Notes under the pieces: model-generated
Database searches by the model: none
Seen by the model: only the letters and a program-made list of their open reading frames with translations
Told to the model about the DNA's origin: nothing
Translations under genes and position numbers: made by a program
Origin: an uncultured Gammaproteobacteria bacterium
Lineage (GTDB): Bacteria; Patescibacteriota; Microgenomatia; 2-02-FULL-39-11
NCBI GenBank assembly: GCA_964520615.1
Contig: CAZFNL010000137.1
Span: 84,898-148,897 of the forward strand
Reading direction: 5' to 3'
DNA length: 64,000 nucleotides
In this document: positions 1-64,000 of the stretch, one piece after another
Layout of the letters: each line of letters begins with the position of its first letter
Position numbering within the stretch: the first letter of the stretch is position 1

Positions 1-1898
1 AGATAAATGCGGCACCACAACTCAAACACAAATAATATCCAGACGCGCAAATGCTCACTCCAAAGCATCTTGCCCGGTTTTGACTCATAAAATTTATTGA
101 CCACTCCAGATATATATTTTTCGTTGAATATTCCTCTTTTTTTAAGGGACTCTGCGCTTAAAACTGATTTTATATAAGGTTTCAATTTTCCTTTCATGTA
201 AATCACTCTCGGGATGGCAAAACCTGTTTTTTTGTGATTTATCACTTCCTTTGGCAACCAGTCTGCCACAGCTTTCTTGAGGATATATTTTGAAATTCCA
301 TCTCTAAACTTACGGGAAGGGTGAATTCTTGCTGAAAATTCAACAAGTCTGGGATCAAGAAAGGGCACTCTTGCCTCAAGAGAATTTGCCATACTCATCA
401 TATTCATACCCAAAAGCAAATCATCTCTGGTATAGCTTTTAAGGTCAATATAGTTTAATTGATCTACTGGATGCCAGCTTTTTATTTTCTGATACAACCC
501 GTCAAAATAATTTTGTGTGCTATAGTTTCCGTAATGCTTTGCTAAATAATCCTGACTGTAAATGTTTTTTTTCTCCTCCTCCTGATAAGCAAAATAAAGA
601 TAAAGGCTGCGCCGGACAAGAGTCGGCAGATTAAAAAAATCCTGTGATACTGATAAGACTTTCTTCCAGTCTGACCGGAAAGCAATCCTTTTCATCAGTA
701 AAAAAAGGAGTGATCTCGCGGCCGGAGGAATATGGTTGTATATGTCTCCTATAGATTTGGTATTGTAAAGCTCACTGTGGTATCCGGCAAAAAGCTCATC
801 CCCGCCAAGTCCTGACAAAGCTACTTTTACATCCTTTGCCGCCAGACGGGAAATAAAATATGTTTCGAGTGATCCTCCCGTGGGCTGGTCGAAATAATAG
901 ATTATTTGAGGAAGACTCTCTACCAAATCATTCTGTGATACGGTAAACTCCGTATGTATTGTCCCGTAACGTTTTGCTACCATTCCGGCATATTTTCTCT
1001 CATCATAGGCGCTACCCCCTTCAGACCAAAGCGAGTAAGTCCGTACGGGATGTCCTGACGACATTGAAAGAAGCGCAACAACTGTCGAAGAATCCACACC
1101 ACCAGAGAGATACGCACCTACCGGCACATCTGATACCTTGGCATAAGCTACCGCAGATACCAATTTTCTTTTCAGTTCTTCTATTTCCTCTTCTTTCGGA
1201 ATGGTTTTATTCTGCCATAAACCAACCGGGAGTTCCCAGTACTTCTCAATTCCGACTCCTCTTTTATCCACTGTCATGACTCTACCGGGCAAAAGACTAT
1301 TTACCCCTTCTATTATTGTCATAGGACTGGGGATGGAAAATATAGAAAGGTAGTGATGTAAAGATTCCGAACTTATCTCCCTCTTAACCAAACCTGACGC
1401 CAATATAGATTTTAATTCTGAGGCAAAAATAAAAGTTTTACCTACTTTAGTCCAATAGAGAGGGTTTACACCCAATTGATCGCGAACCAATATAAACTTA
1501 GACTGCCGTTTATCCCAGATACAAAATGCAAATTGTCCATTTAGTTTTTTAACAAACATGAGACCATACTCCCTGTAGCCGTTCAATATTACCTCCGTAT
1601 CAGTATGAGAAATGAATTCGTATCCCTTACCGACTAAATCTTTTTTCAATTCTTCAAAATTGAATATTTCACCGTTAAAGGTTATCCAGAATTCCCCATC
1701 TTTTGATGCCATTGGCTGACTACCAGCTATCGTTGGATCAATAATTGCCAGCCTGCGGTTTGCCAATCCGATATTTTCCTCCAAATGCTCACCGTGGCCA
1801 TCAGGACCCCTATGAACCAGAACGGAATCCATTCTGTGAAGGATTTTTTTATCAACTTTATGTCCATCAAAATTAAAAACTCCTGCTATGCCGCACAT
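1..1898 (-). CDS. asnB: Asparagine synthase (glutamine-hydrolysing), AsnB/WbpS-like amidotransferase. The 3' end runs off the window.
   Basis: The reverse-complement translation from 1898 begins MCGIAGVFNFDGHKVDKKILHRMDSVLVHRGPDGHGEH..NIGLANRRLAIIDP, a class-II glutamine amidotransferase N-terminus. An SGGVDSS PP-loop motif lies near 1090 in the same frame. The frame stays open to position 1. This ORF is absent from the supplied ORF track because it crosses the window edge. Confidence 0.8.
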   Translation of the reverse strand, partial: MCGIAGVFNFDGHKVDKKILHRMDSVLVHRGPDGHGEHLEENIGLANRRLAIIDPTIAGSQPMASKDGEFWITFNGEIFNFEELKKDLVGKGYEFISHTDTEVILNGYREYGLMFVKKLNGQFAFCIWDKRQSKFILVRDQLGVNPLYWTKVGKTFIFASELKSILASGLVKREISSESLHHYLSIFSIPSPMTIIEGVNSLLPGRVMTVDKRGVGIEKYWELPVGLWQNKTIPKEEEIEELKRKLVSAVAYAKVSDVPVGAYLSGGVDSSTVVALLSMSSGHPVRTYSLWSEGGSAYDERKYAGMVAKRYGTIHTEFTVSQNDLVESLPQIIYYFDQPTGGSLETYFISRLAAKDVKVALSGLGGDELFAGYHSELYNTKSIGDIYNHIPPAARSLLFLLMKRIAFRSDWKKVLSVSQDFFNLPTLVRRSLYLYFAYQEEEKKNIYSQDYLAKHYGNYSTQNYFDGLYQKIKSWHPVDQLNYIDLKSYTRDDLLLGMNMMSMANSLEARVPFLDPRLVEFSARIHPSRKFRDGISKYILKKAVADWLPKEVINHKKTGFAIPRVIYMKGKLKPYIKSVLSAESLKKRGIFNEKYISGVVNKFYESKPGKMLWSEHLRVWILFVFELWCRIY

Positions 1899-1904
1899 AA
1901 ACGA

Positions 1905-3092
1905 TTAAATTATCTCTTTATAAACATCTTCCGTTCTCTCAACAATTTTATCTATAGAATACTCATTTTTAACCATTCTATTGGCATTTCTCCCGAAATA
2001 ACTGCGGAAATTTTCCCGTTTCAAGATCTCTTCCAAACCCTGTGCTATCTTTTTCGCATTATTATCAACTATTTTGCCCGCGTCGTATTCTATGATTCTG
2101 TCAAAACCTGATTTATCAGATAACAGAAGAGGTAGATTGCAAGCGGCCGCCTCTAACGCGGAAATAGGCATACCCTCAGCGTAGGAAGTCAAAGCAAATA
2201 CATGAGCAGCTGATAAAGCCGCCAGCTTAGCCCTTCCCGTAAGATTACCGGCAAAAATTACCGCTTTTTCCAAACCATTACTCCTTGTTGTCATCTTTAA
2301 GTCGTCCAGATATTCTTTTTTTTCTGCAGGCCCTGCAATCACTAGTTTAATATTGTCTTTTTTATAATGTATATATAATAGTGATTTTATCAGAAGCTCA
2401 ATTCCTTTTTTGGGATGTATCCGTCCAAGAAAAAGAATGACACAATCGTTTTCTTTTAATCCCCATTGACTACGAAATTCAACTTTTTTGGGAAGTTTTA
2501 GGAATAGATTAGCGTCAATACCGTTAGGAATTACTATCACATTTTTCTTATTAATCCCCAATTTCAAATATGATTTTTTCTCTTCCTCTGTCAGGGCGAT
2601 AATTTTTGCCGCTCCCAAAAGGAGTTTTTTGCCGCCAAATTGGTAAAATAACTTTTTCCTTCCTAGATTACCTTCTTTTTCCGACATCTTGGCCGTACCG
2701 TGTCCCGACAATATATAAGGGATGCCCTTTTTTTTTGCCCAAAAAGCCGCCCACAAATGCATTGGGGTATATATTTCATGCATATGGATTATGTCAAAAT
2801 CTGAGATAGTTCTTATAAGTTTAAGGAAAAAAGCTGGCGGGGAAAAAATATGTTTTTTGAAGGCAAGATTTCCGGAAATATTTTTGAAGTAATAAACGCC
2901 AAATCCTTCAATCCTTATTTTTTTATTTGTCTGTGCTTTAATACTATCTGTATCGCTGCCTAAATCAGTAGTAAATACTATCACTTCATGACCATGTTTT
3001 ACCAATTCTCGGCTTAGATTATATACTGCCGTTGCGCTTCCTCCAACTGAAAGAGCTGGAAAAAAGTATGGGACTAATTGAAGAATTTTCAT
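1905..3092 (-). CDS. Glycosyltransferase family 4 (GT-B, Glycos_transf_1).
   Basis: 395 aa. The N-terminus MKILQLVPYFFPALSVGGSATAVYNLSRELVKHGHEV is a GT4 N-domain, and the C-terminal half EGMPISALEAAACNLPLLLS is a retaining GT-B motif. Confidence 0.85.
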   Translation of the reverse strand: MKILQLVPYFFPALSVGGSATAVYNLSRELVKHGHEVIVFTTDLGSDTDSIKAQTNKKIRIEGFGVYYFKNISGNLAFKKHIFSPPAFFLKLIRTISDFDIIHMHEIYTPMHLWAAFWAKKKGIPYILSGHGTAKMSEKEGNLGRKKLFYQFGGKKLLLGAAKIIALTEEEKKSYLKLGINKKNVIVIPNGIDANLFLKLPKKVEFRSQWGLKENDCVILFLGRIHPKKGIELLIKSLLYIHYKKDNIKLVIAGPAEKKEYLDDLKMTTRSNGLEKAVIFAGNLTGRAKLAALSAAHVFALTSYAEGMPISALEAAACNLPLLLSDKSGFDRIIEYDAGKIVDNNAKKIAQGLEEILKRENFRSYFGRNANRMVKNEYSIDKIVERTEDVYKEII

Positions 3093-4798
3093 TTAGTAAT
3101 CAGATAATCTTCCAGTATCATTGCGTCCAGTCCTGAATTTTCAAAAGTGGAAAGAGCAACGTCAGGAGTACCCACTATTGGAAACCCATGCAGGTTAAAT
3201 GAAGTATTAAGGAGTCCCGCAACACCAGTCAGTTTTTTAAATTCGGTCAATATGCCTCTGTAACCGGGATTCCAGTTATCTACCGTCTGCGGTCTACATG
3301 TTCTGTCATATGGATGAAGCCCGGCAACAATCTCGTCTGCTCTTTCTTTTGTGTCGAAAGCCTCAATCATATATCTGGCAGGTTTTTGGTAATCTTTCAA
3401 ATATTTATCTGAATCCTCCTCCAGAATGGAGGCGGCAAAAGGCATCCAAAAATCCCTTTGCTTTATGGCAAAGTTTAATTTTGAAATCACCCGCAAATCT
3501 CTTGGATCAGCCAGAATACTGCGATTACCCAATGCTCTAGGCCCCCACTCGTCCCGGCCGGCAAACCTGGCGACAATTTTACCACTGTTTAACAGTTTAG
3601 CGGTTTCTTTTGCCATCCCCTTCTCCAATTTCACGGCTTTCTTTTTCCATTTTGATTTTTTTAGTAAACTGTCGACTTCTTCAGAGGAATATTTTTGTCC
3701 GAGATACAAATCTCCAAGCGGCTCAACCTCAGCCTTTATTTTCATCTCCTGACACAATCTGACATAACCTTCAATGGCAACCCCGGCTGGAGTCCCGCCG
3801 TCATCAGCTGCCGGATAGAAAAAAGCTTTTTTCACTTCTGGCATTTCCCTTATTACTTTGTTTGCCTTCACATTGAGAAATGAACCTCCGCTTGCGGCCA
3901 CGTTATGCACTCCGGTATGAGCTATTGCATTTTTTACCCATTGTGAAACCAGATCTTCAAAATATTTCTGTGTTGCAAAGGCAATATTGTCAAATCTGCG
4001 CCCGGCAAGAATAGAAGCAAGATTTCTAGTGACATCATATAGATAAGCACCGAAAATATTCTGGAACTCCAGGGGTCTTCCCGGATTTATCCTGATGATT
4101 TTTTTGAATTCATCCATCAGTCCGTCATCCCTGCCGTATGGCGCGAGTCCCATCACCTTGTACTCATGTTCCCAGCGTTTCATCCCGAGGTACCCGGTTA
4201 TCTCACTGTAAATATTGTTGGACAGGCTGTCATAAAATGTCGTTTCGGCAACTCTTTTGATTTTATTATTTTTACCTACTGAAACCGTAGCGGATAACCC
4301 GTCCCCCGACCCGTCCAGTGTAAGAATTAATGTTTCATCCTGAAAACCTGAACCGTAATAAGCGCAGGCGGCGTGGCTCAGATGATGGTCAATAAAAATG
4401 ATTTTTTTCTCCCCAATCCCAAGACTTTCAAATAGATCCTTCAGTCGACCTGTTTGCCTGAACTTATGAAGAAGTTTTACATATGCTTTTGCAAAAAGAT
4501 GTGAATGAAGGTATGGTGCCAGTTCGACCTGAAGCCTTCCCAGCCAGTTGATGTCAGCATATGGTGGACCCACACGGACAAAACAGCCTATGGCGATAAG
4601 GTCGGTTTGCTCAGGCGGTATCCCCGCAATTTCAAAAACTTTGGCAATGGCAAATACCGGCACGCCGGAATAATTCTTTATGTTATTCAGCCTCTCCTCG
4701 GATATGGCTGAAAGTATTTTCCCGTCACGAAGGAGTGCCGCCCCCGCATTGTGCCCGTCATGAATACCCAAAACAGTAAGATGATTTTTCTTATCCAT
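3089..4798 (-). CDS. Carbamoyltransferase, NodU/CmcH (HypF-like) family.
   Basis: 569 aa. The N-terminus LTVLGIHDGHNAGAALLRDGKILSAISEERLNNIK is typical of NodU/CmcH O-carbamoyltransferases, and the length fits the family. It overlaps the downstream GT4 by 4 nt. Confidence 0.85.
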   Translation of the reverse strand: MDKKNHLTVLGIHDGHNAGAALLRDGKILSAISEERLNNIKNYSGVPVFAIAKVFEIAGIPPEQTDLIAIGCFVRVGPPYADINWLGRLQVELAPYLHSHLFAKAYVKLLHKFRQTGRLKDLFESLGIGEKKIIFIDHHLSHAACAYYGSGFQDETLILTLDGSGDGLSATVSVGKNNKIKRVAETTFYDSLSNNIYSEITGYLGMKRWEHEYKVMGLAPYGRDDGLMDEFKKIIRINPGRPLEFQNIFGAYLYDVTRNLASILAGRRFDNIAFATQKYFEDLVSQWVKNAIAHTGVHNVAASGGSFLNVKANKVIREMPEVKKAFFYPAADDGGTPAGVAIEGYVRLCQEMKIKAEVEPLGDLYLGQKYSSEEVDSLLKKSKWKKKAVKLEKGMAKETAKLLNSGKIVARFAGRDEWGPRALGNRSILADPRDLRVISKLNFAIKQRDFWMPFAASILEEDSDKYLKDYQKPARYMIEAFDTKERADEIVAGLHPYDRTCRPQTVDNWNPGYRGILTEFKKLTGVAGLLNTSFNLHGFPIVGTPDVALSTFENSGLDAMILEDYLITK

Positions 4799-4876
4799 AA
4801 CTCTCTAATCTAAAAACTCTACAATTATACAATAGAACCTCTCTTCCTGCCCAAAAACATTCCAATTTCTTATTTT

Positions 4877-4938
4877 TAATTCCTAATTCCTAATTCATTA
4901 TTCATAATTCCTAATTCATAATTCCTTATTCTTAATTC
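4877..4938. repeat. Heptanucleotide tandem repeat (TAATTCC/TAATTCA/TTATTCA), about 9 copies, in the divergent intergenic region.
   Basis: Direct reading: taattcc taattcc taattca ttattca taattcc taattca taattcc ttattc ttaattc. It lies between the divergently transcribed carbamoyltransferase operon and rfbF. Confidence 0.85.
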
Positions 4939-4952
4939 AGCAGACAAATAAC

Positions 4953-4981
4953 TTACAACTAAATACTCTTTCTGCTATAAT
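4953..4981 (+). promoter_or_regulatory. Sigma70-like promoter candidate: TTACAA, 17-nt spacer, TATAAT, ending 9 nt before the rfbF ATG (near-leaderless).
   Basis: TTACAA at 4953-4958, a 17-nt spacer, and TATAAT at 4976-4981. The ATG is at 4991. I saw no Shine-Dalgarno sequence. Confidence 0.4.
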
Positions 4982-4990
4982 CCAGGCTAT

Positions 4991-5770
4991 ATGAAGACAA
5001 TCATACTCTGCGGAGGAACAGGTACCAGGCTTAAAGAAGAAACGGAATACAAGCCAAAACCGATGATAAACGTCGGCGGCAAGCCCATCATTTGGCATAT
5101 CATGAAAATATACGCCCACTGGGGCTTCAATGAGTTTATTCTGGCGCTGGGCTATAAGGCCAACTATATCAAGGACTTTTTCCTCAACCAGAAAGCTTTT
5201 ACCACAGACTTTACACTAGAAACAAAAACACACAAAACTTCCTACCACTGGGAGCATAGAAAAGAAGTGGATGATTTCAAAATCACATTTGTCGATACCG
5301 GCATGGATACTCTTCCGGGAGAAAGGATTCTTCTCTGTGAGAGCTACATCCCCAAAAGCGATAAGGATTTTATGGTGACATACGGCGACGGCGTGACGGA
5401 TCTTGATATCGTAAAACTTGTGAAGTTCCACAAGAAACAAAACACAATAGGAACCATAACCGGAATCCATCCCAAATTTAAGTTTGGAGTGGTAAAAGTA
5501 GGAAACAACAATAAGATACAGGAGTTTAAGGAAAAACCATACATGTCTGATTGGGCAAACGGAGGATATATGGTTTTCAAGAGGGATTATTTCAAATACC
5601 AGAAGCCGAAAGAATTGGAACACGCCGCTCTTGCCCGCCTAGCCAAAATTTCACAGCTCTCCATTTACAAACACACAGGTTTCTGGTTTGCTGTCGACAC
5701 TAACAAAGAATATGACCAACTGAACGGCATCTGGGAAAGCGGCAATCCGCCGTGGAAAGTATGGAAGTGA
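4991..5770 (+). CDS. rfbF: Glucose-1-phosphate cytidylyltransferase.
   Basis: 259 aa. MKTIILCGGTGTRLKEETEYKPKPMINVGGKPIIWHIMKIYAHWGFNEFILALGYKANYIKDFF is the canonical RfbF/DdhA N-terminus, and the length is typical. Confidence 0.9.
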   Translation: MKTIILCGGTGTRLKEETEYKPKPMINVGGKPIIWHIMKIYAHWGFNEFILALGYKANYIKDFFLNQKAFTTDFTLETKTHKTSYHWEHRKEVDDFKITFVDTGMDTLPGERILLCESYIPKSDKDFMVTYGDGVTDLDIVKLVKFHKKQNTIGTITGIHPKFKFGVVKVGNNNKIQEFKEKPYMSDWANGGYMVFKRDYFKYQKPKELEHAALARLAKISQLSIYKHTGFWFAVDTNKEYDQLNGIWESGNPPWKVWK

Positions 5771-5774
5771 AATT

Positions 5775-5812
5775 TGGTTATGGGTTGTCGGTTGTGAGTT
5801 GTGAGTGTATTT
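5775..5812. repeat. Heptanucleotide tandem repeat (GGTTGTG-type), 4-5 copies, in the intergenic region after rfbF.
   Basis: ggttatg ggttgtc ggttgtg agttgtg agtgtat, followed by a T6 run. Confidence 0.6.
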
Positions 5813-5860
5813 TTTAGTTCCAACTTTTCTAATTTCTGAAATCTAGAATCTATTTTAATT

Positions 5861-6898
5861 ATGCCGAATAAATACAGAAACATTCTCGTCACCGGTGCCA
5901 CAGGCTTTGTCGGCTCCCACCTGACAGAAGAACTAGTAAAAACAGGAGCAAAGGTTACTGCCACCACTCACCATCCTGTAGCGCGCAATTCCTATTTTGC
6001 CTCAAAGCATCTCGGACGAAAAACAAAAGTGGTACAAATAGAACTGGCTGACTATAAATCAGTTGGAAAGCTGATTTCAGAAACAAAATCTGACTGTATT
6101 TATCACCTGGCCGCCCAACCTGTAGTCGATACAGCTTTCCGGGATCCTAAAGCAACACTATATTCAAATATAGTCGGTACGATAAACCTTCTTGAAGCGG
6201 CAAGAAGATACGGCAAAACCCGAGCAATTGTCATCGCTTCATCGGACAAAGCGTACGGGAAAATGGAACCGGGAATGATGAATAATGAATTAAGAATAAT
6301 GAATACAAAAAAAAATAACTACCAACGACCAACTGCCAACCACCAACTAAAATATATTGAATCCGATCCTCTTCGCGGCGATCATCCCTATGAAGTCTCA
6401 AAATCCTCAGCAGACCTTATCTCCTATTCTTATTTTAAGACTTACGGCCTTCCGGTAACCATTACCCGCTTCGGCAATATTTACGGGGAAGGCGACACGC
6501 ATTTCTCCCGGATCATTCCGGGTATCATGGAGGCAATTGTGAAAAAGAAAACATTTCCTATAAGAAGCAACGGCAAATATATCCGTGACTATCTTTATGT
6601 CAAAGATGTCGTCAGGGGATATATGCTTTTGGCCCAAAATATAGGAAAAACAAAAGGAGAAGCGTACAATTTCGGCTCGGATGAATCGTTGAGTGTAGTA
6701 GATCTGATCAGCCTTCTGGAAAAAGTATTGAAAATAAAGATAAAATATAAGATTCTGGATATAGCCAAAAACGAAATCCCCTACCAGTCGCTGGACTGGA
6801 CCAGAATCAGAAAAACCCTCGGCTGGAAACCCCAATATTCTTTTGCGGATACTGCAAAAAATATTTACCTGTGGTACGCAGGATATTTTCGATCTTAA
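5861..6898 (+). CDS. rfbG: CDP-glucose 4,6-dehydratase-like enzyme (extended SDR) carrying an in-frame insertion of about 26 aa.
   Basis: 345 aa. It has the Rossmann motif VTGATGFVGSHL, then HLAAQPVV, SDKAYGK, the catalytic PYEVSK, and GYMLLAQ. It is adjacent to rfbF. The insertion reads MEPGMMNNELRIMNTKKNNYQRPTANHQLK between the SDK and YxxxK motifs, where RfbG normally has about 15 aa. Confidence 0.7.
   Translation: MPNKYRNILVTGATGFVGSHLTEELVKTGAKVTATTHHPVARNSYFASKHLGRKTKVVQIELADYKSVGKLISETKSDCIYHLAAQPVVDTAFRDPKATLYSNIVGTINLLEAARRYGKTRAIVIASSDKAYGKMEPGMMNNELRIMNTKKNNYQRPTANHQLKYIESDPLRGDHPYEVSKSSADLISYSYFKTYGLPVTITRFGNIYGEGDTHFSRIIPGIMEAIVKKKTFPIRSNGKYIRDYLYVKDVVRGYMLLAQNIGKTKGEAYNFGSDESLSVVDLISLLEKVLKIKIKYKILDIAKNEIPYQSLDWTRIRKTLGWKPQYSFADTAKNIYLWYAGYFRS
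6278..6345. repeat. Intragenic heptamer arrays (ATGAATA x4, then an A9 tract, then ACCAACN x4). These are reverse-orientation relatives of the two intergenic heptamer repeats.
   Basis: atgaata atgaatt aagaata atgaata c aaaaaaaaa taact accaacg accaact gccaacc accaact. The reverse complement resembles the repeat at 4877-4938 and the repeat at 5775-5812. Confidence 0.55.
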
Positions 6899-6901
6899 AA
6901 C

Positions 6902-7846
6902 TCAATTCTTTCTCCTGTGATCATTTATTATCCTCTCGATTATATATGTAGGCCGTTGCTTCACTTCTTCAAAGATTATCTGTATATATTTCCCCAAAAT
7001 ACTGATAGCCAACATCTGCGCTCCGCCGAAAAAGACAATAGAAAGAAGAATGGGGATTTGCGCCCTGATGGGATTACCAATCAGCAATACAGTAAATAAA
7101 TACAATAAAAGAAAAATAAAAGAAAGTAATGTCAGAAAAAATCCTAAAGTTGTCATAACATCCAAAGGTATGAATGTAAATCCAAGAAGTCCCCTTTGAG
7201 AATCTCTAATGTAATCGAAAAATGTATTCTTGCTTCTACCATACTTTCTTGCGGCTCTTTCGTATTCTACTTTGGCTACACGAAAACCTACCCATGCTCT
7301 CAAGCCTCTAAAAAAACGGTTCCTTTCCGGTAAATCATTTATTACATCCAATACTTTCCTATCCAATAGACAAAAACTTCCAGCCTCAAGAGGCATATCG
7401 ATATTTGAAAGTCTTTTAAAAACTAAGTAAAAGGATTTTCTGATTATTGTCATAACCGGAGTATCGTTGATTTTTTTCCTGACTCCGATTACGACCTGAG
7501 CTCCTTTTTCCCACTCATTCACAAACCTTAAAATTATATCGGGAGGATCCTGAAGGTCGCAATCAACTATTGTTAGCGCGTCCCCGATAGCATGCTTCAT
7601 CGCCGCTTGTGAGGAATATTCGGAAGTGAAATTGCGTGACATAAAAAGCGCGGTTGCTTTTTTGTCATTCCGGCAAATTTTTTTTATCACTTCTCTTGAC
7701 TTGTCCAAACTGGCATTATCCGCAAACACTATCTCATAATCATATTTGCCCAATTTCTTCATCGTTTTTACTATTTCTCCATATGCATAGGAAATATTAT
7801 CCTCCTCATTGTAAGTAGGGACTATGATGGATATAGTTTTTTTCAT
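6902..7846 (-). CDS. GT2 polyprenyl-phosphate sugar synthase (GtrB/ArnC/DPM1-like) with a C-terminal 2-TM anchor.
   Basis: 314 aa. ISIIVPTYNEEDNISYAYGEIV..YEIVFADNASLDKS is a GT-A motif with DxD. The C-terminus FIPLDVMTTLGFFLTLLSFIFLLLYLFTVLLIG..ILLSIVFFGGAQMLAISILGKY forms the two TM helices characteristic of GtrB/ArnC. Confidence 0.8.
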   Translation of the reverse strand: MKKTISIIVPTYNEEDNISYAYGEIVKTMKKLGKYDYEIVFADNASLDKSREVIKKICRNDKKATALFMSRNFTSEYSSQAAMKHAIGDALTIVDCDLQDPPDIILRFVNEWEKGAQVVIGVRKKINDTPVMTIIRKSFYLVFKRLSNIDMPLEAGSFCLLDRKVLDVINDLPERNRFFRGLRAWVGFRVAKVEYERAARKYGRSKNTFFDYIRDSQRGLLGFTFIPLDVMTTLGFFLTLLSFIFLLLYLFTVLLIGNPIRAQIPILLSIVFFGGAQMLAISILGKYIQIIFEEVKQRPTYIIERIINDHRRKN

Positions 7847-8643
7847 TGACGGGGAAACTTAAAACTGATTCTTTTCTGGAGCATTTTTAACCTTTTATCA
7901 TCCTCATGACATATTCTCTCGTAATAATTATTCTTATTCCTCAGCCAAAGCAGTTCAAATTCATTGGCAAGTATTATGCCTTCTTCGATTTTTCCGGAAT
8001 TTCTGGTGGTTTTGAAAACTATTTTCCGGGTTTCGTAATAATCAAGAAGTCCTTTCCGGACTAATTTTTGGATAAAAGGTATGGCTTCTTTGGCAATTCC
8101 GCCGCCCATTGCTGTTTTTAAACGCTTTTTTTTAACCTGCTCAAACATATCTTCGGCAATCTTATACATTCCGGGACTATTTATTTCCTCCCGAGAAATA
8201 CCAAGAGATCCGGACATATCCACCCGACCAAGCGTAATCTTCCCAATAAGTTCTAAATTAGGGGAACGTAATATCTCTTTTAGATTCTGGTAGGCCGTGT
8301 AAGTTTCAATATTTACTCCAAAAATTATCCTCTTCATGAGATCTTCCGGGAAATGATAATTTATTGCCTCAAGAAATTTTTTCATGGCATACGCGCTCTC
8401 TACCATAGGAGCAACAAGTCCCGTTACTCCTATATGCTGCGCTTCAAACATGTCGGTGATCGCTTCAGCACCGCCGATTTTCAATACAATTCCCAATTCG
8501 GCTTTCTCAGCAATATCTTTCAATCTCATTGCCTCATGTATTCTGACCGCCTCTGCTTCAAACTCAGCTTTCACTTCACAAACTCCATAACTCTTTTTCA
8601 TTTTTTTAAGCAATAAAACCATTTCCAGTTCCAAATCCTTCAT
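7843..8643 (-). CDS. HpcH/HpaI aldolase or PEP/pyruvate-utilising TIM-barrel family protein (tentative).
   Basis: 266 aa. Motifs GLVAPMVESAYAMKKF, GVNIETYTAYQNLKEIL and ITLGRVDMSGSLGI resemble HpcH/citrate-lyase-beta signatures. I cannot confirm this without a search. Confidence 0.4.
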   Translation of the reverse strand: MKDLELEMVLLLKKMKKSYGVCEVKAEFEAEAVRIHEAMRLKDIAEKAELGIVLKIGGAEAITDMFEAQHIGVTGLVAPMVESAYAMKKFLEAINYHFPEDLMKRIIFGVNIETYTAYQNLKEILRSPNLELIGKITLGRVDMSGSLGISREEINSPGMYKIAEDMFEQVKKKRLKTAMGGGIAKEAIPFIQKLVRKGLLDYYETRKIVFKTTRNSGKIEEGIILANEFELLWLRNKNNYYERICHEDDKRLKMLQKRISFKFPRQ

Positions 8644-8691
8644 TTTATCCTCCTTTGATAAATCATTCGGTTATTATATCGTGTATGCCTA

Positions 8692-9795
8692 TTATATTAG
8701 AAACATCCTGATGATGTCCAAAAAATTACCTAGGTCTTTCTCCAGTTCATCCGCGGTATAATCGGTAATTTTTACCAGAGACATATTTCCCTTCGGCAAT
8801 ACCAAGACCATTTTTTCCGATACTTTTTTCTTGTCCTTATTCATTCCCGAAAGTATGTGACCTTGTATAAAATTTTTTCCGTCAATTTTTAGATTGTCCA
8901 ATTTCAATAAAGGGAAAAAAATATCATCGTTTATCCGTATATTCAGCTTTTTTGACAACCAGCCTTTTCTTACACTTACGCTGTTGGCATAAATCATACC
9001 CAGTAACACTCCTATCCCGTGGGATACGCTAAAGTTTGAAGCAGATTCCAAAGCATGCCCCAGCTCATGTCCGTAATTTAAAAGATTCCGCCTGCCATGA
9101 TCAAACTCATCATTTTCCATATAACTTAATTTTATCCTTATGCAATCTTTTATTATTTCCTCTATATTTTTTTTATCAAAGAAGGACAAAACCTTTTTCA
9201 GTCTTGAGGATATTTCTTCTAACCTGCTTTGCGCGTTTTTATCCATCAAGAGCAATTTAGCAATTTCTCCCATTCCGTTGATAATATCCATCTTTTTCAG
9301 TGTTTTTAAAAATTCCGTATCTATATATATAAAATCCGGCGGGTAAAAAGTACCGATAACATTTTTATACTTATTAAAATTTAGAGATGTTTTTAATCCG
9401 ACGGCACTGTCTGCTTGTGCAAGAAGAGTAGTCGGTATATATATCCAATGGACTCCCCTGTATAAGGTTGAGACGCAATATCCTACTATATCCTGGTTTA
9501 TTCCCCCGCCAAAAGATATCACCGTCAGATTTTTTTTATACGGAAGAGGTAATAGCCATTTATAGATTTTTTCTACTGTCCTTAATGTTTTTCCGCTTTC
9601 GTCAAGTTCTAAAACTAAAAGCTTGCTTTTTTGGAATTTATCAAAAATCCTATTTTTATAAAAACCATAAACTACATTCCCGCAAATTATAACGGAATTC
9701 GGGATATTTTGGAGGTCATCCAAATACTCAAAATTATTTGAGAACCGGACGGTAAAATTTTTTATTGGAGATGTGATGAGAATGTCGCCGTTCAT
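8692..9795 (-). CDS. 3-Dehydroquinate synthase-like sugar-phosphate cyclase (DHQS superfamily).
   Basis: 367 aa. FGGGINQDIVGYCVSTLYRGVHWIYIPTTLLAQADSAVGLKTSLNF..KNVIGTFYPPDFIYID matches the DHQS core, and NYGHELGHALE matches the metal-binding His pair. Confidence 0.75.
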   Translation of the reverse strand: MNGDILITSPIKNFTVRFSNNFEYLDDLQNIPNSVIICGNVVYGFYKNRIFDKFQKSKLLVLELDESGKTLRTVEKIYKWLLPLPYKKNLTVISFGGGINQDIVGYCVSTLYRGVHWIYIPTTLLAQADSAVGLKTSLNFNKYKNVIGTFYPPDFIYIDTEFLKTLKKMDIINGMGEIAKLLLMDKNAQSRLEEISSRLKKVLSFFDKKNIEEIIKDCIRIKLSYMENDEFDHGRRNLLNYGHELGHALESASNFSVSHGIGVLLGMIYANSVSVRKGWLSKKLNIRINDDIFFPLLKLDNLKIDGKNFIQGHILSGMNKDKKKVSEKMVLVLPKGNMSLVKITDYTADELEKDLGNFLDIIRMFLI

Positions 9796-10466
9796 TTGGC
9801 AATAAATCCTCCGTCAATGGGAAGTACGGATCCGGTAATATAAGTATTTTTTTCTGAAACGAGAAAAGAAACCAATTCAGCAATTTCCGCAGCAAACGCA
9901 AATCTTCCCAACGGTATGTCTCCGGCTATTTCCGCATTCTTCCGCGGGGAATTTCTGCCTGTTAAATCAGTAAGGGTAAAACCGGGACACACTGAATTAA
10001 CCAATATATTAAAAGGTGCCAGTTCCAAAGCTAATGCTCTTGTCATACCGTTTATACCGTGCTTTGACGAAGCGTATAAAACCTGTTTGCCCCTTGCGAC
10101 AATTCCAAATATGGAGCTTACGTTTATTATTCTTCCCCATTTTTGCTTTTTCATATACCCAACAACAGAGTTTGCCAAATAAATCGGGGTGATGAGGTTG
10201 ATTCTTAATGTATCCTCTATATTTTTTTTATCCAGTTCTCCTAAATACTGAGGCTGATTTATGCCGGCGTTATTGATCAGTATATCTATCTTCTGACTTC
10301 TTAATTTATTAATATATATTGAAACGGATTGTTCATCGGACAGATCCAGTTCTCCTCTGGATGGCGTTATCAGCAAATATCCCTCTTCTTCAAGTTTTCC
10401 CCTGATTGCTTTGCCTATTCCTCTTGATGCACCGGTCAGAAGAACTGTTCTTTTATTATTATTCAT
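9792..10466 (-). CDS. Short-chain dehydrogenase/reductase (classical SDR).
   Basis: 224 aa. It has TGASRGIGKAI, NNAGI and the catalytic YASSKHG (YxxxK). Confidence 0.85.
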   Translation of the reverse strand: MNNNKRTVLLTGASRGIGKAIRGKLEEEGYLLITPSRGELDLSDEQSVSIYINKLRSQKIDILINNAGINQPQYLGELDKKNIEDTLRINLITPIYLANSVVGYMKKQKWGRIINVSSIFGIVARGKQVLYASSKHGINGMTRALALELAPFNILVNSVCPGFTLTDLTGRNSPRKNAEIAGDIPLGRFAFAAEIAELVSFLVSEKNTYITGSVLPIDGGFIAK

Positions 10467-10471
10467 AAATC

Positions 10472-11398
10472 TTATTGTTCCTTTATTTTAATTTTTCCCA
10501 AATAAGGATCTTTTATTACCATTTCTTTATCAATCATGCCTAAATTTTTTTTATACCAATTATATAAACTTCTTATCCCCTCCGCCAAAGATATCGGTTT
10601 GAAGTCCGGAATTTCCTTCTTCAGCCGCGAAATATCAGCAGTGTATTCCAGATTCATGCCTTTATGCAATATATTGATATCCGATCCGTAATCACTGGCA
10701 GAATTTATAAGCTCAGCAATTTCTACAAGATCTGTTTTTCCTCCGCTTCCTATATTATATACTTTATATTTCGGCTCATGATTGATGAAATAGCTTACTA
10801 TTTTTACCAGATCGTCAATATATAAATAGTCAAATACAACATTCTGGCCTATTTTAATCTCCTGCTTTAAAAGGTTTTTTACAATTGAATTTGATATAAA
10901 CTTAAAAAGATAGTTTTCATATTTCCCGTAGACGCCGAAAAGTCTAAGACAATATATTTTTTCTGATTTTAGCGCAAAGCTGGAACAGACAAATTTATAA
11001 AAGCCGTAATCATCCTTGGGTACCCGCTTTCCGAATTCTTTCTCGCTTATATTTACCAAAGCCCGGCTTTTATCATATTCCGCACCCGATCCGAAATATA
11101 TAAACTTTTCGATTAAATCTTCGCATAAAACAAGATTTATAAAAATCCGCAGATTTACTTCTACGACATTTTTATAATTTCGCGAATCTCTTCCTCCTCC
11201 GGCATTTGCACAATGCAGAATAATTTGAATTTTATTCTTTTTTATAAACTCTCTTAACCGGGAAGAATCCTTATAGTCAAAATCACTATGAGAGGGAGCC
11301 AATATATCAAATTTATCGCTTAAAAATTCCTTTATGTTTTTGCCTATAAAGCCCGATCCGCCTGTCAAAAAAATTTTCTTTTTCACTTTTCCTCCCAA
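10472..11398 (-). CDS. NDP-4-keto-6-deoxyhexose reductase-like enzyme (RmlD/RfbJ/RfbS-like extended SDR).
   Basis: 308 aa. It has the short Rossmann motif IFLTGGSGFIGKNI and a YGxxK region (FGVYGKYENY). It sits next to the ThDP enzyme and the CDP-sugar genes. Confidence 0.55.
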   Translation of the reverse strand: MGGKVKKKIFLTGGSGFIGKNIKEFLSDKFDILAPSHSDFDYKDSSRLREFIKKNKIQIILHCANAGGGRDSRNYKNVVEVNLRIFINLVLCEDLIEKFIYFGSGAEYDKSRALVNISEKEFGKRVPKDDYGFYKFVCSSFALKSEKIYCLRLFGVYGKYENYLFKFISNSIVKNLLKQEIKIGQNVVFDYLYIDDLVKIVSYFINHEPKYKVYNIGSGGKTDLVEIAELINSASDYGSDINILHKGMNLEYTADISRLKKEIPDFKPISLAEGIRSLYNWYKKNLGMIDKEMVIKDPYLGKIKIKEQ

Positions 11399-13224
11399 AG
11401 CGGTATAAGCATATTGCTTTTAAATTCATCACGGGGCAAAAACGGACCCATGTCTTCAAGCGCAGGAGAAACAAACTGCCCGTTGGGTAATTTCCTGGCC
11501 ATCAGTTTAGGATTAAGCGTCAGATTTTTGACAGAGTTTATGACACATACCATCGGGCCTTTACTTTTTAATACATTTTGGATTTTCCTTTTCATATCAC
11601 TATGATTATTTATCTCTATAGCCGGTAATCCATAAGCTTTTGCCACTTTTATAAAATCCGGACAGCTCACTCCAGATTTTTTGTCTACCGCCACGTGTCT
11701 GCCCTCAAACAGATTGTCTTGGGTATTTCTTATGGATTGGTATCCGTCATTATCATAAATAAAAAGCTTTATGGGTAGCCGGTGATGCTTCATCACCTGT
11801 AATTCATGAATATTAAGTTGTATACTGCCGTCACCTTCAAAACAGATAATTCTTTTATTTTTTCCGGAGGCAAAAGCAGCTCCTACTGCCGCAGGCAATC
11901 CGTATCCCATTTGGGCGCAACCGTTGTTCAGAACTATACGCTGTTTGTTCCTGACCCAAAATGCCTGGTATGAACAATTAAGAGGTCCTACACCGTCAGA
12001 AAGTACTATTATTTCGCCTTCGTCAAGCATCGAGCTGATTGTTTCAATAAAACAATAAGGATTTACTGCGTTCTTCTCTTTCCAATACTCAGGTAAAACT
12101 GTTTTATATTTTCGATTAAGCTTTCTCCCGTAGTCCATCCATTTGTTAATCACCAATTTAAAATTCTTCTTGTTTAATTGCTTTATCATTTCAACAATAA
12201 ATTCTTTCGCGTCAACATTTATCTTCAGGTCAGGTGACAATATTGGTTTATCTGTTTCCTTTCTATCAATATCAACCATCACGTGATATGCTTCCCTGGC
12301 AAAAGCCTTATAAGTAAATCCTATAGTCCGAATATCCAACCGTGCTCCGATAGACAGCAGAAAATCACTGTTTTGCAGGATGAAATTGGCAGCTCTTTGC
12401 CCGAAAGCGTGTCCCCTGCCGAAAAAATATTTATTATCAGAAGGAATCAAATCGTATCCGGCATAACTTGTCAGTACCGGAATTTTCAGGAGTTCAACCA
12501 GCTTTAAAAATTCTCCGGCAGCTGCCGACAGCCGGATGCCGTTGCCCGCATACAGAACCGGGCGTTTGGAATGGCTTAATCTAAATATGGTTCGTGAAAC
12601 CAGCTTCGACAAAAGTAGTTTTTTATCATCTTCTGAAGGCAATTTCAGTTCTTCACCAGGAACAAATCTCTTTAACTTTCCTTTTTCTATATACCAACCT
12701 TGTATATCCAAAGGTATATCAAGCCAAGCCGGACCCGGCCTGCCTGATTTTGCCATATATACGGCCTTCTCCAGATGATATCTGATATCATCCGGCTTCA
12801 GGACTGTCACGGCATATTTTGTAATCGGCTTTACCATGTCAATGATATTTATTTCCTGATCTCCCAATTGCCGGGATATTTTTCCTGCCCCCATAGTTTC
12901 TCTTTTTACTTGTCCGGATATTATCAGCATGGGAATGGAATCAAGCCAGCCGCCAAGGACTCCCGTAATCGCATTGGTTCCTCCGGGCCCTGTGGTCACA
13001 AGACACACGCCCAAATTCCCTGAAATCCTCGCGTAAGCTTCCGCGGCTGTGGCACAAGCTTGTTCGTGATAGTTGCAGATATATTTCAGTTTTCCTGCTT
13101 TTCCTATAGAATCAACAAGGTGAATATTTCCGCCGCCTGATATAAGAAAAATGTGGTTTACTCCCAAATTTTCGATGAAACTGATAATGTAATCAGATAA
13201 CTTTATTTTAACCATGGCACTCAA
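11383..13224 (-). CDS. ThDP-dependent acetolactate-synthase-like enzyme, a candidate YerE-type NDP-4-ketosugar two-carbon branching enzyme.
   Basis: 613 aa. The TPP_enzyme N-domain is NHIFLISGGGNIHLVDS..CLVTTGPGGTNAITGVLGGWLDSIPMLIISGQV. The C-terminal ThDP motif is EGDGSIQLN..YDNDGY. There are no ilvN or ilvC neighbours, and it is embedded among CDP-deoxysugar genes. Confidence 0.75.
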   Translation of the reverse strand: MSAMVKIKLSDYIISFIENLGVNHIFLISGGGNIHLVDSIGKAGKLKYICNYHEQACATAAEAYARISGNLGVCLVTTGPGGTNAITGVLGGWLDSIPMLIISGQVKRETMGAGKISRQLGDQEINIIDMVKPITKYAVTVLKPDDIRYHLEKAVYMAKSGRPGPAWLDIPLDIQGWYIEKGKLKRFVPGEELKLPSEDDKKLLLSKLVSRTIFRLSHSKRPVLYAGNGIRLSAAAGEFLKLVELLKIPVLTSYAGYDLIPSDNKYFFGRGHAFGQRAANFILQNSDFLLSIGARLDIRTIGFTYKAFAREAYHVMVDIDRKETDKPILSPDLKINVDAKEFIVEMIKQLNKKNFKLVINKWMDYGRKLNRKYKTVLPEYWKEKNAVNPYCFIETISSMLDEGEIIVLSDGVGPLNCSYQAFWVRNKQRIVLNNGCAQMGYGLPAAVGAAFASGKNKRIICFEGDGSIQLNIHELQVMKHHRLPIKLFIYDNDGYQSIRNTQDNLFEGRHVAVDKKSGVSCPDFIKVAKAYGLPAIEINNHSDMKRKIQNVLKSKGPMVCVINSVKNLTLNPKLMARKLPNGQFVSPALEDMGPFLPRDEFKSNMLIPLWEEK

Positions 13225-13297
13225 CTTCCCAGAATTAATTGGATAAAAAAACTTCCTTACTGCATCAATAGTGTTTCTGGTATTATAATACGTTATT

Positions 13298-14356
13298 GTG
13301 GTTAATAAAAAGTCAAGAAATTGCCCAATCTGTAATTACCAATCAAATTTTCCCATTTTTACCCAGAAGTTTGCCGGCGGGCTTGAACATAAAATCGTAG
13401 TATGCGATAACTGCGGTTTCGTATTTGTAAAATATACATACGACCGGAAAACAGCTAACAAACATTATAAAAAAAATTCAAAATATAATCACGGCCGGGA
13501 TGAAAATCTGCATGAAATATACGCAAAAATTATACAGCAATATTGTCCTCCAACCTCTAAGATACTTGACGTAGGCTGTTCAGACGGACATTTATTGTAT
13601 CTTTTAAGACAAAAGGGTTTTAAGAGCCTTGATGGTTTTGATCCCAGCCCTCAATGCCAAATAGCCGCATCTAGAAAATACAAAATAAAAATACGAACGG
13701 CCGAACTCTACTCTTTTGACACCCGGAGAAAATACGATATTATTATTCTTGCCCAAGTTTTAGAACATCTGGTTGATATAAAACAGGCAATTCAAAAACT
13801 TTCTTCAATACTTTCCGGAAATGGCTACTTTTTTATCGCCTTGCCTGATGCAGATAATTTTTATAAGGATTTCGAAGAACCTTTCTATGAATTCTCTCTT
13901 GAGCATATTAATTTTTTTGGTGTTTCTGCCCTTCACGCTCTCATGCATGACTTTCAGCCTATCCATTTCACCTCGGACGGTAAAGTAATTTTTTCCCTTT
14001 GGCAAAAAAGCGGAGGTGTCAGGAATTCACTAAAAAAATATATCCGGCTGTCAAAGGCAAAAATGGCCAGGATAAACAGAGTAATCGACAATTGCCCTGA
14101 CAGATTAATAGTCTGGGGAGCCGGATCGCTCACGGAAAGGCTTTTCACTTCCACAAAACTTGCCCAGAAAACTATCAAATTAGCAGACAGAAACTTGAAT
14201 TTGGCGGGTAAAAAGCTGATAGGAATAGAGATCATCCCTCCGGAAAAGCTCCGAAGCTATAAAGAACCGGTACTCATATCCTCATTCCGCTTTAAGGACG
14301 AGATTCTCAAGGATATAAAAAAAATGGGTATAAAAAATAAAATAATTACGTTTTGA
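13298..14356 (+). CDS. NDP-sugar C-methyltransferase-like protein (TylCIII/NovU architecture): Zn-ribbon, class-I SAM methyltransferase, then a C-terminal Methyltransf_14-like domain. It has a GTG start.
   Basis: 352 aa. CPICNYQ..CDNCGFVF is a Cys4 ribbon. LDVGCSDGHLL and IIILAQVLEHL form the SAM fold. The C-terminus LIVWGAGSLTERL..IGIEIIPPEKL..VLISSF resembles the C-methyltransferase C-terminal domain. Confidence 0.7.
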   Translation: MVNKKSRNCPICNYQSNFPIFTQKFAGGLEHKIVVCDNCGFVFVKYTYDRKTANKHYKKNSKYNHGRDENLHEIYAKIIQQYCPPTSKILDVGCSDGHLLYLLRQKGFKSLDGFDPSPQCQIAASRKYKIKIRTAELYSFDTRRKYDIIILAQVLEHLVDIKQAIQKLSSILSGNGYFFIALPDADNFYKDFEEPFYEFSLEHINFFGVSALHALMHDFQPIHFTSDGKVIFSLWQKSGGVRNSLKKYIRLSKAKMARINRVIDNCPDRLIVWGAGSLTERLFTSTKLAQKTIKLADRNLNLAGKKLIGIEIIPPEKLRSYKEPVLISSFRFKDEILKDIKKMGIKNKIITF

Positions 14357-14369
14357 AATCAATAAACAT

Positions 14370-15071
14370 TTATTTTGCAAAGCGTAAAAGAAGAATGCCT
14401 ACCAGATTTCTAAAGGCAATTGATGGAATTTTATCTAGTGTATAGACTTTTGTCTTATCACCACGTTGAGTCTTACGGTGATGTATCGGTATTTCATTTA
14501 TGGATAATTTAGCTTTAATAGCCACAGCTATAAAACCCCACCAAAACCCTTCATTTAAATAAGAAAGATACTTTGTGTAAGATAAGATTGCCCTCCTCTT
14601 GAATAAAACAAAAGGAGCGGATGGATCGTGTATTGATGCAGAAAAAAGTAATTTATAGATTATTCGGAAAAAAAGAGAAAAAACTTTTCTTTGTAGAGGA
14701 TCGGACCTTCTCCGTCTCCAACCTATCAGTATGTCTGCCGACATTCTCTTCTTCCAAAACTTGGGAAAATCTTCCGGATTGCATTGGCCGTCAGAATCGA
14801 CACAAAGTAAAAACTCTGACTGTGCGGACTTTATACCATCCAATACTGCACTACCGTAACCTCTCCTTTTCTTTTTCTGATTGAGGCTAATAGGATAATT
14901 CAATTTTAGTTTTTTTAATAATTCTTTTGTTCCATCAGTTGAACCATCCTCGCAAATTATGAAATTGAAACGGATTTTGTTTTTATCGAGAAAAATTTTC
15001 CATTCCGAAAGGACATATTCTATAACTTCTTTTTCATCATACACAGGCAAAATTATTGATAGTGAACTCAT
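14370..15071 (-). CDS. Glycosyltransferase family 2.
   Basis: 233 aa. LSIILPVYDEKEVIEYVL..ICEDGSTDGTKELL and CVDSDGQ (DxD). Confidence 0.75.
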   Translation of the reverse strand: MSSLSIILPVYDEKEVIEYVLSEWKIFLDKNKIRFNFIICEDGSTDGTKELLKKLKLNYPISLNQKKKRRGYGSAVLDGIKSAQSEFLLCVDSDGQCNPEDFPKFWKKRMSADILIGWRRRRSDPLQRKVFSLFFRIIYKLLFSASIHDPSAPFVLFKRRAILSYTKYLSYLNEGFWWGFIAVAIKAKLSINEIPIHHRKTQRGDKTKVYTLDKIPSIAFRNLVGILLLRFAK

Positions 15072-15135
15072 CTTAATGTAAAATCAATTTCTTTATATAA
15101 TTGTCATGTATTATAATACAAAGTTAATATAATCT

Positions 15136-16386
15136 ATGCCTTCCGATATATCATTTGTCCCGGGAAAGACTTATATTCCAGCCTCTGGGAAAGTATTTGG
15201 CGAAAACGAAATAGAAAATGCCGTATCAGCCGCCCGTGAGGGATGGTGGACGGAAGGTCATTTTGCCAAAGAATTTGAAAAGGAATTCTCCCGCTTTTTG
15301 GGCGTGCGCTACGTTTCACTGGTCAACTCCGGCTCCAGTGCCAATCTGACCGCTTTATTTTCCCTGACTTCGAGAGTTTTTGGAGAAAGAAGTTTGAAAA
15401 GAGGCGATGAATTTATTACAGGAGCTGTCGCCTTCCCCACAACCGTCAATCCCGGCATCATCTTTGGTATGACACCGGTCTTTGTGGATGCTGATCTTTC
15501 TTCTCTTAATATTAATACGGAAAAAATTGAAAAAGCCATCACCAAAAAAACAAAACTTATTATGGCAGCCCACACCCTAGGCAACCCCTATAATCTGGAT
15601 AAAATAGTGGCACTAGCCAAAAAATACCATCTATGGTTGATTGAGGACTGCTGTGATGCCTTGGGAAGCCGTTATGAAGGGAAACTTGTGGGAACATATG
15701 GCGATATATCCACATTCTCCTTTTATCCTGCTCACCAGATTACCATGGGTGAAGGCGGAGCAGTCGTTACCAATAACCCCCTTATCCACCGCTCCATACG
15801 TCAATTCCGCGACTGGGGCAGGGACTGCTGGTGCGATACAGGAAAGGATGATACTTGCGGCAAGCGGTTTGGTTGGAAAATGGGAGAACTGCCCGCAGGT
15901 TACGACCATAAATATATCTACTCCCAGATAGGTTTTAACCTGAAACTTACGGATTTCCAGGCGGCAATCGGCCTGGCACAACTTCAAAAATTGCCGCAAT
16001 TTATAAAAAAAAGGAAAGAAAATTATAAAGAACTATTTAAATTCTTTCGAAGATATAATAAGTTTTTTGAGCTTCTTACAACAACAGATAAAGAAGATCC
16101 TTGCTGGTTTGGCTTTCCTCTTCTTGTCAAGAAAGACGCACCGTTTACCAGAAATCAGCTCACAGAGTATCTGGAAAAAGAAAAAATAGGTACCAGAAAT
16201 GTCTTTTCAGGAAACCTTCTTCGGCACCCGGCATATCTGAAAATAAAATACAGGACTGCAGGAAAGATTGTCAACGCAGATCACGTGATGAACAGGGCAT
16301 TCTGGTTGGGAGTTTTTCCAGGAATAAATTTTGAGATGATAGAATATATCAAAAAGACTATCGAAAAATTTCTTAAAAGATTCTGA
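15136..16386 (+). CDS. ddhC: CDP-6-deoxy-L-threo-D-glycero-4-hexulose-3-dehydrase (E1; DdhC/RfbH/AscC-like), of the DegT/DnrJ family.
   Basis: 416 aa. FYPAHQITMGEGG has His where aminotransferases have the Schiff-base Lys, which is the E1 hallmark. The cysteines in IEDCCDALG..(57 aa)..DCWCDTGKDDTCGK form C-X57-C-X1-C-X7-C, the E1 [2Fe-2S] motif. Confidence 0.85.
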   Translation: MPSDISFVPGKTYIPASGKVFGENEIENAVSAAREGWWTEGHFAKEFEKEFSRFLGVRYVSLVNSGSSANLTALFSLTSRVFGERSLKRGDEFITGAVAFPTTVNPGIIFGMTPVFVDADLSSLNINTEKIEKAITKKTKLIMAAHTLGNPYNLDKIVALAKKYHLWLIEDCCDALGSRYEGKLVGTYGDISTFSFYPAHQITMGEGGAVVTNNPLIHRSIRQFRDWGRDCWCDTGKDDTCGKRFGWKMGELPAGYDHKYIYSQIGFNLKLTDFQAAIGLAQLQKLPQFIKKRKENYKELFKFFRRYNKFFELLTTTDKEDPCWFGFPLLVKKDAPFTRNQLTEYLEKEKIGTRNVFSGNLLRHPAYLKIKYRTAGKIVNADHVMNRAFWLGVFPGINFEMIEYIKKTIEKFLKRF

Positions 16387-16410
16387 TATCGCCTGTTCCT
16401 CCAAATAAAA

Positions 16411-18066
16411 CTATCTGATAGAAGTCTCACCTTTATATTTCAACTTATATACTTTAAGGGAGTACCCGTCATCATCAAAATTCATTTCTTTCACTAAAGT
16501 ATAACGTAATTTCAACGACGGACTATACATTCTGGTTTCGTACCACCGGAGATAATTTGCATTGTCAGTATTGGGCATTTCAATATAATAGATTATTTTA
16601 GGCTTATTATAAAGATAACTGTACCAGTTGATTATATATACAGCATCTATATTCTTATGACTTACAGTTCTCCAAAAGCCGCTTTTATCCCAGACTGGAA
16701 ATAGAAATGGTCCTGCACGAAGATTATAAGCAAAAGCATCTTTTTTGAGAGGACGAATACTTTGGAGCAAATCATTTAAAAGGTAGTGCAAATGAGTATA
16801 TTCCAGATTATATACGAGTTGATCACGTCCATATCCGCAACATTCACCCGTAATTGACGTCATGTCTAAGATATCGTGATTTCCAAATCTAAACGTCCCA
16901 TATATTTTCTGAGAAATTGGATCAATTGTTTTAAAACATGATATAAAAAAAAGTGAAATAATGGATAAGAGTAAAAAATTTCTAATTATCCTTTTTTGAA
17001 TAAAAACATGTATTCCGAAATAAAAAAGAATAATCAAAAAAGGATACAACGGTAAAAAATAACGCGGGTTGGAAAAGGTTTTGTAACTGATCATTACCAG
17101 AGTCATGACAAAAAAAATCGTATAAAGAAATATTATATTAAGATATTTTATATCTTCTTTGTAACTGTCCCCTCTTCTTTTCCTTACGATTTTAAATACT
17201 GATAAAATAATTCCCAAAATAAGAAAATAGGTTAGAATCCAGTTAAAATTAGCAATAAAAATTAGTATGAAATATGAGGCTGGTATTTTTTGCACAACGG
17301 AATGAGGAAAAAGTGGCATTTGTAGATTACCACCAGAGTCAGTCAGATACCAAGGCAATGGTTCCTGTCTCAATATAAACACTCTTACCATAAGAAATAG
17401 TAAATAAATTAGAACTGGAAAAGAAAAAAATGCATAATTCCACATTTTTCTAAAAACTTTGCCAAGGTTTAATTTTCTCCATTCGAGAGAAAATAAAAAG
17501 CTAATAAAAACTGAAATTGCGTAGAAGACAATACCTGTTTCTTTGGTAAAAACCAAGGCTGTGCCTGATAAAATGGTAAGTTTTTTGTGTTTAGTAATCA
17601 AAAAATAAAGAAAAATTGTATAGAAAACCAAAACTCCGTAATCAGGACTGTATTGCAGAGCATTTGCCACAAAAGGAGGATAGAACGCGTATAAGAATGT
17701 CAATAGATTTACTTCAATATTATGCTTATTTCCGGAAAAAAGGTGTTTTAATATACCGTAAAAAGCAACCATTGATAAAACTGTAAAAAAAGCTATGGTG
17801 AAATGGAGAACTGGCATATTCCCAAAACCGAAATATTGTGGCAGACTTGTAGGAAGCGTCCAGGCAAAAGAAACATGTTCGGCAAAGTTAAAATTCAGCA
17901 GGTTAAATGATGAAGTCACGGCTTTGTACATATGAGTATTGACATACTCATAAGAGTCCCAAAGAGGCACGAAACCGGAATATCGGTAAATAAGAAGTAT
18001 ATAAGCAAAAATTATAAAAAAGAGCGGAATATGCTTTTTTATTGCTGAGGAAAATATTCGTAACAT
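16411..18066 (-). CDS. Polytopic membrane protein, uncharacterised (possible GT-C glycosyltransferase or polymerase).
   Basis: 551 aa with at least 10 hydrophobic segments and a hydrophilic C-terminal domain. I recognised no family. Confidence 0.45.
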   Translation of the reverse strand: MLRIFSSAIKKHIPLFFIIFAYILLIYRYSGFVPLWDSYEYVNTHMYKAVTSSFNLLNFNFAEHVSFAWTLPTSLPQYFGFGNMPVLHFTIAFFTVLSMVAFYGILKHLFSGNKHNIEVNLLTFLYAFYPPFVANALQYSPDYGVLVFYTIFLYFLITKHKKLTILSGTALVFTKETGIVFYAISVFISFLFSLEWRKLNLGKVFRKMWNYAFFSFPVLIYLLFLMVRVFILRQEPLPWYLTDSGGNLQMPLFPHSVVQKIPASYFILIFIANFNWILTYFLILGIILSVFKIVRKRRGDSYKEDIKYLNIIFLYTIFFVMTLVMISYKTFSNPRYFLPLYPFLIILFYFGIHVFIQKRIIRNFLLLSIISLFFISCFKTIDPISQKIYGTFRFGNHDILDMTSITGECCGYGRDQLVYNLEYTHLHYLLNDLLQSIRPLKKDAFAYNLRAGPFLFPVWDKSGFWRTVSHKNIDAVYIINWYSYLYNKPKIIYYIEMPNTDNANYLRWYETRMYSPSLKLRYTLVKEMNFDDDGYSLKVYKLKYKGETSIR

Positions 18067-18122
18067 ATGAAAATGGAATAACGTAAGTATATAAAAACCT
18101 GCGGTCTGGTAAAAGGGGAAAA

Positions 18123-19178
18123 TTAGCGCTCTAAAAGAATCTTTTTTAAGCTATTTCTGATCTGGTTTTTATTTTTGGTGGCAAAATACCATTCTATTGT
18201 CCTATGTAACCCATCCCTAAACTTCACCTGAGGCTCCCAACCTAGAAGATTTTTTGCCAGGCGGCAATCGGCTACCCTATTGTAAGGTCCTGTGGGCATG
18301 GAAGGTAAAATCTTTATTTTGGCATCAGATCTCGCACAACGTAAAATCTCCTGAGCCGCATCAATCACTTTTGTTCTTTCGGTTGTCCCCAGATTTATCG
18401 CTATACCATCATTTATCTTTTCTGCGGCCAAAAGTGTACCTTCCACAATATCGGCTACATAAGTCCAATTCCTTATCTGTTCTCCCGTACCCCAAATTTC
18501 ATAAGGATTTTGCCTTATGAATGCTTTGGCAATCATAGCAATCACCGCATGGCTTTCTACCTCTCTTTCTCCATAGACGGAAAAATACCTGCATGAGACG
18601 GACTTTAACCCGAAATCTCTATAATATGCACTCAAAGTCATCTCACCCATAAGCTTTGCCCATCCGTACATATTATCTGCATCATATGGAGATTTCACCA
18701 TTTCTTCTTTGAGATATATTATTTTATTCGGATCAGTCTGTAAAAAATTCGGATAAACACAACCTGAAGAGGCAAAAACCACTTTTTCCACTTTTTCATT
18801 TAGTGAAGCCAAAAATACAGATCCATCTAGAAGCAAATTAGATGAGGTAGAACCCTGATGAAAATCTATGTATCCTCTTCCTCCGTAATTACAGGCAAGG
18901 TGAAAAACGATATCAACTCCTCTTACACTTTTTCGTGCATTATCTAAATTACGAAGATCTCTAACAAGAAATTCCACATTTTTGTTTTTGACATGTTTCG
19001 AAAAATAGGGTAAATGAGTTCTGCTTATGTTTACCACTCTAACCTTAGTCCCCATTTCCACTATCCTATCTATAAGATGTGACCCTATAAATGAAGCACC
19101 CGTTACAAGTACTTTTTTCTTTCTCCAAAACATTTCGCTAACCATAAACACGAAGATATATTCATAAACTAATTTCAA
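18123..19178 (-). CDS. NAD-dependent NDP-sugar epimerase/dehydratase family protein. The real start is probably at the internal Met, near 19133.
   Basis: VLVTGASFIGSHL Rossmann motif, ASSGCVYP, and YGWAK (YxxxK). The first 15 codons are hydrophobic and lie before the Rossmann fold, so they are probably not coding. Confidence 0.7.
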   Translation of the reverse strand: MKLVYEYIFVFMVSEMFWRKKKVLVTGASFIGSHLIDRIVEMGTKVRVVNISRTHLPYFSKHVKNKNVEFLVRDLRNLDNARKSVRGVDIVFHLACNYGGRGYIDFHQGSTSSNLLLDGSVFLASLNEKVEKVVFASSGCVYPNFLQTDPNKIIYLKEEMVKSPYDADNMYGWAKLMGEMTLSAYYRDFGLKSVSCRYFSVYGEREVESHAVIAMIAKAFIRQNPYEIWGTGEQIRNWTYVADIVEGTLLAAEKINDGIAINLGTTERTKVIDAAQEILRCARSDAKIKILPSMPTGPYNRVADCRLAKNLLGWEPQVKFRDGLHRTIEWYFATKNKNQIRNSLKKILLER

Positions 19179-19242
19179 TAAGTAAAGAGTGAGCTCTCCA
19201 GGTTAAAGCCCGGAGATTTCTGCGAAGGATTAAAACAAAGGT

Positions 19243-20190
<948 letters not shown>

Positions 20191-20976
20191 TTATTTAATA
20201 ACAGTGTAAGCGGTTAGAGTGAAAATATCATGTAACCTGTGTATTATAGGTAACACTCCCTTGTCGTGTTCTTTGACCACTTCATAACCTTCATCAAACA
20301 ATTTCTTAACATTTTTTGAGCTTTTGGATTCATCATGAAGTCTGAATGACGCTAAATAATCATCGATAAAACCCAATTTATATATTCTACTCATTCTTAA
20401 CCAATAATCATAGTCCATAGTATAATAAAGACTGGTATCAAATAACCCTACTGATTTTACCGTCTCACGTCTCCAAAAAGTCGCTGGTTGTGAAATAAAG
20501 TTCACTACAGAAAGGCTGACTGAATTTCTAAAATACTTCAACCAGAAGTTCTTGTATAATGTAATTAGCTTCCTAATTTCTTTGCCTTTTTCATTTATTA
20601 TCTTACACATCCCAGTAGTCCAAAATATATCTGGATTTGTCGAAAAAAAGTCAGCAATTTTTTCTATACTTCCCGGTAATAAAATATCATCTGAGTTAAG
20701 ATAAGTGACTATATCCCCAGTCACTTTTTCCATCCCTTTATTTATCGCGTCTGTTTGACCATTATCTTTTTTGGACATCCATTGAATTTTTTTACCGTAT
20801 CTTTTTAATACCGGAATCGTATCATCTTTTGAACCTCCATCAATTATCCAATATTCCAAATTCTTATATCCCTGGGAAAGAACCGAGTCTATAGTTTCTG
20901 CAATAAAGTTACCCTGATTGAAGGAAGGGGTAATTACACTAATTTTGGGAAGAGGATTTTTTTTCATTTTTTCCAT
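20191..20976 (-). CDS. Glycosyltransferase family 2.
   Basis: 261 aa. ISVITPSFNQGNFIAETIDSVLSQGYKNLEYWIIDGGSKDDT and NSDD. Confidence 0.8.
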   Translation of the reverse strand: MEKMKKNPLPKISVITPSFNQGNFIAETIDSVLSQGYKNLEYWIIDGGSKDDTIPVLKRYGKKIQWMSKKDNGQTDAINKGMEKVTGDIVTYLNSDDILLPGSIEKIADFFSTNPDIFWTTGMCKIINEKGKEIRKLITLYKNFWLKYFRNSVSLSVVNFISQPATFWRRETVKSVGLFDTSLYYTMDYDYWLRMSRIYKLGFIDDYLASFRLHDESKSSKNVKKLFDEGYEVVKEHDKGVLPIIHRLHDIFTLTAYTVIK

Positions 20977-21304
20977 TCAACTCCTTCATAGCCAGCTTTT
21001 GTACTAACTTTGTCAGTTCATGACGTAAATCCTGAAGATAAACATAAAGCCTGAAAACAAGATAAAAAAGAAGTACAATTGAAGCGTAAATAACAAGATC
21101 TACTCCACGGCCTATACCCAAAATCCTTGCGATATCCCCAGAAATGGATGGATAAATGATGATTGCCAAAGCAGACCCGAAAAGCAAAACCCAAAATATA
21201 AACCCAAAAAATGTTACTTCTCCACTTCTGAAGCGTAAGAAAACACGCGACAAGGCAAATAGAACAAAAATACTTAAGATCGCTTGTGTAAATACTAAAT
21301 GCAT
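20939..21304 (-). CDS. Small 3-4 TM membrane protein, DUF2304-like GT2 partner.
   Basis: 121 aa and hydrophobic. It sits directly between two GT2 genes, an arrangement typical of DUF2304 proteins. The family call is from memory. Confidence 0.4.
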   Translation of the reverse strand: MHLVFTQAILSIFVLFALSRVFLRFRSGEVTFFGFIFWVLLFGSALAIIIYPSISGDIARILGIGRGVDLVIYASIVLLFYLVFRLYVYLQDLRHELTKLVQKLAMKELNGKNEKKSSSQN

Positions 21305-21308
21305 AAAT

Positions 21309-21989
21309 CTATCTTACCAACCTCAAAAGCAAATTTATTAAGACTGTCGGAGCATTACTCAATTTCTGTCCTTTATTCAGTGAATAGTCAGAATAAACGG
21401 GATTTATAGATATCTCTGAAAATCTCAATTTGTTACTTTTTATTTCCTTAAAAAATTCGCTTGAGACTTCCATTCCGTCTGTCTGCAATTTAATTTTGTT
21501 TATTGCCTTATTATTAAATGCCCTCAGTCCAGATTGTGAATCAGAAGTCCAAATGTGGTAAAGAATAAAAGTTAATATGTTTGCCAATTGGTTTATCAAT
21601 CTTCGGGAAAAAGGTACATGTGTCTTACTTTTCCATCTGGTACCTATAACCACATCTGATTTTTGAGAAAGAATAGGTTTAATAACATCAGATATATACT
21701 TTGACTCATGTTGTCCATCAGCATCAAAAGTCACCAAAATATCATAATTTCTCGGCAAAGCAAATGCAAATATAGTCTTAAGCGCTCCCCCTAATCCTCT
21801 ATTTATTATATGATGCAAAACTATAACCTTTTTAGACTCTGCGACTTCCCTTGTCCTATCAATCGATCCGTCATCAACAACAACTACATCTATTCTATCA
21901 ACTCCTAATAATCTTTTAGGTAGGGATGAAATTACTTTTCCAATCATTTTTTCCTCATTGTAAGCCGGTATTCCTATCAATAGTCTCAT
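21309..21989 (-). CDS. Glycosyltransferase family 2 (DPM1-like).
   Basis: 226 aa. LLIGIPAYNEEKMIGKVISSL..VVVVDDGSIDRTREVA and FDADGQ. Confidence 0.8.
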   Translation of the reverse strand: MRLLIGIPAYNEEKMIGKVISSLPKRLLGVDRIDVVVVDDGSIDRTREVAESKKVIVLHHIINRGLGGALKTIFAFALPRNYDILVTFDADGQHESKYISDVIKPILSQKSDVVIGTRWKSKTHVPFSRRLINQLANILTFILYHIWTSDSQSGLRAFNNKAINKIKLQTDGMEVSSEFFKEIKSNKLRFSEISINPVYSDYSLNKGQKLSNAPTVLINLLLRLVR

Positions 21990-22024
21990 TGCTTAATTTT
22001 ATAGGAGAATTAAGATGTATTCAA

Positions 22025-23221
22025 TCAGCTTACCCAATGACCTCTTGTAAAGAGTACCGTGTAAAAAGAAAGAAGTACAATAAAAATTATCAATAACGCT
22101 ATCTTCACCCATTTATTTTTAATAAGCCCAAGAACGATAAAAAGGGGAAACGCTACCAATATATATCGAGGCATACTGGAAAAGGTTCCGGTGAGCGTTG
22201 GTACCAATATCGTCAACAAAGAAAAAATGAGGTATGACAGCCGGATCTTCTTCAAATAAGAAGTAACTAAAAGTATTATTGATAATATCGTTGCTACAAA
22301 TTCAGTAAACGCAATAACAAAAGGTTCTGTCAGAGGATTTAGATTTGAAAAAATCTTAAAATATCTCCAGATTACCTGCGGCAGCAGTATTATTCCTGCT
22401 CCGCTTCTCTGGGCACCAAAAACCGGCTGGGCATGCCAGAAATAGAGAAAATCTCCATATTTCCACTGTAGAAAAATCATATAGGCAAGAAGTCCTATGG
22501 GAAGAATATATGTTATTGGAGAGTGAACTATATAATTCAAATAACTAATTACATCATTAAAATATCGCGTGTACTTTGTCTCTAACTTGTTTGTTTTTGA
22601 ACCTTTTCTGCCGATCTTTCCCCTCTTTGCAATAATTTCCTCCCACCATAAGGCAGGAATGAGAAATATACCAACAAGCCTAGTCGCTGAAGCAAGAGCA
22701 CCCAAAACTGCCGCCAGCCTGAAATGTTTTTTTCTGGCCGTATAAAACGCACTGAATATAAATAAAAGAAAAATACCTTCGGTATAAAGGCTGCCTAAAA
22801 AAAATGATGTCGGGAAGAAAACAAAAAAAAGAATCATCCACTTTATTTCATCCTTTTTATAATCAAGCAACAATAACCTTTGAAAAATAAAAAGAACCGC
22901 CAAAAACAAAAGACTTGAAAAAATAATGCCCGTAAAAACCGGGTTTACAAAAAAGATTAAACTATGGATAAACCTAAGAACAAGAGGATAAAGAGGGAAG
23001 AAAACCTGAGTGTATTGGGCGCTATAACCCCCTTTTGCAATTGTCAGATAGTGTACTCCGTCAAAATTGGCAAAGGACCAAAACCATGCTGGCAAACCCG
23101 AAGGTATAAGAAGCATGTCAGCATAGGGAAAACGGGGGGAAAATGGTAATAGTCCAACACCCAATTGTGCAACAGCAAACAAACCGATTCTCCAAATTAA
23201 AAATAAAGCAAAAATAAACAT
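22025..23221 (-). CDS. PIG-V/Gpi18-like (GT76, Mannosyl_trans2) polytopic membrane glycosyltransferase.
   Basis: 398 aa. ANFDGVHYLTIAKGGYSAQYTQVFFPLYP matches the WDGxHYLxIAxxGY..E..AFFPL signature of GPI-mannosyltransferase-II-like proteins. There are at least 9 TM segments. Confidence 0.55.
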   Translation of the reverse strand: MFIFALFLIWRIGLFAVAQLGVGLLPFSPRFPYADMLLIPSGLPAWFWSFANFDGVHYLTIAKGGYSAQYTQVFFPLYPLVLRFIHSLIFFVNPVFTGIIFSSLLFLAVLFIFQRLLLLDYKKDEIKWMILFFVFFPTSFFLGSLYTEGIFLLFIFSAFYTARKKHFRLAAVLGALASATRLVGIFLIPALWWEEIIAKRGKIGRKGSKTNKLETKYTRYFNDVISYLNYIVHSPITYILPIGLLAYMIFLQWKYGDFLYFWHAQPVFGAQRSGAGIILLPQVIWRYFKIFSNLNPLTEPFVIAFTEFVATILSIILLVTSYLKKIRLSYLIFSLLTILVPTLTGTFSSMPRYILVAFPLFIVLGLIKNKWVKIALLIIFIVLLSFYTVLFTRGHWVS

Positions 23222-23227
23222 TATGGA

Positions 23228-24292
23228 TTATTTCTTATATGCTACTTCTTTGTATACTTTAACTGTTTCCGAAGCACATTTTTCCCATGTAAAAAATTCT
23301 GCTCTTTTCTTTCCTTTTTGGATTAAATCATATACCAATTCCTTGTTTCCCAATAAATTTAATACTTTTTTTACTACTAAATCGGTATTCTGCGGATCAA
23401 ACATGACCGCTGCATCTCCTGCCACCTCCGGCAAACTGGCAGACTTTGCTGCTACAACAGGACATCCCGCCGCAAAAGCTTCAAGAAGAGGCAATCCGAA
23501 CCCCTCGGCAAATGATGGTTGCACATATACTTGTGCCAATTGATATACAACCGCCAATTCGGATACGGCCAATGAACTAACTCTCAATACTTTATCTTCT
23601 ATTTCCATCTCTTTCATCAATTCGATCGTTTGAACCAATTCTGTCGATGGTCGCGTAAATCCTTCTCCTACTAAGACTAATTTCAAACCAGAGTTCCTGG
23701 CAACTAAAACTGAAAAAGCCTTCAGAAAACCTGGAATGTTTTTGTTAAAATTGATATCCCCCACATTTAGTATGAACTTTTTGGGAAGCGACAACCTTTT
23801 TATAACTTTTTCTTTATAATCTTTGGAATATGCTTTGCCAAATTCCGGTGTTACACCCAGATAGACCACATGTATTTTCTCCTTTTTTATACCGGCAAAT
23901 CCTTCAATATCAGTCTGTGATGAAATGGAGTCGGTAATTATTGCACCGGCACTCCAAAGAGAAATTTTCTGCAAATTCCATTTTAGAAAACCCTTCAAAC
24001 CGGGTGGAAAATGATTCGGGTAACGAAGAGGGATAAGATCATGGACAGTGACTACGGTAGGCTTTGTCTTTATGAAGGGAAGAGTCAAAAAAAAAGGGTC
24101 AAAATAAGGAAAATGGATAACATCGACAGTGCAATATTTAATTTCATCGATCGTCCTTAAATTTACTTCAACATCCAGAAGCTTATTCAAAGCAGTATAT
24201 AGATTTTGAGTGTAATTACCGGTTCCGCGCATCTTATGGCCTGCAATCGGAGGAACAACAATTGCAACTTTGAGCTTTTTTCCCTTTATCAT
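23228..24292 (-). CDS. Glycosyltransferase family 4. The start is reassigned to the internal Met at 24292.
   Basis: EGFGLPLLEAFAAGCPVVAAKSASLPEVAGDAAVMF is a GT4 motif. The ORF-track start at 24382 would overlap the upstream gene by 89 nt, whereas the Met at 24292 abuts its stop. Confidence 0.8.
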   Translation of the reverse strand: MIKGKKLKVAIVVPPIAGHKMRGTGNYTQNLYTALNKLLDVEVNLRTIDEIKYCTVDVIHFPYFDPFFLTLPFIKTKPTVVTVHDLIPLRYPNHFPPGLKGFLKWNLQKISLWSAGAIITDSISSQTDIEGFAGIKKEKIHVVYLGVTPEFGKAYSKDYKEKVIKRLSLPKKFILNVGDINFNKNIPGFLKAFSVLVARNSGLKLVLVGEGFTRPSTELVQTIELMKEMEIEDKVLRVSSLAVSELAVVYQLAQVYVQPSFAEGFGLPLLEAFAAGCPVVAAKSASLPEVAGDAAVMFDPQNTDLVVKKVLNLLGNKELVYDLIQKGKKRAEFFTWEKCASETVKVYKEVAYKK

Positions 24293-24293
24293 T

Positions 24294-25094
24294 TTACTTG
24301 GAAATATTTCTAGCTTTCTTCTTCTCCCAATACTTAATATAGGAAACGGGATATCGCAAAGCGGAAAAGAAAGAAAAAACAAATCCGGGGAAACCGTCTA
24401 AGAAGCCTTTATGTCTTACAAAAGTCAAAAGAAACCATAAAGATGGTTTTATAAACATAAAAAAAACTATTGAAGAAAAAGAAATTGAAGTTTTCTTGTC
24501 CATCAACTCATCGGCAAATATATCGGTATATTTATTGAAATGCTCTAAATAATGCGCGAAATTTGGATACGGGTAATGTAAAAGTGGGTTTTGAAGATAT
24601 GCAGTCTCTCCTTCTACAACCGCCTGTTCATGGACGCTTTTACAGGGTAATCTGCCCTTTCCCTTACGGTAAAACCTCAAAGTATAGTCAGGATACTGTC
24701 CTCCTTTTTCAAGAAATCTTCCCAGGAAAAAATTCTTGCGGGGAAGCCAGAAACCGTTTAACGTTCGCTTGTTACTGATAGATTGTTGCTGATCAATAGT
24801 AGAAAGGATTTCTTTTTTAAGTTCCTGAGAAACTACCTCATCGGCATCCAACTGTAGCACCCAGTTCCCTCCTTTGCATGCATCTATCGCTTTTTGTTTG
24901 TTAATATGGAACATATCCGGATTGTCAGCTGATATAACTTTTGCTTCTAAACCATGGGCAATTTTGACAGTATCATCGGTTGATGAACCGTCTACAACCA
25001 CAATTTCCTCTACCCAATCCTTCACGCTTGTTAGACACTTGGCAATATTTTCTTCTTCGTTATATGCAGCTATGGCAACAGATATTTTGTTCAT
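24294..25094 (-). CDS. Glycosyltransferase family 2.
   Basis: 266 aa. ISVAIAAYNEEENIAKCLTSVKDWVEEIVVVDGSSTDDTVKIA and LDADE. Confidence 0.8.
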   Translation of the reverse strand: MNKISVAIAAYNEEENIAKCLTSVKDWVEEIVVVDGSSTDDTVKIAHGLEAKVISADNPDMFHINKQKAIDACKGGNWVLQLDADEVVSQELKKEILSTIDQQQSISNKRTLNGFWLPRKNFFLGRFLEKGGQYPDYTLRFYRKGKGRLPCKSVHEQAVVEGETAYLQNPLLHYPYPNFAHYLEHFNKYTDIFADELMDKKTSISFSSIVFFMFIKPSLWFLLTFVRHKGFLDGFPGFVFSFFSALRYPVSYIKYWEKKKARNISK

Positions 25095-26743
25095 GTTTTC
25101 CTAAATTTTATTATGAGATATGACACACACAAAAGTGAGACAAGAGATAAAATATCGCTTGTCTTGCGAAGCGGAGTTTCTATAAATTTTACTTCAACAA
25201 GATTTTTTCCTGCATCTATTGGTATCTTCATAAAGCCATTATCCATATAATTTACGCTTGTCTGACGGTTGTTTACATAAACATTCCATCCAGGATAATA
25301 AATCCTGTTTATCTGCAAAACCCCTGACTGGGATGCGGTGACAGAAAGGCTCATATAATTTGATTTTGCCGTATTTATTTCTATTTTCGTGTTATTATCG
25401 GAAAATTCAGCTTTTGGCATGCCGGGTTTAAGAAGCTCTGTTCTTACCCAAATAGGAGTATATTCATCATTCTGATTAGTGGTTGATTCAAGACTAAGAT
25501 AAAAGGGCATTGTCCAATTTTGCACTTGATTTATCCTAGTATCGTTTCTCACTGCATATAAAGTAATAAGAACTAAAAAGAAAGCAAAAAGTCCTTTCCA
25601 ACGGACAATAGAAGTGGTAAATCCTGCTAGGTAGGAAGCGGCAAAAACAGTCACAGGAAGAACTCTCCATGTAAAATCCACAACCGCTACCTTGCTTATG
25701 AGCCTCCAAAAAAATAATGACGGCTGCAACATAAGAAAGATAGTGAAAAGAAAAATTAAAAAGAAAATCAGCGCTTCTTCTCCTTTGAGTTTTTCCTCTT
25801 TACCCAATTTGTTCCGAAAAAAAAGCCAAACTATTCCCACAAGACCCGCAACCACCGAAAGCCACTGCCCTATACCCAACTGAAGCGACATGGCTCCTTC
25901 CTGAGCTCTCATCATTCCGTATCCCCAGGGAGAATAAATCAGCTCTTTTATTGTCAAAAAGGTATTTCCGACAAATTCCGGACCCATAATATTGGCAAAC
26001 ACTGTAAAGTTTCTCTCGATAAGTGACGGGAAAAAGTAATATGCTGACAACCCTATCGAAAGAAACCCTATTGCTGCAAATGACGTAAATATAATCTTCC
26101 TGTTTTTGCTCATGAAAAATGAAATGATAAAATACAAACCTAAAGCCAATATAAAAAGAAAAAACACCATTGCGTGAGAAAAAAGGAGACCAGCTACAGA
26201 TAATGCTCCCACAGCAATCCATCTTAGATTCAATTTTTTATCTTTTTTAATCTCATAAATGGCAAAAAAAAGAAGAGGGGGAAAAATAAAAGCGGTGGCA
26301 TCTCCAATTGCCGCCCTAACAAAAATATTGGAAAACCTATAAGGAGCATATTGGTATATAATTGTTCCTACAATAGCCGGAAATGCCCCAAATACTTTTT
26401 TTTGGAAAAAGTACATAGCAATCCCTGAGAGAATATAAGTGACAAGAAAAGTCATCTTTACGCTATCAACCACTGAAAGTCCACCAAGATGAAGCGGTTC
26501 CCCAAAGAACCATGGCATCTGATAGGAAAAGCTGAAGAGCGGATAACCAAAACCGTGCAAAAGGTTTCCGACATAACGCGGCGGAAACTGTCCATCATGC
26601 AGAAGCTTATCAAAATAATACAGTCTGACAATCTGGTGAATACCGTCATGACTTGTATAAAATCCCGGAATAAAAAGATCCTTCAGAGTAAATACAGAAA
26701 AAAGGACAATTAAGGCAATAATTATAAAGTCAGTTTTTTTCAC
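25091..26743 (-). CDS. YfhO-like polytopic membrane protein (GT-C candidate), family B copy 1.
   Basis: 550 aa. The N-terminal loop reads HDGIHQIVRLYYFDKLLHDGQFPPRYVGNLLHGFGYPLFSFSY. The C-terminal extracytoplasmic domain has YYPGWNVYVNNRQ..KNLVEVKF plus a final TM. It is paralogous to 58521-60254 and 60262-61899. Confidence 0.5.
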   Translation of the reverse strand: MKKTDFIIIALIVLFSVFTLKDLFIPGFYTSHDGIHQIVRLYYFDKLLHDGQFPPRYVGNLLHGFGYPLFSFSYQMPWFFGEPLHLGGLSVVDSVKMTFLVTYILSGIAMYFFQKKVFGAFPAIVGTIIYQYAPYRFSNIFVRAAIGDATAFIFPPLLFFAIYEIKKDKKLNLRWIAVGALSVAGLLFSHAMVFFLFILALGLYFIISFFMSKNRKIIFTSFAAIGFLSIGLSAYYFFPSLIERNFTVFANIMGPEFVGNTFLTIKELIYSPWGYGMMRAQEGAMSLQLGIGQWLSVVAGLVGIVWLFFRNKLGKEEKLKGEEALIFFLIFLFTIFLMLQPSLFFWRLISKVAVVDFTWRVLPVTVFAASYLAGFTTSIVRWKGLFAFFLVLITLYAVRNDTRINQVQNWTMPFYLSLESTTNQNDEYTPIWVRTELLKPGMPKAEFSDNNTKIEINTAKSNYMSLSVTASQSGVLQINRIYYPGWNVYVNNRQTSVNYMDNGFMKIPIDAGKNLVEVKFIETPLRKTSDILSLVSLLCVSYLIIKFRKT

Positions 26744-27536
26744 TTTTTCCCTTAAAATGGAATATTGGAAAATCTATGCCGTAATTTTTGAGTAAATACT
26801 TCACCAGCGTATACAATATCATTATTCCATATCTAGTAGAACGGATAAAATTTATTGAAGATGCTTCAGGAAAATAGCGCACGGGTACTGCAATTTCTCC
26901 AATGGTAAAACCGGCAGCATGGGCACTAACTAAAATTTCCTGGTCAAAAACAAAGTCATCTGAAAATTTATCTAAAGGCAACCTCTTTAGAACATTACTG
27001 CTAAAAGCACGAAAACCTGTATGGTATTCGGAAAGATTCAGATCAAGAATGATATTCTCAAAAAGTGTAAGAACTCTGTTGCTTATATACTTATATAAAG
27101 GCATCCCTCCTAAAAGAGCCTCTTTTCTGCTTCTTATCCTGCTCCCTAGCATGATATCAAACTTTCCGTCAATGATTGGTTGTACCAGATATTTAGTCAA
27201 AGTGGCATCATACTGATAATCAGGATGAATCATCACTATTATATCGGCATTTTTCCCCAACGCCTCCCTATAACAAGTCTTCTGATTACCTCCGTATCCC
27301 AAATTTTTATCATGAACAAATACGGTAAGTTTCAGCTTTTTGGCAATTTCCACAGTACTGTCGGCGCTATCATCATCTACAACTATCACTTCATCTACTG
27401 CGTCTTTGGGAATATCATTGTAGGTTTTTTTTATGGTCTTTTCGGCATTGTATGCCGGCATAACAACTACAACTTTCTTCCCTTTAGTATTTTTTGTCAT
27501 ATTTTGTTTCCTCATCTTCCGTCTCAACTGTCTCAT
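26730..27536 (-). CDS. Glycosyltransferase family 2 (DPM1/GtrB-like).
   Basis: 268 aa. VVVVMPAYNAEKTIKKTYNDIP..VIVVDDDSADSTVEIAKKL. Confidence 0.8.
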   Translation of the reverse strand: MRQLRRKMRKQNMTKNTKGKKVVVVMPAYNAEKTIKKTYNDIPKDAVDEVIVVDDDSADSTVEIAKKLKLTVFVHDKNLGYGGNQKTCYREALGKNADIIVMIHPDYQYDATLTKYLVQPIIDGKFDIMLGSRIRSRKEALLGGMPLYKYISNRVLTLFENIILDLNLSEYHTGFRAFSSNVLKRLPLDKFSDDFVFDQEILVSAHAAGFTIGEIAVPVRYFPEASSINFIRSTRYGIMILYTLVKYLLKNYGIDFPIFHFKGKSEKN

Positions 27537-28974
27537 CCTCTAAATTCTCAATTTTTTTCTCCTCTAGATATTCTCTTTCAATATTTACCGACTCTATGTC
27601 ATATTTTTTCCGACCAGCAATAATATTCCAAGCTGCATACAATCCCATCTCAATCGAATGATCCATATTGTTATAGCGGAAAGTACCATTCCTGCCGACA
27701 ATCTGGATATTAGAAAATTGTTTCAAGAAATCCTTAATCTTGAAGACATCGTCATTATAATTAACATGGTATACAGGATATTCTTTGGGTACCCGGTGGA
27801 CATATCCGCCTAATATATCGCTTTTTTTAATAAGATTAAACTCCTTTATGTAAGAATTTGATACCATATCAATGACATTTTTATCATTTTTACGCCACAC
27901 GACATCTCCCATCGTGCAGGCCACCTCAAAGACTAAAGTAGTTGTCCCTTTAGGAGACAACTCATCGCTCCAATTATCCATCTCCATCACCCTCATAAAT
28001 GGAATCTCCTTTGGATGGACATAAATCCATGTGTCTGGAGTAATATGTGTTTTCTTTACAAATAACGCAACCTGTAATTCATCTCTGTAAGTGAGCTTTG
28101 AAGCTAAATTCAGATTTTTAATGTCTACACGGGGGGTCATCCGGTTGACCAATTCATTTAGGGGAATGCTTGAAATAAAATAATCAGCCGAAAGTCTGGT
28201 TTTCCTTTTATTCTTAAAGGATACTTCAACAGATTTAATGATGTTTTTTTCACTGGAAATACAGGTTACTTCAGCATTCAAGTATATTTTTCCTCCCTTT
28301 TTCTTTATTTCTTCAGCCATCTTCTGGGCTAACCTACCTACTCCCTTTTTGGGATAAGAGAATTCATCCACAAGAGATACTACACTTTTACTCTTAAACA
28401 ACGTTTCTCTAATAAGGGTAAAAATGTTTAGCCCGCGGGTCCGCTGTCCCACCCAATCAATTGAAATAGTTCGACAGTCTGCTCCCCACAATTTTTCACT
28501 ATAGCGCTTGAAAAAAAGCTCGTATAGAGTTTTACCGAATTGGTTTATATAGCCATCCTCCATGGTTAATAGTTTCGGGCGAAAAATCCTTGCGCGAATT
28601 CTGGCGTAAATATAATCAATTACGGCTCTTAAGGCTTTCCATATACCAATCCCTGAAAGAGCATTCATAAGTTTTATGGGATAATAGAAAAATTTCCCGT
28701 CAAAATATATCCTTGTCAGCCTTGGTACTTTTATTACCTCATTACCAAGAAGCTCCAGCATCCATCGGTTAACCATATTGCTTTTGGTATACCAGCGATG
28801 CGGACCCGTATCAAAACGGAAGCCATTTACATTTATGGTACGAGCCAAACCACCCACATCATCCCATTTTTCCACAATCTCCACGTTTATCCCTTTTTGA
28901 GACAATTCATATCCGGCGGCCAAACCAGCCAATCCTGCTCCTAGAACTACAACTTTTTTTGAATTTTTTATCAT
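27484..28974 (-). CDS. FAD/NAD(P)-binding oxidoreductase (amine-oxidase fold, possibly UDP-galactopyranose-mutase-like).
   Basis: 496 aa. VVVLGAGLAGLAAGYELSQKGINVEIVEKWDDVGGLART is a GxGxxG dinucleotide-binding motif with a conserved Glu. The C-terminal tail is acidic: EDETVETEDEETKYDKKY. Confidence 0.55.
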   Translation of the reverse strand: MIKNSKKVVVLGAGLAGLAAGYELSQKGINVEIVEKWDDVGGLARTINVNGFRFDTGPHRWYTKSNMVNRWMLELLGNEVIKVPRLTRIYFDGKFFYYPIKLMNALSGIGIWKALRAVIDYIYARIRARIFRPKLLTMEDGYINQFGKTLYELFFKRYSEKLWGADCRTISIDWVGQRTRGLNIFTLIRETLFKSKSVVSLVDEFSYPKKGVGRLAQKMAEEIKKKGGKIYLNAEVTCISSEKNIIKSVEVSFKNKRKTRLSADYFISSIPLNELVNRMTPRVDIKNLNLASKLTYRDELQVALFVKKTHITPDTWIYVHPKEIPFMRVMEMDNWSDELSPKGTTTLVFEVACTMGDVVWRKNDKNVIDMVSNSYIKEFNLIKKSDILGGYVHRVPKEYPVYHVNYNDDVFKIKDFLKQFSNIQIVGRNGTFRYNNMDHSIEMGLYAAWNIIAGRKKYDIESVNIEREYLEEKKIENLEDETVETEDEETKYDKKY

Positions 28975-28986
28975 TGCAGAATAATT

Positions 28987-29916
28987 TTATTGCCTTAAAT
29001 TTTTGAAATATTTGACTGTCAAATCCAATCCTTTGGATAAATCCACCTGCGGCTTCCAACCCAATTTTTCTGCTGCCATTGATGCATCCAAACAACTTCT
29101 CTTCTGCTCCCCATCTTTGGCTGGACCGTATTTTGCGACTATCTGACTGTCAGTAGATTTTTTGATCTTCTCATAAATTTTCACGACATCGGTCTCTTTC
29201 CCTGTCCCGATATTAAAAGCTCCAACGATAGACTTTTTGGCAGCCAAAACGTTTGCTCTTACCACATCAGCTACATACACATAATCCCTCGTTTGCCTGC
29301 CGTCGCCGTTTATAACAGGTACATGCCCATGCAATAGCTTCAAACTGAATATGGCAACAACTCCGGCTTCACCGTGCGGATTTTGCCTGGGACCATAAAC
29401 ATTGGAATATCTTAGTGCGACAAACGGTATACCGCAGGTCTTATAATAAAAATGGAGATAATACTCAGAAGCCAACTTTGATACTCCGTACGGTGACAGC
29501 GGCTGTAATGGCGTATAGCTTTCAGATGTCGGCATTTTTTGTGCCTCACCGTAGACAACGCCACCTGAAGAGGCAAAAATCGCTTTTTTTACTCCTGTTT
29601 TTTTACCTGCTTCCAAAAGATTTAAAAGTCCAATCAGATTTATCTCTGCGTCATTTATGGGGTCATCAACTGAGTTGCGTACGCTTATCTGGGCTGCATG
29701 GTGATTCAATATGTCCGGCTTTTCTTTCTGAAAAATCTTTTCAATTTCTTTTTTGTCTCGTATGTCTGCTTTATAAAAAACTGCTTTTTGGTTTACAAAC
29801 TCCCTGTGTCCGGTTGACAAATTATCAACCACACAGACTTCATATCCTTTAGCAATAAAAGCATCAACGATATGTGACGCAATAAATCCTGCACCACCCG
29901 TAACTAAGATTTTCAT
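28987..29916 (-). CDS. UDP-hexose 4-epimerase-like enzyme (GalE/WbpP family).
   Basis: 309 aa. [43 protein letters not shown] and YGVSK. Confidence 0.8.
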   Translation of the reverse strand: MKILVTGGAGFIASHIVDAFIAKGYEVCVVDNLSTGHREFVNQKAVFYKADIRDKKEIEKIFQKEKPDILNHHAAQISVRNSVDDPINDAEINLIGLLNLLEAGKKTGVKKAIFASSGGVVYGEAQKMPTSESYTPLQPLSPYGVSKLASEYYLHFYYKTCGIPFVALRYSNVYGPRQNPHGEAGVVAIFSLKLLHGHVPVINGDGRQTRDYVYVADVVRANVLAAKKSIVGAFNIGTGKETDVVKIYEKIKKSTDSQIVAKYGPAKDGEQKRSCLDASMAAEKLGWKPQVDLSKGLDLTVKYFKNLRQ

Positions 29917-29927
29917 ATTCTGATATT

Positions 29928-31544
29928 TTACCTTCCCACTATCCTGAAGGCAACACTGCCGTCCAAAAAATGGATCTCAGAGAGAAACTTGCCGGCGGAA
30001 GCGGCCGGAATTTCATCAGGAGTACCCACAAAAAGTGTATCGCTTAACCTTGAATCCTTTGTCCAATCGATATTGCGGAACTCATATTTGCCAAAAGATC
30101 TGTTTGCTCTCTGAATCTGTCCGCTTCCCCAGTTTTTCTGATACCAGGCGGGGTCAGTTTTATTGTAAAAAAGGAAAAATATATACGGCTGGTCATACCT
30201 GTAGGTTACGATTATTCTTTTGTAATTTGCCGCATATTTATCTACAACCGAGACGGCTTGTTTATAACCATACTGCCATGACTGGGAATCCATAATCGGC
30301 GTATGCACCCAATACATATGCATATAATAAAAAAAGTTGACTAGCAGTAGAAAAACAGCCAAGGTTACAAAAGATTTATAAAATTCCGGTCTTATTTTTA
30401 CTTTCAGGATATATAGGAATTCAAAAAATCCAACAGCTGTAAAAATCTGGTAAGTAGGAATAAACTCCAATGAGCGCACCGCATGAGGAGTACCAGTTGT
30501 TATTGAGGCCGCGGCAGGTGCCAGAAGAAACCACAGAAATATTACGTTTGCTCTTTCATCCCTATGGTTTAACATGTAATAAATTCCAAAAAGAATAAAC
30601 GGAAGAGTCCAAATATAAAGCATACCCATATTTAATGCATGATGACGGCCGGGTGCATCACCATAGAGGAAAAGAAAATCAAAGTTAAAGTGGTCAAGAT
30701 ATCCAGCTAGAATATCAAATCCGTACACTACTCGCCTGTTATGAGTCAAAACACCCAGGAGATCACCTCTCCCACGATCAAATTCTATTTTGCCTATGCT
30801 ATTACCCAACCTTTCCTGGTCATTCATTATTGTAACCGAACCAAGCCTTGCACTTGTAGTTCTCATTTCTATATAAACCGGGGCAACAAGAATTGCTAAA
30901 ATTATGGCACTTGCCAAAAGCCATTTCAGATTCTTCAAAATATATTTTCTGAAAATAAATATAAGCCCCAGAACCATAACTGGACTAATAAGCCTCGGGC
31001 TATGGTAAGCATAGATTGATAGTGCAAATGAAACGGCGGAAAAAAGATAAAACCATCTTTTTTTCATCCCTTTTAGGAAAAACAGAACTCCGGACATGAA
31101 AAAAAACAGACCTAAATTAGCTTCGAAAGCCACGCGGGAAAACTGTATCTGCCAGGGAGAAATAGAGAAAAGAAAAGTAAAAAAAAGATGAAACCGTCGA
31201 CTTCTTTTTGGGAAAAGCTCTTTGATAAGAAAATACGCTACGATAACGGCTAAGAATCCGAAGAATGCCGATATAAGCCTGGTTGAAAATTCAGTCAAAC
31301 CCAGGATTGCCACAGGAATTATAGTCAAATAAGAATATAATGGTGGCTTATAATCTCCGAATGATTTTATCGATAAAGGCAAAAACCTACCATATTCATC
31401 ACGTCCTGTTTGCAATATCGAATAGGCATTGTATCCCAATGAAGCCTCATCCCAATCCAAAGACGGAGGATTGGTTCCCAACTGCCAAAATCTTAGAAAA
31501 AAGGCAAGAGCAATAATTGAAATCAGGGTTATTTTATATCTCAT
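29928..31544 (-). CDS. PMT_2/ArnT-like GT-C glycosyltransferase (GT39/GT83-type), array paralog 1.
   Basis: 538 aa. LRFWQLGTNPPSLDWDEASLGYNAYSILQTGRDEYG has the loop-1 DE motif, followed by about 11 TM segments and a C-terminal soluble domain. Confidence 0.75.
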   Translation of the reverse strand: MRYKITLISIIALAFFLRFWQLGTNPPSLDWDEASLGYNAYSILQTGRDEYGRFLPLSIKSFGDYKPPLYSYLTIIPVAILGLTEFSTRLISAFFGFLAVIVAYFLIKELFPKRSRRFHLFFTFLFSISPWQIQFSRVAFEANLGLFFFMSGVLFFLKGMKKRWFYLFSAVSFALSIYAYHSPRLISPVMVLGLIFIFRKYILKNLKWLLASAIILAILVAPVYIEMRTTSARLGSVTIMNDQERLGNSIGKIEFDRGRGDLLGVLTHNRRVVYGFDILAGYLDHFNFDFLFLYGDAPGRHHALNMGMLYIWTLPFILFGIYYMLNHRDERANVIFLWFLLAPAAASITTGTPHAVRSLEFIPTYQIFTAVGFFEFLYILKVKIRPEFYKSFVTLAVFLLLVNFFYYMHMYWVHTPIMDSQSWQYGYKQAVSVVDKYAANYKRIIVTYRYDQPYIFFLFYNKTDPAWYQKNWGSGQIQRANRSFGKYEFRNIDWTKDSRLSDTLFVGTPDEIPAASAGKFLSEIHFLDGSVAFRIVGR

Positions 31545-33160
31545 ATTTTTTCTCCGATGATAAATACAGTATCACCTTTAAGACTCTGTATTTCCTTTAT
31601 CTCTTTAAAGCCTCCGGGCATATTTCCGGTTGTTGTCACAACTAGTATTTTCCCTTTGGATTTTTGAAGGTTGTCAAAACCGAAATGTATTTTACCTAGG
31701 TCCGAAACATGCCAAAATCCAAACCAATCCCGGGAATCTTTCTTTATATTCTGAAATTGGCTTTCGGTATACCGGTTGTAAAAAGCAAAATATATATACG
31801 GCCGGCCATAAGACTCTGTCACAAAAATATGGTCATATCTTTTTTCCAGTGGCGTCACATAGGAAACCATCTGTTTATACCCATACTGCCACTCCCCGCT
31901 CCAGTCAACTGGATAATGGATATAATAATTGTGCAGATAATAATAAACGCAGGCAACCAGTAGAAATACGACACTAATCGATAACGTCTGAAATAATTTA
32001 GGCGTTAGATCTTCCTTCAAGCTCCTAAATACCATATATACTCCAAAAGCAATAATAATCTGGTACACAGGCAGAATTGACACAATCCTTAATGCATGGG
32101 GGGTTTCCTTTGCCAGAGCTGCCGGGATTGGTACTATAATCATCCAAAAAAAAAGAGGCCAGAAAACATTTTTTCTCTTCTTAAACAGCCAAAATCCTCC
32201 GGCAATGAGGAAAAACAGGTCAAAGACATAAAGTTCACCCATATTTTGCACCGATAGTCTGGGATTGGCGTCACCCTCTACAAAAAGAAACCGTCCGGTA
32301 AAATTGTCAAAATAGTGCTTCAGGAAATCCATTCCGTAAAGCATCCTTCTGTTGTGAATAATTTTTGCCCACCAAACCCCTTTATCATAAGTTATCATTT
32401 CATTTGATTGTTTTAAGGGAGCAAGGTTATTGAAAATAGATACTTCCTGCAATCGAAGTTTGCTTTCCCGGCTCAACAGGTATGGAATGCTGGGGGAAAC
32501 CAATATAATACCTATAAATACCGAAATAATGACCCATTTCTTATTTGAGAGCATATGCCGCCAAAAATAGACTGATAGGAATAAAAGAAGTAGCGGGGCA
32601 ATTATCCTGTTGGCATTGAAAGTATAAAACGAAGCTATAAATAAAATCACTGATAGTGACAAAAACCACTTCTTTCTTTTTGAGAGAAGAAAAAAATACA
32701 CTGCACTTAAATTCAAAAAAGCTGCCATATTGGCCTCGTATGCCGCACGCGACAGTTGCAGCGACCATGGTGAAACACCAATAAACAAAGATGCTAATAA
32801 AGCTGTTTTTTCATTGCCGAATAATTCCAATACTAAAAGATATGTCACCAAAACCATCATTATTCCGCAAACGGCAGACGGAAATCTGACGGAAAATTCA
32901 TTCAGTCCGAAAAGATGGACTGGCAGGACATCTGCATATATGTACCCCGGGGGTTTATAATCTCCAAAGGCAATAAAACGTGCTAAAGGAAAATATTCTC
33001 CATGCTCATCATGAAGGGATGTCCCAATAAGAAATGCATTGTATCCTAGTGAAGATTCATCCCATGAAAGCGATGGTGGATTTATGTTTATCCGGTACAG
33101 CCTGAGTATTGCGGATAATACGAGAATTATAAACAGAATTGCTATATTTTTTTTAATCAT
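31541..33160 (-). CDS. PMT_2/ArnT-like GT-C glycosyltransferase, array paralog 2.
   Basis: 539 aa. INPPSLSWDESSLGYNAF..DEHGEYFPL. It overlaps paralog 1 by 4 nt. Confidence 0.75.
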   Translation of the reverse strand: MIKKNIAILFIILVLSAILRLYRININPPSLSWDESSLGYNAFLIGTSLHDEHGEYFPLARFIAFGDYKPPGYIYADVLPVHLFGLNEFSVRFPSAVCGIMMVLVTYLLVLELFGNEKTALLASLFIGVSPWSLQLSRAAYEANMAAFLNLSAVYFFLLSKRKKWFLSLSVILFIASFYTFNANRIIAPLLLLFLSVYFWRHMLSNKKWVIISVFIGIILVSPSIPYLLSRESKLRLQEVSIFNNLAPLKQSNEMITYDKGVWWAKIIHNRRMLYGMDFLKHYFDNFTGRFLFVEGDANPRLSVQNMGELYVFDLFFLIAGGFWLFKKRKNVFWPLFFWMIIVPIPAALAKETPHALRIVSILPVYQIIIAFGVYMVFRSLKEDLTPKLFQTLSISVVFLLVACVYYYLHNYYIHYPVDWSGEWQYGYKQMVSYVTPLEKRYDHIFVTESYGRPYIYFAFYNRYTESQFQNIKKDSRDWFGFWHVSDLGKIHFGFDNLQKSKGKILVVTTTGNMPGGFKEIKEIQSLKGDTVFIIGEKI

Positions 33161-33162
33161 AT

Positions 33163-34827
33163 TCAGCAGGGAATTTTCGGATCAATATAACATTTTTTGC
33201 GCAATGTATCATGTATTACAAAAATAAGCCTTCCGTCATCAGGAGCAACTATCTGGTCTTCTCCTCTTGGTTCTTCGGGACGGCCGATATAAAGGCTATT
33301 GGGAGGTATTATTTTCTTTTTTAATCTGTTTGCATCAAGATCAAGAGAGCCAAAATAATATTTGCCGAGTTTAATAAGATGCCGGCCGTCAGCCATGGTG
33401 ACAGGATGATCTATGGCGTACCTGTATCGTATCGGATCATAATGATTATAGACAGCAAAAGCCAGAGTAGCACCGCTGTAAAAATTTGAAATGAAAATCT
33501 GTTTATATTTGGAAGTTCGGGCTTGTGCATAATCAATAGCTGCCTTATTCTCCCATCCCCACCATGTAGCTGCATAAACCGGATACTCCAGATAATAGCG
33601 AATAAGAAGTGTACTCAATGAAACTGTAAAAAGAAGTACTAAAGATGTAACTAGAACACGTCTTCCTAAAATATTTTCTACTGCTTTAATGCTTTCATAA
33701 ATTCCATAGCCGACAAAAATATATGGAGCGGGTAACAATGCCAATGTCCGTACCGCAAACGGTTTCCCTACAAGCGCTGCGGGTACTGGTGCCAAAAGAA
33801 TCCATCCAAAGAAAAATAAGGCGACTTTCCTTTTTTTAACAAACAGCAGATACGCTCCTACAATAAAAAACGGGAACTCCAGAAGGTAGAACATACCCAT
33901 ATTGCCGGTAAAATACCGTAAAGAACTGTCTCCATAAATGTACCAGAAGTTTGGAGATAAAAGCTCTAAATAATTATCGGCAACTAATTGAACTGTGGTT
34001 AAATATCTGTTATGAAATACAGATTTCAACGCAACAGGAATCTTTGATGCATTTCTTTCCTTTATAACTGTCTGAACAGCTGTTGATTCCAACGATCCGG
34101 TAAGCTTATTGAAACGTGATAGTCCTTTTCCGAAAAACGTTACTTTAATAAGTGGAGAGATAAGAATTAGAAAAAATATGAAACTTATTGCAAACTTTTT
34201 CAGTAAATCCCGCTTCTTGTCCAAACTGTCCTCATATCTATAACTGTAAGCAAAAAGTGAAATTAGGAAAATAGGTACCAGAATCCGGGGAGTAAAATAA
34301 GTGTAAAGAGACATGGAAAAGAAAAACATTCCCAAAAGCATAATTTTCAACCTATTCTTACTGGCAAAATAGAAATAAATACCCAGTATAAAAAACAGTA
34401 GGCTCATCGTTGCTTCAAAATAGCCTCTGGACAGATGTATATGCCATGGTGAAATTGCCATAAGAAAAGCAATTATGAGCGAAGTTTTCTTCCTGAAAAA
34501 TAATCCTGAAAGTAGATAAACCGCATAAACTGTTATCATGGAGGAAATTGCCACCGGAAGCCTTATGGAAAACATATTCATCCCCATCACTTTGAAAAAT
34601 GGCACAAGTATATATACTGGGATTGGAGCTTTATAGTCGTCAAACGACCTGAATTCCAAAGGATAAGGAGTCCCATACTCATCCTTACCAGTCAAAAGAA
34701 TATTGTAGGCATTCCAGGCAAAGGCCTGTTCGTCACCATAAAGTGTTGCCGGGAATTTATTAAGCTGCCAAAAGCGCAGAAAGATGCTCAATATCAATAT
34801 CAGTGCTATCAAAATTTTCGTCTTCAT
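33163..34827 (-). CDS. PMT_2/ArnT-like GT-C glycosyltransferase, array paralog 3.
   Basis: 554 aa. LRFWQLNKFPATLYGDEQAFAWNAYNILLTGKDEYGTPYPL. Confidence 0.75.
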   Translation of the reverse strand: MKTKILIALILILSIFLRFWQLNKFPATLYGDEQAFAWNAYNILLTGKDEYGTPYPLEFRSFDDYKAPIPVYILVPFFKVMGMNMFSIRLPVAISSMITVYAVYLLSGLFFRKKTSLIIAFLMAISPWHIHLSRGYFEATMSLLFFILGIYFYFASKNRLKIMLLGMFFFSMSLYTYFTPRILVPIFLISLFAYSYRYEDSLDKKRDLLKKFAISFIFFLILISPLIKVTFFGKGLSRFNKLTGSLESTAVQTVIKERNASKIPVALKSVFHNRYLTTVQLVADNYLELLSPNFWYIYGDSSLRYFTGNMGMFYLLEFPFFIVGAYLLFVKKRKVALFFFGWILLAPVPAALVGKPFAVRTLALLPAPYIFVGYGIYESIKAVENILGRRVLVTSLVLLFTVSLSTLLIRYYLEYPVYAATWWGWENKAAIDYAQARTSKYKQIFISNFYSGATLAFAVYNHYDPIRYRYAIDHPVTMADGRHLIKLGKYYFGSLDLDANRLKKKIIPPNSLYIGRPEEPRGEDQIVAPDDGRLIFVIHDTLRKKCYIDPKIPC

Positions 34828-36452
34828 TATTTATGAAGGGAATCGTAATCAGCCAAAATAAAGGCCTTAGTGTTATCAGGATAATATACCCTATGTATTG
34901 CGTTATTTAATTTCGGAAAATCATTTGGTGCTCCCACAAACAGTATGTTCTTCATACTCTCAAATCTTGGCGGGAAATCCCCAAACTTGTATTTGCCAAA
35001 TCCGTCTACCCATCCAAAACCGTATTCGTTAAGATTCTCCAATTTTGCCTCTTTCTGATATACGCTTGGTGGGTATTTCATATAGAAAAGCGGGTATATG
35101 TATCCCCAGGCATTTCGGCTAAACCAAATCTGTTTATATTTAGGCTGAAGTTCAACTACCTCATTTATAACCGTTTGCATCCCGAAATGCCAATCTTTTG
35201 CATATCTGACCGGAGAGTTAAAATAGTACATATGTAAATAGTATGCTACGTTTATAGACATAACTACTGTTATGAGTATATAAAATACTCGATATATTAC
35301 CGAGTATTTTCTGTTATCAATTAGTGAGACAATTCCTATTGCAACAATGATACTCAGAATTGGCAATAGCGACAATGTTCTGCTGGCTGAGGGAACGAAT
35401 CTTGTCAGTGATGCAGGAATGAGCGCAATAAGCGTCCAGGCGATAATTACCTGACTATGGATATTTTTCTTTCTGATAAGAAAATACGCTCCACAGAGAA
35501 GAAAAGGCAAAACTGTTACATAAAGTAAACCGTTTCCCAAAGTACGGTAAATTGTAACCGCATCACCATTGAAAAAGAGAAAATCAGCAGAGAAGTTTTT
35601 GAAATAATTATCTAAAAATGTTATCGAATATAACATCGGTTTATTGTGGAATAAAGATGGAAGGAAAAAATTACCAAGTTTGTCCTCTCCTCTCTCCTGA
35701 TTAATTTCATTTTTTAATCCTGCATCTGTTGTTATTGCTGTAAAACTTGGTCTTGACCAAAAATCAGGAGACCTAATTATATTTATAAACGGCAACAACA
35801 AAATTAGACCGGAGACAATTGCCGCTCCAACCTCTTTTCTCATACTATGTAACTGATGTCTAAATATAATCAGAAGACTTGTAAGAAGAAACGGAGCTAT
35901 AACACGCGTATCATGATATGCATACATGGACAGGGCAAAAATAATAAAAGATACTATTATCAGCTTTTTGTATTTAAAAGAATATAAAAAAAGCAGGACT
36001 CCAAGTGAAAGAAGCACTACCGACAAATTATTCTCATGTGCCATACGGTTAAACTGCAACCCGAAAGGAAATACCGCAACAAAAAAAGCGCTGAAAAGTG
36101 AAACTGGGGTTCTCCGGAACATCCTGTCTGAGAGAAGATAAACAGTAACAATTAGAACCAAACCCAAAAAGGCGGAAGAATACCTTACAGCTTCTATAGT
36201 CAGCCCAAACACTTTTACAAACGGAACCATAAAATATATATAAAGAGGAGTTTTGTAGTCCCCAAACGACTTGAACGCCAAAGGGAAAGGAGTACCGTAT
36301 TCATCTTTACCAGTCAGAAGAATGGAATAGGCATTATATCCGTATGCCGCTTCATCACTGTATAATCCCGGCGGGACAGTCGAAATCTTATAGAACCTGA
36401 GAAAGACGGACAGGATAAGTATCAGAACAAATAAAACTGTTTTTTTGTTCAT
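34827..36452 (-). CDS. PMT_2/ArnT-like GT-C glycosyltransferase, array paralog 4.
   Basis: 541 aa. LRFYKISTVPPGLYSDEAAYGYNAYSILLTGKDEYGTPFPL. Confidence 0.75.
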   Translation of the reverse strand: MNKKTVLFVLILILSVFLRFYKISTVPPGLYSDEAAYGYNAYSILLTGKDEYGTPFPLAFKSFGDYKTPLYIYFMVPFVKVFGLTIEAVRYSSAFLGLVLIVTVYLLSDRMFRRTPVSLFSAFFVAVFPFGLQFNRMAHENNLSVVLLSLGVLLFLYSFKYKKLIIVSFIIFALSMYAYHDTRVIAPFLLTSLLIIFRHQLHSMRKEVGAAIVSGLILLLPFINIIRSPDFWSRPSFTAITTDAGLKNEINQERGEDKLGNFFLPSLFHNKPMLYSITFLDNYFKNFSADFLFFNGDAVTIYRTLGNGLLYVTVLPFLLCGAYFLIRKKNIHSQVIIAWTLIALIPASLTRFVPSASRTLSLLPILSIIVAIGIVSLIDNRKYSVIYRVFYILITVVMSINVAYYLHMYYFNSPVRYAKDWHFGMQTVINEVVELQPKYKQIWFSRNAWGYIYPLFYMKYPPSVYQKEAKLENLNEYGFGWVDGFGKYKFGDFPPRFESMKNILFVGAPNDFPKLNNAIHRVYYPDNTKAFILADYDSLHK

Positions 36453-36454
36453 TT

Positions 36455-38215
36455 TTATTTATAAATCAGTGTTGACGGTGTTACTTCGATATCCAATATA
36501 TAAAACTGCGGGGTACCGTTTTTAAGCCTGATTGTTCTGAGAACTTTACTTGTAACCTCATCCCCAACTGTCAGATTGAAAGTGCTGCCGCCTAACTTTT
36601 CCTTAACATGGGAAAGAAGTTTGTTTGTCACGAGAACTGCACTCCGTGTGGCTCCGGGCGGGGTTGAGTCAACCCTGGAAACCAGCAATCTGTCTGGTAT
36701 AACCAAATCATCAGCCCAATCTATTTTTTTATAAGTTATGCCTCCGAAACTTTTGACATTTTGGAATCCCTCAGCGTCGGTTTGATATCTGACAACATTT
36801 TCCTGATAGAGTTTTGGGTCCGTCCTATTATAAAAGAGAAAGTATATATAAGGTGAATCGTCAGGATTATCGACCACTATATTCCGAAATCTGGGAGAAA
36901 GATTGTCTACATCTTCAACCAACTGTTGGTATCCTCCCCCCCATTGCGCTTCCAGCAATTTGGGGAAATGTATAAAATACCGGTCGATATAAAAGGAAAA
37001 ATTGACTATAAGAAGCACTCCTACTCCAAGCAAAAAGAGTCTTTGGAATGTCTTTTTTTTGACATCTTGAAATAACAGTACAAATCCAATTGCCGCCAAA
37101 ATATAAGGTAAGGGCAGAAAAACCAACATCCGAGCAGAATGGGGTGCATCTTTGGTAATAGCCGCTGGTATTGGAGAAATTAAAAGCCAGAAAAGAAGAA
37201 TGTAACGCCATTTTAATTTATCCCGAAAAATATAAAACAGGCCTAAAAGTAAAAACGGAGCTTCCCACATATAGAGATTACCAAAATCAGGTATATTGTG
37301 TTGCCAGTTATTCCCGCCTTTAATAAACAGAAATTCTGGAGAAAAACCCAAATAATATCCCTGCAGAAACCTTCCGATAAGGAATGTAATTTTGTTATGG
37401 TAGGCAAGAGTAAGTTTGGAATAAGGATTTATATGATCAAATCTTGGCAACACTACTTTCTGGTATACCAGTGATATATCCGATAGGGGCGTCAAGCCGG
37501 AAATTTTCGTCTTATCCGCAACAAAAAGAGTTTTTGCAAAAATTATTAATCCCAATAAAAATACTGGCAGAAGAAACATAAACAACTTCTTCAATTCCCT
37601 GTGGTATGTTAGAAGATAAACAAGAAGTGCGACTAAAAGAAGAGGTGTAAATACATGATTACCATGATATGTATACATACTAAGACCGAAAAATATTGAA
37701 GATAGCGCCATATATCCAGAAGTTTTTATTCCCTTCAAAAATAAATACAATCCCAATACGACAAAAAATACAGCCACATTTGCTTCTGCCGCTTCCCTGG
37801 AAAAGTGAATAGACCATGGAGATATCGATATGAAAAAAGCTGCCAGAAGAGCTATTGCCTCCATCTTTCTCTCATCCCTTAATAGTTCTTTAACCAAGAA
37901 ATATACAAAGAGGATGGTAGCGGTTCCAAAAAGTATGGACGGAAGACGGACCGAAAACGGCGTCAGGGAAAAAAACTTTATCGGGATGACATCCATATAA
38001 ATATAAAGCGGCAGCTTCCAATCGCCGAAAGACTTGAACGATAAAGGCAGAAATTTCCCGTATTCATCATTTCCAGTATTCAGTATGGAATAAGCATTGT
38101 AACCTATGGCCGCTTCATCACGGTTTAAGCCCGGAGGGGCATAATTTGTATTCCAAACCCGAAGCACAAACCCCAAAATAAGGATAAGGAGAATAAGAAA
38201 ATACTTTCTCTTCAT
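36455..38215 (-). CDS. PMT_2/ArnT-like GT-C glycosyltransferase, array paralog 5. The start is reassigned to the internal Met at 38215.
   Basis: LRVWNTNYAPPGLNRDEAAIGYNAYSILNTGNDEYGKFLPL. The ORF-track start at 38305 overlaps the upstream paralog by 89 nt. The Met beginning MKRKYFLILL at 38215 abuts its stop. Confidence 0.7.
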   Translation of the reverse strand: MKRKYFLILLILILGFVLRVWNTNYAPPGLNRDEAAIGYNAYSILNTGNDEYGKFLPLSFKSFGDWKLPLYIYMDVIPIKFFSLTPFSVRLPSILFGTATILFVYFLVKELLRDERKMEAIALLAAFFISISPWSIHFSREAAEANVAVFFVVLGLYLFLKGIKTSGYMALSSIFFGLSMYTYHGNHVFTPLLLVALLVYLLTYHRELKKLFMFLLPVFLLGLIIFAKTLFVADKTKISGLTPLSDISLVYQKVVLPRFDHINPYSKLTLAYHNKITFLIGRFLQGYYLGFSPEFLFIKGGNNWQHNIPDFGNLYMWEAPFLLLGLFYIFRDKLKWRYILLFWLLISPIPAAITKDAPHSARMLVFLPLPYILAAIGFVLLFQDVKKKTFQRLFLLGVGVLLIVNFSFYIDRYFIHFPKLLEAQWGGGYQQLVEDVDNLSPRFRNIVVDNPDDSPYIYFLFYNRTDPKLYQENVVRYQTDAEGFQNVKSFGGITYKKIDWADDLVIPDRLLVSRVDSTPPGATRSAVLVTNKLLSHVKEKLGGSTFNLTVGDEVTSKVLRTIRLKNGTPQFYILDIEVTPSTLIYK

Positions 38216-38216
38216 T

Positions 38217-39875
38217 TCAGCTGTTTTTGAAAATCTTAAATAACGACTTACTGGCCGGATTACGTATTTCTTTAATATAACTTTTATCACCGGCCGCCTG
38301 TTCAAAAGGTACTACATATAAAGTATTATTCTGCAAATTATCCTTGACATACTTCCATTCAAAATTATTAGGGAACCAGTATTTCCCGAATCCTTCCACA
38401 TGCTCAAACCCAAAACGGTCGGGCACATAAGGCCTTACTGCCTGCTTTTGATAAAGTGCGGGATTATATTTATTATAGAAAAGAAAATATATATACGGCA
38501 TACCGTTCATATCAGCAACAATCACATTGTCATATCTACCTTCAATCCCACTTATGTAATTCACCACTTGTTTCCAACCCCAATTCCACCAGTCGGAATG
38601 TTCTTTGGGCAAAACAAGAAAATACTGTTGCAAGAAATATCCAAATAAAATCGTATAAACCAAACTTATTGCGATACCCGGTATTATACTTCTGTTGATC
38701 CGGCCGGATAAATATACCGCACCAGTTGCCGAAAATATGACCACTGGTACAACAATATTGAATGTCCGGTTGCTTGAGGGAGTCATAAATGTAAAAGCAG
38801 CAGGAATAATAGAAATTAGTAATAATCCCAAGAGGAGACCTGTGCCCTTATATTTGTGTTTTATCAATAAAATTATTCCTGCCAGAATCAATATCCCGTC
38901 TGGAATATATAAAATTCCCATATTAGGTATCTGAAAAGGCTCAGCCATATCCCCGGTGAAGAAAAGGTAATTACCGTCAAAATGAGATAAATATCTCTTA
39001 ATTATACTTTGCGCGTACATTGTGATGTTGTTGTGGAAAAATCTGGTAATTGCCGGTGAAATTTGTTTTACTCCATCCTGAGCAATATATTCCCATTGCA
39101 AAAGTTTGACTCCCTGATCATAAAAAACGCTAACCGTCTGCGCTCTTCCCAAAAGAACTTCCTTATTTTTCGCTATTCCTACAATAAGAGGAAGAAGTAT
39201 TATACAGCCAGCTAAAAAACCAACTATGACTTCTTTTGATAATAAAGATATGTTTTTTCTGTCCCCCATATAAAGATACAGAATTACAAGTGGTGTAATG
39301 ACACGCATGCCATAATAAGCGTATATTGATAAGGCAAAACAAATAGCAGAAAAAATCAACATTGACGCCCTTTTTTTAGACCAAAGGTAAAACAGCACAC
39401 CGGTTTCAAGGAAAAATAGGCTTACCACTACCAACATCGCCGCCCTGCTCTCTAAAATATGCCATGGAGATATAGCTAGAAATAAAGCAGATAATAAGGC
39501 TATTTTAGAACGTGATTTTTGACCGGAAAAAAGCTCAAAAACAAGTAAATATGTAATAATAACTGTTCCTACTCCCAAAACCGCAGAAGGCATCCTAACC
39601 GCAGCTTCGTCCAATCCCAAAAAATAAATAAAAGGAATCATAAGATATGTAGGCAAAGGCGGTTTCCAGTCCCCGAATGATCTCAAAGATACCGGCAGAG
39701 ATGCGCCGTGTTCATCCCTACCCGTCAGGAGTATGGAATATGCATTATATCCCTGGTCAGCTTCATCAGTGTATAAAGATGCGGGGAAGCTTCCGAGCCA
39801 GACAATACGTAAAACTGCAGAAAAAATTATGATTGCAAGGAGTAATAATTCTGCTTTTAATTTAATATGGCGCAT
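38217..39875 (-). CDS. PMT_2/ArnT-like GT-C glycosyltransferase, array paralog 6.
   Basis: 552 aa. LRIVWLGSFPASLYTDEADQGYNAYSILLTGRDEHGASLPV. Confidence 0.75.
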   Translation of the reverse strand: MRHIKLKAELLLLAIIIFSAVLRIVWLGSFPASLYTDEADQGYNAYSILLTGRDEHGASLPVSLRSFGDWKPPLPTYLMIPFIYFLGLDEAAVRMPSAVLGVGTVIITYLLVFELFSGQKSRSKIALLSALFLAISPWHILESRAAMLVVVSLFFLETGVLFYLWSKKRASMLIFSAICFALSIYAYYGMRVITPLVILYLYMGDRKNISLLSKEVIVGFLAGCIILLPLIVGIAKNKEVLLGRAQTVSVFYDQGVKLLQWEYIAQDGVKQISPAITRFFHNNITMYAQSIIKRYLSHFDGNYLFFTGDMAEPFQIPNMGILYIPDGILILAGIILLIKHKYKGTGLLLGLLLISIIPAAFTFMTPSSNRTFNIVVPVVIFSATGAVYLSGRINRSIIPGIAISLVYTILFGYFLQQYFLVLPKEHSDWWNWGWKQVVNYISGIEGRYDNVIVADMNGMPYIYFLFYNKYNPALYQKQAVRPYVPDRFGFEHVEGFGKYWFPNNFEWKYVKDNLQNNTLYVVPFEQAAGDKSYIKEIRNPASKSLFKIFKNS

Positions 39876-40740
39876 GTATATTGTGTAAGTTACCTATAAT
39901 AAATTGCGGATAATGGATTTGGTAGAAATGTAGAAATCCGGCAAAATCATAAATTAAAAAAAGAAAAAGAAAAACTGGTAAAACACTGCTCAAAAAATAT
40001 TTATTTAGGAAAATGTTATAGATTCCAACAGATATAAATATAGTAAAAAAAGGTAATGTAAGGTAATACTCCCGGCTTTCAGGAAAAAAGGGGCTCACTG
40101 CGGAAATAATTAGAAGCAAAAAAAAGGGTAGAAGGATTTCCTTTTTTTGGGAAACTATAACCCGGTAAAAACCTACAAGAAAAAAAGGCAGAAATCCCAA
40201 AAGCAAAATTCCGTAGTCTCTTACTCCGCCCCACCAAAAAGTAATATTTTTGAAAAATAAAAGATCAGGTGATACTAATATAAATATATTTCTTACAATA
40301 TCCTTTATTCCTGGCAGGTGATTGAAATGTCTAAAAATCCAAAATTGCGGGTAAACGAAATATAAGATTATTGAAAAAGGCAGAAAGATTCCTATCTTTA
40401 TCTTTTTGTTAGAAGAGGAAAAAGAGATTAAGAGCGTAAAAATCAACATAAAAAGTGCAACAGTCGGTTGGGAAGCTATACGGTTTTGCTCTATCGTCCA
40501 AGGCAGTAAACTGAACACATACGCACCAATTAACCCGAGCTTGATATTATTATCTTTTATTTTCTTTACATAAAAATAGATTAGATAAACTGAAAAAATC
40601 CCGATTAGGAAAGATATAAAACGGGGAAATAAATCAGCCTGAAACTTTAGAGGAGGCACCGATCCAAGCTGATAAATCCGTAATAAAACAGCGTTGAGTA
40701 AAATAAGCGCCAATATGAAATTCTTTTTCATACTCCTCAC
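39862..40740 (-). CDS. Internally deleted PMT_2-like paralog (292 aa). It is either a gene remnant or a non-catalytic membrane subunit.
   Basis: The N-terminus LLRIYQLGSVPP matches the paralog leaders. The DE loop, the FGDYKPP region and the C-terminal soluble domain are all absent. The mid-TM block SPDLLFFKNITFWWGGVRDYGILLLGFLPFFLVGFY aligns with the conserved F..FLF..G(x)n..LLG.FY block of the full-length copies. Confidence 0.5.
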   Translation of the reverse strand: MRSMKKNFILALILLNAVLLRIYQLGSVPPLKFQADLFPRFISFLIGIFSVYLIYFYVKKIKDNNIKLGLIGAYVFSLLPWTIEQNRIASQPTVALFMLIFTLLISFSSSNKKIKIGIFLPFSIILYFVYPQFWIFRHFNHLPGIKDIVRNIFILVSPDLLFFKNITFWWGGVRDYGILLLGFLPFFLVGFYRVIVSQKKEILLPFFLLLIISAVSPFFPESREYYLTLPFFTIFISVGIYNIFLNKYFLSSVLPVFLFLFLIYDFAGFLHFYQIHYPQFIIGNLHNIHAPY

Positions 40741-42416
40741 AGGTTCTTGGCAATTACCAGAGCTTTCGTACCATTCAGGTACTTTATGGTTTTAAGGATT
40801 CTTGCATCCGGAGGAAAATCACCCGGCAATCCTACAAGAAGCAATCTTTCATTTTTTGGCAATTTATTGTAAGTGAAGTTCTTAAACTCATACTTGTCAA
40901 AATGATTTCTTTGGTCGGCAAAACCGCCTGAAACAGTTCCTCCTCCTGCCAGATATTTTGCCGGAGGGTATTTGGAATAGAAAAGCCAGAAAATATAAGG
41001 CATATCCACATGCATGGAAACCAATACTTTGTCATAATTGGCTTTCTCTTTTTCAGTATATTGAACTGCTTGTTTTCTGCCGTAAAGCCAATATTTTGAC
41101 AACTCATAATTGGTATGGACATAATACTGATGCAGGTAATAGCTATTGTCTATCATAAAAGTGCCCGTCGCAAAAATCATAAAGAGTATAACCACCCATC
41201 TGGACTCTTTTCTGATAAATTTAAAAGCGATAAATAATCCTACTGCGGCAAATATCTGCCATAGAGGGAGAAAAAGTTCGGACCTGACAGCATGGGGAGC
41301 CTCCCTTGTAACAGCATCCGGTATGGGCACAAAAAGAAACCATAAAGGTAAAATAAGGGAATAGCGGTTAAGCCCGTTTTTCAATATATAAAGAATACCC
41401 AGTACAATAAATGGCAACTCCCATATATAGATAAGGCCAAACCCTGGAGCATGATGTAAAGGGACATCTCCTTTTACAAACAAAAACTCAAAGCCAAAAT
41501 TGGACAAGTAATGATGAAATGCTTTAACTAAAGTATCGTAATCCGTATATATCCATCTCTGGTTATGAAAGATTTTTCCGGAAAGCGTATAACCGGCTTT
41601 GGCATCCAGTAATCTCTGATTCAGAAATATTTTTTCAAGGTCTTTCTCATCAAGATATCGGGCTCCGGCATTGAATATGTTTGTTGCCTGAAACCTGATC
41701 TCAGAATCTGGCGTAAGAAGTATTGATACGAATCCGGCAAAAAATACGGCAAATATAAGACCAAATCCGACTATATGTTTCCCTTTCGGAAGCAACCGGT
41801 TGAATATAAGAAAAAGCGAGACCAGAAGAAGAGGTGCAACTACTCGAGTGCTGTGGTATGAAAAGAGGTCCAGGCCGAAAAATAAAGCCGACAGTGTAAA
41901 AAGCCGTGGTTTTTCCAAACCGGCAATAAAAAGATACACTGCCACAACCGTAATAAATACGGACACATTTACTTCAAATGCCGCCCGTGAAAACTGCAGA
42001 TGCCAGGGAGACACTGAAAGAAGAAATGCCACAAGAAAAGCTATATATGAGGCTCCTTTTGCCAAATTGGGTACCTTTGACATAATTGTAAAGACCAGAA
42101 AATAGGTAGCAATAACTGTCAGTATCCCGAAAAATACTGATGGGAACCTCACTCCGAATGAATTTAGGCCGAATAGAGCCACTGAGGGAACTGTAATATA
42201 TTCATAAATTGGAGGCTTGTAATCATCAAGAGACCTGAAAGTCAAAGGCAAAAGAGTGCCGAATTGATCCCGACCCGTATGCAGTATTGAATAAGCGTCA
42301 TAGCCTATGGCCACCTCATCCCACTCCAGGGATACCGGTGTCTTACCCAGTTGGTAAAGCCGCAAGATACTTGCCAGTATAAAAATGGAGACCAATAGAA
42401 AAATATGCCGTTTCAT
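40737..42416 (-). CDS. PMT_2/ArnT-like GT-C glycosyltransferase, array paralog 8. It is promoter-proximal, the first gene of the array.
   Basis: 559 aa. LRLYQLGKTPVSLEWDEVAIGYDAYSILHTGRDQFGTLLPL. Confidence 0.75.
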   Translation of the reverse strand: MKRHIFLLVSIFILASILRLYQLGKTPVSLEWDEVAIGYDAYSILHTGRDQFGTLLPLTFRSLDDYKPPIYEYITVPSVALFGLNSFGVRFPSVFFGILTVIATYFLVFTIMSKVPNLAKGASYIAFLVAFLLSVSPWHLQFSRAAFEVNVSVFITVVAVYLFIAGLEKPRLFTLSALFFGLDLFSYHSTRVVAPLLLVSLFLIFNRLLPKGKHIVGFGLIFAVFFAGFVSILLTPDSEIRFQATNIFNAGARYLDEKDLEKIFLNQRLLDAKAGYTLSGKIFHNQRWIYTDYDTLVKAFHHYLSNFGFEFLFVKGDVPLHHAPGFGLIYIWELPFIVLGILYILKNGLNRYSLILPLWFLFVPIPDAVTREAPHAVRSELFLPLWQIFAAVGLFIAFKFIRKESRWVVILFMIFATGTFMIDNSYYLHQYYVHTNYELSKYWLYGRKQAVQYTEKEKANYDKVLVSMHVDMPYIFWLFYSKYPPAKYLAGGGTVSGGFADQRNHFDKYEFKNFTYNKLPKNERLLLVGLPGDFPPDARILKTIKYLNGTKALVIAKNL

Positions 42417-42555
42417 CTTTACTCTAAGGACTCGTCCATAAATAATTTAATAGGTATTTATATTTACGGCCTTCTGTGCGGCACCGCAAATAGTCATATT
42501 AGAGACGGATGCTGCCTAAAACCGGATCAAAATAACAAGTATTTTAGCACAAAAT

Positions 42556-42580
42556 GAAGCTGAGTAAATAAAGCAGCTTA
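42556..42580 (-). terminator. Weak hairpin (GAAGCTG, 11-nt loop, CAGCTT) in the 173-bp gap between GT2 42590-43513 and the GT-C array.
   Basis: Inverted repeat read directly from the sequence. The stem is only 6-7 bp and AT-rich and the U-tract is poor. It could be a terminator, or part of the array promoter region. Confidence 0.2.
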
Positions 42581-42589
42581 CTTTACATC

Positions 42590-43513
42590 TCAGTCTTTCT
42601 TAAATAAGGAAAATATCTGTCCGTCTTTAATTTTAATCATTGACTTAAACTCGAAACGCTCCTCAAGTGCCTGGGGCAATCTGACTATTGCCTGTAAAAG
42701 CCCTTGTATAAAAGACTTATCAATCTTAATTAATGACTTGGATGTAATATAGATCAAATATAAAATATGATTAACCAGTAATCCAAAATCAGTAATATTC
42801 ATCCAGACAAAAAGAATCTGATTCCGGTATGAAATTGTCTTTATCCGGCTGCTTTTATATTTGTTTCGGATAGCCCCAGTACTTTGTTTGTGCCAAACTG
42901 TGCTTTTCGGTTCAAATACCACTTTATATCCGGCTTTCATCGCTCTGTAAGACAGGTCTATATCCTCCCAGTAAAAGGGGTCATATATTTCCCGCAACCC
43001 CCCCAGATCATTCCATAAGTCTTTTCTGAAAATCCCAGCTCCTCCTGAAACCCAAAGAGTATTTTTCTTGTCGGGATTTCCTTTTGAGTGGATGAGAAAT
43101 CCATTTTTAAATTCACCGATACCCCTGCCTCGGAGTACCGTCATGTTTTTCTCTTCTACGCTTTTCTGAAGGCATCCTACTGCAAAAACTTTATTATCGG
43201 CAAAATGGGGCAGAAGATATTCTAAAAAATCAGTTTCTGGATAAACATCGCTATTTAGAAGAAGCACTAATTCTCCTTTTGCCACCCTCACGCCATTATT
43301 TACCGCAGTGGAAAATCCCCGATTGATTTTACTTTGTAAAACCTTTATATGGGGAAAATTCTTCCGGAGCATTACCACGCTATCATCCTCTGAAGCATCG
43401 TCCACAACTATAATCTCTGCACCTCTTGCAGCTTCTGAAACCTCCGGCAAGTTTTTCGCTAACAAATTCCGGCCGTTATAGTTTGGTATAACAACGCTTA
43501 CCTTTTTATTCAT
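42590..43513 (-). CDS. Glycosyltransferase family 2.
   Basis: 307 aa. VSVVIPNYNGRNLLAKNLPEVSEAARGAEIIVVDDASEDDSVVML and LLNSDV. Confidence 0.8.
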   Translation of the reverse strand: MNKKVSVVIPNYNGRNLLAKNLPEVSEAARGAEIIVVDDASEDDSVVMLRKNFPHIKVLQSKINRGFSTAVNNGVRVAKGELVLLLNSDVYPETDFLEYLLPHFADNKVFAVGCLQKSVEEKNMTVLRGRGIGEFKNGFLIHSKGNPDKKNTLWVSGGAGIFRKDLWNDLGGLREIYDPFYWEDIDLSYRAMKAGYKVVFEPKSTVWHKQSTGAIRNKYKSSRIKTISYRNQILFVWMNITDFGLLVNHILYLIYITSKSLIKIDKSFIQGLLQAIVRLPQALEERFEFKSMIKIKDGQIFSLFKKD

Positions 43514-43528
43514 ATTAAACTTCTCGTA

Positions 43529-45844
43529 TCAAATCAAACTAGTGTAAAACGTTATTGTGTGTTCACCTTTGGGTACGACAATCGCCCGCAAAAGGAAATC
43601 AGCCTTGAGAATTTCCGCAGGTTTCTCATCAATTGATGCCTTCCATGACGGATAATAAATATCAGTCAAAACCAACAATCTGTCTTCAGTTGTAACCACC
43701 TTAATCTGGACATCATTTGCCTCATAATGAACAATCTCTGCTTTATCATTTTCTAACCCTTTCTTCTGAGGTTTGATATCCACATTCTTATTCAACACCA
43801 CCGTATTCCTTAAATTATCGGCAAGTGAATACATCTTGTCCATCTCTTCCTGGGGATTTGAGGCAATGACAATATTTCCAGCAAAAAAAGCCCTCGGGAA
43901 AAACTTCGTATTTTCATAAAGGTAAGTATTTCCCTCAGTCATGATATATCTTAACTTTGATGATTTTAGCGGTCCGAAACTAAGTATATACTTTACCCCC
44001 AATAGATCTGAAAAGAAACTGTCGTAATTTGAAGGAGTTACAATCCTGTTGAAGGATGCGGCATCTATATCCGTCTTACCCCTTCCCCATGAAGCCGCAA
44101 ACCGATTGTACAACAAAAGATATAAAGGATCATATCCTGCTACATCCTGTAATTTGTAGTAGACAGAAAAATTCGGAGGCATTATACGTCTGTCCGTAGC
44201 CATAATTCTAAAATTGCTTTTGTTGTCTCTTTTTATAAAATTAGTGACGGTTGTTGGAGGATAAAGGAATTCGCTTTTGGAAAATGGGGTAAATTTCCAA
44301 CCAAACCTGAAAATCTCTGCAATAAAAATGATAATTAGCAAAAAAAATAGAGGGACTTTATTATTCATCTTCTTTGACGCTACCCACAGCAATAATACCG
44401 CAGAAAACAAATATACAATACTGGGCAAGAAAAGATTTCTTTTAGAGACGGAAATGTCCGCCGCCGAAATATTCAGCTTAAAAAGAGAAAATTTCAAAAC
44501 AAATATCCAAAGAAGAATAAAAACTGCGGCAACAGGAATTAAAACACACAATATTTTCCTTATATTTTTATCTGATGAAATTTTTTCATAACCCAATGCC
44601 GAAAGAATTGAAAGAGAAAAATCCACAAGAAACATCAATCTTGTGGGCTGACTTGAAGAAAGAAGAGGAATATGCAAACTGAAAGGCAGCATTGAAAATA
44701 CATTTGGCAAGGCAAAAATAAGACTGAGGAAAAAAACGGTACCGAAAAAAAGGACCTTCTTGCTATAGTGGAATACAAGTGCATACAAGGCAAAAATAAG
44801 AGGCAAAATTCCTATAAAACCTACAAACTCGCCATAATTCCAGACTCCCCAATAGTTATTTGTGGCAGGATTACCGAAAAAGTCAGGAGCAATAAACTGA
44901 ACGAGGTTTTGCCAGGGAAGAAACCAACCAGCAACATGCGTATAGTTTCCCTGATCGACATTTCTAGCTGAAAGCAGGATGAAACGCAGTGAAGGCAACC
45001 ATTGGACTAGTGTCAAAATAACAAATAACAAATAACAAAATAAAAAAAGCAAAATGATCCTGAGTTTATTTTTCCTCGCCAGTAAAATTTTGATCGCTAA
45101 ATAGAAATTAGTGACTATAAACTCATAAAAGAAAATCTGCAAATGTCCGGCAAAAAAAGAGAAAATTAAGGAAAAAGTAAAAATCCCTACCCAGATAATT
45201 ATCTTCTTTTTTTTTGCTTGTAGTTTTGAGTTTTGAAGATTACTGATAGCTTGAATAATTTTCTCAATTGATAACAGTAATAATGGAAGCCAGAGTGCGG
45301 TTTGTAAAACTGTATTCCACTCCAACCAAGCAATGCTGAAACCTGAAAAAGCAAATGCTACGGATCCTATAAAAGCACCCGTTTCCCCTACCCCGATTTC
45401 CTTCAAATAAAAATATAAAAACATTCCCGCAAGAAGAGGTTGGACAATAATAAGAATTGTCCAGGCGACATCAAACGGCAGAAATATAAATAAGGTATTC
45501 AGTGGATAAAAAGATGCTGACTGGAAATTGGCTAAAAGTGGCGTACCGGAAAATGAGTAAGGATTCCAAAGAGGCAGTACACCATTTACCATTTGTGACA
45601 TTGCTGCATACCGCCAGACATATTGTTGTCGTACTGGATCAGTCGTCAGAAAGTTTTTGTAGGGAACACCTGCCGGATAACCGGCAAAAGACACATCCTT
45701 AAAAGGATAATACATGCCTGTTATGGTGTCGGCAGGAATGGGAAGTTTACCCTGCAAAAAGACCGGGTAAAAAAAAATGATAATTAAGAATAATATAAGA
45801 AATAGGAAAAAACTATTCCGAAAGAATTTGGTCAATCTTTTCAT
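43529..45844 (-). CDS. YfhO-family polytopic membrane protein (GT-C candidate), long form.
   Basis: 771 aa. The N-terminus is PADTITGMYYPFKD..LPLWNPYSFSGTPLLANFQSASFYPLN. There are at least 12 TM segments. The C-terminal domain is DIYYPSWKASIDEKPAEIL..VVPKGEHTITF. Both ends resemble B. subtilis YfhO-type proteins. Confidence 0.55.
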   Translation of the reverse strand: MKRLTKFFRNSFFLFLILFLIIIFFYPVFLQGKLPIPADTITGMYYPFKDVSFAGYPAGVPYKNFLTTDPVRQQYVWRYAAMSQMVNGVLPLWNPYSFSGTPLLANFQSASFYPLNTLFIFLPFDVAWTILIIVQPLLAGMFLYFYLKEIGVGETGAFIGSVAFAFSGFSIAWLEWNTVLQTALWLPLLLLSIEKIIQAISNLQNSKLQAKKKKIIIWVGIFTFSLIFSFFAGHLQIFFYEFIVTNFYLAIKILLARKNKLRIILLFLFCYLLFVILTLVQWLPSLRFILLSARNVDQGNYTHVAGWFLPWQNLVQFIAPDFFGNPATNNYWGVWNYGEFVGFIGILPLIFALYALVFHYSKKVLFFGTVFFLSLIFALPNVFSMLPFSLHIPLLSSSQPTRLMFLVDFSLSILSALGYEKISSDKNIRKILCVLIPVAAVFILLWIFVLKFSLFKLNISAADISVSKRNLFLPSIVYLFSAVLLLWVASKKMNNKVPLFFLLIIIFIAEIFRFGWKFTPFSKSEFLYPPTTVTNFIKRDNKSNFRIMATDRRIMPPNFSVYYKLQDVAGYDPLYLLLYNRFAASWGRGKTDIDAASFNRIVTPSNYDSFFSDLLGVKYILSFGPLKSSKLRYIMTEGNTYLYENTKFFPRAFFAGNIVIASNPQEEMDKMYSLADNLRNTVVLNKNVDIKPQKKGLENDKAEIVHYEANDVQIKVVTTEDRLLVLTDIYYPSWKASIDEKPAEILKADFLLRAIVVPKGEHTITFYTSLI

Positions 45845-46913
45845 AGAATTTTTTAGGTCCGAAATCTGCTGCTCTTTTTACTGATTCCGAAGACATCTTT
45901 TTCCTAAGATTTTCATCATTCATTAAAAGCGTTGTTTTCCCTAACAATTCTTTCTTACTTTTCCAGAAATAACCGTCTATACCATCATTTATTATATCCA
46001 CCTGGCCGCCGCCCTTAAAAACGACCGGTACGCACTGAGCCGACATTGCCTCCAGAGTAGTAATGCCAAAATGTTCCGCCCTTTCTGGATATAACTGTAA
46101 ATCCTCTCTGTAACCTGTCGCATGCCAATATATTTTTGATTTTCTATAAAGCCGTACCAGTTCATGAAAATTAACGTTTGTATAGAACTCTATAGGGAAA
46201 TCCCCAATTGTCTCTTTCAACCTGTTCATTTCAATATTGTTTTTTTTACTTGGCAGAAGACCTCCAGCAAGAATCAATTTCCATCCTGAAAAATATTTTT
46301 TATAGTTTTGTCGGAAAACATCAATAAGTAATTCCTGCTTCTTGTTGTGGGGATTTATAAAAAATCGGCCAACAGACAAAATTATATTTTGTTTTTCCCC
46401 ACCATCATACTGCAACTTCTCAATTTCAACCGGAGGGGATAAAACGGTGGCTTCAAGTCCCAGCCTGTCAGAAATCATACCCGCCATAAATTCCGAATAG
46501 CACAGAATTTCCCAATTATGCAATTTCACTTTATTCAGCAACGATTTTTTTGTCAGATGAATAGGTGATTGCACTATTAGAAAATTCTTCTTCGCAATCG
46601 GAAAAAAGAGGCTACCGTCCGTCATGTAAAAAAATATGTCATACATCCGAGGTCTTATGATTTTGGAAAGAGGTCCTGTCTTTATAATTTGTGATTGTGG
46701 CAAAAAATTGACGCCGGAAAGATCAATATTTAGCATTGACTCAATTTTCTCCCGCACGCGCACATCCCCATAGATATAGACGGCATAGTCTTTTTGGCTT
46801 TTCAGATACTGGGCAATAGACAATATATACCTTTCCCCTCCCCCCAATGTTTCAAGGTATGGACTGTATATCCCTACTTTCATCTTTTTTGTCTCTTTAT
46901 TTTTCTTCACCAT
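45813..46913 (-). CDS. Glycosyltransferase family 4.
   Basis: 366 aa. EHFGITTLEAMSAQCVPVVFKGGGQVDII is a GT4 C-domain motif. Confidence 0.8.
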   Translation of the reverse strand: MVKKNKETKKMKVGIYSPYLETLGGGERYILSIAQYLKSQKDYAVYIYGDVRVREKIESMLNIDLSGVNFLPQSQIIKTGPLSKIIRPRMYDIFFYMTDGSLFFPIAKKNFLIVQSPIHLTKKSLLNKVKLHNWEILCYSEFMAGMISDRLGLEATVLSPPVEIEKLQYDGGEKQNIILSVGRFFINPHNKKQELLIDVFRQNYKKYFSGWKLILAGGLLPSKKNNIEMNRLKETIGDFPIEFYTNVNFHELVRLYRKSKIYWHATGYREDLQLYPERAEHFGITTLEAMSAQCVPVVFKGGGQVDIINDGIDGYFWKSKKELLGKTTLLMNDENLRKKMSSESVKRAADFGPKKFYEKIDQILSE

Positions 46914-47669
46914 CTAACTTATCGCCTTTTGCTTTTCCCACAATTTAGCATAGGTGATAAAAATGCTAAATGATTGATAAATACTCTCTATAAGACCGGT
47001 AGTACCAACTTTATAACCTCCGTCTGTAACATATGATTTTATAAAAGCAGTTGACATCACCCTAAAAAACCGCCACGGAGTCATTTTAGGATGATTGCTC
47101 TTGTAGCGGAGTTGCGCCTCAAGGTTGGACCATTGATTTGTCTTTTCCACCATCTCGGAAATGTCATTATGTGTAAAATGGAGTAAAATCCCCTCTTTTA
47201 TATCAGCTATCCCGCCAAGTACCTGGGGCGTCTCATGCAGCGATCCGTACCATCCCAGAAGATCTTTTTTCCTGACCAATCTGACCATTTTTTCCTCATT
47301 TGGCCATTCCACCCCCAGGTAATAATTTTTCCTCCTGACAGCATAGGCACAATATTTTCCCCCTATATTTTTTACTGCTTCAACCAGATATTCCTTAAGT
47401 TGCGGCGTCACCCTTTCATCAGCATCAATATAAAAAAGCCATTCATTTTCGGCCTTTTCGCGACCCAGATTGCGCAGATAGGAAAAATCAAGAGTACCGC
47501 TTACAACCACTTTTGCACCCAAAGATTTTGCCTTATCGACTGTCTTATCAGTTGAACCATTATCAACAACAATAATTTCCTTTACAAAGGGCAACGTTTT
47601 TATGCAATCTGCTATGTCTTTTTCTTCGTTCTTGGTTATAATAACTGCGCTTATATCTGCGTTTTTCAT
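46914..47669 (-). CDS. Glycosyltransferase family 2.
   Basis: 251 aa. ISAVIITKNEEKDIADCIKTLPFVKEIIVVDNGSTDKTVDKAKSLGAKVV and IDADE. Confidence 0.8.
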   Translation of the reverse strand: MKNADISAVIITKNEEKDIADCIKTLPFVKEIIVVDNGSTDKTVDKAKSLGAKVVVSGTLDFSYLRNLGREKAENEWLFYIDADERVTPQLKEYLVEAVKNIGGKYCAYAVRRKNYYLGVEWPNEEKMVRLVRKKDLLGWYGSLHETPQVLGGIADIKEGILLHFTHNDISEMVEKTNQWSNLEAQLRYKSNHPKMTPWRFFRVMSTAFIKSYVTDGGYKVGTTGLIESIYQSFSIFITYAKLWEKQKAIS

Positions 47670-48574
47670 AATTTTCCCTTACCCATCCTACCTTTATAAA
47701 AATCAGCTACTGCCTGCCTGAAGATATTTCCTTTAAATAAATCCCTGAAGCTTTCCAAAAGAAGGGATTTTTTTGCCCTAAGCGGGGCATACCGGAAGCC
47801 AAAATATAGTCTATTGCGAAGCTGGTAATAAACGTGCAGTTTTGATCCTGGTTTTCCTGAAGTCTCTGCATTTTTGTGCCATATGGAAACCCCCGGATAA
47901 TATTTTATTTCAAATCCTGCTCTTTTTGCCCTCAGTGAAAAATCCACATCCTCAAAATAGAGAAAATACCTCTCATCAAGAAAGCCTATTTTATCTATAA
48001 CTTTTCCATTTATAAACATGCAGCAGCCTGTGGAAAAACCGGTATCGCAAATTTCATCATATTGACCTGTATCCACCTCATCCACTCCCCTATGTGAAGC
48101 ATAAATGTTTTTCCAGTCCACAATACCTCCCGCATACCATATGACACGGCCCTTTTCATCCACTGTATACCTTTGCGAATGGTATTCGCTGCCGGCGGCA
48201 AAATAAATCTTTGGGGAGACAAGACCTATCCGGGAGTTTTTTAGGCCAAAAGCGGCTAAGTTGTCTAATGATTTTGCAGATACCAAAGTATCGTTGTTCA
48301 ACAATATGAAATATTTACAACCATCTTGCAAGGCTTTCCTCAAACCGACATTGTTGGCAGCTGAGTAACCGATATTAGAATCGTTAACAATAAGCTCTAT
48401 TCCCCTATACCTTTTATCAATTTCATGAGGAATTCCAAAGTCTCCCGAATTGGAAACAATATATATCTTTTTATTCCCCAAATCGGAACCTCTTGAGTAA
48501 ATAGAAGACAAACATGCGTCTGTATCCTTCCAATTTATGTAGTGAAGTATAATTACGGCTGTTTCGGAAATCAT
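47666..48574 (-). CDS. Glycosyltransferase family 2 (WbbL/rhamnosyltransferase-like).
   Basis: 302 aa. VIILHYINWKDTDACLSSI, ILLNNDTLV and a DxD-like FEDVDF. Confidence 0.75.
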   Translation of the reverse strand: MISETAVIILHYINWKDTDACLSSIYSRGSDLGNKKIYIVSNSGDFGIPHEIDKRYRGIELIVNDSNIGYSAANNVGLRKALQDGCKYFILLNNDTLVSAKSLDNLAAFGLKNSRIGLVSPKIYFAAGSEYHSQRYTVDEKGRVIWYAGGIVDWKNIYASHRGVDEVDTGQYDEICDTGFSTGCCMFINGKVIDKIGFLDERYFLYFEDVDFSLRAKRAGFEIKYYPGVSIWHKNAETSGKPGSKLHVYYQLRNRLYFGFRYAPLRAKKSLLLESFRDLFKGNIFRQAVADFYKGRMGKGKL

Positions 48575-49494
48575 AATTTTCTTTTTATGCGCCAGATTAA
48601 GGACTCAAGGATGGAATGAGGTTTGGAAAGAAAAAGGTCGTATAGCCAATATCTTTTATGCCTGTATTCATTTTCTATCATAGACCGTACATCCTCAATG
48701 GATACTTTTTCCTCTTTGAAGTTTTCCAGTTCCCAAAGCTTCAGATACATAGAGAGCTCCGAAAAAGACTGCAAAAGAGACAAACCCAAACCGTGCACTC
48801 CGTCCTTATAACCTTCCTGAACAAAATACCTTTGGACAAACTCACGTACAGGCGGGTCAAAAAGATATTCAGGCTTAAACCTCTTGTCGGAAAGATACAT
48901 TTCCTTGGCAGCAATCCCCGAATAGCGGTTCATCCTTTCAATAAACTGTTCGATAGTCTGATAATTATGATGAACAATGCTTAAAGACTCTTCAGCAGGA
49001 AAGTCCAAACCGTTCCCCCTGGTCAAAGGAATCCCATGTATTTTATCAGTCCATGACACCATGCCTTTTTTGAAAAACCTGATCTGGTAATCCGGCCACC
49101 ATCCTGCATGCGTTATCCACTTGTCAAAAATGATATTTTTACGCGGTATTCGACAGAAATCTGCGTTCTCTCCCTTTGCAACATCTTTAATATAATCCGC
49201 CAATGTTTTGGGAATTTCCTCATCTGCATCAAGTATTAAAACCCAATCGCCTTTGGCTTTAGAAATGGCAAAATTGCGGGCCGGTTCCACAAAACCGGTA
49301 TATGCGTGTTTGAAAAGCCTGATTGAGAAAGGTTTGGCTTTTTGGCATGTCCTGTCGTTTGACCCCATATCCACCATAACTATTTCCCCGGCTAAATCCG
49401 CTAGAGAAGACAAGCATCGCTCAATATTTTGCTCTTCGTTATATGTGTTTACAACTGCAGAAATCATGGTACTAAAACTGATACGCCGAAACAA
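48571..49494 (-). CDS. Glycosyltransferase family 2.
   Basis: 307 aa. ISAVVNTYNEEQNIERCLSSLADLAGEIVMVDMGSNDRT and LDADE. Confidence 0.8.
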   Translation of the reverse strand: MFRRISFSTMISAVVNTYNEEQNIERCLSSLADLAGEIVMVDMGSNDRTCQKAKPFSIRLFKHAYTGFVEPARNFAISKAKGDWVLILDADEEIPKTLADYIKDVAKGENADFCRIPRKNIIFDKWITHAGWWPDYQIRFFKKGMVSWTDKIHGIPLTRGNGLDFPAEESLSIVHHNYQTIEQFIERMNRYSGIAAKEMYLSDKRFKPEYLFDPPVREFVQRYFVQEGYKDGVHGLGLSLLQSFSELSMYLKLWELENFKEEKVSIEDVRSMIENEYRHKRYWLYDLFLSKPHSILESLIWRIKRKL

Positions 49495-49503
49495 TCAAAA
49501 ATG

Positions 49504-51192
49504 TCATTCCGATAGCTTTATTCTACACTTATTAGCCTCATTCACCAAATATCCCGACAGTATTCGATAGGGGTCAACATAAGGCAATGCACGAAACCTT
49601 ACAAGGGTCTGGAATGGGAAAGAAAACTCACCAAAAAATGGACTCGTGCTTTTTATACCAAACAGTTTATCTGATCCTGTCATAAGGCCAAAGTATTTTA
49701 CATTTCCGACATCGGCAAAACGCAGTCCCCCCCTGAATTTATGGTAAGAACCGACATAATGGGCAATAACCAATTGTTTTAACCAATTATTCAGCTTTTC
49801 CCCAACGGAATAATTCATACTTGTAGTAAATATTTCTTTACCATCCAGGAAAATATCTTCTTTTTTCAGCTCTAACATATATTTTCTCTCTGAATCTGAT
49901 TGCCCCTCTGTCACCTCAAGTTTTATATCGCTTCCTACACGTTTTGATTTAATGCTGGTGACATGTGAAAGAAGCGTCAGGCTTTTTTTATTTTGAGCTT
50001 CGTCTACACAGGAAGGCATAAATCTTTTCAATACGGTACTTACGTCTCCTGCAGAAATATCGGAAAAAGTGTAACTACTACCATATGTTTTCAGGTCACG
50101 CAGTATAAGTTTATCACCGTCCATGAGGAGTCCCGCACGATAATATGCCGATGTATACCAATAAGCGTGCTGCCGCTTATTTTTGTAATCCGGAGACTCA
50201 ATAAAATATGAATAGTCGGAATTTTTCTGTACTTTATCAAAAATTGAGGCAAAATCACTCATTTTCGAAAATACAATTTGAGTACCGCTCTTATAAGATA
50301 GGAGATATTGTATCTGCAGTTTCAATTCATCGCCGTACTTTGCGCTTTCCATCCCTGTCTCAAGACCTATTGTCAACTGGTTTAAGTCATTATCAGCAAA
50401 TAAATACTGACTGGTCAAATAGCCGAAATAAGAAATATTAAAACCGTGCGATATATAATCATTTGCCTGAACCGAATAAGTGGAATTATTCACTGTTGTA
50501 CCGTATCCCCTAACAGAATCCCTTTGGGCCCACTGCAAAACCACAAGAGGCAGCACTCCACTTCCTGAAGCCGGAGTAAGGGGATTGAGTTTTGAAGGCG
50601 AATAAGGCGTCCCCCAAGGCTGTCCCCAAAGCCCGTATTTATCTGTACTGTATTGGTCGCTACAGTCTAAAAGCGCAGAAATTTTATACTTTTGAGACAT
50701 ATAATTTACGGAAACTGCATCAATATACCAGGCGCCAACCGACTTTGGATAATACCCAAAAACCTGCCTGAATTTTTCAAAAGCAGCATCAATCATCCTT
50801 TCACGCTCAAAAGGGGTATAACCAGACAGAAAAACCTTATCCGGTCTGGCCCAGTCACCCTCTCCAATAAGATACGGCACCTGGCTATCTGTAGCCAGGT
50901 TTTCATCAACCTCAAGAAGTAACCCTACCTCCTGTCCGGAAGGAAGATTTTTGAGAATATCAATAACGCTTTTGTCTTTTAGGTTTCCGTATTGCACAAG
51001 CCATGTACTGTTTACTTTGAGTGAAGCGACCATGCTTGCTTCTTTTACCAAACCTTCCTTATCCTGCCAAAGATACTTATCCCGGACAGGACTTACTAAA
51101 GTCACAAAAACTCGCGGTTGGAAGGCAAAAATTTTTTTGGCGGGAATTGCCAAAAAAACAAGAAGTATAAAAATTGTTAGAAACCTCTTCAC
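49504..51192 (-). CDS. Large exported or membrane-anchored protein of unknown function. The proposed GTG start overlaps the wzx stop (GTGA).
   Basis: The ORF-track start at 51390 overlaps wzx by about 200 nt. The GTG at 51192 gives MKRFLTIFILLVFLAIPAKK, a signal peptide or anchor, followed by about 540 aa of hydrophilic sequence with no recognisable motif. Confidence 0.4.
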   Translation of the reverse strand: MKRFLTIFILLVFLAIPAKKIFAFQPRVFVTLVSPVRDKYLWQDKEGLVKEASMVASLKVNSTWLVQYGNLKDKSVIDILKNLPSGQEVGLLLEVDENLATDSQVPYLIGEGDWARPDKVFLSGYTPFERERMIDAAFEKFRQVFGYYPKSVGAWYIDAVSVNYMSQKYKISALLDCSDQYSTDKYGLWGQPWGTPYSPSKLNPLTPASGSGVLPLVVLQWAQRDSVRGYGTTVNNSTYSVQANDYISHGFNISYFGYLTSQYLFADNDLNQLTIGLETGMESAKYGDELKLQIQYLLSYKSGTQIVFSKMSDFASIFDKVQKNSDYSYFIESPDYKNKRQHAYWYTSAYYRAGLLMDGDKLILRDLKTYGSSYTFSDISAGDVSTVLKRFMPSCVDEAQNKKSLTLLSHVTSIKSKRVGSDIKLEVTEGQSDSERKYMLELKKEDIFLDGKEIFTTSMNYSVGEKLNNWLKQLVIAHYVGSYHKFRGGLRFADVGNVKYFGLMTGSDKLFGIKSTSPFFGEFSFPFQTLVRFRALPYVDPYRILSGYLVNEANKCRIKLSE

Positions 51193-52637
51193 GGCTTTAA
51201 CTTGAAAGATTTGGGTATATAAGGCAATATCTGGTTTCTCATCCAAAACCAGGTTAACGCTAGATAGACTGATCCCGAAAGTATCATTGCCAAAGCAAAT
51301 GTATATATGCTTGCCGCGTGCTGTATCAATATATATAAAGGTAGAGACATAAGAATTGTGGCTATAAGGGGTTTTTGCATAGGTTCCCACACTTTGAAAA
51401 CTATATAGCGCCTCATTATAACTATCGGAATAAATCCTGTCGATGAAATAAGAAGTGCTGCCAATGCCACACCGCTATAACCTATCTTGAGCGTAAAAAG
51501 TGGCACCAGGGCCCATGTCAGAACTGTCCACATCACCATTAGAACCAGAGTGGTCTTTATTTTACCCAGAGCGTTCAGGGCATTGACAAGGGGACTCGAA
51601 AAAGCGGCAAATATACTGCCGGCAGCAAATAAATAAAAAGCAAAGACTGCCGGTTCCCATTTGGAATATTTGGGAATGATATGTATAAGTGTCTGCATGG
51701 AAAAAACCAGGACGACTGTAGCCGGAAATATAAAAAACGCTAGGAAAAAAATTGTCTTTTCAAGAGCTTTTCCGAGCACTTCCTTATGATTCTGTAGTCT
51801 GGAGTAAGCCGGAAATGTCACCCTGATAACACTGTCAATTATGGCTCTCAGAGCCGATTCGCCCCATTTCTTTGCCCAACCGACATATCCCACTTGAAAC
51901 GCAGGCAAAATACTGCCCAGAAAAAGCGTCATAAGATCATCCTTTATAAGCGCCAGAAAAGAATTTGTCTGAAAAGGTATTCCAAAAGATATTAACTCCT
52001 TTATGGGTTCAAGAGAAAGTCCTATTCCAGGCTTCCAGGGGGAAATATAGTAGATTGCAATAACCCCGACAATCCCCCTGACAATTGCCCCCCAGGCAAA
52101 GCTGGCAATACCAAAATTCATAAAGGCCAAAATCACAGTCACGATATAATAGGCTACCGTCTCAACAATCTGTGATACGGCCAAAAGGGCAAAATCAAGC
52201 TTCCTCTCAAGAAGAAGTGACGGAATTGTCTTTAGTGACGACAGGAAAAAGGAAATAAGAAGCGCATATAAAAGGAACATCCCTTCCGAACTTAACTTAT
52301 AGATATGGGATAAAAGCGGCGACAGGAAAAAAACTATGCCGACAATGGTAATGACCAATAGTTCCTGCAAAGTGAAAACTGATACCAGTTCTTTCCGGCT
52401 GGGCTCCTGCTTTTTCTGTATCAGTGCAGCTGCCAGTCCGACATCGGAAAAATAGGAAAGGAATGAAATCACTGCCGAAACTATAAAAAAGACTCCGAAA
52501 ATCGCCGGCGTCAGAACAATTGTCAGAAGGAAATTTGCCACGAAGGAAAATATGTTCAGAAGAATGTTTCTGGTTGACAGCGCCACCACCCCGCTTATGA
52601 TCTTGCCTTTTATCGTGACAATATCTTCCTCTATCAT
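51189..52637 (-). CDS. wzx: Wzx-like oligosaccharide flippase (polysaccharide biosynthesis protein, MOP/PST family).
   Basis: 482 aa. LSTRNILLNIFSFVANFLLTIVLTPAIFGVFFIVSAVISFLSYFSDVGLAAALIQKK is typical of PST-family flippases. There are about 12-14 TM segments. Confidence 0.7.
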   Translation of the reverse strand: MIEEDIVTIKGKIISGVVALSTRNILLNIFSFVANFLLTIVLTPAIFGVFFIVSAVISFLSYFSDVGLAAALIQKKQEPSRKELVSVFTLQELLVITIVGIVFFLSPLLSHIYKLSSEGMFLLYALLISFFLSSLKTIPSLLLERKLDFALLAVSQIVETVAYYIVTVILAFMNFGIASFAWGAIVRGIVGVIAIYYISPWKPGIGLSLEPIKELISFGIPFQTNSFLALIKDDLMTLFLGSILPAFQVGYVGWAKKWGESALRAIIDSVIRVTFPAYSRLQNHKEVLGKALEKTIFFLAFFIFPATVVLVFSMQTLIHIIPKYSKWEPAVFAFYLFAAGSIFAAFSSPLVNALNALGKIKTTLVLMVMWTVLTWALVPLFTLKIGYSGVALAALLISSTGFIPIVIMRRYIVFKVWEPMQKPLIATILMSLPLYILIQHAASIYTFALAMILSGSVYLALTWFWMRNQILPYIPKSFKLKP

Positions 52638-52739
52638 TTGCTAATTATACTATAAAGAAAGATATAAATATGCGGTTTTATTAGGGATTAACTGATAATT
52701 TTACACCTGTGTATTAGATAATTTTTGAATTTGATAATT

Positions 52740-54116
52740 TCATTTAACGTAATCAGTTTTAATCTTGTTGTTATGGAAGAATGTCTGAAAGCCATCTTGA
52801 TCGTTGAGGGCTAGACGGTTTTCTGAGTTATCCGGAATATTAAATATTAACTTTTTGTAACCGGATAAAACCATTTCCTGCTTTGCTTTCTGCGTCAACT
52901 CGGCGGACAACTTTGCCCTTCGTGGGGCCCAATGAACTTTGTCATTTAGGGATACCGAGACTACGGAAAAAAGAAACCACACCAACATAAATATACCTAA
53001 AGATGCTTGTTGAAGTGCTTTGTTTGTCCATCGGATATAAGAGAATAACCAAACAAAAAAGATTATCAATCCCAAAAGAGATATTGGTAGATAATAAGCA
53101 AACTTGTGTCCGGAAAAAAGGAGTACCGGCAATAGACCGATCGCAAACCATAAAAGGGGAAAAGCTGTATACTTTCCCAGATTGCCTGCGTTTGCCTTTA
53201 CCCTGACAAAGTTTAGTAAACCGATAACGATTAGTGCTAAAAGTGCGATAAAAAGAAAATCGCTTACATATGCATACCAGGGATAATTGACTGTAATAAG
53301 GCGGTTGAAAAAAAGTATCCTGGTCATCTGTTCGGTCAATATTTCCGACCAGTTCAAACTCCAAAAAAGGTAAGTCTTTATGTTGGAGACTATATTCCAA
53401 CCGACTCCAAGATGATAGTTTCCCGAAGTTGGAGGAGAAAAAAGCGTGAAGCGCAAAAGGAAAAGCACTAACCCGGTTACAAAATAGATGAAGGTTGTTA
53501 AAAGCCGCTTTGCTTTATTGAAAAACAGAAGATATAAAAACAGGATAGCAGGTAAGACGACTATAATTTCATTTACCAGGAGTCCTGCGGTAAAAACAAT
53601 AAATGAGAGGGCATAATCGATTAAGTTTTTACTTTTTATATAGAAAAGAAAAAACAGGAAGGATGCGAAAAAAAAAGTTGGGCAAAGAATGAAAGCGTAA
53701 GTCGCAGACCAATACATGGGAATAAAATAGACACTTGAGACTGCATAAAGGAATGAAGCCGCAAGCGCAGTCTTTTTATTCTGCAAAAGCAAGAAAACTA
53801 GAATATAAACTAGGACAATATTCAGCGCGTGAGTAAGGAAAGTAAGGATATGAAACGGGAGTGGATTTATGCCAAAAAGCGTCTGCATAAGAAAAAAGGG
53901 TAACTGCATTCCCAAAGGCCGGTAATAGATAACGTCCTGTCTGGGAATAAAAAATCCGGCAATGTTTGCTATGCTTTTGACCTGACTGATTTTCAAAGAA
54001 AACCAGTCATCCTGAAAATAAAAAGCGCCAAAAGAATTGCGGTATAAAAAGGCGCTTGAGAGAATCGACAGAAGCAGAAAAAGAAGAGTTGTACCACTGA
54101 ATAATTTTTTAGTCAT
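52740..54116 (-). CDS. Polytopic membrane protein, uncharacterised (candidate polymerase/ligase or GT-C).
   Basis: 458 aa with at least 11 TM segments. It sits upstream of wzx. I recognised no family. Confidence 0.4.
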   Translation of the reverse strand: MTKKLFSGTTLLFLLLSILSSAFLYRNSFGAFYFQDDWFSLKISQVKSIANIAGFFIPRQDVIYYRPLGMQLPFFLMQTLFGINPLPFHILTFLTHALNIVLVYILVFLLLQNKKTALAASFLYAVSSVYFIPMYWSATYAFILCPTFFFASFLFFLFYIKSKNLIDYALSFIVFTAGLLVNEIIVVLPAILFLYLLFFNKAKRLLTTFIYFVTGLVLFLLRFTLFSPPTSGNYHLGVGWNIVSNIKTYLFWSLNWSEILTEQMTRILFFNRLITVNYPWYAYVSDFLFIALLALIVIGLLNFVRVKANAGNLGKYTAFPLLWFAIGLLPVLLFSGHKFAYYLPISLLGLIIFFVWLFSYIRWTNKALQQASLGIFMLVWFLFSVVSVSLNDKVHWAPRRAKLSAELTQKAKQEMVLSGYKKLIFNIPDNSENRLALNDQDGFQTFFHNNKIKTDYVK

Positions 54117-54513
54117 ACCTTTCTACATTTACAGTTTTACCGCCTTTTCCTGAAGAGATACCAAGGGCAATATAGTCTATGTCCTTGTTGCTATTATTAT
54201 CCATACGGTGGACAGTTTTTCTGGGTATAAAAATTGCGTCACCCTGATATAAAATATCCGACAAACTGCCTACTTTAACACAAATATTACGGCCAGACAG
54301 AATGATAAATATCTCATCCATATCCTCATGATAATGGGGAGTAAAACTTTTGCCGGCAAGAAGCCTTGCCCAGTTTACCATCTGTACCCTGCCCTTTATT
54401 TTCTGTTCACCAAAGCTTATCAAAACTTTTTTCAGGACTGAAGGATTTTCGGAGTCTTCATGTCCGGCTGGGATAAACTTCAATTTGTTTCCTCTTATTA
54501 TTTGAGGTTTCAT
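54109..54513 (-). CDS. Cupin-domain protein.
   Basis: 134 aa. HYHEDMDEIFIILSGRNICVKVG is a cupin motif 1-like sequence. Confidence 0.55.
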   Translation of the reverse strand: MKPQIIRGNKLKFIPAGHEDSENPSVLKKVLISFGEQKIKGRVQMVNWARLLAGKSFTPHYHEDMDEIFIILSGRNICVKVGSLSDILYQGDAIFIPRKTVHRMDNNSNKDIDYIALGISSGKGGKTVNVERYD

Positions 54514-54523
54514 AAAATTATCT

Positions 54524-54829
54524 TTAATTCCAAACTGACTTTACCAGGTCTACTGTATCAGCATTCCTAAACACTACTCCCTCTTTTCTCAACCGGGCTG
54601 ATTGTGCAACTTTACCCCCGAAAGCATAGCCATTTGCTATTTTTCCGTCACTCCTAACCACCCTGTGGCAGGGTATTTTTTGCGGGTCAGAATTTTGATG
54701 AAGAATTGCCCCAACCAACCTGGGATTTATTTTACCTGCTTTTACCGCAACAGCTTTATAAGTCATCACTTTGCCCTGGGGTATTTTTGCCACAATATTG
54801 TAAACTCTTTTAGTTGTGTCGCTTTTCAT
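54524..54829 (-). CDS. MGMT-family protein (O6-alkylguanine-DNA alkyltransferase DNA-binding/active-site domain only).
   Basis: 101 aa. VMTYKAVAVKAG and IPCHRVVRSDGKIANGYAFGG carry the PCHRV active-site Cys motif. It is not the PWHRV variant found in ATL proteins. Confidence 0.8.
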   Translation of the reverse strand: MKSDTTKRVYNIVAKIPQGKVMTYKAVAVKAGKINPRLVGAILHQNSDPQKIPCHRVVRSDGKIANGYAFGGKVAQSARLRKEGVVFRNADTVDLVKSVWN

Positions 54830-54852
54830 AGATATGATTATACAGGAAAAAG

Positions 54853-55617
54853 TCAGCTTTTTGACCCTGCACCTTTGGAGACGAGTGAAGATTGCGACCT
54901 GAGCCTGAAGTCATAAAAGAGCTTCATATATAAAAGCAGATAACTTTTGGTCATCTTATAAAGCTTGAAATTTGAAACACCTTCAACCCTATTGGTATAA
55001 ACTGTAGGCACCTCCCCCAACCTGAATCCCGAAAGCTGCGCTTTTATGGCAAATTCAGGAGAAATGCCAAAACCCACCGATTCCAGCTCGATTACGTCAA
55101 ACACTTCTTTTTTAAAAGCTCTGAAGGCGTTTGTGATATCGTGCACGGGAACGGCAAAAAGCAACCCAGCCATCCTTGTCCCCCAGGAGCTCAAAAAGGC
55201 TTTTAGAAAATCAAGATTTCCGCGGGAGCCACCTGGCATATAACGGGATCCGAAAACTATATCGTAGCCTTTCTGGATTTTCTTTATCATCTTCCCATAT
55301 GTCTCCACGTCATCAGACCTGTCCCCCATCGTCCATATGATTATTTTCCCTTTTGCGGCTTTTGTGCCTGCAATAAGTGACTTACCCATAGTGTTACCTT
55401 TTTCTTCTTTATCGGATTTCCTATATACAGGATGCACATTCTTGTACTTTTGGGCGGTCTTCCTCAGAATTTCGCCTGTCCCGTCTGTACTTCTATCGTC
55501 AACCGGTATTACCTCAAAATTTAATTTTTCTTTTTTTCCGTAGGAAACTACCCTTTTGATCATGGGAAGACAATTTTTGCTTTCGTTATGAAAGGGAATA
55601 ACAAAGGATATTTTCAT
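54853..55617 (-). CDS. Glycosyltransferase family 2 (DPM1-like polyprenyl-phosphate sugar synthase type).
   Basis: 254 aa. ISFVIPFHNESKNCLPMIKRV..FEVIPVDDRSTDGTGEIL. Confidence 0.8.
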   Translation of the reverse strand: MKISFVIPFHNESKNCLPMIKRVVSYGKKEKLNFEVIPVDDRSTDGTGEILRKTAQKYKNVHPVYRKSDKEEKGNTMGKSLIAGTKAAKGKIIIWTMGDRSDDVETYGKMIKKIQKGYDIVFGSRYMPGGSRGNLDFLKAFLSSWGTRMAGLLFAVPVHDITNAFRAFKKEVFDVIELESVGFGISPEFAIKAQLSGFRLGEVPTVYTNRVEGVSNFKLYKMTKSYLLLYMKLFYDFRLRSQSSLVSKGAGSKS

Positions 55618-56738
55618 CGCAGGCCACGTTTTTCTAATTCTTTGAGAGCAAAGTCCGTCTTGTCTACGGCTTTTTCATTCCTACCCCAATCAATGAGCTG
55701 GGATATGCCTTCTGTAAAATCCACATTTGTGTTCCAGCCCAATAATTCCTGTATTTTGGCTATGTCGGCATAGCAGTGGCGCACATCAAGCCTACGCACT
55801 TTATAAGTGACATCCGGCTCCAACTCGCTTTTGTGAAGTTTTATTATTATTTCTGCCACCTCTTTTATAGAAATTGGCTTGCCGGACCCGACGTTGAATA
55901 CCTGGTAGTTTGCTTCGTCCTTTTCCAGTGCGGCAATATTGGCAGCGGTCACATCTGACACATGAACAAAATCCCGAGTCTGCATGCCGTCTTCATTTAT
56001 AATAGGCGCCTTCCCGTTTTTTACCCGGCTCATGAAAATTGCCGCCACCCCGTTGTAGGGATTGGAAAGGCTTTGCCTGGGACCGTAGACATTGAAATAC
56101 CTCAAGGCCACGGAGGGTAAACCGTAAGCTTTGCCAAAAGTCAAAACCATCTCTTCCTGCTCCTTTTTCCCTATTGCATATATGGAATTGGAATTCTGTT
56201 TGGCATCCTCATTTGTGGGAGCGGGAAAAACCATCTGTTTACAATTGAGACAATAGATGTTGAAATCTTTTTTTGCCAGCTGTTCTTCGCTTCTTAGTGG
56301 AGGACGAACCAACCCGCATTTAGGACACCGGTATGTACCTTCGCCATAAGAACTCATTGACGCGGCGACAACTATTTTTTTCACCGTATGCTTTTCGTTA
56401 GCCAGTATATCAAGAAGAAGTGCGGTACCAAGGCTATTTACTTTGACATAATGCTCTATCTCATACATACTCTGTCCCACACCAACTGCCGCAGCCAGAT
56501 GCACTACCGCATCCACTCCGGCTATGGCCTTTTTCCAGTCGGCACGTCTTGTAACATCGCCTTTCATAAACTCTGCTTTTTTATTGAAATATTCAGGCAG
56601 TTTACCTGTCGGGTGTATTTGCCTGTAAAGATTGTCCAAAACACGGACTTTATAGCCCTTCCCTATAAGCCCGTCTAAAAGATGTGAACCGATAAACCCA
56701 GCTCCACCCGTTACCAAAATTTTATTAAATTTAAGCAT
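55614..56738 (-). CDS. NAD-dependent NDP-sugar epimerase/dehydratase with an inserted Cys4 zinc-ribbon.
   Basis: 374 aa. [18 protein letters not shown] is the Rossmann motif. The catalytic residues are S(124-ish) and YAIGK. Between them lies RCPKCGLVRPPLRSEEQLAKKDFNIYCLNCKQ (CxxC-x19-CxxC). Confidence 0.75.
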   Translation of the reverse strand: MLKFNKILVTGGAGFIGSHLLDGLIGKGYKVRVLDNLYRQIHPTGKLPEYFNKKAEFMKGDVTRRADWKKAIAGVDAVVHLAAAVGVGQSMYEIEHYVKVNSLGTALLLDILANEKHTVKKIVVAASMSSYGEGTYRCPKCGLVRPPLRSEEQLAKKDFNIYCLNCKQMVFPAPTNEDAKQNSNSIYAIGKKEQEEMVLTFGKAYGLPSVALRYFNVYGPRQSLSNPYNGVAAIFMSRVKNGKAPIINEDGMQTRDFVHVSDVTAANIAALEKDEANYQVFNVGSGKPISIKEVAEIIIKLHKSELEPDVTYKVRRLDVRHCYADIAKIQELLGWNTNVDFTEGISQLIDWGRNEKAVDKTDFALKELEKRGLR

Positions 56739-56762
56739 AATAAATCCTATCTTTATTATTTA

Positions 56763-57794
56763 TTATCTGAATATTTCAAACAATTTTTTGTTTTTCGTCA
56801 CCCACATATACAGTTTTTCTATACCCTTCTCCACTTTTATTTCCGGCCTCCAGCCCAAATCGCGGCCCACGAACCTGATATCGCTGACATATACTTTCTG
56901 GTCTCCCGGCCGCCAATCTGCAAATGCAGGCGTAAGCGTCTTTCCAAAAAGTCTTTCTAATATCGGCCCAAACTGGCTCCAGACCGACAGTATATTGTCC
57001 TTCCCCCCGCCCACATTATAGATCTTCCCGGCGGCTTTACCCTTTTTGGCTACGGCTGTTTCAAAAAGCCTCACCAGATCATCAATATAAAGCACGTCTC
57101 TTACCTGTTTGCCATCACCATAAATTGTGATTTTCTTCCCCAAAACCGTGGCAATTATAAACCAGGCTATCCATCCCTGGTCCTCTATGCCAAACTGCCT
57201 GGGACCGTATATACATGACTGGCGGAAAACTACTGTCGGAATCCCGTAAATCCTGCCGTAATCGCGTACGTACTGATCTGCCGCACCTTTGGAGCAGCCG
57301 TAAGGCGAGTGGAAATCCAGATTCATCTTTTCGGAGATTCCCTCTGGATAATCCCGGTATGCATACGTATCCTTTTTTTCCTTTATGACCACGTCTTCCA
57401 TCCCACCATATACTTTGTTGGTGGATGTAAAAATGATAAGAGGTTTAGACTTTGTCGACCGTATAGCTTCCAGAAGATTAAAAGTACCAAGTGCATTTAT
57501 GTCAAAATCAGTGCGGGGATCAAGAACTGAGGTGGTTACTGCCACCTGTGCCGCAAGATGGAATATGATATCTTTATCTTTTACCGCTTTTTTCAAATCA
57601 TTATATTTCCGGATATCCCCGGTAACAATATTCACATTGGGATACTCGGATTTCAACCATTTGGCATTCTCACGTGTACCCAATCTTTCAAAATTATCAA
57701 AAATTGTAACATCAAAACCTTTTTTGAGAAATCTGGCTGAAAGGTTTGAACCGATAAAACCCGCACCCCCCGTGATCAATAATTTAGTTTTCAT
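56763..57794 (-). CDS. CDP-paratose 2-epimerase (tyvelose epimerase, RfbE)-like extended SDR.
   Basis: 343 aa. LLITGGAGFIGSNL, FHLAAQVAVTTSV, STNKVYG, LDFHSPYGCSKGAADQY and GDGKQVRDVL match my recollection of tyvelose-epimerase-family motifs. Confidence 0.55.
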   Translation of the reverse strand: MKTKLLITGGAGFIGSNLSARFLKKGFDVTIFDNFERLGTRENAKWLKSEYPNVNIVTGDIRKYNDLKKAVKDKDIIFHLAAQVAVTTSVLDPRTDFDINALGTFNLLEAIRSTKSKPLIIFTSTNKVYGGMEDVVIKEKKDTYAYRDYPEGISEKMNLDFHSPYGCSKGAADQYVRDYGRIYGIPTVVFRQSCIYGPRQFGIEDQGWIAWFIIATVLGKKITIYGDGKQVRDVLYIDDLVRLFETAVAKKGKAAGKIYNVGGGKDNILSVWSQFGPILERLFGKTLTPAFADWRPGDQKVYVSDIRFVGRDLGWRPEIKVEKGIEKLYMWVTKNKKLFEIFR

Positions 57795-57798
57795 ATTA

Positions 57799-58545
57799 TT
57801 AATTCTGCCTATGTTTTAACTTATTCCATGGTCTTGTCAAAAACAATCTCCACAGACCTTCAAGATCACCATACACTGTTTTTAACACCCTGACTGTTGA
57901 ACCAGGATTATCTACCCAAAGAACAGGCTGTTCATATATCCTATATCCCAATTTCTCGCCCATAATCAACATTTCACTATCAAAAAACCAGGCATTATCC
58001 ACTATATGGGGGATAAGTTCTTTCACTGTTTTTCTGGTTACCGCCTTAAAACCACATTGTGCATCGGAAAACTTTGTCTGAAAGAAAAGCTTTATTAGTA
58101 TATTATACCCTCTTGAAAGTACTTCCCGCTTTATAGGCCTGCGCTTTACTTTTGATTGCAAAAGAAGTCTTGATCCAATCGCTATATCGTAACCTTCCAA
58201 CAAAGATCTCACAACCGGCTCAAGATTACGCAAATCGGTTGACAAGTCAACATCCATATACACAGACACGTCGGCGCGGCTCTGCCGCCATACCTTTTTT
58301 ACCGCCCTGCCGCGTCCTTTCTGGTCCAGATGGAAATATCCCACTCTCTTGTATTTTTTTGCCAGCTTTTTCGCAATATCAAGACTTCTGTCGGTCGAGG
58401 CGTTGTCTGCAATAGTAATTTTCCAGTCATAAAGAGTAAGATTTTTTTTGAGAAACGTCTGCAATTTTCTGACATTTATTTCAAGCTCTTCTTCCTCGTT
58501 AAATATCGGTATTACTATCTCTACTGATTTTTTCTTATTGGCCAT
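57799..58545 (-). CDS. Glycosyltransferase family 2.
   Basis: 248 aa. VEIVIPIFNEEEELEINVRKL..ITIADNASTDRSLDIAKKLA and MDVD. Confidence 0.8.
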   Translation of the reverse strand: MANKKKSVEIVIPIFNEEEELEINVRKLQTFLKKNLTLYDWKITIADNASTDRSLDIAKKLAKKYKRVGYFHLDQKGRGRAVKKVWRQSRADVSVYMDVDLSTDLRNLEPVVRSLLEGYDIAIGSRLLLQSKVKRRPIKREVLSRGYNILIKLFFQTKFSDAQCGFKAVTRKTVKELIPHIVDNAWFFDSEMLIMGEKLGYRIYEQPVLWVDNPGSTVRVLKTVYGDLEGLWRLFLTRPWNKLKHRQN

Positions 58546-60254
58546 CTTAATTTTGTGTCCCGAAATAATGATACATATACTAACAAAATTAGGCTTAAAA
58601 TGGAAATGGCATTTGACAGTGTTCTCACAAGTGTATTGCCGAAATTGAATTCCAATATATGATTCCCGGAAGAAACAAAAACATCTATAAGTCCGTTTTT
58701 GACACTTATTACCTCATTTTTTCCGTCAATTTTGGCCTGCCAGCCGGGAAAATAGGCTATTTGGGAAGTAAAACTTCCTTTTTGTGAGACATATATACTA
58801 TATTTTTTCTGCGTGGCCGACTCCGCCAAAATACTCAATATATTCAAATTGCTGCCCGATATCAGATTGTGGTAGACAACTTCTGACTGCCTTTTTGGGA
58901 TAAAAATTCCCGGTGGCAAATACTCATCTGATATTTTGGAAATCTTAAATCTCAAATTGTCAGAACTTGTGTAGTAAGACTGCTGAAACTGGACATATTC
59001 TTTAGGCTGGAAATACTTATAATTCAGAAAAACAGCGGGAATAACAAGTATTATAGCAAGTGGCATGGCAAATTTCCTTTTCAAAGGCAAAAATACGACG
59101 GCTGATACGGCCGAAAGGCTAAAGACGGCAAATGTCAGAAAACGCCAGGGATACTGTATAAAGGAAAATCCCGGAAGAATCCGCCAAAATAGTGATGACT
59201 CCTCCAGCATAAAATAAACCGATATGGGAAAGATGGCAAATATCAACAGAATGAATCTAAATATGCCCTCCGACAGCTTTTTGCGGAAGTATAGGAAAAA
59301 TAAAACCGCAACTGACAACAACCCCAAAAAAAGATTGTACTTCCCTATCTTAAAAGATAATCCATCTGCCCTACCGGGAGATGAACCGCCATACCCCCAC
59401 GGGGAATTCCACAGCTGGTCTGGATAGACAAAATTTGACGAATAATTGCTTCCACCCATTGTAAGGCTTTCCACCCTGGTGTATCCTTTTTCAATTACAG
59501 CAGGTATGGTAAAAAAAGCTGACAGACCGACTCCCAATGCAACTGTAAGAATAAGTGAAAATAACAGGCTGAAACCCCTCTTTTTTATTAAACTGTAAAT
59601 AAAGAGAAACAAAAGCCCGCAAGAAATAAAATACAGAGTGACCATTCCCAATATATTGTGTGACAAAAGAATCCCTGCAAGGCCGTCAGAAGCCAAAAGG
59701 AGACCCAAACTTTTGTCTTTACCCCTTTTATTCTCTTTTTTATTTTCGCTTTTTTGGATTAAAAAGAGACCCAAAAAGAATAGCGGCAAAAAAGCCAAAG
59801 CATAATACTCTCCCACTGCTCCCCTGACATATATATCTACCGCATGATAAGGAACATATGTAAAAATGACTGCAGATACAATACCGGCCATATTTCCGGC
59901 AATTTCTCTGCCTAAAAAATACATTGATACTAAAGCCAGAAGGATTCCGACTGCGTACATCGTCTTAGTTGCAGATATCGCATCCATTCCGAGGATGTTA
60001 AAAGCAGCACCTACATAATAAGGCAAAGGCGCATAAAAATTGAAAATGGGATAACCGTATCCATATCCCAAATCCTGAACCATTCGGACCGGAAACTGTC
60101 CTTCTTTCAGAGCTTTGGCCATCTCATACACACGGGAGGGCTGGGTATCGTCGTGTACAGGAAAAAAACCGCGGACAAAAAGCGGCCTGACAACCAAATA
60201 TGATAGCAGGAAAATGACAGCAATGCAGACGACTTGCACAAAAAATCGTCTCAT
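58521..60254 (-). CDS. YfhO-like polytopic membrane protein, family B copy 2.
   Basis: 577 aa. FPVHDDTQPSRVYEMAKALKEGQFPVRMVQDLGYGYGYPIFNFYAPLPYY, and a C-terminal YFPGWQAKIDGKNEV..GNHILEFNF domain plus a terminal TM. Confidence 0.5.
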   Translation of the reverse strand: MRRFFVQVVCIAVIFLLSYLVVRPLFVRGFFPVHDDTQPSRVYEMAKALKEGQFPVRMVQDLGYGYGYPIFNFYAPLPYYVGAAFNILGMDAISATKTMYAVGILLALVSMYFLGREIAGNMAGIVSAVIFTYVPYHAVDIYVRGAVGEYYALAFLPLFFLGLFLIQKSENKKENKRGKDKSLGLLLASDGLAGILLSHNILGMVTLYFISCGLLFLFIYSLIKKRGFSLLFSLILTVALGVGLSAFFTIPAVIEKGYTRVESLTMGGSNYSSNFVYPDQLWNSPWGYGGSSPGRADGLSFKIGKYNLFLGLLSVAVLFFLYFRKKLSEGIFRFILLIFAIFPISVYFMLEESSLFWRILPGFSFIQYPWRFLTFAVFSLSAVSAVVFLPLKRKFAMPLAIILVIPAVFLNYKYFQPKEYVQFQQSYYTSSDNLRFKISKISDEYLPPGIFIPKRQSEVVYHNLISGSNLNILSILAESATQKKYSIYVSQKGSFTSQIAYFPGWQAKIDGKNEVISVKNGLIDVFVSSGNHILEFNFGNTLVRTLSNAISILSLILLVYVSLFRDTKLRWPIRKNQ

Positions 60255-60261
60255 AAAAAGA

Positions 60262-61899
60262 TTAGGCAGAAGGGCGTTTAATTAATCGAAGGACAAGAGA
60301 TCTTAAAAGCAAGACTGCTGCAGCCGATAAACTAAACAGGGATATCATATCAGACCAGAATCTGACCGGGGTTTCTGTAAATTTGCCCTCCACCAATTTG
60401 TTACCGACAGGAACATTAACTGTAATTAACCCTTGGGGACTTGACCGGTAATCTATGGGCACTTCAACTCCCCCAACATAAAATTTCCATCCGGGAAAAT
60501 ATATAGTGTTTATCGTCACTGTATTGGGCTGTTCCGTGATGGTTCTGAATGAGATTTCATGGGAATTATACTGCAAGTTGTACAAGGTAGATTTGGCTTT
60601 GGCAAGAATAGCTTTTGGTCCAGTATAGCGGTTTTCCGGTTTCTCTTTTACCCATATAGGCATCAGTTCATCTTTGGATGTAGTAGTAGCATCATTGGTA
60701 GCATAATAAACATCAGGTTTATTGATATATACATCCGGATGGGCGAAATTCAGACTGAATATCACTGTAACAACTACCAGTATTCCTCCTATTATTCTAG
60801 TATTCTTATGAGTGGAAAGGAAAATTGACGACATCGCAAGGAAGAATGCTAAAGGCGTCAGAAGCCTCCAGGGAAAATCAAGCCATGAAAGAGGAGGAGC
60901 ACTCCAGAAATCAGCCGAAAAGGGATGGGCGAAAAAGATTAAAACCGCAATTGAAGAAATGATAAAAATCGCAAGTGGCATATATTTTTTACGATCAATC
61001 TCAGATGAAACCATTAGGCTTATAAAACCCAAAATACCGGCCAATATATGCGCCCAACCCAACTGGAATGAAGGCTTGTCTCCCCAACTCCAAGGCGAAA
61101 GAAGAAAGTCAGGTAATCTGATAAAATTCTGGGAAACGTCAGCAAGCTTTATTTGAGAAAGAATAAGGTAATTTTTTTCCAAAAGTGCAGGTATATAAAA
61201 ATATGCCGCCAGTCCCAATCCCAATAAAATCATAGGAAGAAAATACCGCCAGGAGTAGAGTTTTATATCTTCATAATAAGAAATTACGGAAACATAAAGA
61301 AATACTATCCAAAATGGAAAAAAAACCAAAGCCATGATGTTATGAGCCAAAATCATAAACGCCAAAACAAATGAACACAGTACCATTTTTACCGAAGTAG
61401 GTTTTAATACATACTTCAAAGACAGATAAAATAGAAGCGGAAAAATAGCCAGACTGAGCGATTCGCCTATAGATCCCCTAACATACAAATCAACCAGTCT
61501 GAATGGAGCCACAGTATAAAACACAGCAGATAGAAACCCGGCATAATCGCCTGCCAGTTCTCTCCCGAGAAGAAACATAAAAATCGCAGAAAAAAAGACG
61601 CTTGCAACAAATATAATTTTTATAGAATCAGTAAGACCTATATGCACCAGTCGGAAAAGTATTCCTATATAAAAAGGTGCTGGGTAGGTAAATGAAAAAA
61701 GAGGGTAACCGTACCCGTGGTTAAGATAATCTGACCAGCGAGGCGGAACCTGCAAGTCTTTTATTTCACGTTGCATTTCAGCCAGGCGCACTATCGACCA
61801 TTCACCGTCCTGAGTGGCAAAAAAGCCTGTTCTGAAATATGGCTTGGTATATAAAAGTACGACTATTAATATGACAATAAAAGGCAGAAATCTTCTCAT
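60262..61899 (-). CDS. YfhO-like polytopic membrane protein, family B copy 3.
   Basis: 545 aa. FATQDGEWSIVRLAEMQREIKDLQVPPRWSDYLNHGYGYPLFSFTYPAPFY, and a C-terminal YFPGWKFYVGGVEV..GNKLVEGKF domain. Confidence 0.5.
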   Translation of the reverse strand: MRRFLPFIVILIVVLLYTKPYFRTGFFATQDGEWSIVRLAEMQREIKDLQVPPRWSDYLNHGYGYPLFSFTYPAPFYIGILFRLVHIGLTDSIKIIFVASVFFSAIFMFLLGRELAGDYAGFLSAVFYTVAPFRLVDLYVRGSIGESLSLAIFPLLFYLSLKYVLKPTSVKMVLCSFVLAFMILAHNIMALVFFPFWIVFLYVSVISYYEDIKLYSWRYFLPMILLGLGLAAYFYIPALLEKNYLILSQIKLADVSQNFIRLPDFLLSPWSWGDKPSFQLGWAHILAGILGFISLMVSSEIDRKKYMPLAIFIISSIAVLIFFAHPFSADFWSAPPLSWLDFPWRLLTPLAFFLAMSSIFLSTHKNTRIIGGILVVVTVIFSLNFAHPDVYINKPDVYYATNDATTTSKDELMPIWVKEKPENRYTGPKAILAKAKSTLYNLQYNSHEISFRTITEQPNTVTINTIYFPGWKFYVGGVEVPIDYRSSPQGLITVNVPVGNKLVEGKFTETPVRFWSDMISLFSLSAAAVLLLRSLVLRLIKRPSA

Positions 61900-63393
61900 T
61901 TATCGTTTATTTATTATACCTGGCTGCACCAACACCTGGTAAAAAAGTAAAAATGTATCACTGTTGCCTCTCCTGTATTTCCCGATAAGTTTTAATGGCC
62001 AGTTGGAAGGTACTTGCTGGGTTTCCTTAAAAACCAGGTATGTCGGATACTTTTTTGCGCTTTCCAAAAGCACGGATGGAATATTCCCTACTGGCCAGTA
62101 ACCGTGTATATCTATATTTTTGTCATTACCCAGATATATCTGAAAAACCGCAGGAAAAAGCCCAAAGGTACCTTCGGTCCCCAATACGATTTTACCATAT
62201 GATGATTTATCTTTAAGATATGTTATTACCTCATTCACCCCGTAACCAGAAGGCCAATTGTTAAATAACTGATTCCTGTCAGTGACAGGTATGGCTGCAT
62301 TTACCGGATTTGTGAGCAAAAGAAATGATTGATATAAAGGAAAGATCACTATAATCGGAATCACAATAAGAAATGCCTTCATTTTTTTCGACGAAAAAGA
62401 ACCAAAAGCGGTAAGAGTATAACCAACTATAACAAGAAGCGACATTGTCATAAAAAGAAGAAATCTTGGAAAAAGCACCTTACCAAAGGCAGCCAGTGCC
62501 AAAAAAGGCACTAAAAACCAAAAGTATAAAAGAGCCAATCTATTATCTTTTTTAATAATTGCAAATATAAAAATGACAATAAGCACAACATCAACAGGAA
62601 CAGTCATATAAGGAATTAAAAACTGAAGCAATCCGTGTAGATTCGGCAGAAATACAGAAAATGGTGCATGAAAAAATTCCGGCACTGTGTATATGAAGGA
62701 ATAATTCTTTTGCTTTATAAGATAAAACCACGGAGATAATCTCAAAGAGTTATACATTACTTCAGCGATAAAGGTACTTATCAGGCTCAGACCAACCCAT
62801 TTAAGAAGCCTTCTTATTTTTTTCTTTGCCTTAAAATCAAATAAGACTAAGCTGAAAGGCAAAAGCAGAATATAAAAAAGGGCGGAAGACTTGGTCAAAA
62901 GTCCCAATCCTACAGTCATTCCCAAAAGAAGAGCAACATCAAGTCTGATTTTTTTAACTAGAAGAATTTCCAGATAAAGACTCCATATTCCTATAGTTGC
63001 CAAAAGACTGTCCATAAGCGCCAACCTATCATACAGAAGGTTAAAAGGTGCTATCATATATAATATAGAGCTTGCTACAGCAGCTTTCTTACCAAAAAGA
63101 TTTCTTGCCACAAGATATATACCCACTACCGCTGCCACTCCAGAAAGCACCGAGACAAACCTACCGGCAAAAAGTGGGTCATGAAAAAGCTTGAACATGG
63201 GATACATGAACCATGTCAAAAGGGGTTGTTTGCCGTCGGTAAGTGCTATATACCTTTGAGCAGGATCTGCCAGCCCGATTTGGGCCCAACGGATGTATAT
63301 AGCCTCATCGGTAAAAATAGGTATATTCAAGAGATTTACCACTCTTGTAACAAATGTCACAATAGCAATACCAATAACCAATAATACTTCCAT
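61900..63393 (-). CDS. PMT_2/ArnT-like GT-C glycosyltransferase, a divergent copy outside the tandem array.
   Basis: 497 aa. IPIFTDEAIYIRWAQIG has a DE..Y loop-1 motif, followed by about 11 TM segments. Confidence 0.5.
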   Translation of the reverse strand: MEVLLVIGIAIVTFVTRVVNLLNIPIFTDEAIYIRWAQIGLADPAQRYIALTDGKQPLLTWFMYPMFKLFHDPLFAGRFVSVLSGVAAVVGIYLVARNLFGKKAAVASSILYMIAPFNLLYDRLALMDSLLATIGIWSLYLEILLVKKIRLDVALLLGMTVGLGLLTKSSALFYILLLPFSLVLFDFKAKKKIRRLLKWVGLSLISTFIAEVMYNSLRLSPWFYLIKQKNYSFIYTVPEFFHAPFSVFLPNLHGLLQFLIPYMTVPVDVVLIVIFIFAIIKKDNRLALLYFWFLVPFLALAAFGKVLFPRFLLFMTMSLLVIVGYTLTAFGSFSSKKMKAFLIVIPIIVIFPLYQSFLLLTNPVNAAIPVTDRNQLFNNWPSGYGVNEVITYLKDKSSYGKIVLGTEGTFGLFPAVFQIYLGNDKNIDIHGYWPVGNIPSVLLESAKKYPTYLVFKETQQVPSNWPLKLIGKYRRGNSDTFLLFYQVLVQPGIINKR

Positions 63394-63453
63394 AACAATC
63401 TCAAGCCATTATAGCATTTATAACTCATTAAAAAGACATTTGTCAGACTGACT

Positions 63454-63927
63454 TTACGGTTTTGGGAAACATAGCTGACGAAGAAGTACAAGTATAAAAA
63501 CTGTAAAAACAGGTAGTACAAATAGTAAATTCTCCATGGGAAGTACACTACCTGAATAATCTCCCGCAAAGATAAAAGGAGCATACCGCAACATTGCCCC
63601 CAAAGTTAGAAAAACCGTAAACAGCTTCAGATTGAAACTCTTGCGAATAAGAGCTGTTATTCCCACAAGAGGTATGAAATACCATGGGTACGGCTCCCTA
63701 TAAATTATTTCCGCTCCTATTCCCAAAAAAGTTAAAAGGTACAAAGTGTATAAACCCCATCTGCCCAGTTCTACTTTCCTAAATTTATGCAGAATAAAAA
63801 CCGGCAACAGTAAAAGCGTGGCATATTTTACGCCTGCAGAGAGGAAAATTGCCAAAAAGCCTGAGATTTCTTTTTTTTTAAGGAAGAAAAGATAAATAGC
63901 CGCTAGAAGAAAAGTTAGCATCAACAC
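63454..63927 (-). CDS. Hydrophobic membrane protein, possibly the C-terminal part of a larger gene whose start lies beyond the window.
   Basis: 157 aa with four hydrophobic segments. The frame may stay open upstream toward position 64000. Confidence 0.3.
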   Translation of the reverse strand: MLMLTFLLAAIYLFFLKKKEISGFLAIFLSAGVKYATLLLLPVFILHKFRKVELGRWGLYTLYLLTFLGIGAEIIYREPYPWYFIPLVGITALIRKSFNLKLFTVFLTLGAMLRYAPFIFAGDYSGSVLPMENLLFVLPVFTVFILVLLRQLCFPKP

Positions 63928-64000
63928 CTCGTTATGAGGACTGACTATTGACTCAATTATTACAAGTGGGTTAAGTGCAAAAAAAGCTACAGATGCGGTA

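What the first reader, a model, noticed from the sequence alone, without database searches (positions are those of the whole stretch)
1..64000. Overall: an exceptionally dense glycosylation island with about 15 GT-A/GT-B and 16 GT-C enzymes and almost uniform strand orientation
About 90 percent of the coding sequence is on the minus strand. Most junctions are 1-4 nt overlaps (ATGA or GTGA). I found no mobile-element genes, no tRNA flank, and no obvious boundary. The combination is what one would expect for an elaborate surface-glycan system: rare-sugar pathways, many polyprenyl-P-sugar synthases, two expanded GT-C families, a PIG-V-like enzyme and a Wzx flippase. Candidates are an S-layer or pilin O-glycosylation system, or a wall glycopolymer. 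The AT-rich, overlap-rich style resembles uncultivated small-genome lineages where such systems are largely undescribed.
Basis: inference. Interest (0 to 1): 0.7.

Follow-up and report, generated by a model that had tools for sequence, protein, structure and literature searches.

The report
Giant surface-glycan gene cluster, CPR bacterium
The whole 64-kb window lies inside a gene cluster of at least 69 kb from an uncultivated, small-genome Gottesmanbacteria-type bacterium, in which more than half of the genes are glycosyltransferases (15 cytoplasmic, at least 15 membrane-embedded GT-C types), so this organism appears to spend a large share of a tiny genome on an undescribed, complex surface sugar coat.

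Summary

- **Layout:** 93% of coding sequence is on the minus strand. There are no tRNAs, Rfam RNAs, mobile-element genes or long repeats, and composition is uniform.
- **Overstated claim:** only about 13 of 46 same-strand junctions can be 1- or 4-nt overlaps.
- **Source:** closest homologues (90-92% to Patescibacteria MAGs, 50-66% to many Candidatus Gottesmanbacteria) and conserved gene order place the window in Gottesmanbacteria (Microgenomates, CPR).
- **Extent:** the cluster continues past both window ends. A Wzm/Wzt exporter and more GTs lie to the left, and a MptA/B-type GT-C and a GT2 lie to the right.
- **Variable part:** window 6.9-18 kb encodes a YerE/RfbFGH rare-sugar pathway. It is swapped in a close relative and shared with unrelated phyla.
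- **Proposed mechanism:** stacked multi-component extracytoplasmic glycosylation. GT2 polyprenyl-P-sugar synthases (one with a GacJ-type activator), Wzx and ABC export, and a GT-C array would build or decorate an envelope glycan.

The acceptor is unknown. I judge it a new variant of a known kind. I found no description of it in the literature searched.

The parts
1..1898 (-). AsnB-like glutamine amidotransferase. The window holds its first 632 aa; the gene is 650 aa and ends left of the window. I infer a sugar amidotransferase because it sits between two GT4 genes.
   Evidence: Pfam Asn_synthase 284 bits, GATase_7 144 bits. Full gene seen in L035.
1905..3092 (-). GT4 (GT-B) glycosyltransferase.
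   Evidence: Glycos_transf_1 116 bits, Glyco_transf_4 94 bits.
3089..4798 (-). NodU/CmcH-type carbamoyltransferase. O-carbamoylation of a sugar is inferred.
   Evidence: Carbam_trans_C 181 bits, Carbam_trans_N 117 bits. Weak NodU hit.
4991..5770 (+). Glucose-1-phosphate cytidylyltransferase-like enzyme (RfbF-like).
   Evidence: TIGR02623 257 bits against a cut-off of 300. 93% identical in relative L042.
5861..6898 (+). CDP-glucose 4,6-dehydratase-like SDR with a low-complexity insert at 6272-6313.
   Evidence: TIGR02622 199 bits, below the cut-off. Insert seen.
6902..7846 (-). GT2 with two C-terminal TM helices, PgfS/ArnC-like. Candidate polyprenyl-P-sugar synthase. First gene of the variable cassette.
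   Evidence: NF047588 PgfS 222 bits and ArnC 132 bits, both below their cut-offs. TM prediction. Synteny with L042 ends at window 6831.
7843..8643 (-). HpcH/HpaI aldolase-like protein.
   Evidence: PF03328 28 bits against a cut-off of 25.
8692..9795 (-). AroB-related sugar-phosphate cyclase-like enzyme.
   Evidence: TIGR04425 348 bits against a cut-off of 400. DHQ_synthase Pfam hit.
9792..10466 (-). Short-chain dehydrogenase/reductase.
   Evidence: adh_short 144 bits.
10472..11398 (-). NAD-dependent sugar epimerase/reductase.
   Evidence: Epimerase 89 bits.
11383..13224 (-). YerE-like thiamine-diphosphate carboligase, an enzyme type that forms branched-chain sugars.
   Evidence: PDB 8rph (JanthE, described as a YerE-like enzyme in PMC12188165), E 9e-131 over the full length. 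Also hits 5ahk.
13298..14356 (+). SAM-dependent methyltransferase.
   Evidence: Methyltransf_23 77 bits.
14370..15071 (-). GT2 glycosyltransferase.
   Evidence: PF00535 75 bits.
15136..16386 (+). RfbH, CDP-6-deoxy-D-xylo-4-hexulose 3-dehydrase.
   Evidence: NF011936 634 bits against a cut-off of 423.
16411..18066 (-). Polytopic membrane protein (about 8 TM, lowest GC in the window). Possible GT-C or polymerase; unclassified.
   Evidence: No Pfam hit. Weak NF046093 hit at 32 bits. TM count. hhalign against the tandem family is negative.
18123..19178 (-). NDP-sugar dehydratase/epimerase (SDR).
   Evidence: Epimerase 135 bits.
19243..20187 (-). GDP-L-fucose synthase-like 3,5-epimerase/4-reductase.
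   Evidence: NF047922 288 bits against a cut-off of 500.
20191..20976 (-). GT2 glycosyltransferase (TuaG-like).
   Evidence: PF00535 99 bits. NCBIfam result.
20939..21304 (-). DUF2304 small 3-TM protein of the GacJ/Rv3632 family. Members of this family activate polyprenyl-P-HexNAc synthases.
   Evidence: PF10066 74 bits. 3 TM. Family role taken from bioRxiv 10.1101/180810.
21309..21989 (-). GT2 resembling PpgS/GacI, a polyprenyl-phospho-HexNAc synthase.
   Evidence: NF058614 PpgS 143 bits over the full length, below the cut-off of 370.
22025..23221 (-). PIG-V-like GT-C (10 TM).
   Evidence: PF04188 28.4 bits against a cut-off of 22.4. TM count.
23228..24382 (-). GT4 glycosyltransferase.
24294..25094 (-). 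GT2 glycosyltransferase.
25091..26743 (-). GT-C, YfhO/PTPS_related-like. Member of the 3-gene family B.
   Evidence: YfhO 38.7 bits. 28% identical over the full length to 58521 and 60262.
26730..27536 (-). GT2, AglJ/PpgS-like. Candidate polyprenyl-P-sugar synthase.
27484..28974 (-). Eukaryote-type UDP-galactopyranose-mutase-like flavoenzyme. Furanose formation is inferred.
   Evidence: PDB 4dsg, E 1e-25 over residues 6-451. NF005548 475 bits against a cut-off of 389.
28987..29916 (-). GalE-like NDP-hexose 4-epimerase.
   Evidence: TIGR01179 197 bits, below the cut-off. Epimerase 213 bits.
29928..39875 (-). Six tandem PMT_2/ArnT-like GT-C genes: 29928-31544, 31541-33160, 33163-34827, 34827-36452, 36455-38305, 38217-39875.
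   Evidence: PMT_2 30-47 bits, all above the 26.1 cut-off. 28-38% mutual identity. Invariant D32-E33. AF2 model pLDDT 92 and GT-C fold hits. One-to-one orthologues at 81-90% in L036.
39862..40740 (-). Truncated 8-TM paralogue of the tandem GT-Cs. It lacks the acidic first loop and the C-terminal domain, and is probably non-catalytic.
   Evidence: hhalign 98%. The same truncation is present in orthologues from L036 and L037.
40737..42416 (-). Seventh tandem PMT_2 GT-C.
42590..43513 (-). GT2 glycosyltransferase.
43529..45844 (-). YfhO-family GT-C (771 aa, 12 TM).
   Evidence: PF09586 63.7 bits. TM count.
45813..46913 (-). GT4 glycosyltransferase.
46914..49494 (-). Three consecutive GT2 genes: 46914-47669, 47666-48574, 48571-49494.
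49504..51192 (-). Signal-anchored extracytoplasmic (beta/alpha)7-barrel protein of the glycoside hydrolase/deacetylase superfamily. It is 562 aa; the longest ORF, which reaches 51390, is over-extended.
   Evidence: P0361 is 562 aa and aligns from residue 67. AF2 pLDDT 91.9. Foldseek 3lm3 3.7e-15, plus CE4 deacetylases, ArnD, GH38 and GH57. Fused to Wzx or PMT_2 in other organisms.
51189..52637 (-). Wzx-type flippase.
   Evidence: Polysacc_synt_3 176 bits. 11 TM.
52740..54116 (-). PMT_2 GT-C.
   Evidence: 35.3 bits.
54109..54513 (-). Cupin. Possible sugar isomerase or epimerase.
   Evidence: Cupin_2 47 bits.
54524..54829 (-). Mini O6-methylguanine-DNA methyltransferase domain with the PCHR motif. 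Not a glycan gene.
   Evidence: PF01035 82 bits. Sequence read.
54853..55617 (-). GT2, AglJ/PgfS-like.
55614..57794 (-). Two NDP-sugar SDR enzymes: an epimerase at 55614-56738 and a 4,6-dehydratase-like enzyme at 56763-57794.
57799..58545 (-). GT2, PgfS/ArnC-like.
58521..61899 (-). Two PTPS_related GT-C genes of family B: 58521-60254 and 60262-61899.
   Evidence: PF10131 41.9 and 24.4 bits. 31% mutual identity.
61900..63393 (-). PMT_2 GT-C.
   Evidence: 66.6 bits. Orthologues at 55-66% in Gottesmanbacteria.
63454..64000 (-). C-terminal part of a 389-aa MptA_B-family GT-C that begins right of the window.
   Evidence: L040 gene 512-1681 carries PF26314. 99% identical over the in-window 157 aa.

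Best explanation
**What it is.** The window is the middle of a vertically inherited chromosomal supercluster of a Gottesmanbacteria-class bacterium (Microgenomates, CPR/Patescibacteria). At least 69 kb is shown for this organism, and relatives suggest about 80-90 kb. I propose that it makes the cell's surface glycans. Gene identities and synteny are shown; everything below about mechanism is inferred from homology.

**How it most likely works: stacked multi-component extracytoplasmic glycosylation.**
1. Soluble enzymes make unusual activated sugars:
   - a CDP-3,6-dideoxy, C-branched hexose (RfbF/G/H plus a YerE-like enzyme);
   - a furanose (GalE-like plus UGM-like enzymes);
   - 6-deoxyhexoses;
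   - carbamoyl, methyl and amide decorations.
2. About six GT2 enzymes load single sugars onto polyprenyl phosphate. One is paired with a GacJ/Rv3632-type DUF2304 activator.
3. Other GT2 and GT4 enzymes extend lipid-linked oligosaccharides in the cytoplasm.
4. A Wzx flippase, and a Wzm/Wzt ABC exporter just left of the window, move lipid-linked glycans outward.
5. At least 15 GT-C enzymes transfer sugars or oligosaccharides from the lipid carriers onto a wall-associated polymer, a lipoglycan, or surface proteins. Seven of these are anciently diverged tandem ArnT/PMT-like paralogues, each with an intact DE motif.
6. The swappable rare-sugar cassette (window 6.9-18 kb) varies the outermost sugar between strains.
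For: **Taxon and vertical inheritance**
- GT-C 29928 is 90% identical to a protein of GCA_023487465.1 (Patescibacteria) and 50-63% identical to many Gottesmanbacteria proteins. GT-C 61900 and the flanking Wzt give the same picture.
- Gene order is the same in L036, L037 and L041.
- Locus tags A2960_00595 and A2960_00720 are 25 genes apart, the same spacing as in the window.
- Within-window paralogues are only 28-38% identical, but each has a one-to-one orthologue at 81-90% in L036. The duplications are therefore old and have been retained.
- Composition is uniform and there are no mobile-element genes.

**GT-C enzymes look functional**
- D32-E33 and other acidic or basic residues are invariant across 60 sequences.
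- The AF2 model has pLDDT 92. Every top Foldseek hit is a GT-C: ArnT at TM 0.55-0.57, then AglB, STT3, PglB and Pmt4.

**Lipid-monophosphate route**
- A PpgS-like GT2 sits next to DUF2304.
- The GacI/GacJ and PpgS/Rv3632 precedent is described in bioRxiv 10.1101/180810. The three- and four-component models are reviewed in PMC9574508.

**Export**
- Wzx scores 176 bits. Wzm and Wzt are present in L035.

**Sugar pathways**
- RfbH scores above its cut-off. The ThDP enzyme matches JanthE at 9e-131. The flavoenzyme matches a UGM at 1e-25.

**Variable cassette**
- Synteny with L042 stops at window 6831.
- The cassette genes are 40-70% identical to genes in Bacteroidota, Gammaproteobacteria and Micrarchaeota MAGs.
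Against: - No biochemical or expression data exist. Every function is assigned by homology.
- Most NCBIfam best hits for the GT2 'synthases' and several sugar enzymes fall below the curated cut-offs.
- The window and the sampled flanks contain no initiating phosphoglycosyl transferase (WecA/WbaP type), no GtrA flippase, no LCP ligase, no Wzy/Wzz Pfam hit, and no acceptor protein.
- It is not shown that the modules act on one product.
- Taxonomy rests on best hits and synteny, not on marker genes.
- The true ends of the cluster were not reached.
Confidence: 0.6

Rival explanations
1. The GT-C array is mainly a protein O-glycosylation machine. PMT-like enzymes would glycosylate S-layer proteins, pilins or Ser/Thr-rich disordered regions of membrane proteins, rather than assemble a wall polysaccharide.
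For: - Nine genes hit PMT_2 or PMT, the protein O-mannosyltransferase families.
- The DE motif is invariant, as in PMTs (the PMT comparison is my own knowledge).
- Pmt4 and the oligosaccharyltransferases are among the fold hits.
- GT2 6902 resembles PgfS of the S. mutans Pgf protein-glycosylation system.
- Streptococcal GtrB/PgtC2 glycosylation of disordered regions is a precedent in single-membrane bacteria (PMC12041528).
Against: - The closest fold in size and TM-score is ArnT, which acts on a lipid or glycan acceptor.
- No candidate acceptor protein is encoded in about 69 kb.
- The Wzm/Wzt exporter, Wzx, cytoplasmic GT2/GT4 runs and MptA/B-, YfhO- and PIG-V-like GT-Cs are typical of polymer or lipoglycan synthesis.
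- Seven differentiated paralogues plus eight other GT-Cs is more than any known protein O-glycosylation system uses (my own knowledge).
Confidence: 0.2
2. The region is not one system. Several unrelated glycan pathways (for example an exopolysaccharide, a teichoic-acid-like polymer and a glycolipid) would merely sit next to each other on the chromosome.
For: - Two export routes are present: Wzx in the window and Wzm/Wzt in L035.
- Gaps of 102-192 nt at 4798-4991, 42416-42590 and 52637-52740 could separate operons.
- Non-glycan genes are interspersed: a mini-MGMT here and TGT in L041.
- The array composition differs in L037.
Against: - Linkage and gene order are kept over 50-60% protein identity in at least six assemblies that carry orthologues of both 29928 and 61900 on one contig. 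This is inferred from equal contig lengths, and from the locus tags.
- The known dual-route systems (lactococcal rhamnan plus PSP) do make one joined product (PMC9574508).
Confidence: 0.15
3. The region is a recently acquired or mobile genomic island, or an assembly or binning chimera.
For: - The cassette at 4991-18066 has its closest relatives in Bacteroidota, Gammaproteobacteria, Roizmanbacteria and Micrarchaeota MAGs.
- That cassette is replaced in L042.
Against: - Outside the cassette, gene order is conserved across Gottesmanbacteria.
- There is no integrase, transposase, tRNA or flanking repeat.
- GC content and tetranucleotide use are uniform.
- Independent Logan assemblies of two runs reproduce the sequence at 100% identity.
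Confidence: 0.05

Closest known systems
Rhamnose-rich cell-wall polysaccharide loci of lactococci, streptococci and enterococci (cwps, GAC, Epa) with three- and four-component glycosylation (review PMC9574508)
   Same: - An ABC-exported backbone route together with a Wzx route.
- A GacI/GacJ-type pair (GT2 plus a 3-TM DUF2304 activator) that makes polyprenyl-monophosphate-HexNAc.
- Cytoplasmic extension by GT2 and GT4 enzymes.
- GT-C enzymes that attach or polymerise outside the membrane.
- A variable part that serves as a phage receptor.
   Different: - No rml genes or rhamnosyltransferase signatures were found, and no LCP ligase was seen.
- At least 15 GT-Cs here against 1-3 there, and at least 69 kb against about 20-30 kb (the comparison size is my own knowledge).
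- The organism is a CPR bacterium.
- The GT-Cs belong to the PMT_2, PTPS_related, YfhO, PIG-V and MptA_B families and include a seven-gene tandem array.
Corynebacterineae arabinogalactan and lipoarabinomannan machinery, including PpgS-Rv3632-Rv3779 (bioRxiv 10.1101/180810; the rest is my own knowledge)
   Same: - Many GT-C enzymes use polyprenyl-P-monosaccharides to build a polymer outside the membrane.
- A UGM supplies a furanose.
- A Wzm/Wzt-type exporter is present.
- A PpgS-like GT2 is paired with a DUF2304 partner.
- A MptA/B-family GT-C is present.
   Different: - No Emb/Aft (Arabinose_trans) Pfam hits and no DprE1/E2 or UbiA-type genes.
- The UGM-like enzyme is of the eukaryotic type.
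- The lineage is unrelated and the genome is about four times smaller.
- All GT-Cs are clustered rather than scattered.
Arn pathway (ArnC, ArnD, ArnE/F, ArnT)
   Same: - ArnT is the best structural match of the tandem GT-Cs (TM 0.55-0.57).
- ArnC-like GT2 genes are present.
- The secreted barrel protein at 49504-51192 matches ArnD among the deacetylase-fold proteins (8t0j).
   Different: - The sequence relationship to ArnT is marginal (profile E 0.05).
- No ArnA or ArnB genes are present, and no lipid A is expected as a target.
- The barrel protein has no conserved His metal site.
Streptococcal protein O-glycosylation by GtrB/PgtC2 and the Pgf system (PMC12041528)
   Same: A GT2 polyprenyl-P-sugar synthase (PgfS-like 6902) working with PMT-like GT-C enzymes in a single-membrane bacterium.
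   Different: - No acceptor proteins were identified.
- There are far more GT-Cs here.
- Polymer-export genes are also present.
Yersiniose-type CDP-3,6-dideoxy branched-sugar pathway (RfbF/G/H plus YerE); YerE-like enzymes JanthE and ErwE (PMC12188165)
   Same: RfbH scores above its curated cut-off. RfbF- and RfbG-like genes are present. The ThDP enzyme matches JanthE at 9e-131.
   Different: The cassette also carries an HpcH-like aldolase, an AroB-like cyclase, SDRs and a methyltransferase, so the product is probably not yersiniose itself.

Membership tests
GT-C glycosyltransferases, PMT_2/ArnT-like (the seven tandem genes, plus 52740 and 61900) | Pfam PMT_2 score above the gathering threshold | tested here: met
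   All nine score 30.0-66.6 bits against a cut-off of 26.1.
GT-C glycosyltransferases, PMT_2/ArnT-like | Polytopic N-terminal membrane domain with a conserved acidic motif in the first outer loop | tested here: met
   7-9 hydrophobic segments. D32-E33, D49 and D64 are invariant in 60 sequences that include all seven paralogues.
GT-C glycosyltransferases, PMT_2/ArnT-like | GT-C fold | tested here: met
   AF2 pLDDT 92.3, pTM 0.92. The top 31 Foldseek PDB hits are all GT-C enzymes. ArnT gives TM 0.55-0.57.
GT-C glycosyltransferases, PMT_2/ArnT-like | Uses a polyprenyl-phosphate-linked sugar donor | not testable with these tools
   Needs enzymology.
GT-C (39862-40740, truncated paralogue) | Catalytic acidic first loop present | tested here: not met
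   Homologous by hhalign at 98%, but the loop and the C-terminal domain are deleted in it and in two orthologues.
GT-C (16411-18066) | Detectable homology to a GT-C family | tested here: inconclusive
   No Pfam hit. NF046093 32 bits against a cut-off of 150. hhalign against the tandem family gives 0.8%.
Three- or four-component extracytoplasmic glycosylation system | GT-A enzyme that makes a polyprenyl-P-sugar | tested here: inconclusive
   Six GT2 genes have PgfS, ArnC, PpgS or AglJ as best NCBIfam hit, but all are below the curated cut-offs.
Three- or four-component extracytoplasmic glycosylation system | Small 3-TM activator (GacJ/DUF2304) next to the GT-A gene | tested here: met
   PF10066 74 bits against a cut-off of 25.5. 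It has 3 TM and lies between GT2 21309 and GT2 20191. Family role.
Three- or four-component extracytoplasmic glycosylation system | Flippase (GtrA family or Wzx family) | tested here: met
   Wzx-type Polysacc_synt_3, 176 bits. No GtrA (PF04138) in the window. A GT2-GtrA fusion occurs in the right flank of relative L041.
Three- or four-component extracytoplasmic glycosylation system | GT-C transferase | tested here: met
   See the GT-C rows above.
Wzx/Wzy-dependent O-antigen or capsule cluster | Initiating phosphoglycosyl transferase, Wzy polymerase and a chain-length regulator | tested here: not met
   No Glycos_transf_4, Bac_transf, Wzy_C or Wzz Pfam hit in any of the 55 genes or in the precomputed annotation of flanks L035, L040 and L042.
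ABC-transporter-dependent polysaccharide pathway | Wzm (ABC2_membrane) and Wzt (ABC_tran) pair in the cluster | tested here: met
   Present 2-3.3 kb left of the window in L035, which is the same organism at 100% identity. Wzt is named 'polysaccharide ABC transporter ATP-binding protein' in the 92% relative.
Rha-CWPS locus | rmlABCD genes and rhamnosyltransferases | tested here: not met
   No enzyme reaches an Rml cut-off. The dTDP-glucose dehydratase model scores 190 bits against 365, and rmlD 52 bits or less.
Mycobacterial arabinogalactan/LAM machinery | Emb/Aft arabinosyltransferases and DprE1/E2 | tested here: not met
   No such Pfam hits. EmbB, EmbC and AftD are only distant fold matches.
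UDP-galactopyranose mutase (27484-28974) | Full-length similarity to solved UGMs | tested here: met
   4dsg E 1e-25 over residues 6-451. The bacterial UGM model TIGR00031 scores only 57 bits against 304. The substrate was not tested.
CE4 (NodB) polysaccharide deacetylase (49504-51192) | Asp-His-His metal triad | tested here: not met
   The fold matches CE4 deacetylases and ArnD. No His is invariant or nearly invariant in 55 homologues; the conserved residues are E94, D158, D184, D245 and E278.
Candidatus Gottesmanbacteria (source organism) | Phylogenetic marker genes | not testable with these tools
   The window has no marker genes. The assignment rests on best hits and synteny.

The most novel reading that the evidence does not exclude
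Gottesmanbacteria, and probably other Microgenomates, assemble their main envelope polymer largely outside the membrane. An assembly line of at least 15 GT-C enzymes would be fed by polyprenyl-monophosphate sugars.

- This would be an independent, far denser counterpart of mycobacterial arabinan and mannan synthesis, occupying about 6% or more of a genome of roughly 1.1 Mb.
- It would include a conserved catalytically dead GT-C paralogue and a Wzx- or GT-C-associated extracytoplasmic barrel enzyme as new accessory parts.
- It would carry a swappable rare-sugar cassette that sets host or phage recognition.
Probability: 0.3. Interest if true: 0.75.

Novelty: new variant of a known kind. Interest (0 to 1): 0.55.

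Why it matters
CPR bacteria are thought to live attached to other microbes and to lack most biosynthetic pathways, and the chemistry of their envelopes is essentially unknown.

- **Scale.** The cluster is conserved and spans at least 69 kb, with at least 30 glycosyltransferases. That is roughly 6% of a genome the size of the largest related contig (1.12 Mb). By this inference, surface glycans would be one of the organism's largest genetic investments.
- **Testable targets.** The cluster offers concrete candidates for study: seven differentiated ArnT-like GT-Cs, a GacI/GacJ-type pair, a UGM-like mutase and a YerE-type sugar pathway. These can be used to ask what CPR cells display to hosts and phages.
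- **Strain variation.** The variable cassette suggests serotype-like variation between strains.
- **New accessory parts.** The truncated GT-C and the Wzx- or GT-C-fused barrel domain are uncharacterised components of lipid-linked glycosylation, and they occur well beyond this lineage.

Tried and rejected
1. **Taxonomy from the ThDP enzyme.** The single genome-contig scan used gene 11383. It returned relatives in many phyla, which shows the cassette moves horizontally. It did not place the contig, and the scan could not be repeated.
2. **Metagenome scan lost.** The only metagenome-contig scan failed with a tool error ('unexpected contig name') and was counted as used. The organism's own flanks beyond L035 and L040 could therefore not be fetched.
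3. **Right-end ORF look-up.** The exact look-up of the in-window 157-aa ORF at the right end found nothing. It is only the C-terminal part of a longer gene, which L040 resolved.
4. **Tandem GT-C against PDB sequences.** phmmer found nothing. A 60-sequence profile found only ArnT at E 0.05. Fold comparison was needed.
5. **The 628-aa ORF as a GT-C.** Rejected. It has one TM, a corrected start, and a GH/deacetylase-like fold. CE4 deacetylase membership was also rejected because no His is conserved.
6. **16411-18066 as a member of the tandem family.** Rejected by hhalign. It remains unclassified.
7. **Promoter and terminator scan of 42.3-54.2 kb.** Counts equal the shuffled expectation, so it is uninformative.
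8. **Mobile island or chimera.** Rejected on composition, absence of repeats or tRNAs, and conserved synteny.
9. **Literature.** Searches for Gottesmanbacteria, Microgenomates, Patescibacteria or CPR together with glycosyltransferase terms found only general remarks on elaborate CPR cell surfaces, for example PMC8080830.

Full report
**1. Observation**

The window (GC 0.38) holds 55 genes that cover about 96-99% of its length, and 93% of coding bases are on the minus strand. Pfam scans of every gene give these counts:

- Nine PMT_2 GT-Cs, all above the gathering score.
- Three mutually related PTPS_related/YfhO-like GT-Cs (25091, 58521, 60262).
- A 771-aa YfhO protein and a PIG-V-like protein.
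- A gene at the right end that the organism's own Logan contig L040 shows to be a 389-aa MptA_B-family GT-C running off the window.

That makes 15 GT-Cs with family-level support. Two more candidates remain:

- A 292-aa protein (39862-40740) is a truncated homologue of the tandem family (hhalign 98%).
- An 8-TM protein (16411-18066) stays unclassified.

There are no tRNAs, no Rfam matches, no repeats above 42 nt and no mobile-element domains. Tetranucleotide composition is uniform. Thirty or more GTs among 55 genes is far beyond chance (assuming 3% of genes are GTs).

One sub-claim is overstated. At most 13 of 46 minus-minus junctions can be 1- or 4-nt overlaps. Packing is still very tight.

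**2. Source organism**

- GT-C 29928-31544 is 90% identical to a protein of the MAG GCA_023487465.1 ('Patescibacteria group bacterium'). It is 50-63% identical to more than 100 proteins. Every named hit among them is Candidatus Gottesmanbacteria or Microgenomates.
- GT-C 61900-63393 gives the same picture, with Chisholmbacteria appearing at 47%.
- So does the flanking Wzt (92% to a Patescibacteria protein).
- The window's own sequence recurs at 100% identity in Logan assemblies of SRR12217122 and SRR12217123. It is therefore not an assembly artefact.
- No marker gene is available, so the class assignment is an inference from best hits and synteny.

**3. A conserved chromosomal locus with a variable cassette**

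In L036 (the 90% relative), every gene from window 20.1 to 41.5 kb has an orthologue in the same order. Each of the seven tandem GT-Cs has a one-to-one partner at 81-90% identity, against at most 39% to any other paralogue.

A Gottesmanbacteria contig at about 55% identity (L037) keeps this order: array, GalE-like, UGM-like, GT2, GT2, GT4, PIG-V-like, GT2, DUF2304, GT2, epimerase. The middle of its array is rearranged.

In GCA_001780955.1, the orthologues of 61900 and 29928 carry locus tags 25 genes apart, exactly as in the window. The right part of the window is syntenic there as well. The within-window paralogues share only 28-38% identity. The duplications therefore predate the divergence of these genomes and have been retained.

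Synteny with a close relative (L042: Wzt 92%, AsnB 87%) stops at window 6831. The window's block from 6902 to about 18066 is replaced there by GFO/IDH/MocA and SDR genes. That block has these properties:

- It contains all four plus-strand genes of the window.
- Its genes are 40-70% identical to genes of Bacteroidota, Gammaproteobacteria, Roizmanbacteria and even Micrarchaeota MAGs.

It is a swappable rare-sugar cassette inside a conserved locus.

**4. Extent**

- To the left, L035 (same organism) adds the rest of AsnB, a GT4, and Wzm (ABC2_membrane), Wzt (ABC_tran) and a further gene.
- In L042 the cluster continues at least 10 kb beyond Wzt, with GT2, GT4, GT10 and methyltransferase genes.
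- To the right, L040 adds the MptA_B gene and a GT2.
- In L041 the cluster continues at least 10 kb with GT2, PMT_2, a GT2-GtrA fusion, UDP-glucose dehydrogenase and epimerases.

This shows 69 kb for this organism, and relatives suggest about 80-90 kb. The largest related contig is 1.12 Mb.

**5. Parts and likely mechanism**

*Sugar supply*
- RfbH scores above its curated cut-off, and RfbF- and RfbG-like genes are present.
- The ThDP enzyme matches the YerE-like JanthE (8rph) at 9e-131.
- The cassette also has an HpcH-like aldolase, an AroB-like cyclase, SDRs and a methyltransferase.
- Elsewhere there is a GalE-like epimerase next to a eukaryote-type UGM-like flavoenzyme (4dsg 1e-25; NF005548 above its cut-off).
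- Two further dehydratase/epimerase sets, a cupin, a carbamoyltransferase and an AsnB-like amidotransferase complete the list.

*Lipid loading*
- Six GT2s have PgfS, ArnC, PpgS or AglJ as best hit, all below the curated cut-offs.
- GT2 21309 (PpgS-like over its full length) is followed by a 3-TM DUF2304 protein. This is the GacI/GacJ and PpgS/Rv3632 arrangement.
- In lactococci such a pair starts oligosaccharide synthesis on polyprenyl monophosphate. Wzx then flips the product and GT-C enzymes attach or polymerise it (PMC9574508).
- That precedent would explain why no WecA- or WbaP-type initiator is found here.

*Export*
- Wzx lies in the window. Wzm and Wzt lie just outside.

*Transfer outside the membrane*
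- The tandem family has invariant D32-E33 and further charged residues.
- Its AF2 model is confident (pLDDT 92.3). All top structural matches are GT-C enzymes, and ArnT is the closest in size and TM-score.

All mechanistic steps are inferred from homology. Gene identities and synteny are shown.

**6. Two accessory parts seen along the way**

*Truncated GT-C paralogue.* The 292-aa paralogue and its orthologues in L036 and L037 all lack the acidic first loop, the second loop and the C-terminal domain. This is a conserved, presumably non-catalytic membrane core within the array.

*Extracytoplasmic barrel protein.* The gene after Wzx really starts at 51192, giving a GTGA overlap with Wzx and a 562-aa product.
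- It has no Pfam, NCBIfam or PDB sequence match.
- It folds confidently (pLDDT 91.9) into a (beta/alpha)7 barrel of the glycoside hydrolase/deacetylase superfamily, followed by beta-rich domains. Matches include 3lm3 at 3.7e-15, CE4 deacetylases, ArnD, GH38 and GH57.
- It has no conserved His. The conserved residues are Asp and Glu. It is therefore not a canonical CE4 enzyme.
- In other organisms the domain is fused to Wzx or to PMT_2 GT-Cs. This ties it functionally to flipped, lipid-linked glycans.

**7. Comparison with known systems**

The logic matches multi-component extracytoplasmic glycosylation as described for Rha-CWPS, GAC and Epa (PMC9574508), and three-component systems in general (PMC11127046). 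It also resembles the Corynebacterineae arabinogalactan/LAM machinery and the Arn pathway. It is not a member of any of these:

- No rml genes or rhamnosyltransferase signatures.
- No Emb, Aft or DprE genes.
- No ArnA or ArnB.
- No Wzy, Wzz or phosphoglycosyl transferase.

What is different is the lineage (CPR), the scale, the seven-gene differentiated GT-C array with a dead paralogue, and the mix of five GT-C families in one locus. Full-text searches found no description of it. The literature only notes that elaborate cell surfaces are common in CPR (PMC8080830).

**8. Verdict**

- The best explanation (confidence about 0.6) is a vertically inherited envelope-glycan supercluster that works by stacked multi-component extracytoplasmic glycosylation and carries a swappable rare-sugar cassette.
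- The main rivals are protein O-glycosylation as the chief role (0.2), several independent co-located pathways (0.15), and a mobile island or chimera (0.05).
- Novelty: a new variant of a known kind. Interest: 0.55.

Noticed in passing
window 39862-40740 (-); L036:814-1683; L037:876-1787: A 292-aa, 8-TM homologue of the tandem GT-Cs. It has lost the acidic catalytic first loop, the second loop and the C-terminal domain. The same truncated form is present in relatives at 79% and 28% identity, so it is a conserved and probably non-catalytic GT-C core of unknown role (a scaffold or lipid-carrier handling are possibilities).
   Followed up: yes
window 49504-51192 (-): A signal-anchored 562-aa protein with no family match. 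Its predicted structure is a (beta/alpha)7 barrel of the glycoside hydrolase/deacetylase superfamily, but it has no conserved His metal site. About 700 representative relatives exist, and some are fused to Wzx or to PMT_2 GT-Cs. The longest ORF (to 51390) is over-extended; the real start gives a GTGA overlap with Wzx.
   Followed up: yes
window 6902-18066: A rare-sugar cassette that is replaced in a close relative and shared with Bacteroidota, Gammaproteobacteria, Roizmanbacteria and Micrarchaeota MAGs. It combines a YerE-like ThDP enzyme, an HpcH-like aldolase, an AroB-like cyclase and RfbFGH. This hints at a higher-carbon branched or carbocyclic sugar rather than plain yersiniose.
   Followed up: partly
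window 54524-54829 (-): A 101-aa protein consisting only of the O6-methylguanine-DNA methyltransferase DNA-binding/active-site domain, with the PCHR motif kept. It sits in the middle of the glycan genes. The relative L041 has a tRNA-guanine transglycosylase gene at the equivalent spot.
   Followed up: no
window 4870-4940 and 6272-6313: Runs of TAATTCC/TAATTCA-like short repeats lie in the divergent intergenic region between the carbamoyltransferase and cytidylyltransferase genes. A related sequence, in reverse complement, forms an in-frame low-complexity insert (GMMNNELRIMNTK...) in the CDP-glucose dehydratase-like gene.
   Followed up: no
window 27484-28974 (-): The UGM-like flavoenzyme resembles eukaryotic (trypanosomatid and fungal) UDP-galactopyranose mutases over its full length. 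It resembles the short bacterial enzymes much less. It belongs to the NCBIfam 'hypothetical protein' family NF005548.
   Followed up: partly
window 16411-18066 (-): An unclassified 8-TM protein in the lowest-GC stretch of the window (0.32), at the edge of the variable cassette. It is reminiscent of low-GC wzy genes in O-antigen clusters. It could be the cassette's own transferase or polymerase.
   Followed up: partly
L042:14135-15265 (left flank of a close relative): A GT10-family (fucosyltransferase-type) gene lies in the continuation of the cluster left of the window, together with several proteins that have no Pfam match (286, 333, 225 and 306 aa).
   Followed up: no

Follow-up and report, generated by a model that had tools for sequence, protein, structure and literature searches.

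A translated heptanucleotide-repeat tract in a dehydratase loop, probably derived by local copying and expansion in place

Background

How does simple-sequence DNA built from seven-nucleotide units, a length that is not a multiple of three, come to lie within an intact enzyme gene, and does it switch that gene on and off? The question is raised by a locus in a 64-kb window (the whole stretch of DNA that was analysed, 64,000 nucleotides), where repeats flank one sugar-nucleotide gene and enter the next. The initial annotation offered two answers: a contingency (phase-variation) locus, or the footprint of a small repeat element that had inserted in inverse orientation. We favour another explanation, to which we assign a probability of roughly 0.6. 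The tract at 6266-6349 would be simple-sequence DNA that has inserted into a hypervariable surface loop, where it is translated and tolerated, and that arose from local copying and expansion of units in place.

Results

The genes, promoter-like sites and repeats of the locus are as follows.

3089-4798, minus strand: carbamoyltransferase (NodU/Carbam_trans type), divergent neighbour; NCBIfam NodU-like, 1.3e-27
4824-4853, minus strand: promoter-like site of the carbamoyltransferase gene, TGGGCA-18-TATAAT, consensus match only
4859-4938, plus strand: upstream heptamer array; Tandem Repeats Finder (TRF) period 7, 11.6 copies, 78% matches
4952-4981, plus strand: promoter-like site of rfbF, CTTACA-18-TG-TATAAT, consensus match only
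4991-5770, plus strand: rfbF-like glucose-1-phosphate cytidylyltransferase; TIGR02623, E 1.7e-76, full length
5771-5860, plus strand: rfbF-dehydratase spacer of 90 nt, lineage-specific simple sequence (GGTTGTG-type array, T6, TAATTTC-like units)
5776-5806, plus strand: GGTTGTG-type array, about 4.4 copies (TRF)
5861-6898, plus strand: sugar-nucleotide dehydratase, extended-SDR; intact ORF, catalytic motifs complete
6266-6349, plus strand: in-frame simple-sequence tract, residues 136-163, EPGMMNNELRIMNTKKNNYQRPTANHQL
6273-6305, plus strand: GAATAAT (GAATNAT) array, 4.7 copies (TRF)
6307-6315, plus strand: A9 run joining the two coding arrays
6317-6349, plus strand: AACTACC (ACCAACN) array, 4.7 copies (TRF)

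Pfam Carbam_trans_N/C were matched on an identical Logan copy of the carbamoyltransferase gene. The rfbF-like protein scores 257 bits to TIGR02623, under the 300-bit cut-off. For the dehydratase the best family is TIGR02622 with 199.2 bits against a cut-off of 278.45, and the match is split in two by the insert. The GxxGxxG, SSDK and YxxxK motifs are invariant in the homolog alignment, the AF2 model has a pLDDT of 84.8 and the top Foldseek matches are 1wvg/1rkx. The product is most like CDP-glucose 4,6-dehydratase (RfbG), at a score below the family cut-off.

Tandem Repeats Finder also detects higher-order periods of 14, 21 and 28 in the upstream array. By pattern matching, a strict TAATTCN run occupies 4877-4938 after a T-rich lead-in and holds about nine copies, as the initial annotation had it. 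The whole array is bracketed by the divergent -35 hexamers at 4853 and 4952, directly right of the carbamoyltransferase promoter-like site, and outside both -35/-10 spacers (consensus matches only). The -10 region of the rfbF site and a short leader are kept in the closest relative (alignment with L001/L002). Downstream of rfbF, the reported four to five GGTTGTG copies are followed by a T run (T6, 5811-5816) and by degenerate TAATTTC-like units at 5829-5853. Inside the dehydratase gene the heptamers and the A9 were likewise found, and a single 7-nt register holds throughout 6266-6349. Both coding arrays are degenerate (76-80% matches) and adjacent units are never identical. The A9 is ordinary for the window: it is one of eight A/T runs of nine, and runs of at least eight number 38.

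Skeletons of period 7 exceed chance by a wide margin. The skeleton CAACNNNCAACNNNCAAC has 5 matches in the 64-kb window against 0.19 expected in shuffles, and ATTCNNNATTCNNNATTC has 14 against 1.21, with 12 of the 14 at the repeat locus. Neither heptamer unit type occurs elsewhere within the 64 kb. Both the TRF arrays and the skeleton counts thus show tandem head-to-tail units of 5-11 nt beyond chance length, as in long simple sequence repeats (LSSRs).

Translation of ORF 5861-6898 across the tract reads ...SSDKAYGKMEPGMMNNELRIMNTKKNNYQRPTANHQLKYIESDPLRGDHPYEVSK... The loop that contains it measures 39 aa, compared to a baseline of 13-14 aa, and is placed after the SSDK strand and before the YxxxK helix, where an in-frame insertion had been proposed. 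Comparison with orthologs, as the initial annotation advised, showed that the closest one (71-75% identical) is without 69 nt, or 23 codons, of the insert (aligned as 6265-6333). It is also without the whole 90-nt spacer, its rfbF and dehydratase genes being 1 nt apart. Judged from this alignment, the tracts would be recent. At the amino-acid level no relative conserves the insertion, whereas the initial annotation had named such conservation as the sign of a structural loop. Across the insert no frame is open but that of the gene. In codon phase 0 the unit reads GAATTAA; a GAATAAT there would create a TAA. Together with the single open frame, this fits an old, selected, translated tract.

Residues 138-161 have a pLDDT below 50 on a confident AF2 core, and the loop is accordingly predicted to be disordered. 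With the frame open, the core confident and the motifs intact, the insertion sits at a surface site and leaves the host fold whole. Long versions of this loop are also found in solved relatives, for example CDP-tyvelose 2-epimerase. As RNA the insert is unstructured on both strands (-3.3 kcal/mol, z +1.55, plus; -8.2 kcal/mol, z +1.08, minus), and the spacer has no terminator hairpin (fold z -0.8). A hairpin, terminator or riboswitch-like RNA was dropped as a candidate, the folds being no better than shuffles. An intron, intein or translational bypass was also rejected for a tract of 69-84 nt that is in frame, stop-free and unstructured. A promoter-like match, TTGGCA-16-TATTTT, lies on the minus strand of the insert at 6339-6312, and the spacer contains a similar TTGTCG-17-TATTTT. 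Such matches are not in excess in the region (8 against 6.1 in shuffles).

The inverted kinship between the coding heptamers and the flanking arrays stands for one half of the insert. In its left half, 29 of 33 nt (88%) agree with the reverse complement of 4893-4925, part of the upstream array. With the A-run included, the match to the array's reverse complement extends over 47 columns (z = 9 against shuffles), and a stretch of 24/26 is present as well. The right half agrees with the reverse complement of the spacer at 25 of 33 positions (about 76%), which is not significant by itself (z = 1.5). The tracts are relatives rather than copies. The parts of the spacer (5776-5853) do follow the same order as those of the reverse complement of 6266-6349; since the right half is not significant, however, a single composite source for spacer and insert is not proven from these alignments. 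The closest ortholog has TCTCAAT x2 as the homolog of the final two ACCAACN units, and the right-hand array looks to have expanded in place from two ancestral units. All partial relatives of the insert fall within 1.5 kb; none other is present in the 64 kb, which is the part of the genome covered. The A9 as a remnant of an ancestral KKK-coding A-tract was considered and rejected, the nearest relatives being without such a tract.

We also compared lengths between independent assemblies. Same-species Logan contigs were located via the rfbF and downstream GT2 products. Drawn from three other read sets, five such contigs match at 99.98-100% identity and have no gap over the arrays, at consensus level, where minority length variants are invisible. 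The upstream array has equal length in three further read-set assemblies, and the insert (6266-6349) is identical in two, each spanning all of it. Two other lineages, with three assemblies each, show 0 gaps in their arrays, including perfect ones. When JGI metagenomes were searched for length variants of the insert (exact flanks, variable gap), 0 matches were returned. Within the same gene, five species share an AATTMAG x4 array whose conservation slightly exceeds that of the remaining sequence. A search for the exact dehydratase product found no record, since none of the Logan contigs runs through the whole gene. Contig ends fall within 5832-6400 in each of the three Logan assemblies, a pattern that could stem from low coverage, strain SNPs or local heterogeneity.

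To place the locus in its clade, 82 related Microgenomates loci (1.34 Mb) were surveyed, centred on the dehydratase rather than on whole genomes. Period-7 arrays of at least three copies number 78 against 9.4 in shuffles, an enrichment of about 8-fold. Observed and shuffled counts are 15 and 8.6 for period 6, 24 and 6 for period 8, and 22 and 5 for period 9. The period-7 arrays have diverse units, and 52 of the 78 lie within stop-free ORFs of at least 150 codons. Of 119 homolog clusters, 41 have a dehydratase loop of 21 aa or more (baseline 13-14 aa), with unrelated sequences. The motif search for the loop missed seven loci, all with intact genes and normal loops. At the DNA level the loop inserts are heptamer arrays in L004 and L011, and strong (GC) hairpins in L010, L012, L014, L019, L084 and L046. 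The MITE-like insert of L046 has a counterpart in another genome, where DNA upstream of rfbF matches it at about 90% identity.

The rfbF-dehydratase pair is adjacent in 68 related species. In 41 of these the genes overlap or are at most 13 nt apart, and in 27 the junction is widened by arrays or hairpins. L004 carries same-unit arrays at separate sites (2075 and 6435), as well as degenerate heptamer arrays as inverted, hairpin-forming pairs. Between L001 and L002 a small hairpin indel of 33 nt is seen inside a heptamer-rich spacer. A cross-phylum composite element was tried as a candidate: GAATNAT...CCAACNN x3 occurs in 23 metagenome loci with a GC content of 31-64%, all of them heptamer-rich genomes with many other units, and a specific conserved composite was therefore rejected. 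A scan of viral contigs gave 0 matches.

Discussion

In the explanation we favour, two different heptanucleotide arrays and an A-run would have been written in frame into the loop of an extended-SDR dehydratase. There the tract would be translated as a disordered excursion of about 25 residues, which the enzyme appears to tolerate. We group it with two other lineage-specific tracts of the operon, the upstream array and the 90-nt spacer, the latter probably separating two genes that ancestrally abutted or overlapped. One module, [GTTGNNN]n, T-run, [TAATTCN]n, may be common to all three tracts on either strand. Most likely the tracts arose from local copying in either orientation (template switching or ectopic repair) and from expansion of units in place. 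The process would be the replication slippage that favours 7-nt units in many bacteria, apparently very active in this Microgenomates clade. Selection may then have retained only those versions that were a multiple of three in length and stop-free in the gene frame. We infer both the copying mechanism and the functional neutrality of the loop; the effect of the upstream array on its promoters is presumably modulatory at most.

The contingency proposal holds that heptamer slippage at 6273-6349, or slippage at the A9, toggles the dehydratase, while the upstream copy number tunes the divergent promoters. The locus does resemble the contingency loci of Haemophilus, Neisseria and Campylobacter in having a non-triplet unit and a homopolymer within an ORF (5861-6898), an array upstream of a promoter and a glycan-biosynthesis setting, a typical class for phase variation. 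Repeats of 7 bases in the promoter region modulate expression of the HMW adhesins in Haemophilus influenzae, and the Logan contig ends within 5832-6400 could be read the same way. However, the neighbouring coding units are imperfect and all differ, the A9 is an unremarkable run, and the upstream array is outside both -35/-10 spacers. The available assemblies show no length polymorphism: zero gaps were seen over the arrays in the same-species contigs of three read sets, and zero even in the perfect arrays of related lineages. As ORF-internal heptamer arrays are common in the clade (52/78) and five species keep one of the same kind elsewhere in the gene, such arrays are not generally hypermutable. 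The proposal is not supported by these data and we consider it very unlikely. The contig ends could also hint that the MAG contains a chimeric join or a mis-assembled repeat, since repeats are classic sites of mis-assembly. Identical sequence was obtained from independent assemblies of three read sets, however, two of which span the whole insert, and the tract is in frame and stop-free. An assembly or binning artefact is thereby effectively refuted, and its probability is close to nil.

More deserving of attention is a discrete small mobile element without a hairpin, in which [GTTGNNN]4, a T-run and [TAATTCN]n moved as a unit, forward into the junction and inverted into the loop, as MITEs and Rickettsia palindromic elements (RPEs) do. 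The inverse-inserted footprint of the initial annotation is partly supported, by the left-half match and the ortholog without the tract. The shared order of parts between the spacer and the reverse complement of the insert would fit a discrete element, as would the absence of both tracts from the closest ortholog, the clearly mobile hairpin or MITE-like DNA at the same two sites in other lineages, and the recurrence of same-unit arrays at separate sites of a locus, for instance in L004. Yet the insert lacks both a hairpin (fold z +1.1 to +1.6) and terminal inverted repeats, no target-site duplication was seen and there is no additional copy within 64 kb. The spacer-insert identity is modest with its GTTG half not significant, and the right-hand array has an in-place ancestry in the ortholog. 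In metagenomes the GAATNAT/CCAACNN pairs come from heptamer-rich genomes, where each array type also occurs alone. We regard such an element as unlikely.

Less probable still is a selected function, by which the loop or the DNA/RNA arrays would be adaptive as a protein contact, as a platform for a heptamer-reading single-strand-binding protein, or as an antisense or portable promoter. Here one can point to the maintained open frame, the promoter-like matches on the insert's minus strand and in the spacer, and the five-species heptamer array conserved slightly above the rest of its gene. Cold-shock-type proteins are moreover reported to bind heptamer repeats (PMC4679880). Against this, the insert is missing in the closest ortholog and unconserved in all relatives, the promoter-like matches are no commoner than in shuffles, the loop is predicted to be disordered, and the same-site inserts of other lineages are unrelated in sequence.

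The tract is best read as belonging to known kinds, namely heptanucleotide LSSRs and Rickettsia-like in-frame repeat insertions. With LSSRs it shares head-to-tail 7-nt arrays, mostly of 3-12 copies, that are over-represented relative to other periods. Several units per genome, intergenic clustering near gene starts, and variation of length and sequence between related species are further common traits. Known examples are the cyanobacterial STRR heptamers, GGGNATC in Xanthomonas/Nostoc and TAACTGA in Beggiatoaceae. Where bacteria are rich in SSRs, heptanucleotides form the commonest class of long SSRs, for which polymerase slippage is a proposed cause (Mrazek 2007, as cited in PMC4679880 and PMC4692102). 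The present case differs in its host, a CPR/Patescibacteria (Microgenomates) lineage, and in having no single dominant unit such as TAACTGA. Also, two thirds of the clade's arrays are inside ORFs, whereas units that are not a multiple of three are usually reported as mainly intergenic. Our literature search found no paper tying heptamer repeats to CPR/Patescibacteria.

As with RPEs and intragenic MITEs, short repeat DNA is found in frame at a fold-compatible position; RPEs do so in unrelated enzymes and are present in intergenic DNA too. The likeness extends to other lineages of this dehydratase family, in which the same loop holds true hairpin or MITE-like DNA. In contrast to RPEs, the window's insert is not palindromic, measures 69-84 nt, consists of two tandem heptamer arrays and has no dispersed copies in 64 kb. 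Heptamer repeats and small dispersed hairpin repeats also occur together in Nostoc (the variable region of the tRNA-Leu intron; SDR elements). Degenerate heptamer arrays, sometimes as hairpin-forming inverted pairs, and hairpin indels in heptamer-rich spacers are common to both (here L004 and L001/L002, respectively). Nostoc belongs to another phylum, however, the arrays described here are in a protein-coding loop and not in an intron, and no common sequence family was shown.

A bolder extension is conceivable, though we rate it as rather improbable. Microgenomates (CPR) genomes may run an active, heptamer-specific repeat-writing process that copies arrays, in either orientation, from one site to another nearby, and that places them and small hairpin elements in the junctions of operons and in enzyme loops able to accept them. 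The dehydratase loop would then be a true insertion hot spot with target preference, not merely a tolerant site. If so, colonisation by simple sequence would account for a sizeable share of protein-length variation in CPR and of broken translational coupling.

Conclusions

Even in gene-dense, ultra-small CPR genomes, simple-sequence DNA reaches beyond spacers: it parts overlapping operon genes and extends enzyme loops. Such inserts reduce family-model scores, as seen in the split, below-cut-off best HMM match of the dehydratase, and create spots that are prone to assembly breaks. An ORF-internal non-triplet repeat is by itself no evidence for phase variation. If the pattern is genome-wide, one conserved operon with three repeatedly colonised sites in dozens of species would offer a tractable system, in which the preference for 7 nt and the turning of repeat DNA into coding sequence could be studied.

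Heptamer arrays around and within the gene pair

The homologs of the gene pair carry the source names Patescibacteria, Microgenomates, Gottesmanbacteria or Roizmanbacteria, and the host is therefore a CPR bacterium (G+C of the window 38%). Tandem Repeats Finder detects four period-7 arrays at the locus, bearing out the initial annotation, which had placed heptamer repeats on both sides of rfbF and inside the dehydratase gene:

4859-4938: period-7 array upstream of rfbF, 11.6 copies
4991-5770, plus strand: rfbF-like glucose-1-phosphate cytidylyltransferase (TIGR02623, 257 bits)
5776-5806: period-7 array in the spacer, about 4.4 copies, then T6
5861-6898, plus strand: extended-SDR dehydratase, best family CDP-glucose 4,6-dehydratase (TIGR02622, 199 bits; under the cut-off and broken into two stretches)
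6273-6305: period-7 array, left half of the insert, 4.7 copies
6317-6349: period-7 array, right half of the insert, 4.7 copies

An A9 run separates the two coding arrays. Read as its reverse complement, the coding tract (6266-6349) runs [GTTGGNN]4, T9, [TTATTCN]5 in one 7-nt register throughout, and the plus strand of the spacer (5771-5860) has the same order of parts ([GGTTGTG]4, T6, TAATTTC-like units). A search for other copies shows that the ATTC-period-7 and CAAC-period-7 skeletons are far above shuffles and essentially confined to this locus within the 64 kb. A further coding-sequence heptamer array of this genome is a perfect (AAATAAC) x3.4 inside a long minus-strand ORF, encoding part of the hydrophobic N-terminal segment ..FFLFLILFLIIIF.. 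of a membrane-type protein of about 626 aa; a short (AGTTTTG) x2 beside a T9 run lies some 180 nt from it (the two sites are 45015-45047 and 45222-45236).

Origin of the insert and the spacer

The closest ortholog (71-75% identical; three assemblies, L001-L003) is without 69 nt of the coding tract, which agrees with the earlier description of an in-frame insertion. Because its rfbF stop and dehydratase start stand 1 nt apart, the 90-nt spacer is lineage-specific. At the insert site the ortholog carries TCTCAAT x2, aligned with the last two ACCAACN units; judged from this alignment, the right-hand array looks to have grown in place. The left half plus the A-run aligns over 47 columns with the reverse complement of the upstream array (z = 9 against shuffles; 24/26 and 29/33 identities for the left half with blastn-short), and a peptide echo is seen as well (GMMNNELRI in the insert, GIMNNELGI in the upstream array). 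The right half matches the reverse complement of the spacer at 25/33 identities, which is not significant by itself. These alignments bear out the proposed inverted reappearance of the flanking repeats in the left half and leave it plausible for the tract as a whole.

Inserts in the dehydratase loop and gene junction

The insert has one open frame only, that of the dehydratase gene: the unit in codon phase 0 is GAATTAA, and the commoner GAATAAT would give TAA there. All motifs (GxxGxxG, SSDK, YxxxK) are intact. AlphaFold2 models the SDR core with confidence (mean pLDDT 84.8) and gives pLDDT below 50 precisely at residues 138-161. The closest solved folds, 1wvg and 1rkx, are CDP-glucose 4,6-dehydratases; solved relatives such as CDP-tyvelose 2-epimerase have a naturally long loop at the insert position. 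No RNA structure was found on either strand of the insert, and the spacer is not a terminator.

Across relatives, the loop after SSDKAYG has a baseline of 13-14 aa in most of 120 homolog clusters and reaches at least 21 aa in 41 of 119, the long-loop sequences being mutually unrelated; at least 7 extra residues occur in 10 of 80 species representatives. The inserted DNA is of two types. Some inserts are heptamer arrays, such as (ATCCGAA)4 with an inverted (TTCGRAT)4 after it in the related locus L004 and (AAGTCAA)4 in L011; the others are strong, GC-rich hairpins that fold at -24 to -83 kcal/mol. A palindromic element of about 170 nt (L046, 162-371) sits in frame within the loop, and a copy about 90% identical lies directly upstream of rfbF in L008 (205-364). 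L008 is from a different MAG, and the dehydratases of the two are only about 60% identical; the element is a MITE-like mobile element. The junction behaves similarly: rfbF and the dehydratase overlap or lie at most 13 nt apart in 41 of 68 species, and heptamer arrays or hairpin elements expand it by 23-563 nt in the other 27. Taken together, the insert is best read as simple-sequence DNA that has entered a hypervariable loop of the enzyme, where it is probably tolerated.

L004 also has a perfect (ATTTCGG) x4.6 inside a DegT-type aminotransferase ORF (2075-2106), matching the unit and coding-strand orientation of that genome's dehydratase-loop array. A different loop of the same dehydratase holds a further small heptamer insert, (AACAACN) x4.7 (6225-6257). 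A shared hairpin motif, GATCCTGAAACAAGTTCAGGATGACA, and its partner AGTCATCCCGAA..TTCGGGATCC recur in rfbF-dehydratase spacers of several Roizmanbacteria-type MAGs (L012, L015, L022) and inside the L008 element (about 290-320); they resemble a family of small hairpin repeats dispersed in this clade.

Stability of the arrays

The initial annotation regarded the locus as a possible simple-sequence contingency (phase-variation) locus, a reading that is not supported. The coding units are imperfect, and the window holds eight A/T runs of exactly 9, the A9 among them. Altogether, 123 A/T homopolymers reach 7 nt or more and 38 reach 8 or more, but none reaches 10; this sharp stop may result from selection against longer runs or from a limit of assembly or sequencing. 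The upstream array is located between divergent -35 hexamers, themselves consensus matches only, rather than within a promoter spacer. Same-species Logan contigs, which are assembled consensus from SRR12217121-23, are 99.98-100% identical and gapless over 1991-6216, 3197-6400, 2886-5832, 6187-9514 and 6751-8990; thus the upstream array is unchanged in three sets, and the spacer and the insert in two each. Such consensus contigs could miss minority variants within a population, and all of them break somewhere within 5832-6400. Outside the arrays, at 6187-6216, two SRR12217122 contigs overlap by exactly 30 nt (k-1), about 50 nt upstream of the insert, which suggests a de Bruijn graph branch (strain variant or repeat).

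In two further lineages, each represented by three assemblies, array lengths likewise do not differ. The sole gap in about 21 kb of L001 against L002 (strains of the closest relative, 99.2-99.8% identical) is a 33-nt indel (ATCCCGTCTCAACGGGACATAGCCCGTGGATGG) that could form a hairpin; it lies inside the heptamer-like spacer upstream of rfbF (L001 9145-9199, L002 9178-9199). An (AATTMAG)4 array (x3.4-4.3 copies) within the dehydratase, encoding IIKNSELRIRS at conserved length, is kept across five species at 83-93% identity, against 75-81% for the rest of the gene:

L030: 10591-10619
L041: 10582-10607
L048: 1536-1559
L028: 10323-10346
L027: 834-862

Heptamer repeats across the clade

In 82 related loci (1.34 Mb) we counted 78 period-7 arrays of at least three copies, against 9.4 in block shuffles; the neighbouring periods 6, 8 and 9 give 15, 24 and 22. 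Units are diverse, the AAGAATT family being commonest, and 52 of the 78 arrays lie inside ORFs that stay free of stops for 150 codons or more. The best-known in-frame repeat insertions are the Rickettsia RPEs. Heptanucleotide long SSRs are known from SSR-rich bacteria but poorly understood as a class, and polymerase slippage is their proposed cause (PMC4679880, PMC4692102). None of the papers searched linked heptamer repeats with CPR bacteria.

Scanning metagenomes for GAATNAT with three CCAACNN units after it gave 23 loci (L087-L109); their genomes span 31-64% G+C, and both parts continue as arrays. There, consecutive arrays of the two families fill short intergenic spacers, each locus has many more heptamer arrays (up to 19 copies), and both unit families recur in distant genomes. 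A conserved GAATNAT-CCAACNN element was rejected, as these genomes are generally heptamer-rich and both array types also occur alone; the most likely explanation of the pairing is that arrays cluster in spacers.

The coding tract, the spacer and the upstream array all reflect how abundant heptamer repeats and small hairpin elements are throughout the clade. The insert and its two sister tracts in the same operon belong to already known kinds, and their relevance is mainly to CPR genome biology and annotation.

Follow-up and report, generated by a model that had tools for sequence, protein, structure and literature searches.

In the scheme described for acyl-branched sugars, an aldolase provides a 4-hydroxy-2-oxo acid, a ThDP-dependent enzyme couples it to CDP-4-keto-3,6-dideoxyglucose, and a reductase step follows (PMC9306805; PMC12247030). 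The R. palustris version of this scheme also includes a SAM methyltransferase (PMC9306805; PMC12247030). An aldolase gene beside the ThDP gene marks a longer 4-hydroxy-2-oxo acid donor, as for erwiniose, caryophyllose and gastriose, and ErwE rejects pyruvate (PMC9306805). Pyruvate is the substrate of YerE (PMC12247030), and is also used by the YerE-like enzyme JanthE (PDB: 8RPH; PMC12188165).

The window analysed here, a stretch of DNA of 64 kb, encodes what we read as a near-complete route to an uncommon surface sugar: a 3,6-dideoxyhexose to which a thiamine enzyme attaches a carbon branch. On the sequence evidence given below, we regard it as moderately probable that the cluster serves the biosynthesis of a CDP-activated 4-C-acyl-branched 3,6-dideoxyhexose of the erwiniose/caryophyllose class, possibly C-methylated, which would then be loaded on polyprenyl phosphate and used by the island's GT-C transferases. 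A scan of the 64 kb gave at least 13 ORFs of GT-C type. The ORFs listed in an initial annotation are all present with exact coordinates, and family profiles, PDB similarity and motifs largely bear out their family assignments, but four ORFs inside the interval had been left out (6902-7846, 7843-8643, 8692-9795 and 14370-15071). Three of these overlooked genes, for an aldolase, an enzyme of family TIGR04425 and a polyprenyl-phosphate GT2, suggest a long branch carrying several hydroxyl groups, not a two-carbon one as in yersiniose.

Genes for the CDP-keto-sugar acceptor

The ORF at 4991..5770 (+ strand) encodes an RfbF/DdhA-like glucose-1-phosphate cytidylyltransferase, an enzyme that makes CDP-glucose. 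It matches TIGR02623 over its full length (257 bits, E-value = 1.7e-76), below the 300-bit cut-off, with the next-best family at 85 bits. The ORF at 5861..6898 (+ strand) encodes an extended SDR of the RfbG/DdhB-like kind, divergent and with some 30 aa inserted, which is probably the CDP-glucose 4,6-dehydratase. Its best NCBIfam match is the model for that activity (TIGR02622, 199 bits, under the cut-off of 278), it exhibits a Ser-Asp-Lys motif (SSDKAYG) and Y177-EVS-K181, and the RfbG-like partner is always paired with RfbF in related loci. Its identity to classical DdhB is only 27-32%. We put the assignment no higher than probable because the PDB similarity is ambiguous, being about equal for CDP-tyvelose 2-epimerase (141 bits), RmlB (117 bits) and DdhB (1RKX, 114 bits). 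RfbF, the RfbG-like protein and the DHQS-like and GT2 proteins described below all score under the cut-offs of their curated families.

The ORF at 15136..16386 (+ strand) corresponds to E1, the PMP- and [2Fe-2S]-dependent CDP-4-keto-6-deoxyglucose 3-dehydrase (RfbH/DdhC/AscC). Judged by its sequence, it is a genuine E1 dehydrase: it exceeds the cut-off of the RfbH model NF011936 (634 against 423 bits), scores 497 bits against the Yersinia E1 (3BCX; 52% identity over 407 aa) versus 193 bits against ColD, aligns His200 with His220 of the Yersinia enzyme, and reproduces the iron-sulfur motif C-X57-C-X1-C-X7-C with Cys173, Cys231, Cys233 and Cys241. It thus goes with RfbH and not with ordinary DegT aminotransferases, and the CDP-3,6-dideoxyhexose route that had been claimed for this locus is indeed encoded. 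As also reported before, the window exhibits no E3/FNR-like ORF, either in a scan of all ORFs of at least 120 aa or in a motif scan. In the proposed acceptor route, RfbF would make CDP-glucose, the RfbG-like enzyme would convert it to CDP-4-keto-6-deoxyglucose, and E1 would take off the 3-OH with electrons from a reductase encoded elsewhere, yielding CDP-4-keto-3,6-dideoxyglucose.

The thiamine enzyme and the adjoining minus-strand genes

The ORF at 11383..13224 (- strand) encodes a YerE-like ThDP-dependent carboligase, the putative branching enzyme, with three ThDP domains and canonical motifs (Glu54 in YHEQ; GDGS...NDG). Its best PDB match is JanthE, with 440 bits against about 250-260 for AHAS. 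Its score against the AHAS model is 367 bits, below the cut-off of 538, and a tree places it among ddh-linked homologues, with E. coli IlvI far off on a long branch. Acetolactate synthase was rejected as its identity on these three observations; no grouping with IlvB/IlvG was seen, and ORF scans of the 64 kb identified neither IlvN nor any other branched-chain amino-acid gene.

Overlapping this gene by 16 nt, the ORF at 10472..11398 (- strand) encodes an extended-SDR NDP-sugar reductase of 308 aa (Pfam Epimerase, 89 bits, and RmlD_sub_bind; motifs GGSGFIG and Y131GFYK), for which we propose the role of a YerF/ErwF-like side-chain ketoreductase. The reductase gene directly follows the ThDP gene in several related loci (L003-L005, L007, L013, L015, L029, L035, L040, L041) and lies one gene further in L039. 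The earlier proposal of a YerE-like carboligase beside dideoxyhexose genes is therefore retained, with the addition of a translationally coupled reductase.

The aldolase ORF at 7843..8643 (- strand) is a divergent member of the HpcH/HpaI family of class II (metal-dependent) pyruvate aldolases, and may make the 4-hydroxy-2-oxo acid donor. It matches PF03328 with 28 bits, and its family profile matches YfaU and HpaI (E-value = 5e-5). The top folds for its AF2 model (pLDDT 91.6) are SbnG, HpaI and YfaU (TM about 0.6). The fold is confirmed, and so are the metal ligands, which correspond to the invariant Glu113 and Asp142; an invariant Lys55 occupies the place of the catalytic Arg of HpaI (numbering of the 266-aa ORF).

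The ORF at 8692..9795 (- strand) encodes a 3-dehydroquinate synthase (DHQS)-like enzyme of family TIGR04425 (348 bits, cut-off 400) rather than aroB (245 bits, cut-off 305); its orthologues in L008 and L011 exceed the TIGR04425 cut-off. All catalytic, metal-binding and phosphate-binding residues are identical to those of E. coli AroB, and this full DHQS active site suggests that the enzyme acts on a DAHP-like ulosonate phosphate. Translationally coupled to it is the gene of a classical FabG-like SDR at 9792..10466 (- strand; adh_short 144 bits; motifs TGASRGIG, NNAG and Y131ASSK). Since most related loci have this gene beside the DHQS-like one (L035 has it after the ThDP-reductase pair instead), the SDR more probably belongs to donor synthesis, as a ketoreductase, and not to the sugar pathway where it had been placed.

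Conservation of the cassette and the nature of the branch

With the ThDP protein, 32 loci were retrieved from other genomes. E1 homologues were located no more than 10 kb from the ThDP gene in 17 of the 32, and RfbF homologues in 21; the others are mostly short contigs. The clustering of the ThDP gene with E1 and RfbF is not due to chance. The ThDP-linked loci span Bacteroidota, Patescibacteria, Gammaproteobacteria, Burkholderiales, Lentisphaerota, Planctomycetota and one Micrarchaeota archaeon. The whole cassette of ThDP enzyme, reductase, SDR, DHQS-like enzyme and HpcH-like aldolase is kept in at least 10 other loci (L003, L004, L008, L010, L011, L022, L035, L039, L040, L041), some of them from CPR bacteria and one from a DPANN archaeon. 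In L039 it is directly preceded by genes for an ErwJ-like acetaldehyde dehydrogenase and an ErwI-like 4-hydroxy-2-oxovalerate aldolase, which both exceed their curated cut-offs, and for a further, ErwE-like ThDP enzyme. From this tandem it follows that the cassette holds the place of a donor-synthesis cassette, and it is because of its conservation and of this tandem in one locus that we read the cluster as belonging to the erwiniose/caryophyllose class. In L035, L040 and L041 an FSA/TalC-like gene lies within the cassette, and L035 has a true PEP carboxylase, which fits a supply of sugar phosphate and of a C3/C4 keto acid.

Pyruvate and a sugar phosphate are, in our proposal, the building blocks of the donor keto acid. 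The sequences show family identities and gene linkage; from these we infer all substrates, the succession of the donor steps and the structure of the end product as follows. The HpcH-like aldolase would join pyruvate and an aldehyde to a 4-hydroxy-2-oxo acid; more specifically, the aldehyde may be a tetrose 4-phosphate, giving a DAHP-like 3-deoxyheptulosonate 7-phosphate. The DHQS-like enzyme would eliminate the phosphate through its NAD+/metal redox-elimination chemistry, and the FabG-like SDR would reduce the methyl ketone to 2-oxo-4,5,6-trihydroxyheptanoate. This donor would be decarboxylated by the YerE-like enzyme and added to the C4 ketone, after which the YerF/ErwF-like reductase would reduce the side-chain ketone. 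The methyltransferase described below may act on a carbon adjoining a keto group, and polyprenyl phosphate would receive the sugar from the GT2. The C6 side chain predicted in this way (1,3,4,5-tetrahydroxyhexyl) shares its skeleton with the branch of caryophyllose, whose structure is quoted in PMC5706390. Several observations weigh against our reading: the scores under curated cut-offs, the low identity of the RfbG-like protein to DdhB and its similarity to CDP-tyvelose 2-epimerase, the lack of an E3 gene in the window, Lys55 of the aldolase, the use of pyruvate by JanthE, and the cassettes of L035, L040 and L041, which have no E1 within 10 kb.

The initial annotation had favoured a two-carbon branch as in yersiniose. 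Worked out for the full gene set, this would mean that the ThDP enzyme would use pyruvate, the acetyl group would be reduced to hydroxyethyl by the reductase, and the aldolase, DHQS-like enzyme and SDR would serve another product of the island. Such a branch would agree with the use of pyruvate by YerE (PMC12247030) and by JanthE (PMC12188165), to which the ThDP enzyme is closest among solved structures, and with the many related loci that have the ThDP gene and ddh genes without an aldolase (e.g. L012, L017, L018, L023-L026, L032). We nevertheless consider it unlikely. The three genes sit close together in a single operon, with some overlaps, flanked by the ThDP-reductase pair on one side and the GT2 on the other; the gene order of the cassette recurs across phyla and domains; and the characterised clusters with an aldolase beside the ThDP gene have a long donor, ErwE being unable to use pyruvate (PMC9306805). 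A long branch is preferred because aldolase, DHQS-like and SDR genes form a conserved cassette adjoining the ThDP gene.

The enol-pyranose intermediate of DHQS cyclises spontaneously, so that a linear donor requires interception by the SDR; the complete set of DHQS residues would be expected to yield the carbocycle dehydroquinate, which counts against such a donor. The DHQS-like enzyme may thus be a true cyclase and the product may contain a carbocycle, either with a dehydroquinate-like cyclohexanone as the ThDP acceptor, or with a DAHP-like phosphorylated chain that would be joined to the sugar first and closed to a ring afterwards, giving a cyclitol-branched sugar. The curated name of TIGR04425, which includes "phospholyase (cyclizing)", the acceptance of cyclic ketones by YerE-like enzymes (PMC12247030) and the cassettes without E1 within 10 kb in L035, L040 and L041 are in line with this proposal, which we find slightly more doubtful than a two-carbon branch. 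ThDP homologues are far more widely linked to ddh genes than to DHQS-like genes, and the general acceptor is therefore the CDP-keto-sugar; moreover, dehydroquinate is no 2-oxo acid. The enzyme also keeps Lys221 and Arg235, which we take to be the carboxylate ligands of DHQS, against a substrate with a sugar in place of the carboxylate. We know of no natural product of the cyclitol-branched or dehydroquinate-derived kind.

Finally, an ordinary unbranched 3,6-dideoxyhexose of the abequose, paratose or tyvelose type, with the 308-aa SDR as 4-ketoreductase and the ThDP enzyme as an unrelated acetolactate synthase, is highly improbable: RfbF, the RfbG-like protein, E1, the reductase and a distant TyvE-like gene do resemble the classical rfb set, but the ThDP protein scores too low for the AHAS model and groups with JanthE and ddh-linked homologues, its gene overlaps that of the reductase, and the 64 kb lack IlvN and other branched-chain amino-acid genes.

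Methyltransferase, glycosyltransferases and other neighbours

The ORF at 13298..14356 (+ strand), divergent from the ThDP operon, encodes a TcaB9/TylC3/MtmC-like NDP-keto-sugar C-methyltransferase composed of a Zn ribbon, a SAM domain and a C-terminal domain. Its N-terminus exhibits CPICN...CDNCG (CxxC...CxxC), and its family profile matches MtmC (4RV9, E-value = 3.5e-17, positions 30-335) and TcaB9. The top 18 Foldseek matches of its AF2 model (pLDDT 93.3) are all sugar C3-methyltransferases. Residues Y76, H181, E224 and H225 of TcaB9 correspond to Y57, H157, E202 and H203, and Y222 is replaced by Ser200. The protein thus has its three-domain fold, and four out of five residues of the active site, in common with the sugar C-methyltransferases TcaB9, MtmC and KijD1, in agreement with the TylCIII-type enzyme announced earlier.

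The last gene of the minus-strand operon (6902..7846, - strand) encodes a GT2 polyprenyl-phosphate sugar transferase of the PgfS/ArnC/GtrB-like type (PgfS model 222 bits, ArnC model 132 bits, both below cut-off), with hydrophobic segments near the C-terminus (residues ~220-280). L003 and L039 have this gene at the corresponding place, and L005-L007 and L013 have it downstream of the ThDP gene. Another GT2 glycosyltransferase (14370..15071, - strand; Glycos_transf_2, 75 bits) lies between the methyltransferase and E1, an arrangement repeated on the independent contigs L001 and L002. Convergent with E1, the ORF at 16411..18066 (- strand) encodes a polytopic membrane protein with at least eight hydrophobic segments and no match in a Pfam scan, tentatively a GT-C-type transferase; it neighbours E1 on L001 and L002 too. 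An extended SDR similar to CDP-tyvelose/paratose-2-epimerases, at most a possible member of the pathway, is encoded at 56763..57794 (- strand; motifs STNKVYG and YGCSK). No NCBIfam model passed for this protein; in L010, a 46%-identical homologue follows the ThDP gene at a distance of about 1.6 kb.

The nucleotide-sugar acceptor arm

The seven ORFs that the initial annotation placed in the cluster (4991-16386), as well as the ORF 56763-57794, are all present in the window with exactly the same ends. The RfbF ORF (4991-5770, plus strand) aligns end-to-end with the glucose-1-phosphate cytidylyltransferase family (TIGR02623, 257 bits, cut-off 300), the runner-up family scoring 85 bits. The following RfbG-like ORF (5861-6898, plus strand) encodes an extended SDR, for which the top curated family is CDP-glucose 4,6-dehydratase (TIGR02622, 199 bits, under the cut-off of 278). 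An insertion of about 30 residues splits this match into two stretches, and the protein exhibits 27-32% identity to classical DdhB sequences (from the homologous loci L023 and L026, and others). It possesses the motifs 'SSDKAYG' and 'YEVSK' (Y177), that is, the Asp-Lys dehydratase variant also seen as 'TTDKCYD' in the Paraburkholderia DdhB. The Asp-Lys pair after the Ser/Thr residue is catalytic in CDP-glucose 4,6-dehydratase, as in the Yersinia and Salmonella structures. Since the scores against PDB sequences (TyvE 141 bits, RmlB 117, DdhB 114) fail to separate dehydratases from epimerases, the sequence makes 5861-6898 only a probable CDP-glucose 4,6-dehydratase.

The E1 ORF (15136-16386, plus strand) exceeds the cut-off of the RfbH model (NF011936, 634 against 423 bits), with PseC next at 211 bits. 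Its best PDB match is the Yersinia E1 (3BCX, 497 bits; 52% identity over 407 residues), followed by ColD (193 bits) and, at lower scores, aminotransferases. In the Yersinia E1, His220 takes the place of the PLP-binding lysine. The motif 'FYPAH200' of the window E1 is aligned with 'FYPAH220' of 3BCX, and the H220K mutant (3BB8) has a lysine in that column. The residues Cys173, 231, 233 and 241 reproduce exactly the spacing C-X57-C-X1-C-X7-C and are aligned with Cys193, 251, 253 and 261, the [2Fe-2S] ligands of the Yersinia enzyme. The E1 hallmarks noticed in the initial annotation are thus borne out, and the grouping with ordinary DegT aminotransferases that would speak against them is not seen, because of the RfbH score, the histidine at position 200, the cysteine spacing and the level of identity. 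Judged by these sequence features, 15136-16386 is a genuine E1.

As already noticed in the initial annotation, the 64-kb window lacks an E3: there is no ORF of the [2Fe-2S]-FNR type, and motif scans of the window and of related loci returned nothing credible. Neither was an E3 found beside ddhABC in the Paraburkholderia locus L023. The electrons for E1 must come from a protein encoded elsewhere. SpnQ, an enzyme related to E1, works with general cellular ferredoxin or flavodoxin reductases. The missing E3 leaves a gap in the pathway and is no refutation of it. In L023 (11858-15883, Paraburkholderia phymatum), ddhA, ddhB, ddhC, a reductase gene and a ThDP gene are directly followed by ORFs putatively of the pseudaminic-acid type (PseC-like aminotransferase, PseG-like, acetyltransferase and NeuB/PseI-like), as judged from their translations only.

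The ThDP-dependent enzyme and its operon

The ThDP gene heads one compact minus-strand operon between the RfbG-like and ThDP genes. In operon order this contains the ThDP gene (11383-13224), an extended SDR gene (10472-11398, overlapping the ThDP gene by 16 nt), a classical SDR gene (9792-10466), the genes for a DHQS-like protein of 367 aa (8692-9795, 4-nt overlap) and an HpcH/HpaI-like protein of 266 aa (7843-8643), and finally a GT2 gene (6902-7846, 4-nt overlap).

The ThDP enzyme exhibits the three expected domains (TPP_enzyme_N, _M and _C), the catalytic Glu54 ('YHE54Q') and a canonical GDGS(464)...NDG motif. Its score against the AHAS equivalog TIGR00118 is 367 bits, under the cut-off of 538. 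The closest PDB structure is JanthE (8RPH, 440 bits, about 37% identical along its whole length), whereas AHASs reach 250-260 bits and the YerE homologue PpYerE (5AHK) only 260 bits. In a rough neighbor-joining tree, a long branch separates E. coli IlvI from JanthE and the homologues of the window enzyme. Neither an IlvN-like or ACT-domain ORF nor any gene of amino-acid biosynthesis was found in the window, in contrast to the ilvI-ilvH pair of E. coli. An identity as AHAS is thus rejected on scores, tree and context. The initial annotation had likened the enzyme to YerE, with the reservation that it might group with IlvB/IlvG and be accompanied by IlvN; given the AHAS score, the JanthE match, the tree and the window context, this reservation falls away. 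By its sequence, 11383-13224 is a YerE-like carboligase and no acetolactate synthase.

JanthE of Janthinobacterium sp. HH01 is a ketone-accepting YerE-like enzyme with a broad range of donors including 4-hydroxy-2-oxovalerate, the natural substrates of which are unknown (PMC12188165). It differs from the window enzyme by its unusual CDG in the ThDP motif. When one genome per species was scanned, 32 loci were found to encode a ThDP homologue at 41-64% identity, apart from one outlier at 30%; the top homologue (64%) is from a Bacteroidota MAG. These loci belong to Bacteroidota, Patescibacteria, Gammaproteobacteria, Burkholderiales, Lentisphaerota, Planctomycetota, Myxococcota and one Micrarchaeota archaeon. 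In 17 of the 32 loci, a true homologue of E1 is encoded no more than 10 kb from the ThDP gene, and 21 loci have an RfbF homologue; the remainder are mostly short contigs. A regular expression for the GDG/CDG motif did not match the ThDP homologues of the loci L016, L017, L018 and L019, which may harbor a further motif variant, as JanthE does with its CDG.

The HpcH-like protein (7843-8643) lies barely above the threshold of Pfam PF03328 (28 bits, cut-off 25), and a single-sequence search of the PDB returned no match for it. In the PDB, a profile of 12 orthologues matches YfaU and HpaI, both of them class II pyruvate aldolases. Its AF2 model (pLDDT 91.6) has the TIM-barrel fold of the HpcH/HpaI family, the best Foldseek matches being SbnG, HpaI, YfaU and HpcH (E-value from 3.5e-9 to 1e-7, TM about 0.6). 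The invariant acidic residues Glu113 ('NIET') and Asp142 ('GRVD') are aligned with the metal ligands in 'VQVES' and 'IGPADLS' of YfaU/HpaI. The position of the catalytic Arg70 of HpaI is occupied by an invariant lysine ('LKIGG' against 'LVRIP' of 3QZ6). This suggests a non-canonical member of the HpcH/HpaI family, in which the lysine could be functionally equivalent to the arginine.

The DHQS-like protein (8692-9795) scores 348 bits against TIGR04425 (cut-off 400) and 245 bits against the aroB model TIGR01357 (cut-off 305). TIGR04425, described as an "AroB-related putative sugar phosphate phospholyase", has the status of a "hypothetical equivalog" and lacks an assigned function. Its cut-off is passed by the syntenic orthologues from a Micrarchaeota MAG (L008, 406 bits) and from Geobacteraceae (L011, 401 bits), others scoring 360-391 bits; on account of this synteny, the window protein is a divergent member of the orthologous group to which these sequences belong. 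Despite only about 26% identity to E. coli AroB, thirteen residues are invariant between AroB and 11 sequences of the group (R112, D128, K134, N144, E176, K179, K221, R235, N239, H242, H246, H258 and K322). These positions are the catalytic, metal-, phosphate- or carboxylate-binding residues of DHQS; all catalytic, metal-binding and phosphate-binding residues of AroB are identical in 8692-9795. No shikimate gene was found in the window, where the DHQS-like gene forms part of a sugar operon. The score under the equivalog cut-off and this context speak against an identity as AroB. Unlike aroB, the gene belongs to a nucleotide-sugar operon, and in the cassette loci it is always accompanied by the SDR and the HpcH-like aldolase.

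The candidate donor cassette

The acyl-branched sugars that YerE-like enzymes produce are rare, and those described, such as yersiniose, erwiniose and caryophyllose, are surface antigens involved in host interaction. The enzymes themselves are sought as biocatalysts for chiral tertiary alcohols. In the yersiniose A pathway of Yersinia pseudotuberculosis (DdhA-D, YerE, YerF), YerE uses pyruvate as donor and creates a C2 branch (PMC12247030). The window cluster resembles this pathway in the acceptor arm and in the pairing of ThDP enzyme and reductase. It differs in that the yersiniose route involves no aldolase, DHQS-like enzyme or SDR, and in that Yersinia encodes an E3 (DdhD).

Erwiniose, caryophyllose and gastriose are made by a yersiniose-like route, in which an aldolase of the cluster provides a longer 4-hydroxy-2-oxo acid to the ThDP enzyme; the enzyme ErwE does not accept pyruvate (PMC9306805). 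The erwiniose cluster of Pectobacterium atrosepticum encodes ErwE (ThDP), ErwF (reductase), ErwI (aldolase) and ErwJ (acetaldehyde dehydrogenase) along with the ddh genes (PMC9306805). Common to this and the window cluster are the ddh genes leading to CDP-4-keto-3,6-dideoxyglucose, an aldolase for the donor, and a ThDP enzyme with a reductase for the branch. In contrast, the window aldolase is of the HpcH/HpaI and not of the DmpG/BphI type, and there is no acetaldehyde dehydrogenase. The window cluster also includes a DHQS-like enzyme and an SDR, from which the donor is predicted to be a deoxygenated polyol of greater length. The hosts differ as well, an enterobacterium for erwiniose and probably a CPR bacterium for the window.

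Caryophyllose synthesis in Mycobacterium marinum involves MMAR_2331 (a required protein of the aldolase/citrate-lyase family), MMAR_2332 (ThDP) and MMAR_2333 (GT), and a related cluster of R. palustris CGA009 includes a SAM methyltransferase (PMC9306805). The C6 side chain of caryophyllose is a 1,3,4,5-tetrahydroxyhexyl group with a terminal methyl (structure as quoted in PMC5706390). As in the caryophyllose genes, an HpcH-type gene adjoins the ThDP gene in the window; the two aldolases are likened by family description, and the side-chain skeleton that we predict is equal. A methyltransferase is shared with the R. palustris cluster, the window one being of the TcaB9 C-methyl type. The caryophyllose literature that we examined mentions no DHQS-like gene and leaves the origin of the deoxy aldehyde unexplained. 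A search for caryophyllose or branched sugars together with dehydroquinate retrieved nothing relevant. More than 200 YerE-like clusters were reportedly surveyed in silico by Krug et al. in 2024, and the cassette may already have been noted there. Because of the ddh, aldolase and ThDP logic of erwiniose, caryophyllose and gastriose, the window cluster belongs to the known kind of acyl-branched-sugar clusters; as far as the literature examined goes, the new element is the DHQS-like enzyme and the SDR in the donor arm.

The genes of this cassette (ThDP enzyme, extended SDR, classical SDR, DHQS-like enzyme and HpcH-like aldolase) recur together in the homologous loci L003, L004, L008, L010, L011 and L022, and in four contigs retrieved through DHQS-like homologues (L035, L039, L040 and L041). 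Full synteny, including the GT2, RfbG, RfbF and a fragment of E1, is observed in L003 from a Bacteroidota MAG. The classical SDR gene adjoins the DHQS-like gene in most cassette loci, whereas in L035 it comes after the ThDP-reductase pair. The gene of the extended SDR directly follows the ThDP gene in most loci; it comes one gene later in L039 and before the ThDP gene in L010 and L011. The loci lacking a DHQS-like gene either retain an HpcH-like gene (L006, L019, L021) or have neither. No E1 is present within 10 kb of the cassette in L035, L040 and L041, so the acceptor may keep its 3-hydroxyl there.

The most telling locus is the metagenome contig L039 (ERZ27237587 k141_1861570, 1-12926). It encodes an acetylating acetaldehyde dehydrogenase and a 4-hydroxy-2-oxovalerate aldolase, both over their curated cut-offs, together with a ThDP enzyme; these three genes are arranged as ErwJ/ErwI/ErwE are for erwiniose. 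Directly downstream lies a window-type cassette with a ThDP enzyme of its own, and an E1 is found upstream. The window-type cassette thus occupies the place of a donor cassette, and the two cassettes in tandem predict that one organism makes two different branched sugars. The contig from a Micrarchaeota MAG (L008; JAKAJC010000007.1, 4204-11827) brings together E1, RfbF, RfbG-like, HpcH-like, SDR, DHQS-like and ThDP genes, by which the cassette crosses the boundary between bacteria and archaea among ultra-small organisms. In all, the cassette is found across CPR bacteria and in one DPANN archaeon.

Considering these data, we propose the following route. The aldolase would form a DAHP-like 3-deoxyheptulosonate 7-phosphate from pyruvate and a tetrose 4-phosphate; where a PEP carboxylase is present, the enolate may alternatively derive from oxaloacetate. 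A bona fide archaeal-type PEP carboxylase is encoded in L035. The DHQS-like enzyme would then oxidize C5, eliminate the phosphate and reduce C5 again, and the classical SDR would reduce the C6 methyl ketone of its product. From the resulting 2-oxo-4,5,6-trihydroxyheptanoate, the ThDP enzyme would remove CO2 and join the remainder to C4 of CDP-4-keto-3,6-dideoxyglucose, after which the extended SDR would reduce the new side-chain ketone. The predicted outcome is a 3,6-dideoxy-4-C-(1,3,4,5-tetrahydroxyhexyl)hexose, the skeleton of caryophyllose (PMC5706390); the prediction concerns the skeleton only and claims nothing on stereochemistry. As a tentative proposal, to which we ourselves give clearly less than even chances, the HpcH aldolase, the TIGR04425 enzyme and the FabG-like SDR would constitute an undescribed route, in which a DHQS homologue acts as a non-cyclising, phosphate-eliminating deoxygenase and pyruvate and tetrose phosphate are turned into a 3,7-dideoxyheptulosonate, the C7 donor for caryophyllose-type twelve-carbon sugars.

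A real rival to this linear route is that the DHQS-like step yields a carbocycle. The DHQS intermediate cyclises spontaneously to dehydroquinate, and this is the weak point of the linear donor. Another order of reactions, with the DHQS-like enzyme acting on the bare tetrose phosphate ahead of the aldolase, is ranked lower because the residues that bind the carboxylate of DAHP are conserved in the DHQS-like enzyme. We also considered that the DHQS-like enzyme might cyclise sedoheptulose 7-phosphate supplied through the FSA/TalC-like gene, which is found within the cassette of L035 (in the segment 7606-10000), L040 (8466-9332) and L041 (5762-6622). In these three loci, the FSA/TalC-like protein scores 123-148 bits against the FSA model, below its cut-off. 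Among the PDB matches of the DHQS-like protein, however, the cyclases ValA and DDGS score lowest (90 and 85 bits), compared with 108-142 bits for DHQSs.

If the linear route is correct, it would account for the unexplained terminal deoxy group of caryophyllose-type side chains and provide TIGR04425 with a function; it would also predict such sugars, attached through a polyprenyl-phosphate/GT-C route, in the envelopes of many CPR bacteria and of some DPANN archaea. To our knowledge, nothing is known of the envelope glycans of these organisms. The donor cassette offers a concrete and testable function for TIGR04425 and could explain the deoxygenated polyol chain of caryophyllose-type sugars. The class of acyl-branched sugars is extended to a probable uncultivated CPR bacterium and, via the homologous clusters, to a DPANN archaeon.

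Predicted methylation and export, and the glycosylation island

The methyltransferase ORF (13298-14356, plus strand) starts with a CxxC...CxxC arrangement (CPICN...CDNCG). Its single-sequence match to TcaB9 is weak (27 bits). A profile of 38 family sequences matches MtmC over positions 30-335 and TcaB9 over positions 25-303, MtmC being labelled in the PDB as D-mycarose 3-C-methyltransferase. With the structural model (pLDDT 93.3), the best 18 Foldseek matches are all sugar C3-methyltransferases (MtmC, KijD1, TcaB9); these matches are full-length (about 410 columns) with E-values better by about 8 orders of magnitude than those of generic methyltransferases. The residues Y76, H181, Y222, E224 and H225, which have been mutated in TcaB9, correspond to Y57, H157, S200, E202 and H203, four of the five being identical. 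Pfam PF08421 and PF08484 were not detected in 13298-14356; PF08484 is on record for two distant homologues. In the loci L005-L007, the methyltransferase homologues come after the ThDP-reductase pair.

Motif, profile and fold agree on a Zn ribbon, a SAM domain and a C-terminal domain, in keeping with the TylCIII/NovU architecture that the initial annotation had seen in this protein. These elements, with the equivalents of Tyr76, His181, Glu224 and His225, are common to TcaB9, MtmC/TylC3 and KijD1. The window protein differs from them in its length (352 aa against about 416), in the low identity of 13-16% and in the serine replacing Tyr222. Its substrate is likely CDP-linked, in contrast to the dTDP-linked substrate of TcaB9-type enzymes. 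Given the fold matches, the profile and the four conserved active-site residues, the modelled protein likely carries out C-methylation next to a keto group. The suggestion of a branched and/or C-methylated, yersiniose-like sugar is to be kept in part: a branched 3,6-dideoxyhexose is supported by E1 and the ThDP enzyme, and by the methyltransferase it is probably also C-methylated, whereas the C2 branch of yersiniose is unlikely in view of the aldolase/DHQS-like/SDR cassette.

The GT2 at the end of the operon (6902-7846, minus strand) is PgfS/ArnC-like and has C-terminal membrane segments, features which suggest transfer of the sugar to polyprenyl phosphate. Together with the GT-C genes, this GT2 suggests delivery of the sugar outside the membrane by a polyprenyl-phosphate carrier, unlike in classical O-antigen assembly. 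A polytopic membrane protein with no family match adjoins E1. The remainder of the window is a glycosylation island, the GT-C set of which comprises nine PMT_2 ORFs (seven in tandem), two YfhO-like, two PTPS_related and one PIG-V-like ORF, besides many GT2 and GT4 genes and one flippase gene. Since the named homologues are mostly from Roizmanbacteria, Gottesmanbacteria and Levybacteria, the host is probably a CPR bacterium of the Microgenomates type.

The seven consecutive PMT_2-type GT-C paralogues (29928-42416, minus strand, about 540-616 aa) are interrupted only by an ORF of 292 aa with eight membrane segments (39862-40740), and two further PMT_2 ORFs are located at 52740-54116 and 61900-63393. 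The YfhO-like, PTPS_related and PIG-V-like proteins are encoded at 25091-26743, 43529-45844, 58521-60254, 60262-61899 and 22025-23221. A small PgfS/GtrB-like GT2 is found near each such GT-C, which suggests several parallel pairs of polyprenyl-phosphate sugar and GT-C.

Other sugar genes surround the cluster. Just upstream of RfbF lie a GT4 (1905-3092) and a NodU/CmcH-type carbamoyltransferase (3089-4798), the latter being a hint that an O-carbamoylated sugar is part of the same glycan. At 18123-21989, a second small module of sugar genes contains two extended SDRs followed by a GT2, a DUF2304 protein and another GT2; one of the SDRs (19243-20187) is GDP-fucose-synthase-like with 288 bits, below the cut-off of 500. 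A flavin amine-oxidase-like protein with a weak match to UDP-galactopyranose mutase is encoded among GT genes (27484-28974). The segment 54109-57794, about 40 kb from the ddh genes, is possibly another nucleotide-sugar module, with a cupin (54109-54513), a GT2, an extended SDR with an internal insertion (55614-56738) and a TyvE-like epimerase (56763-57794).
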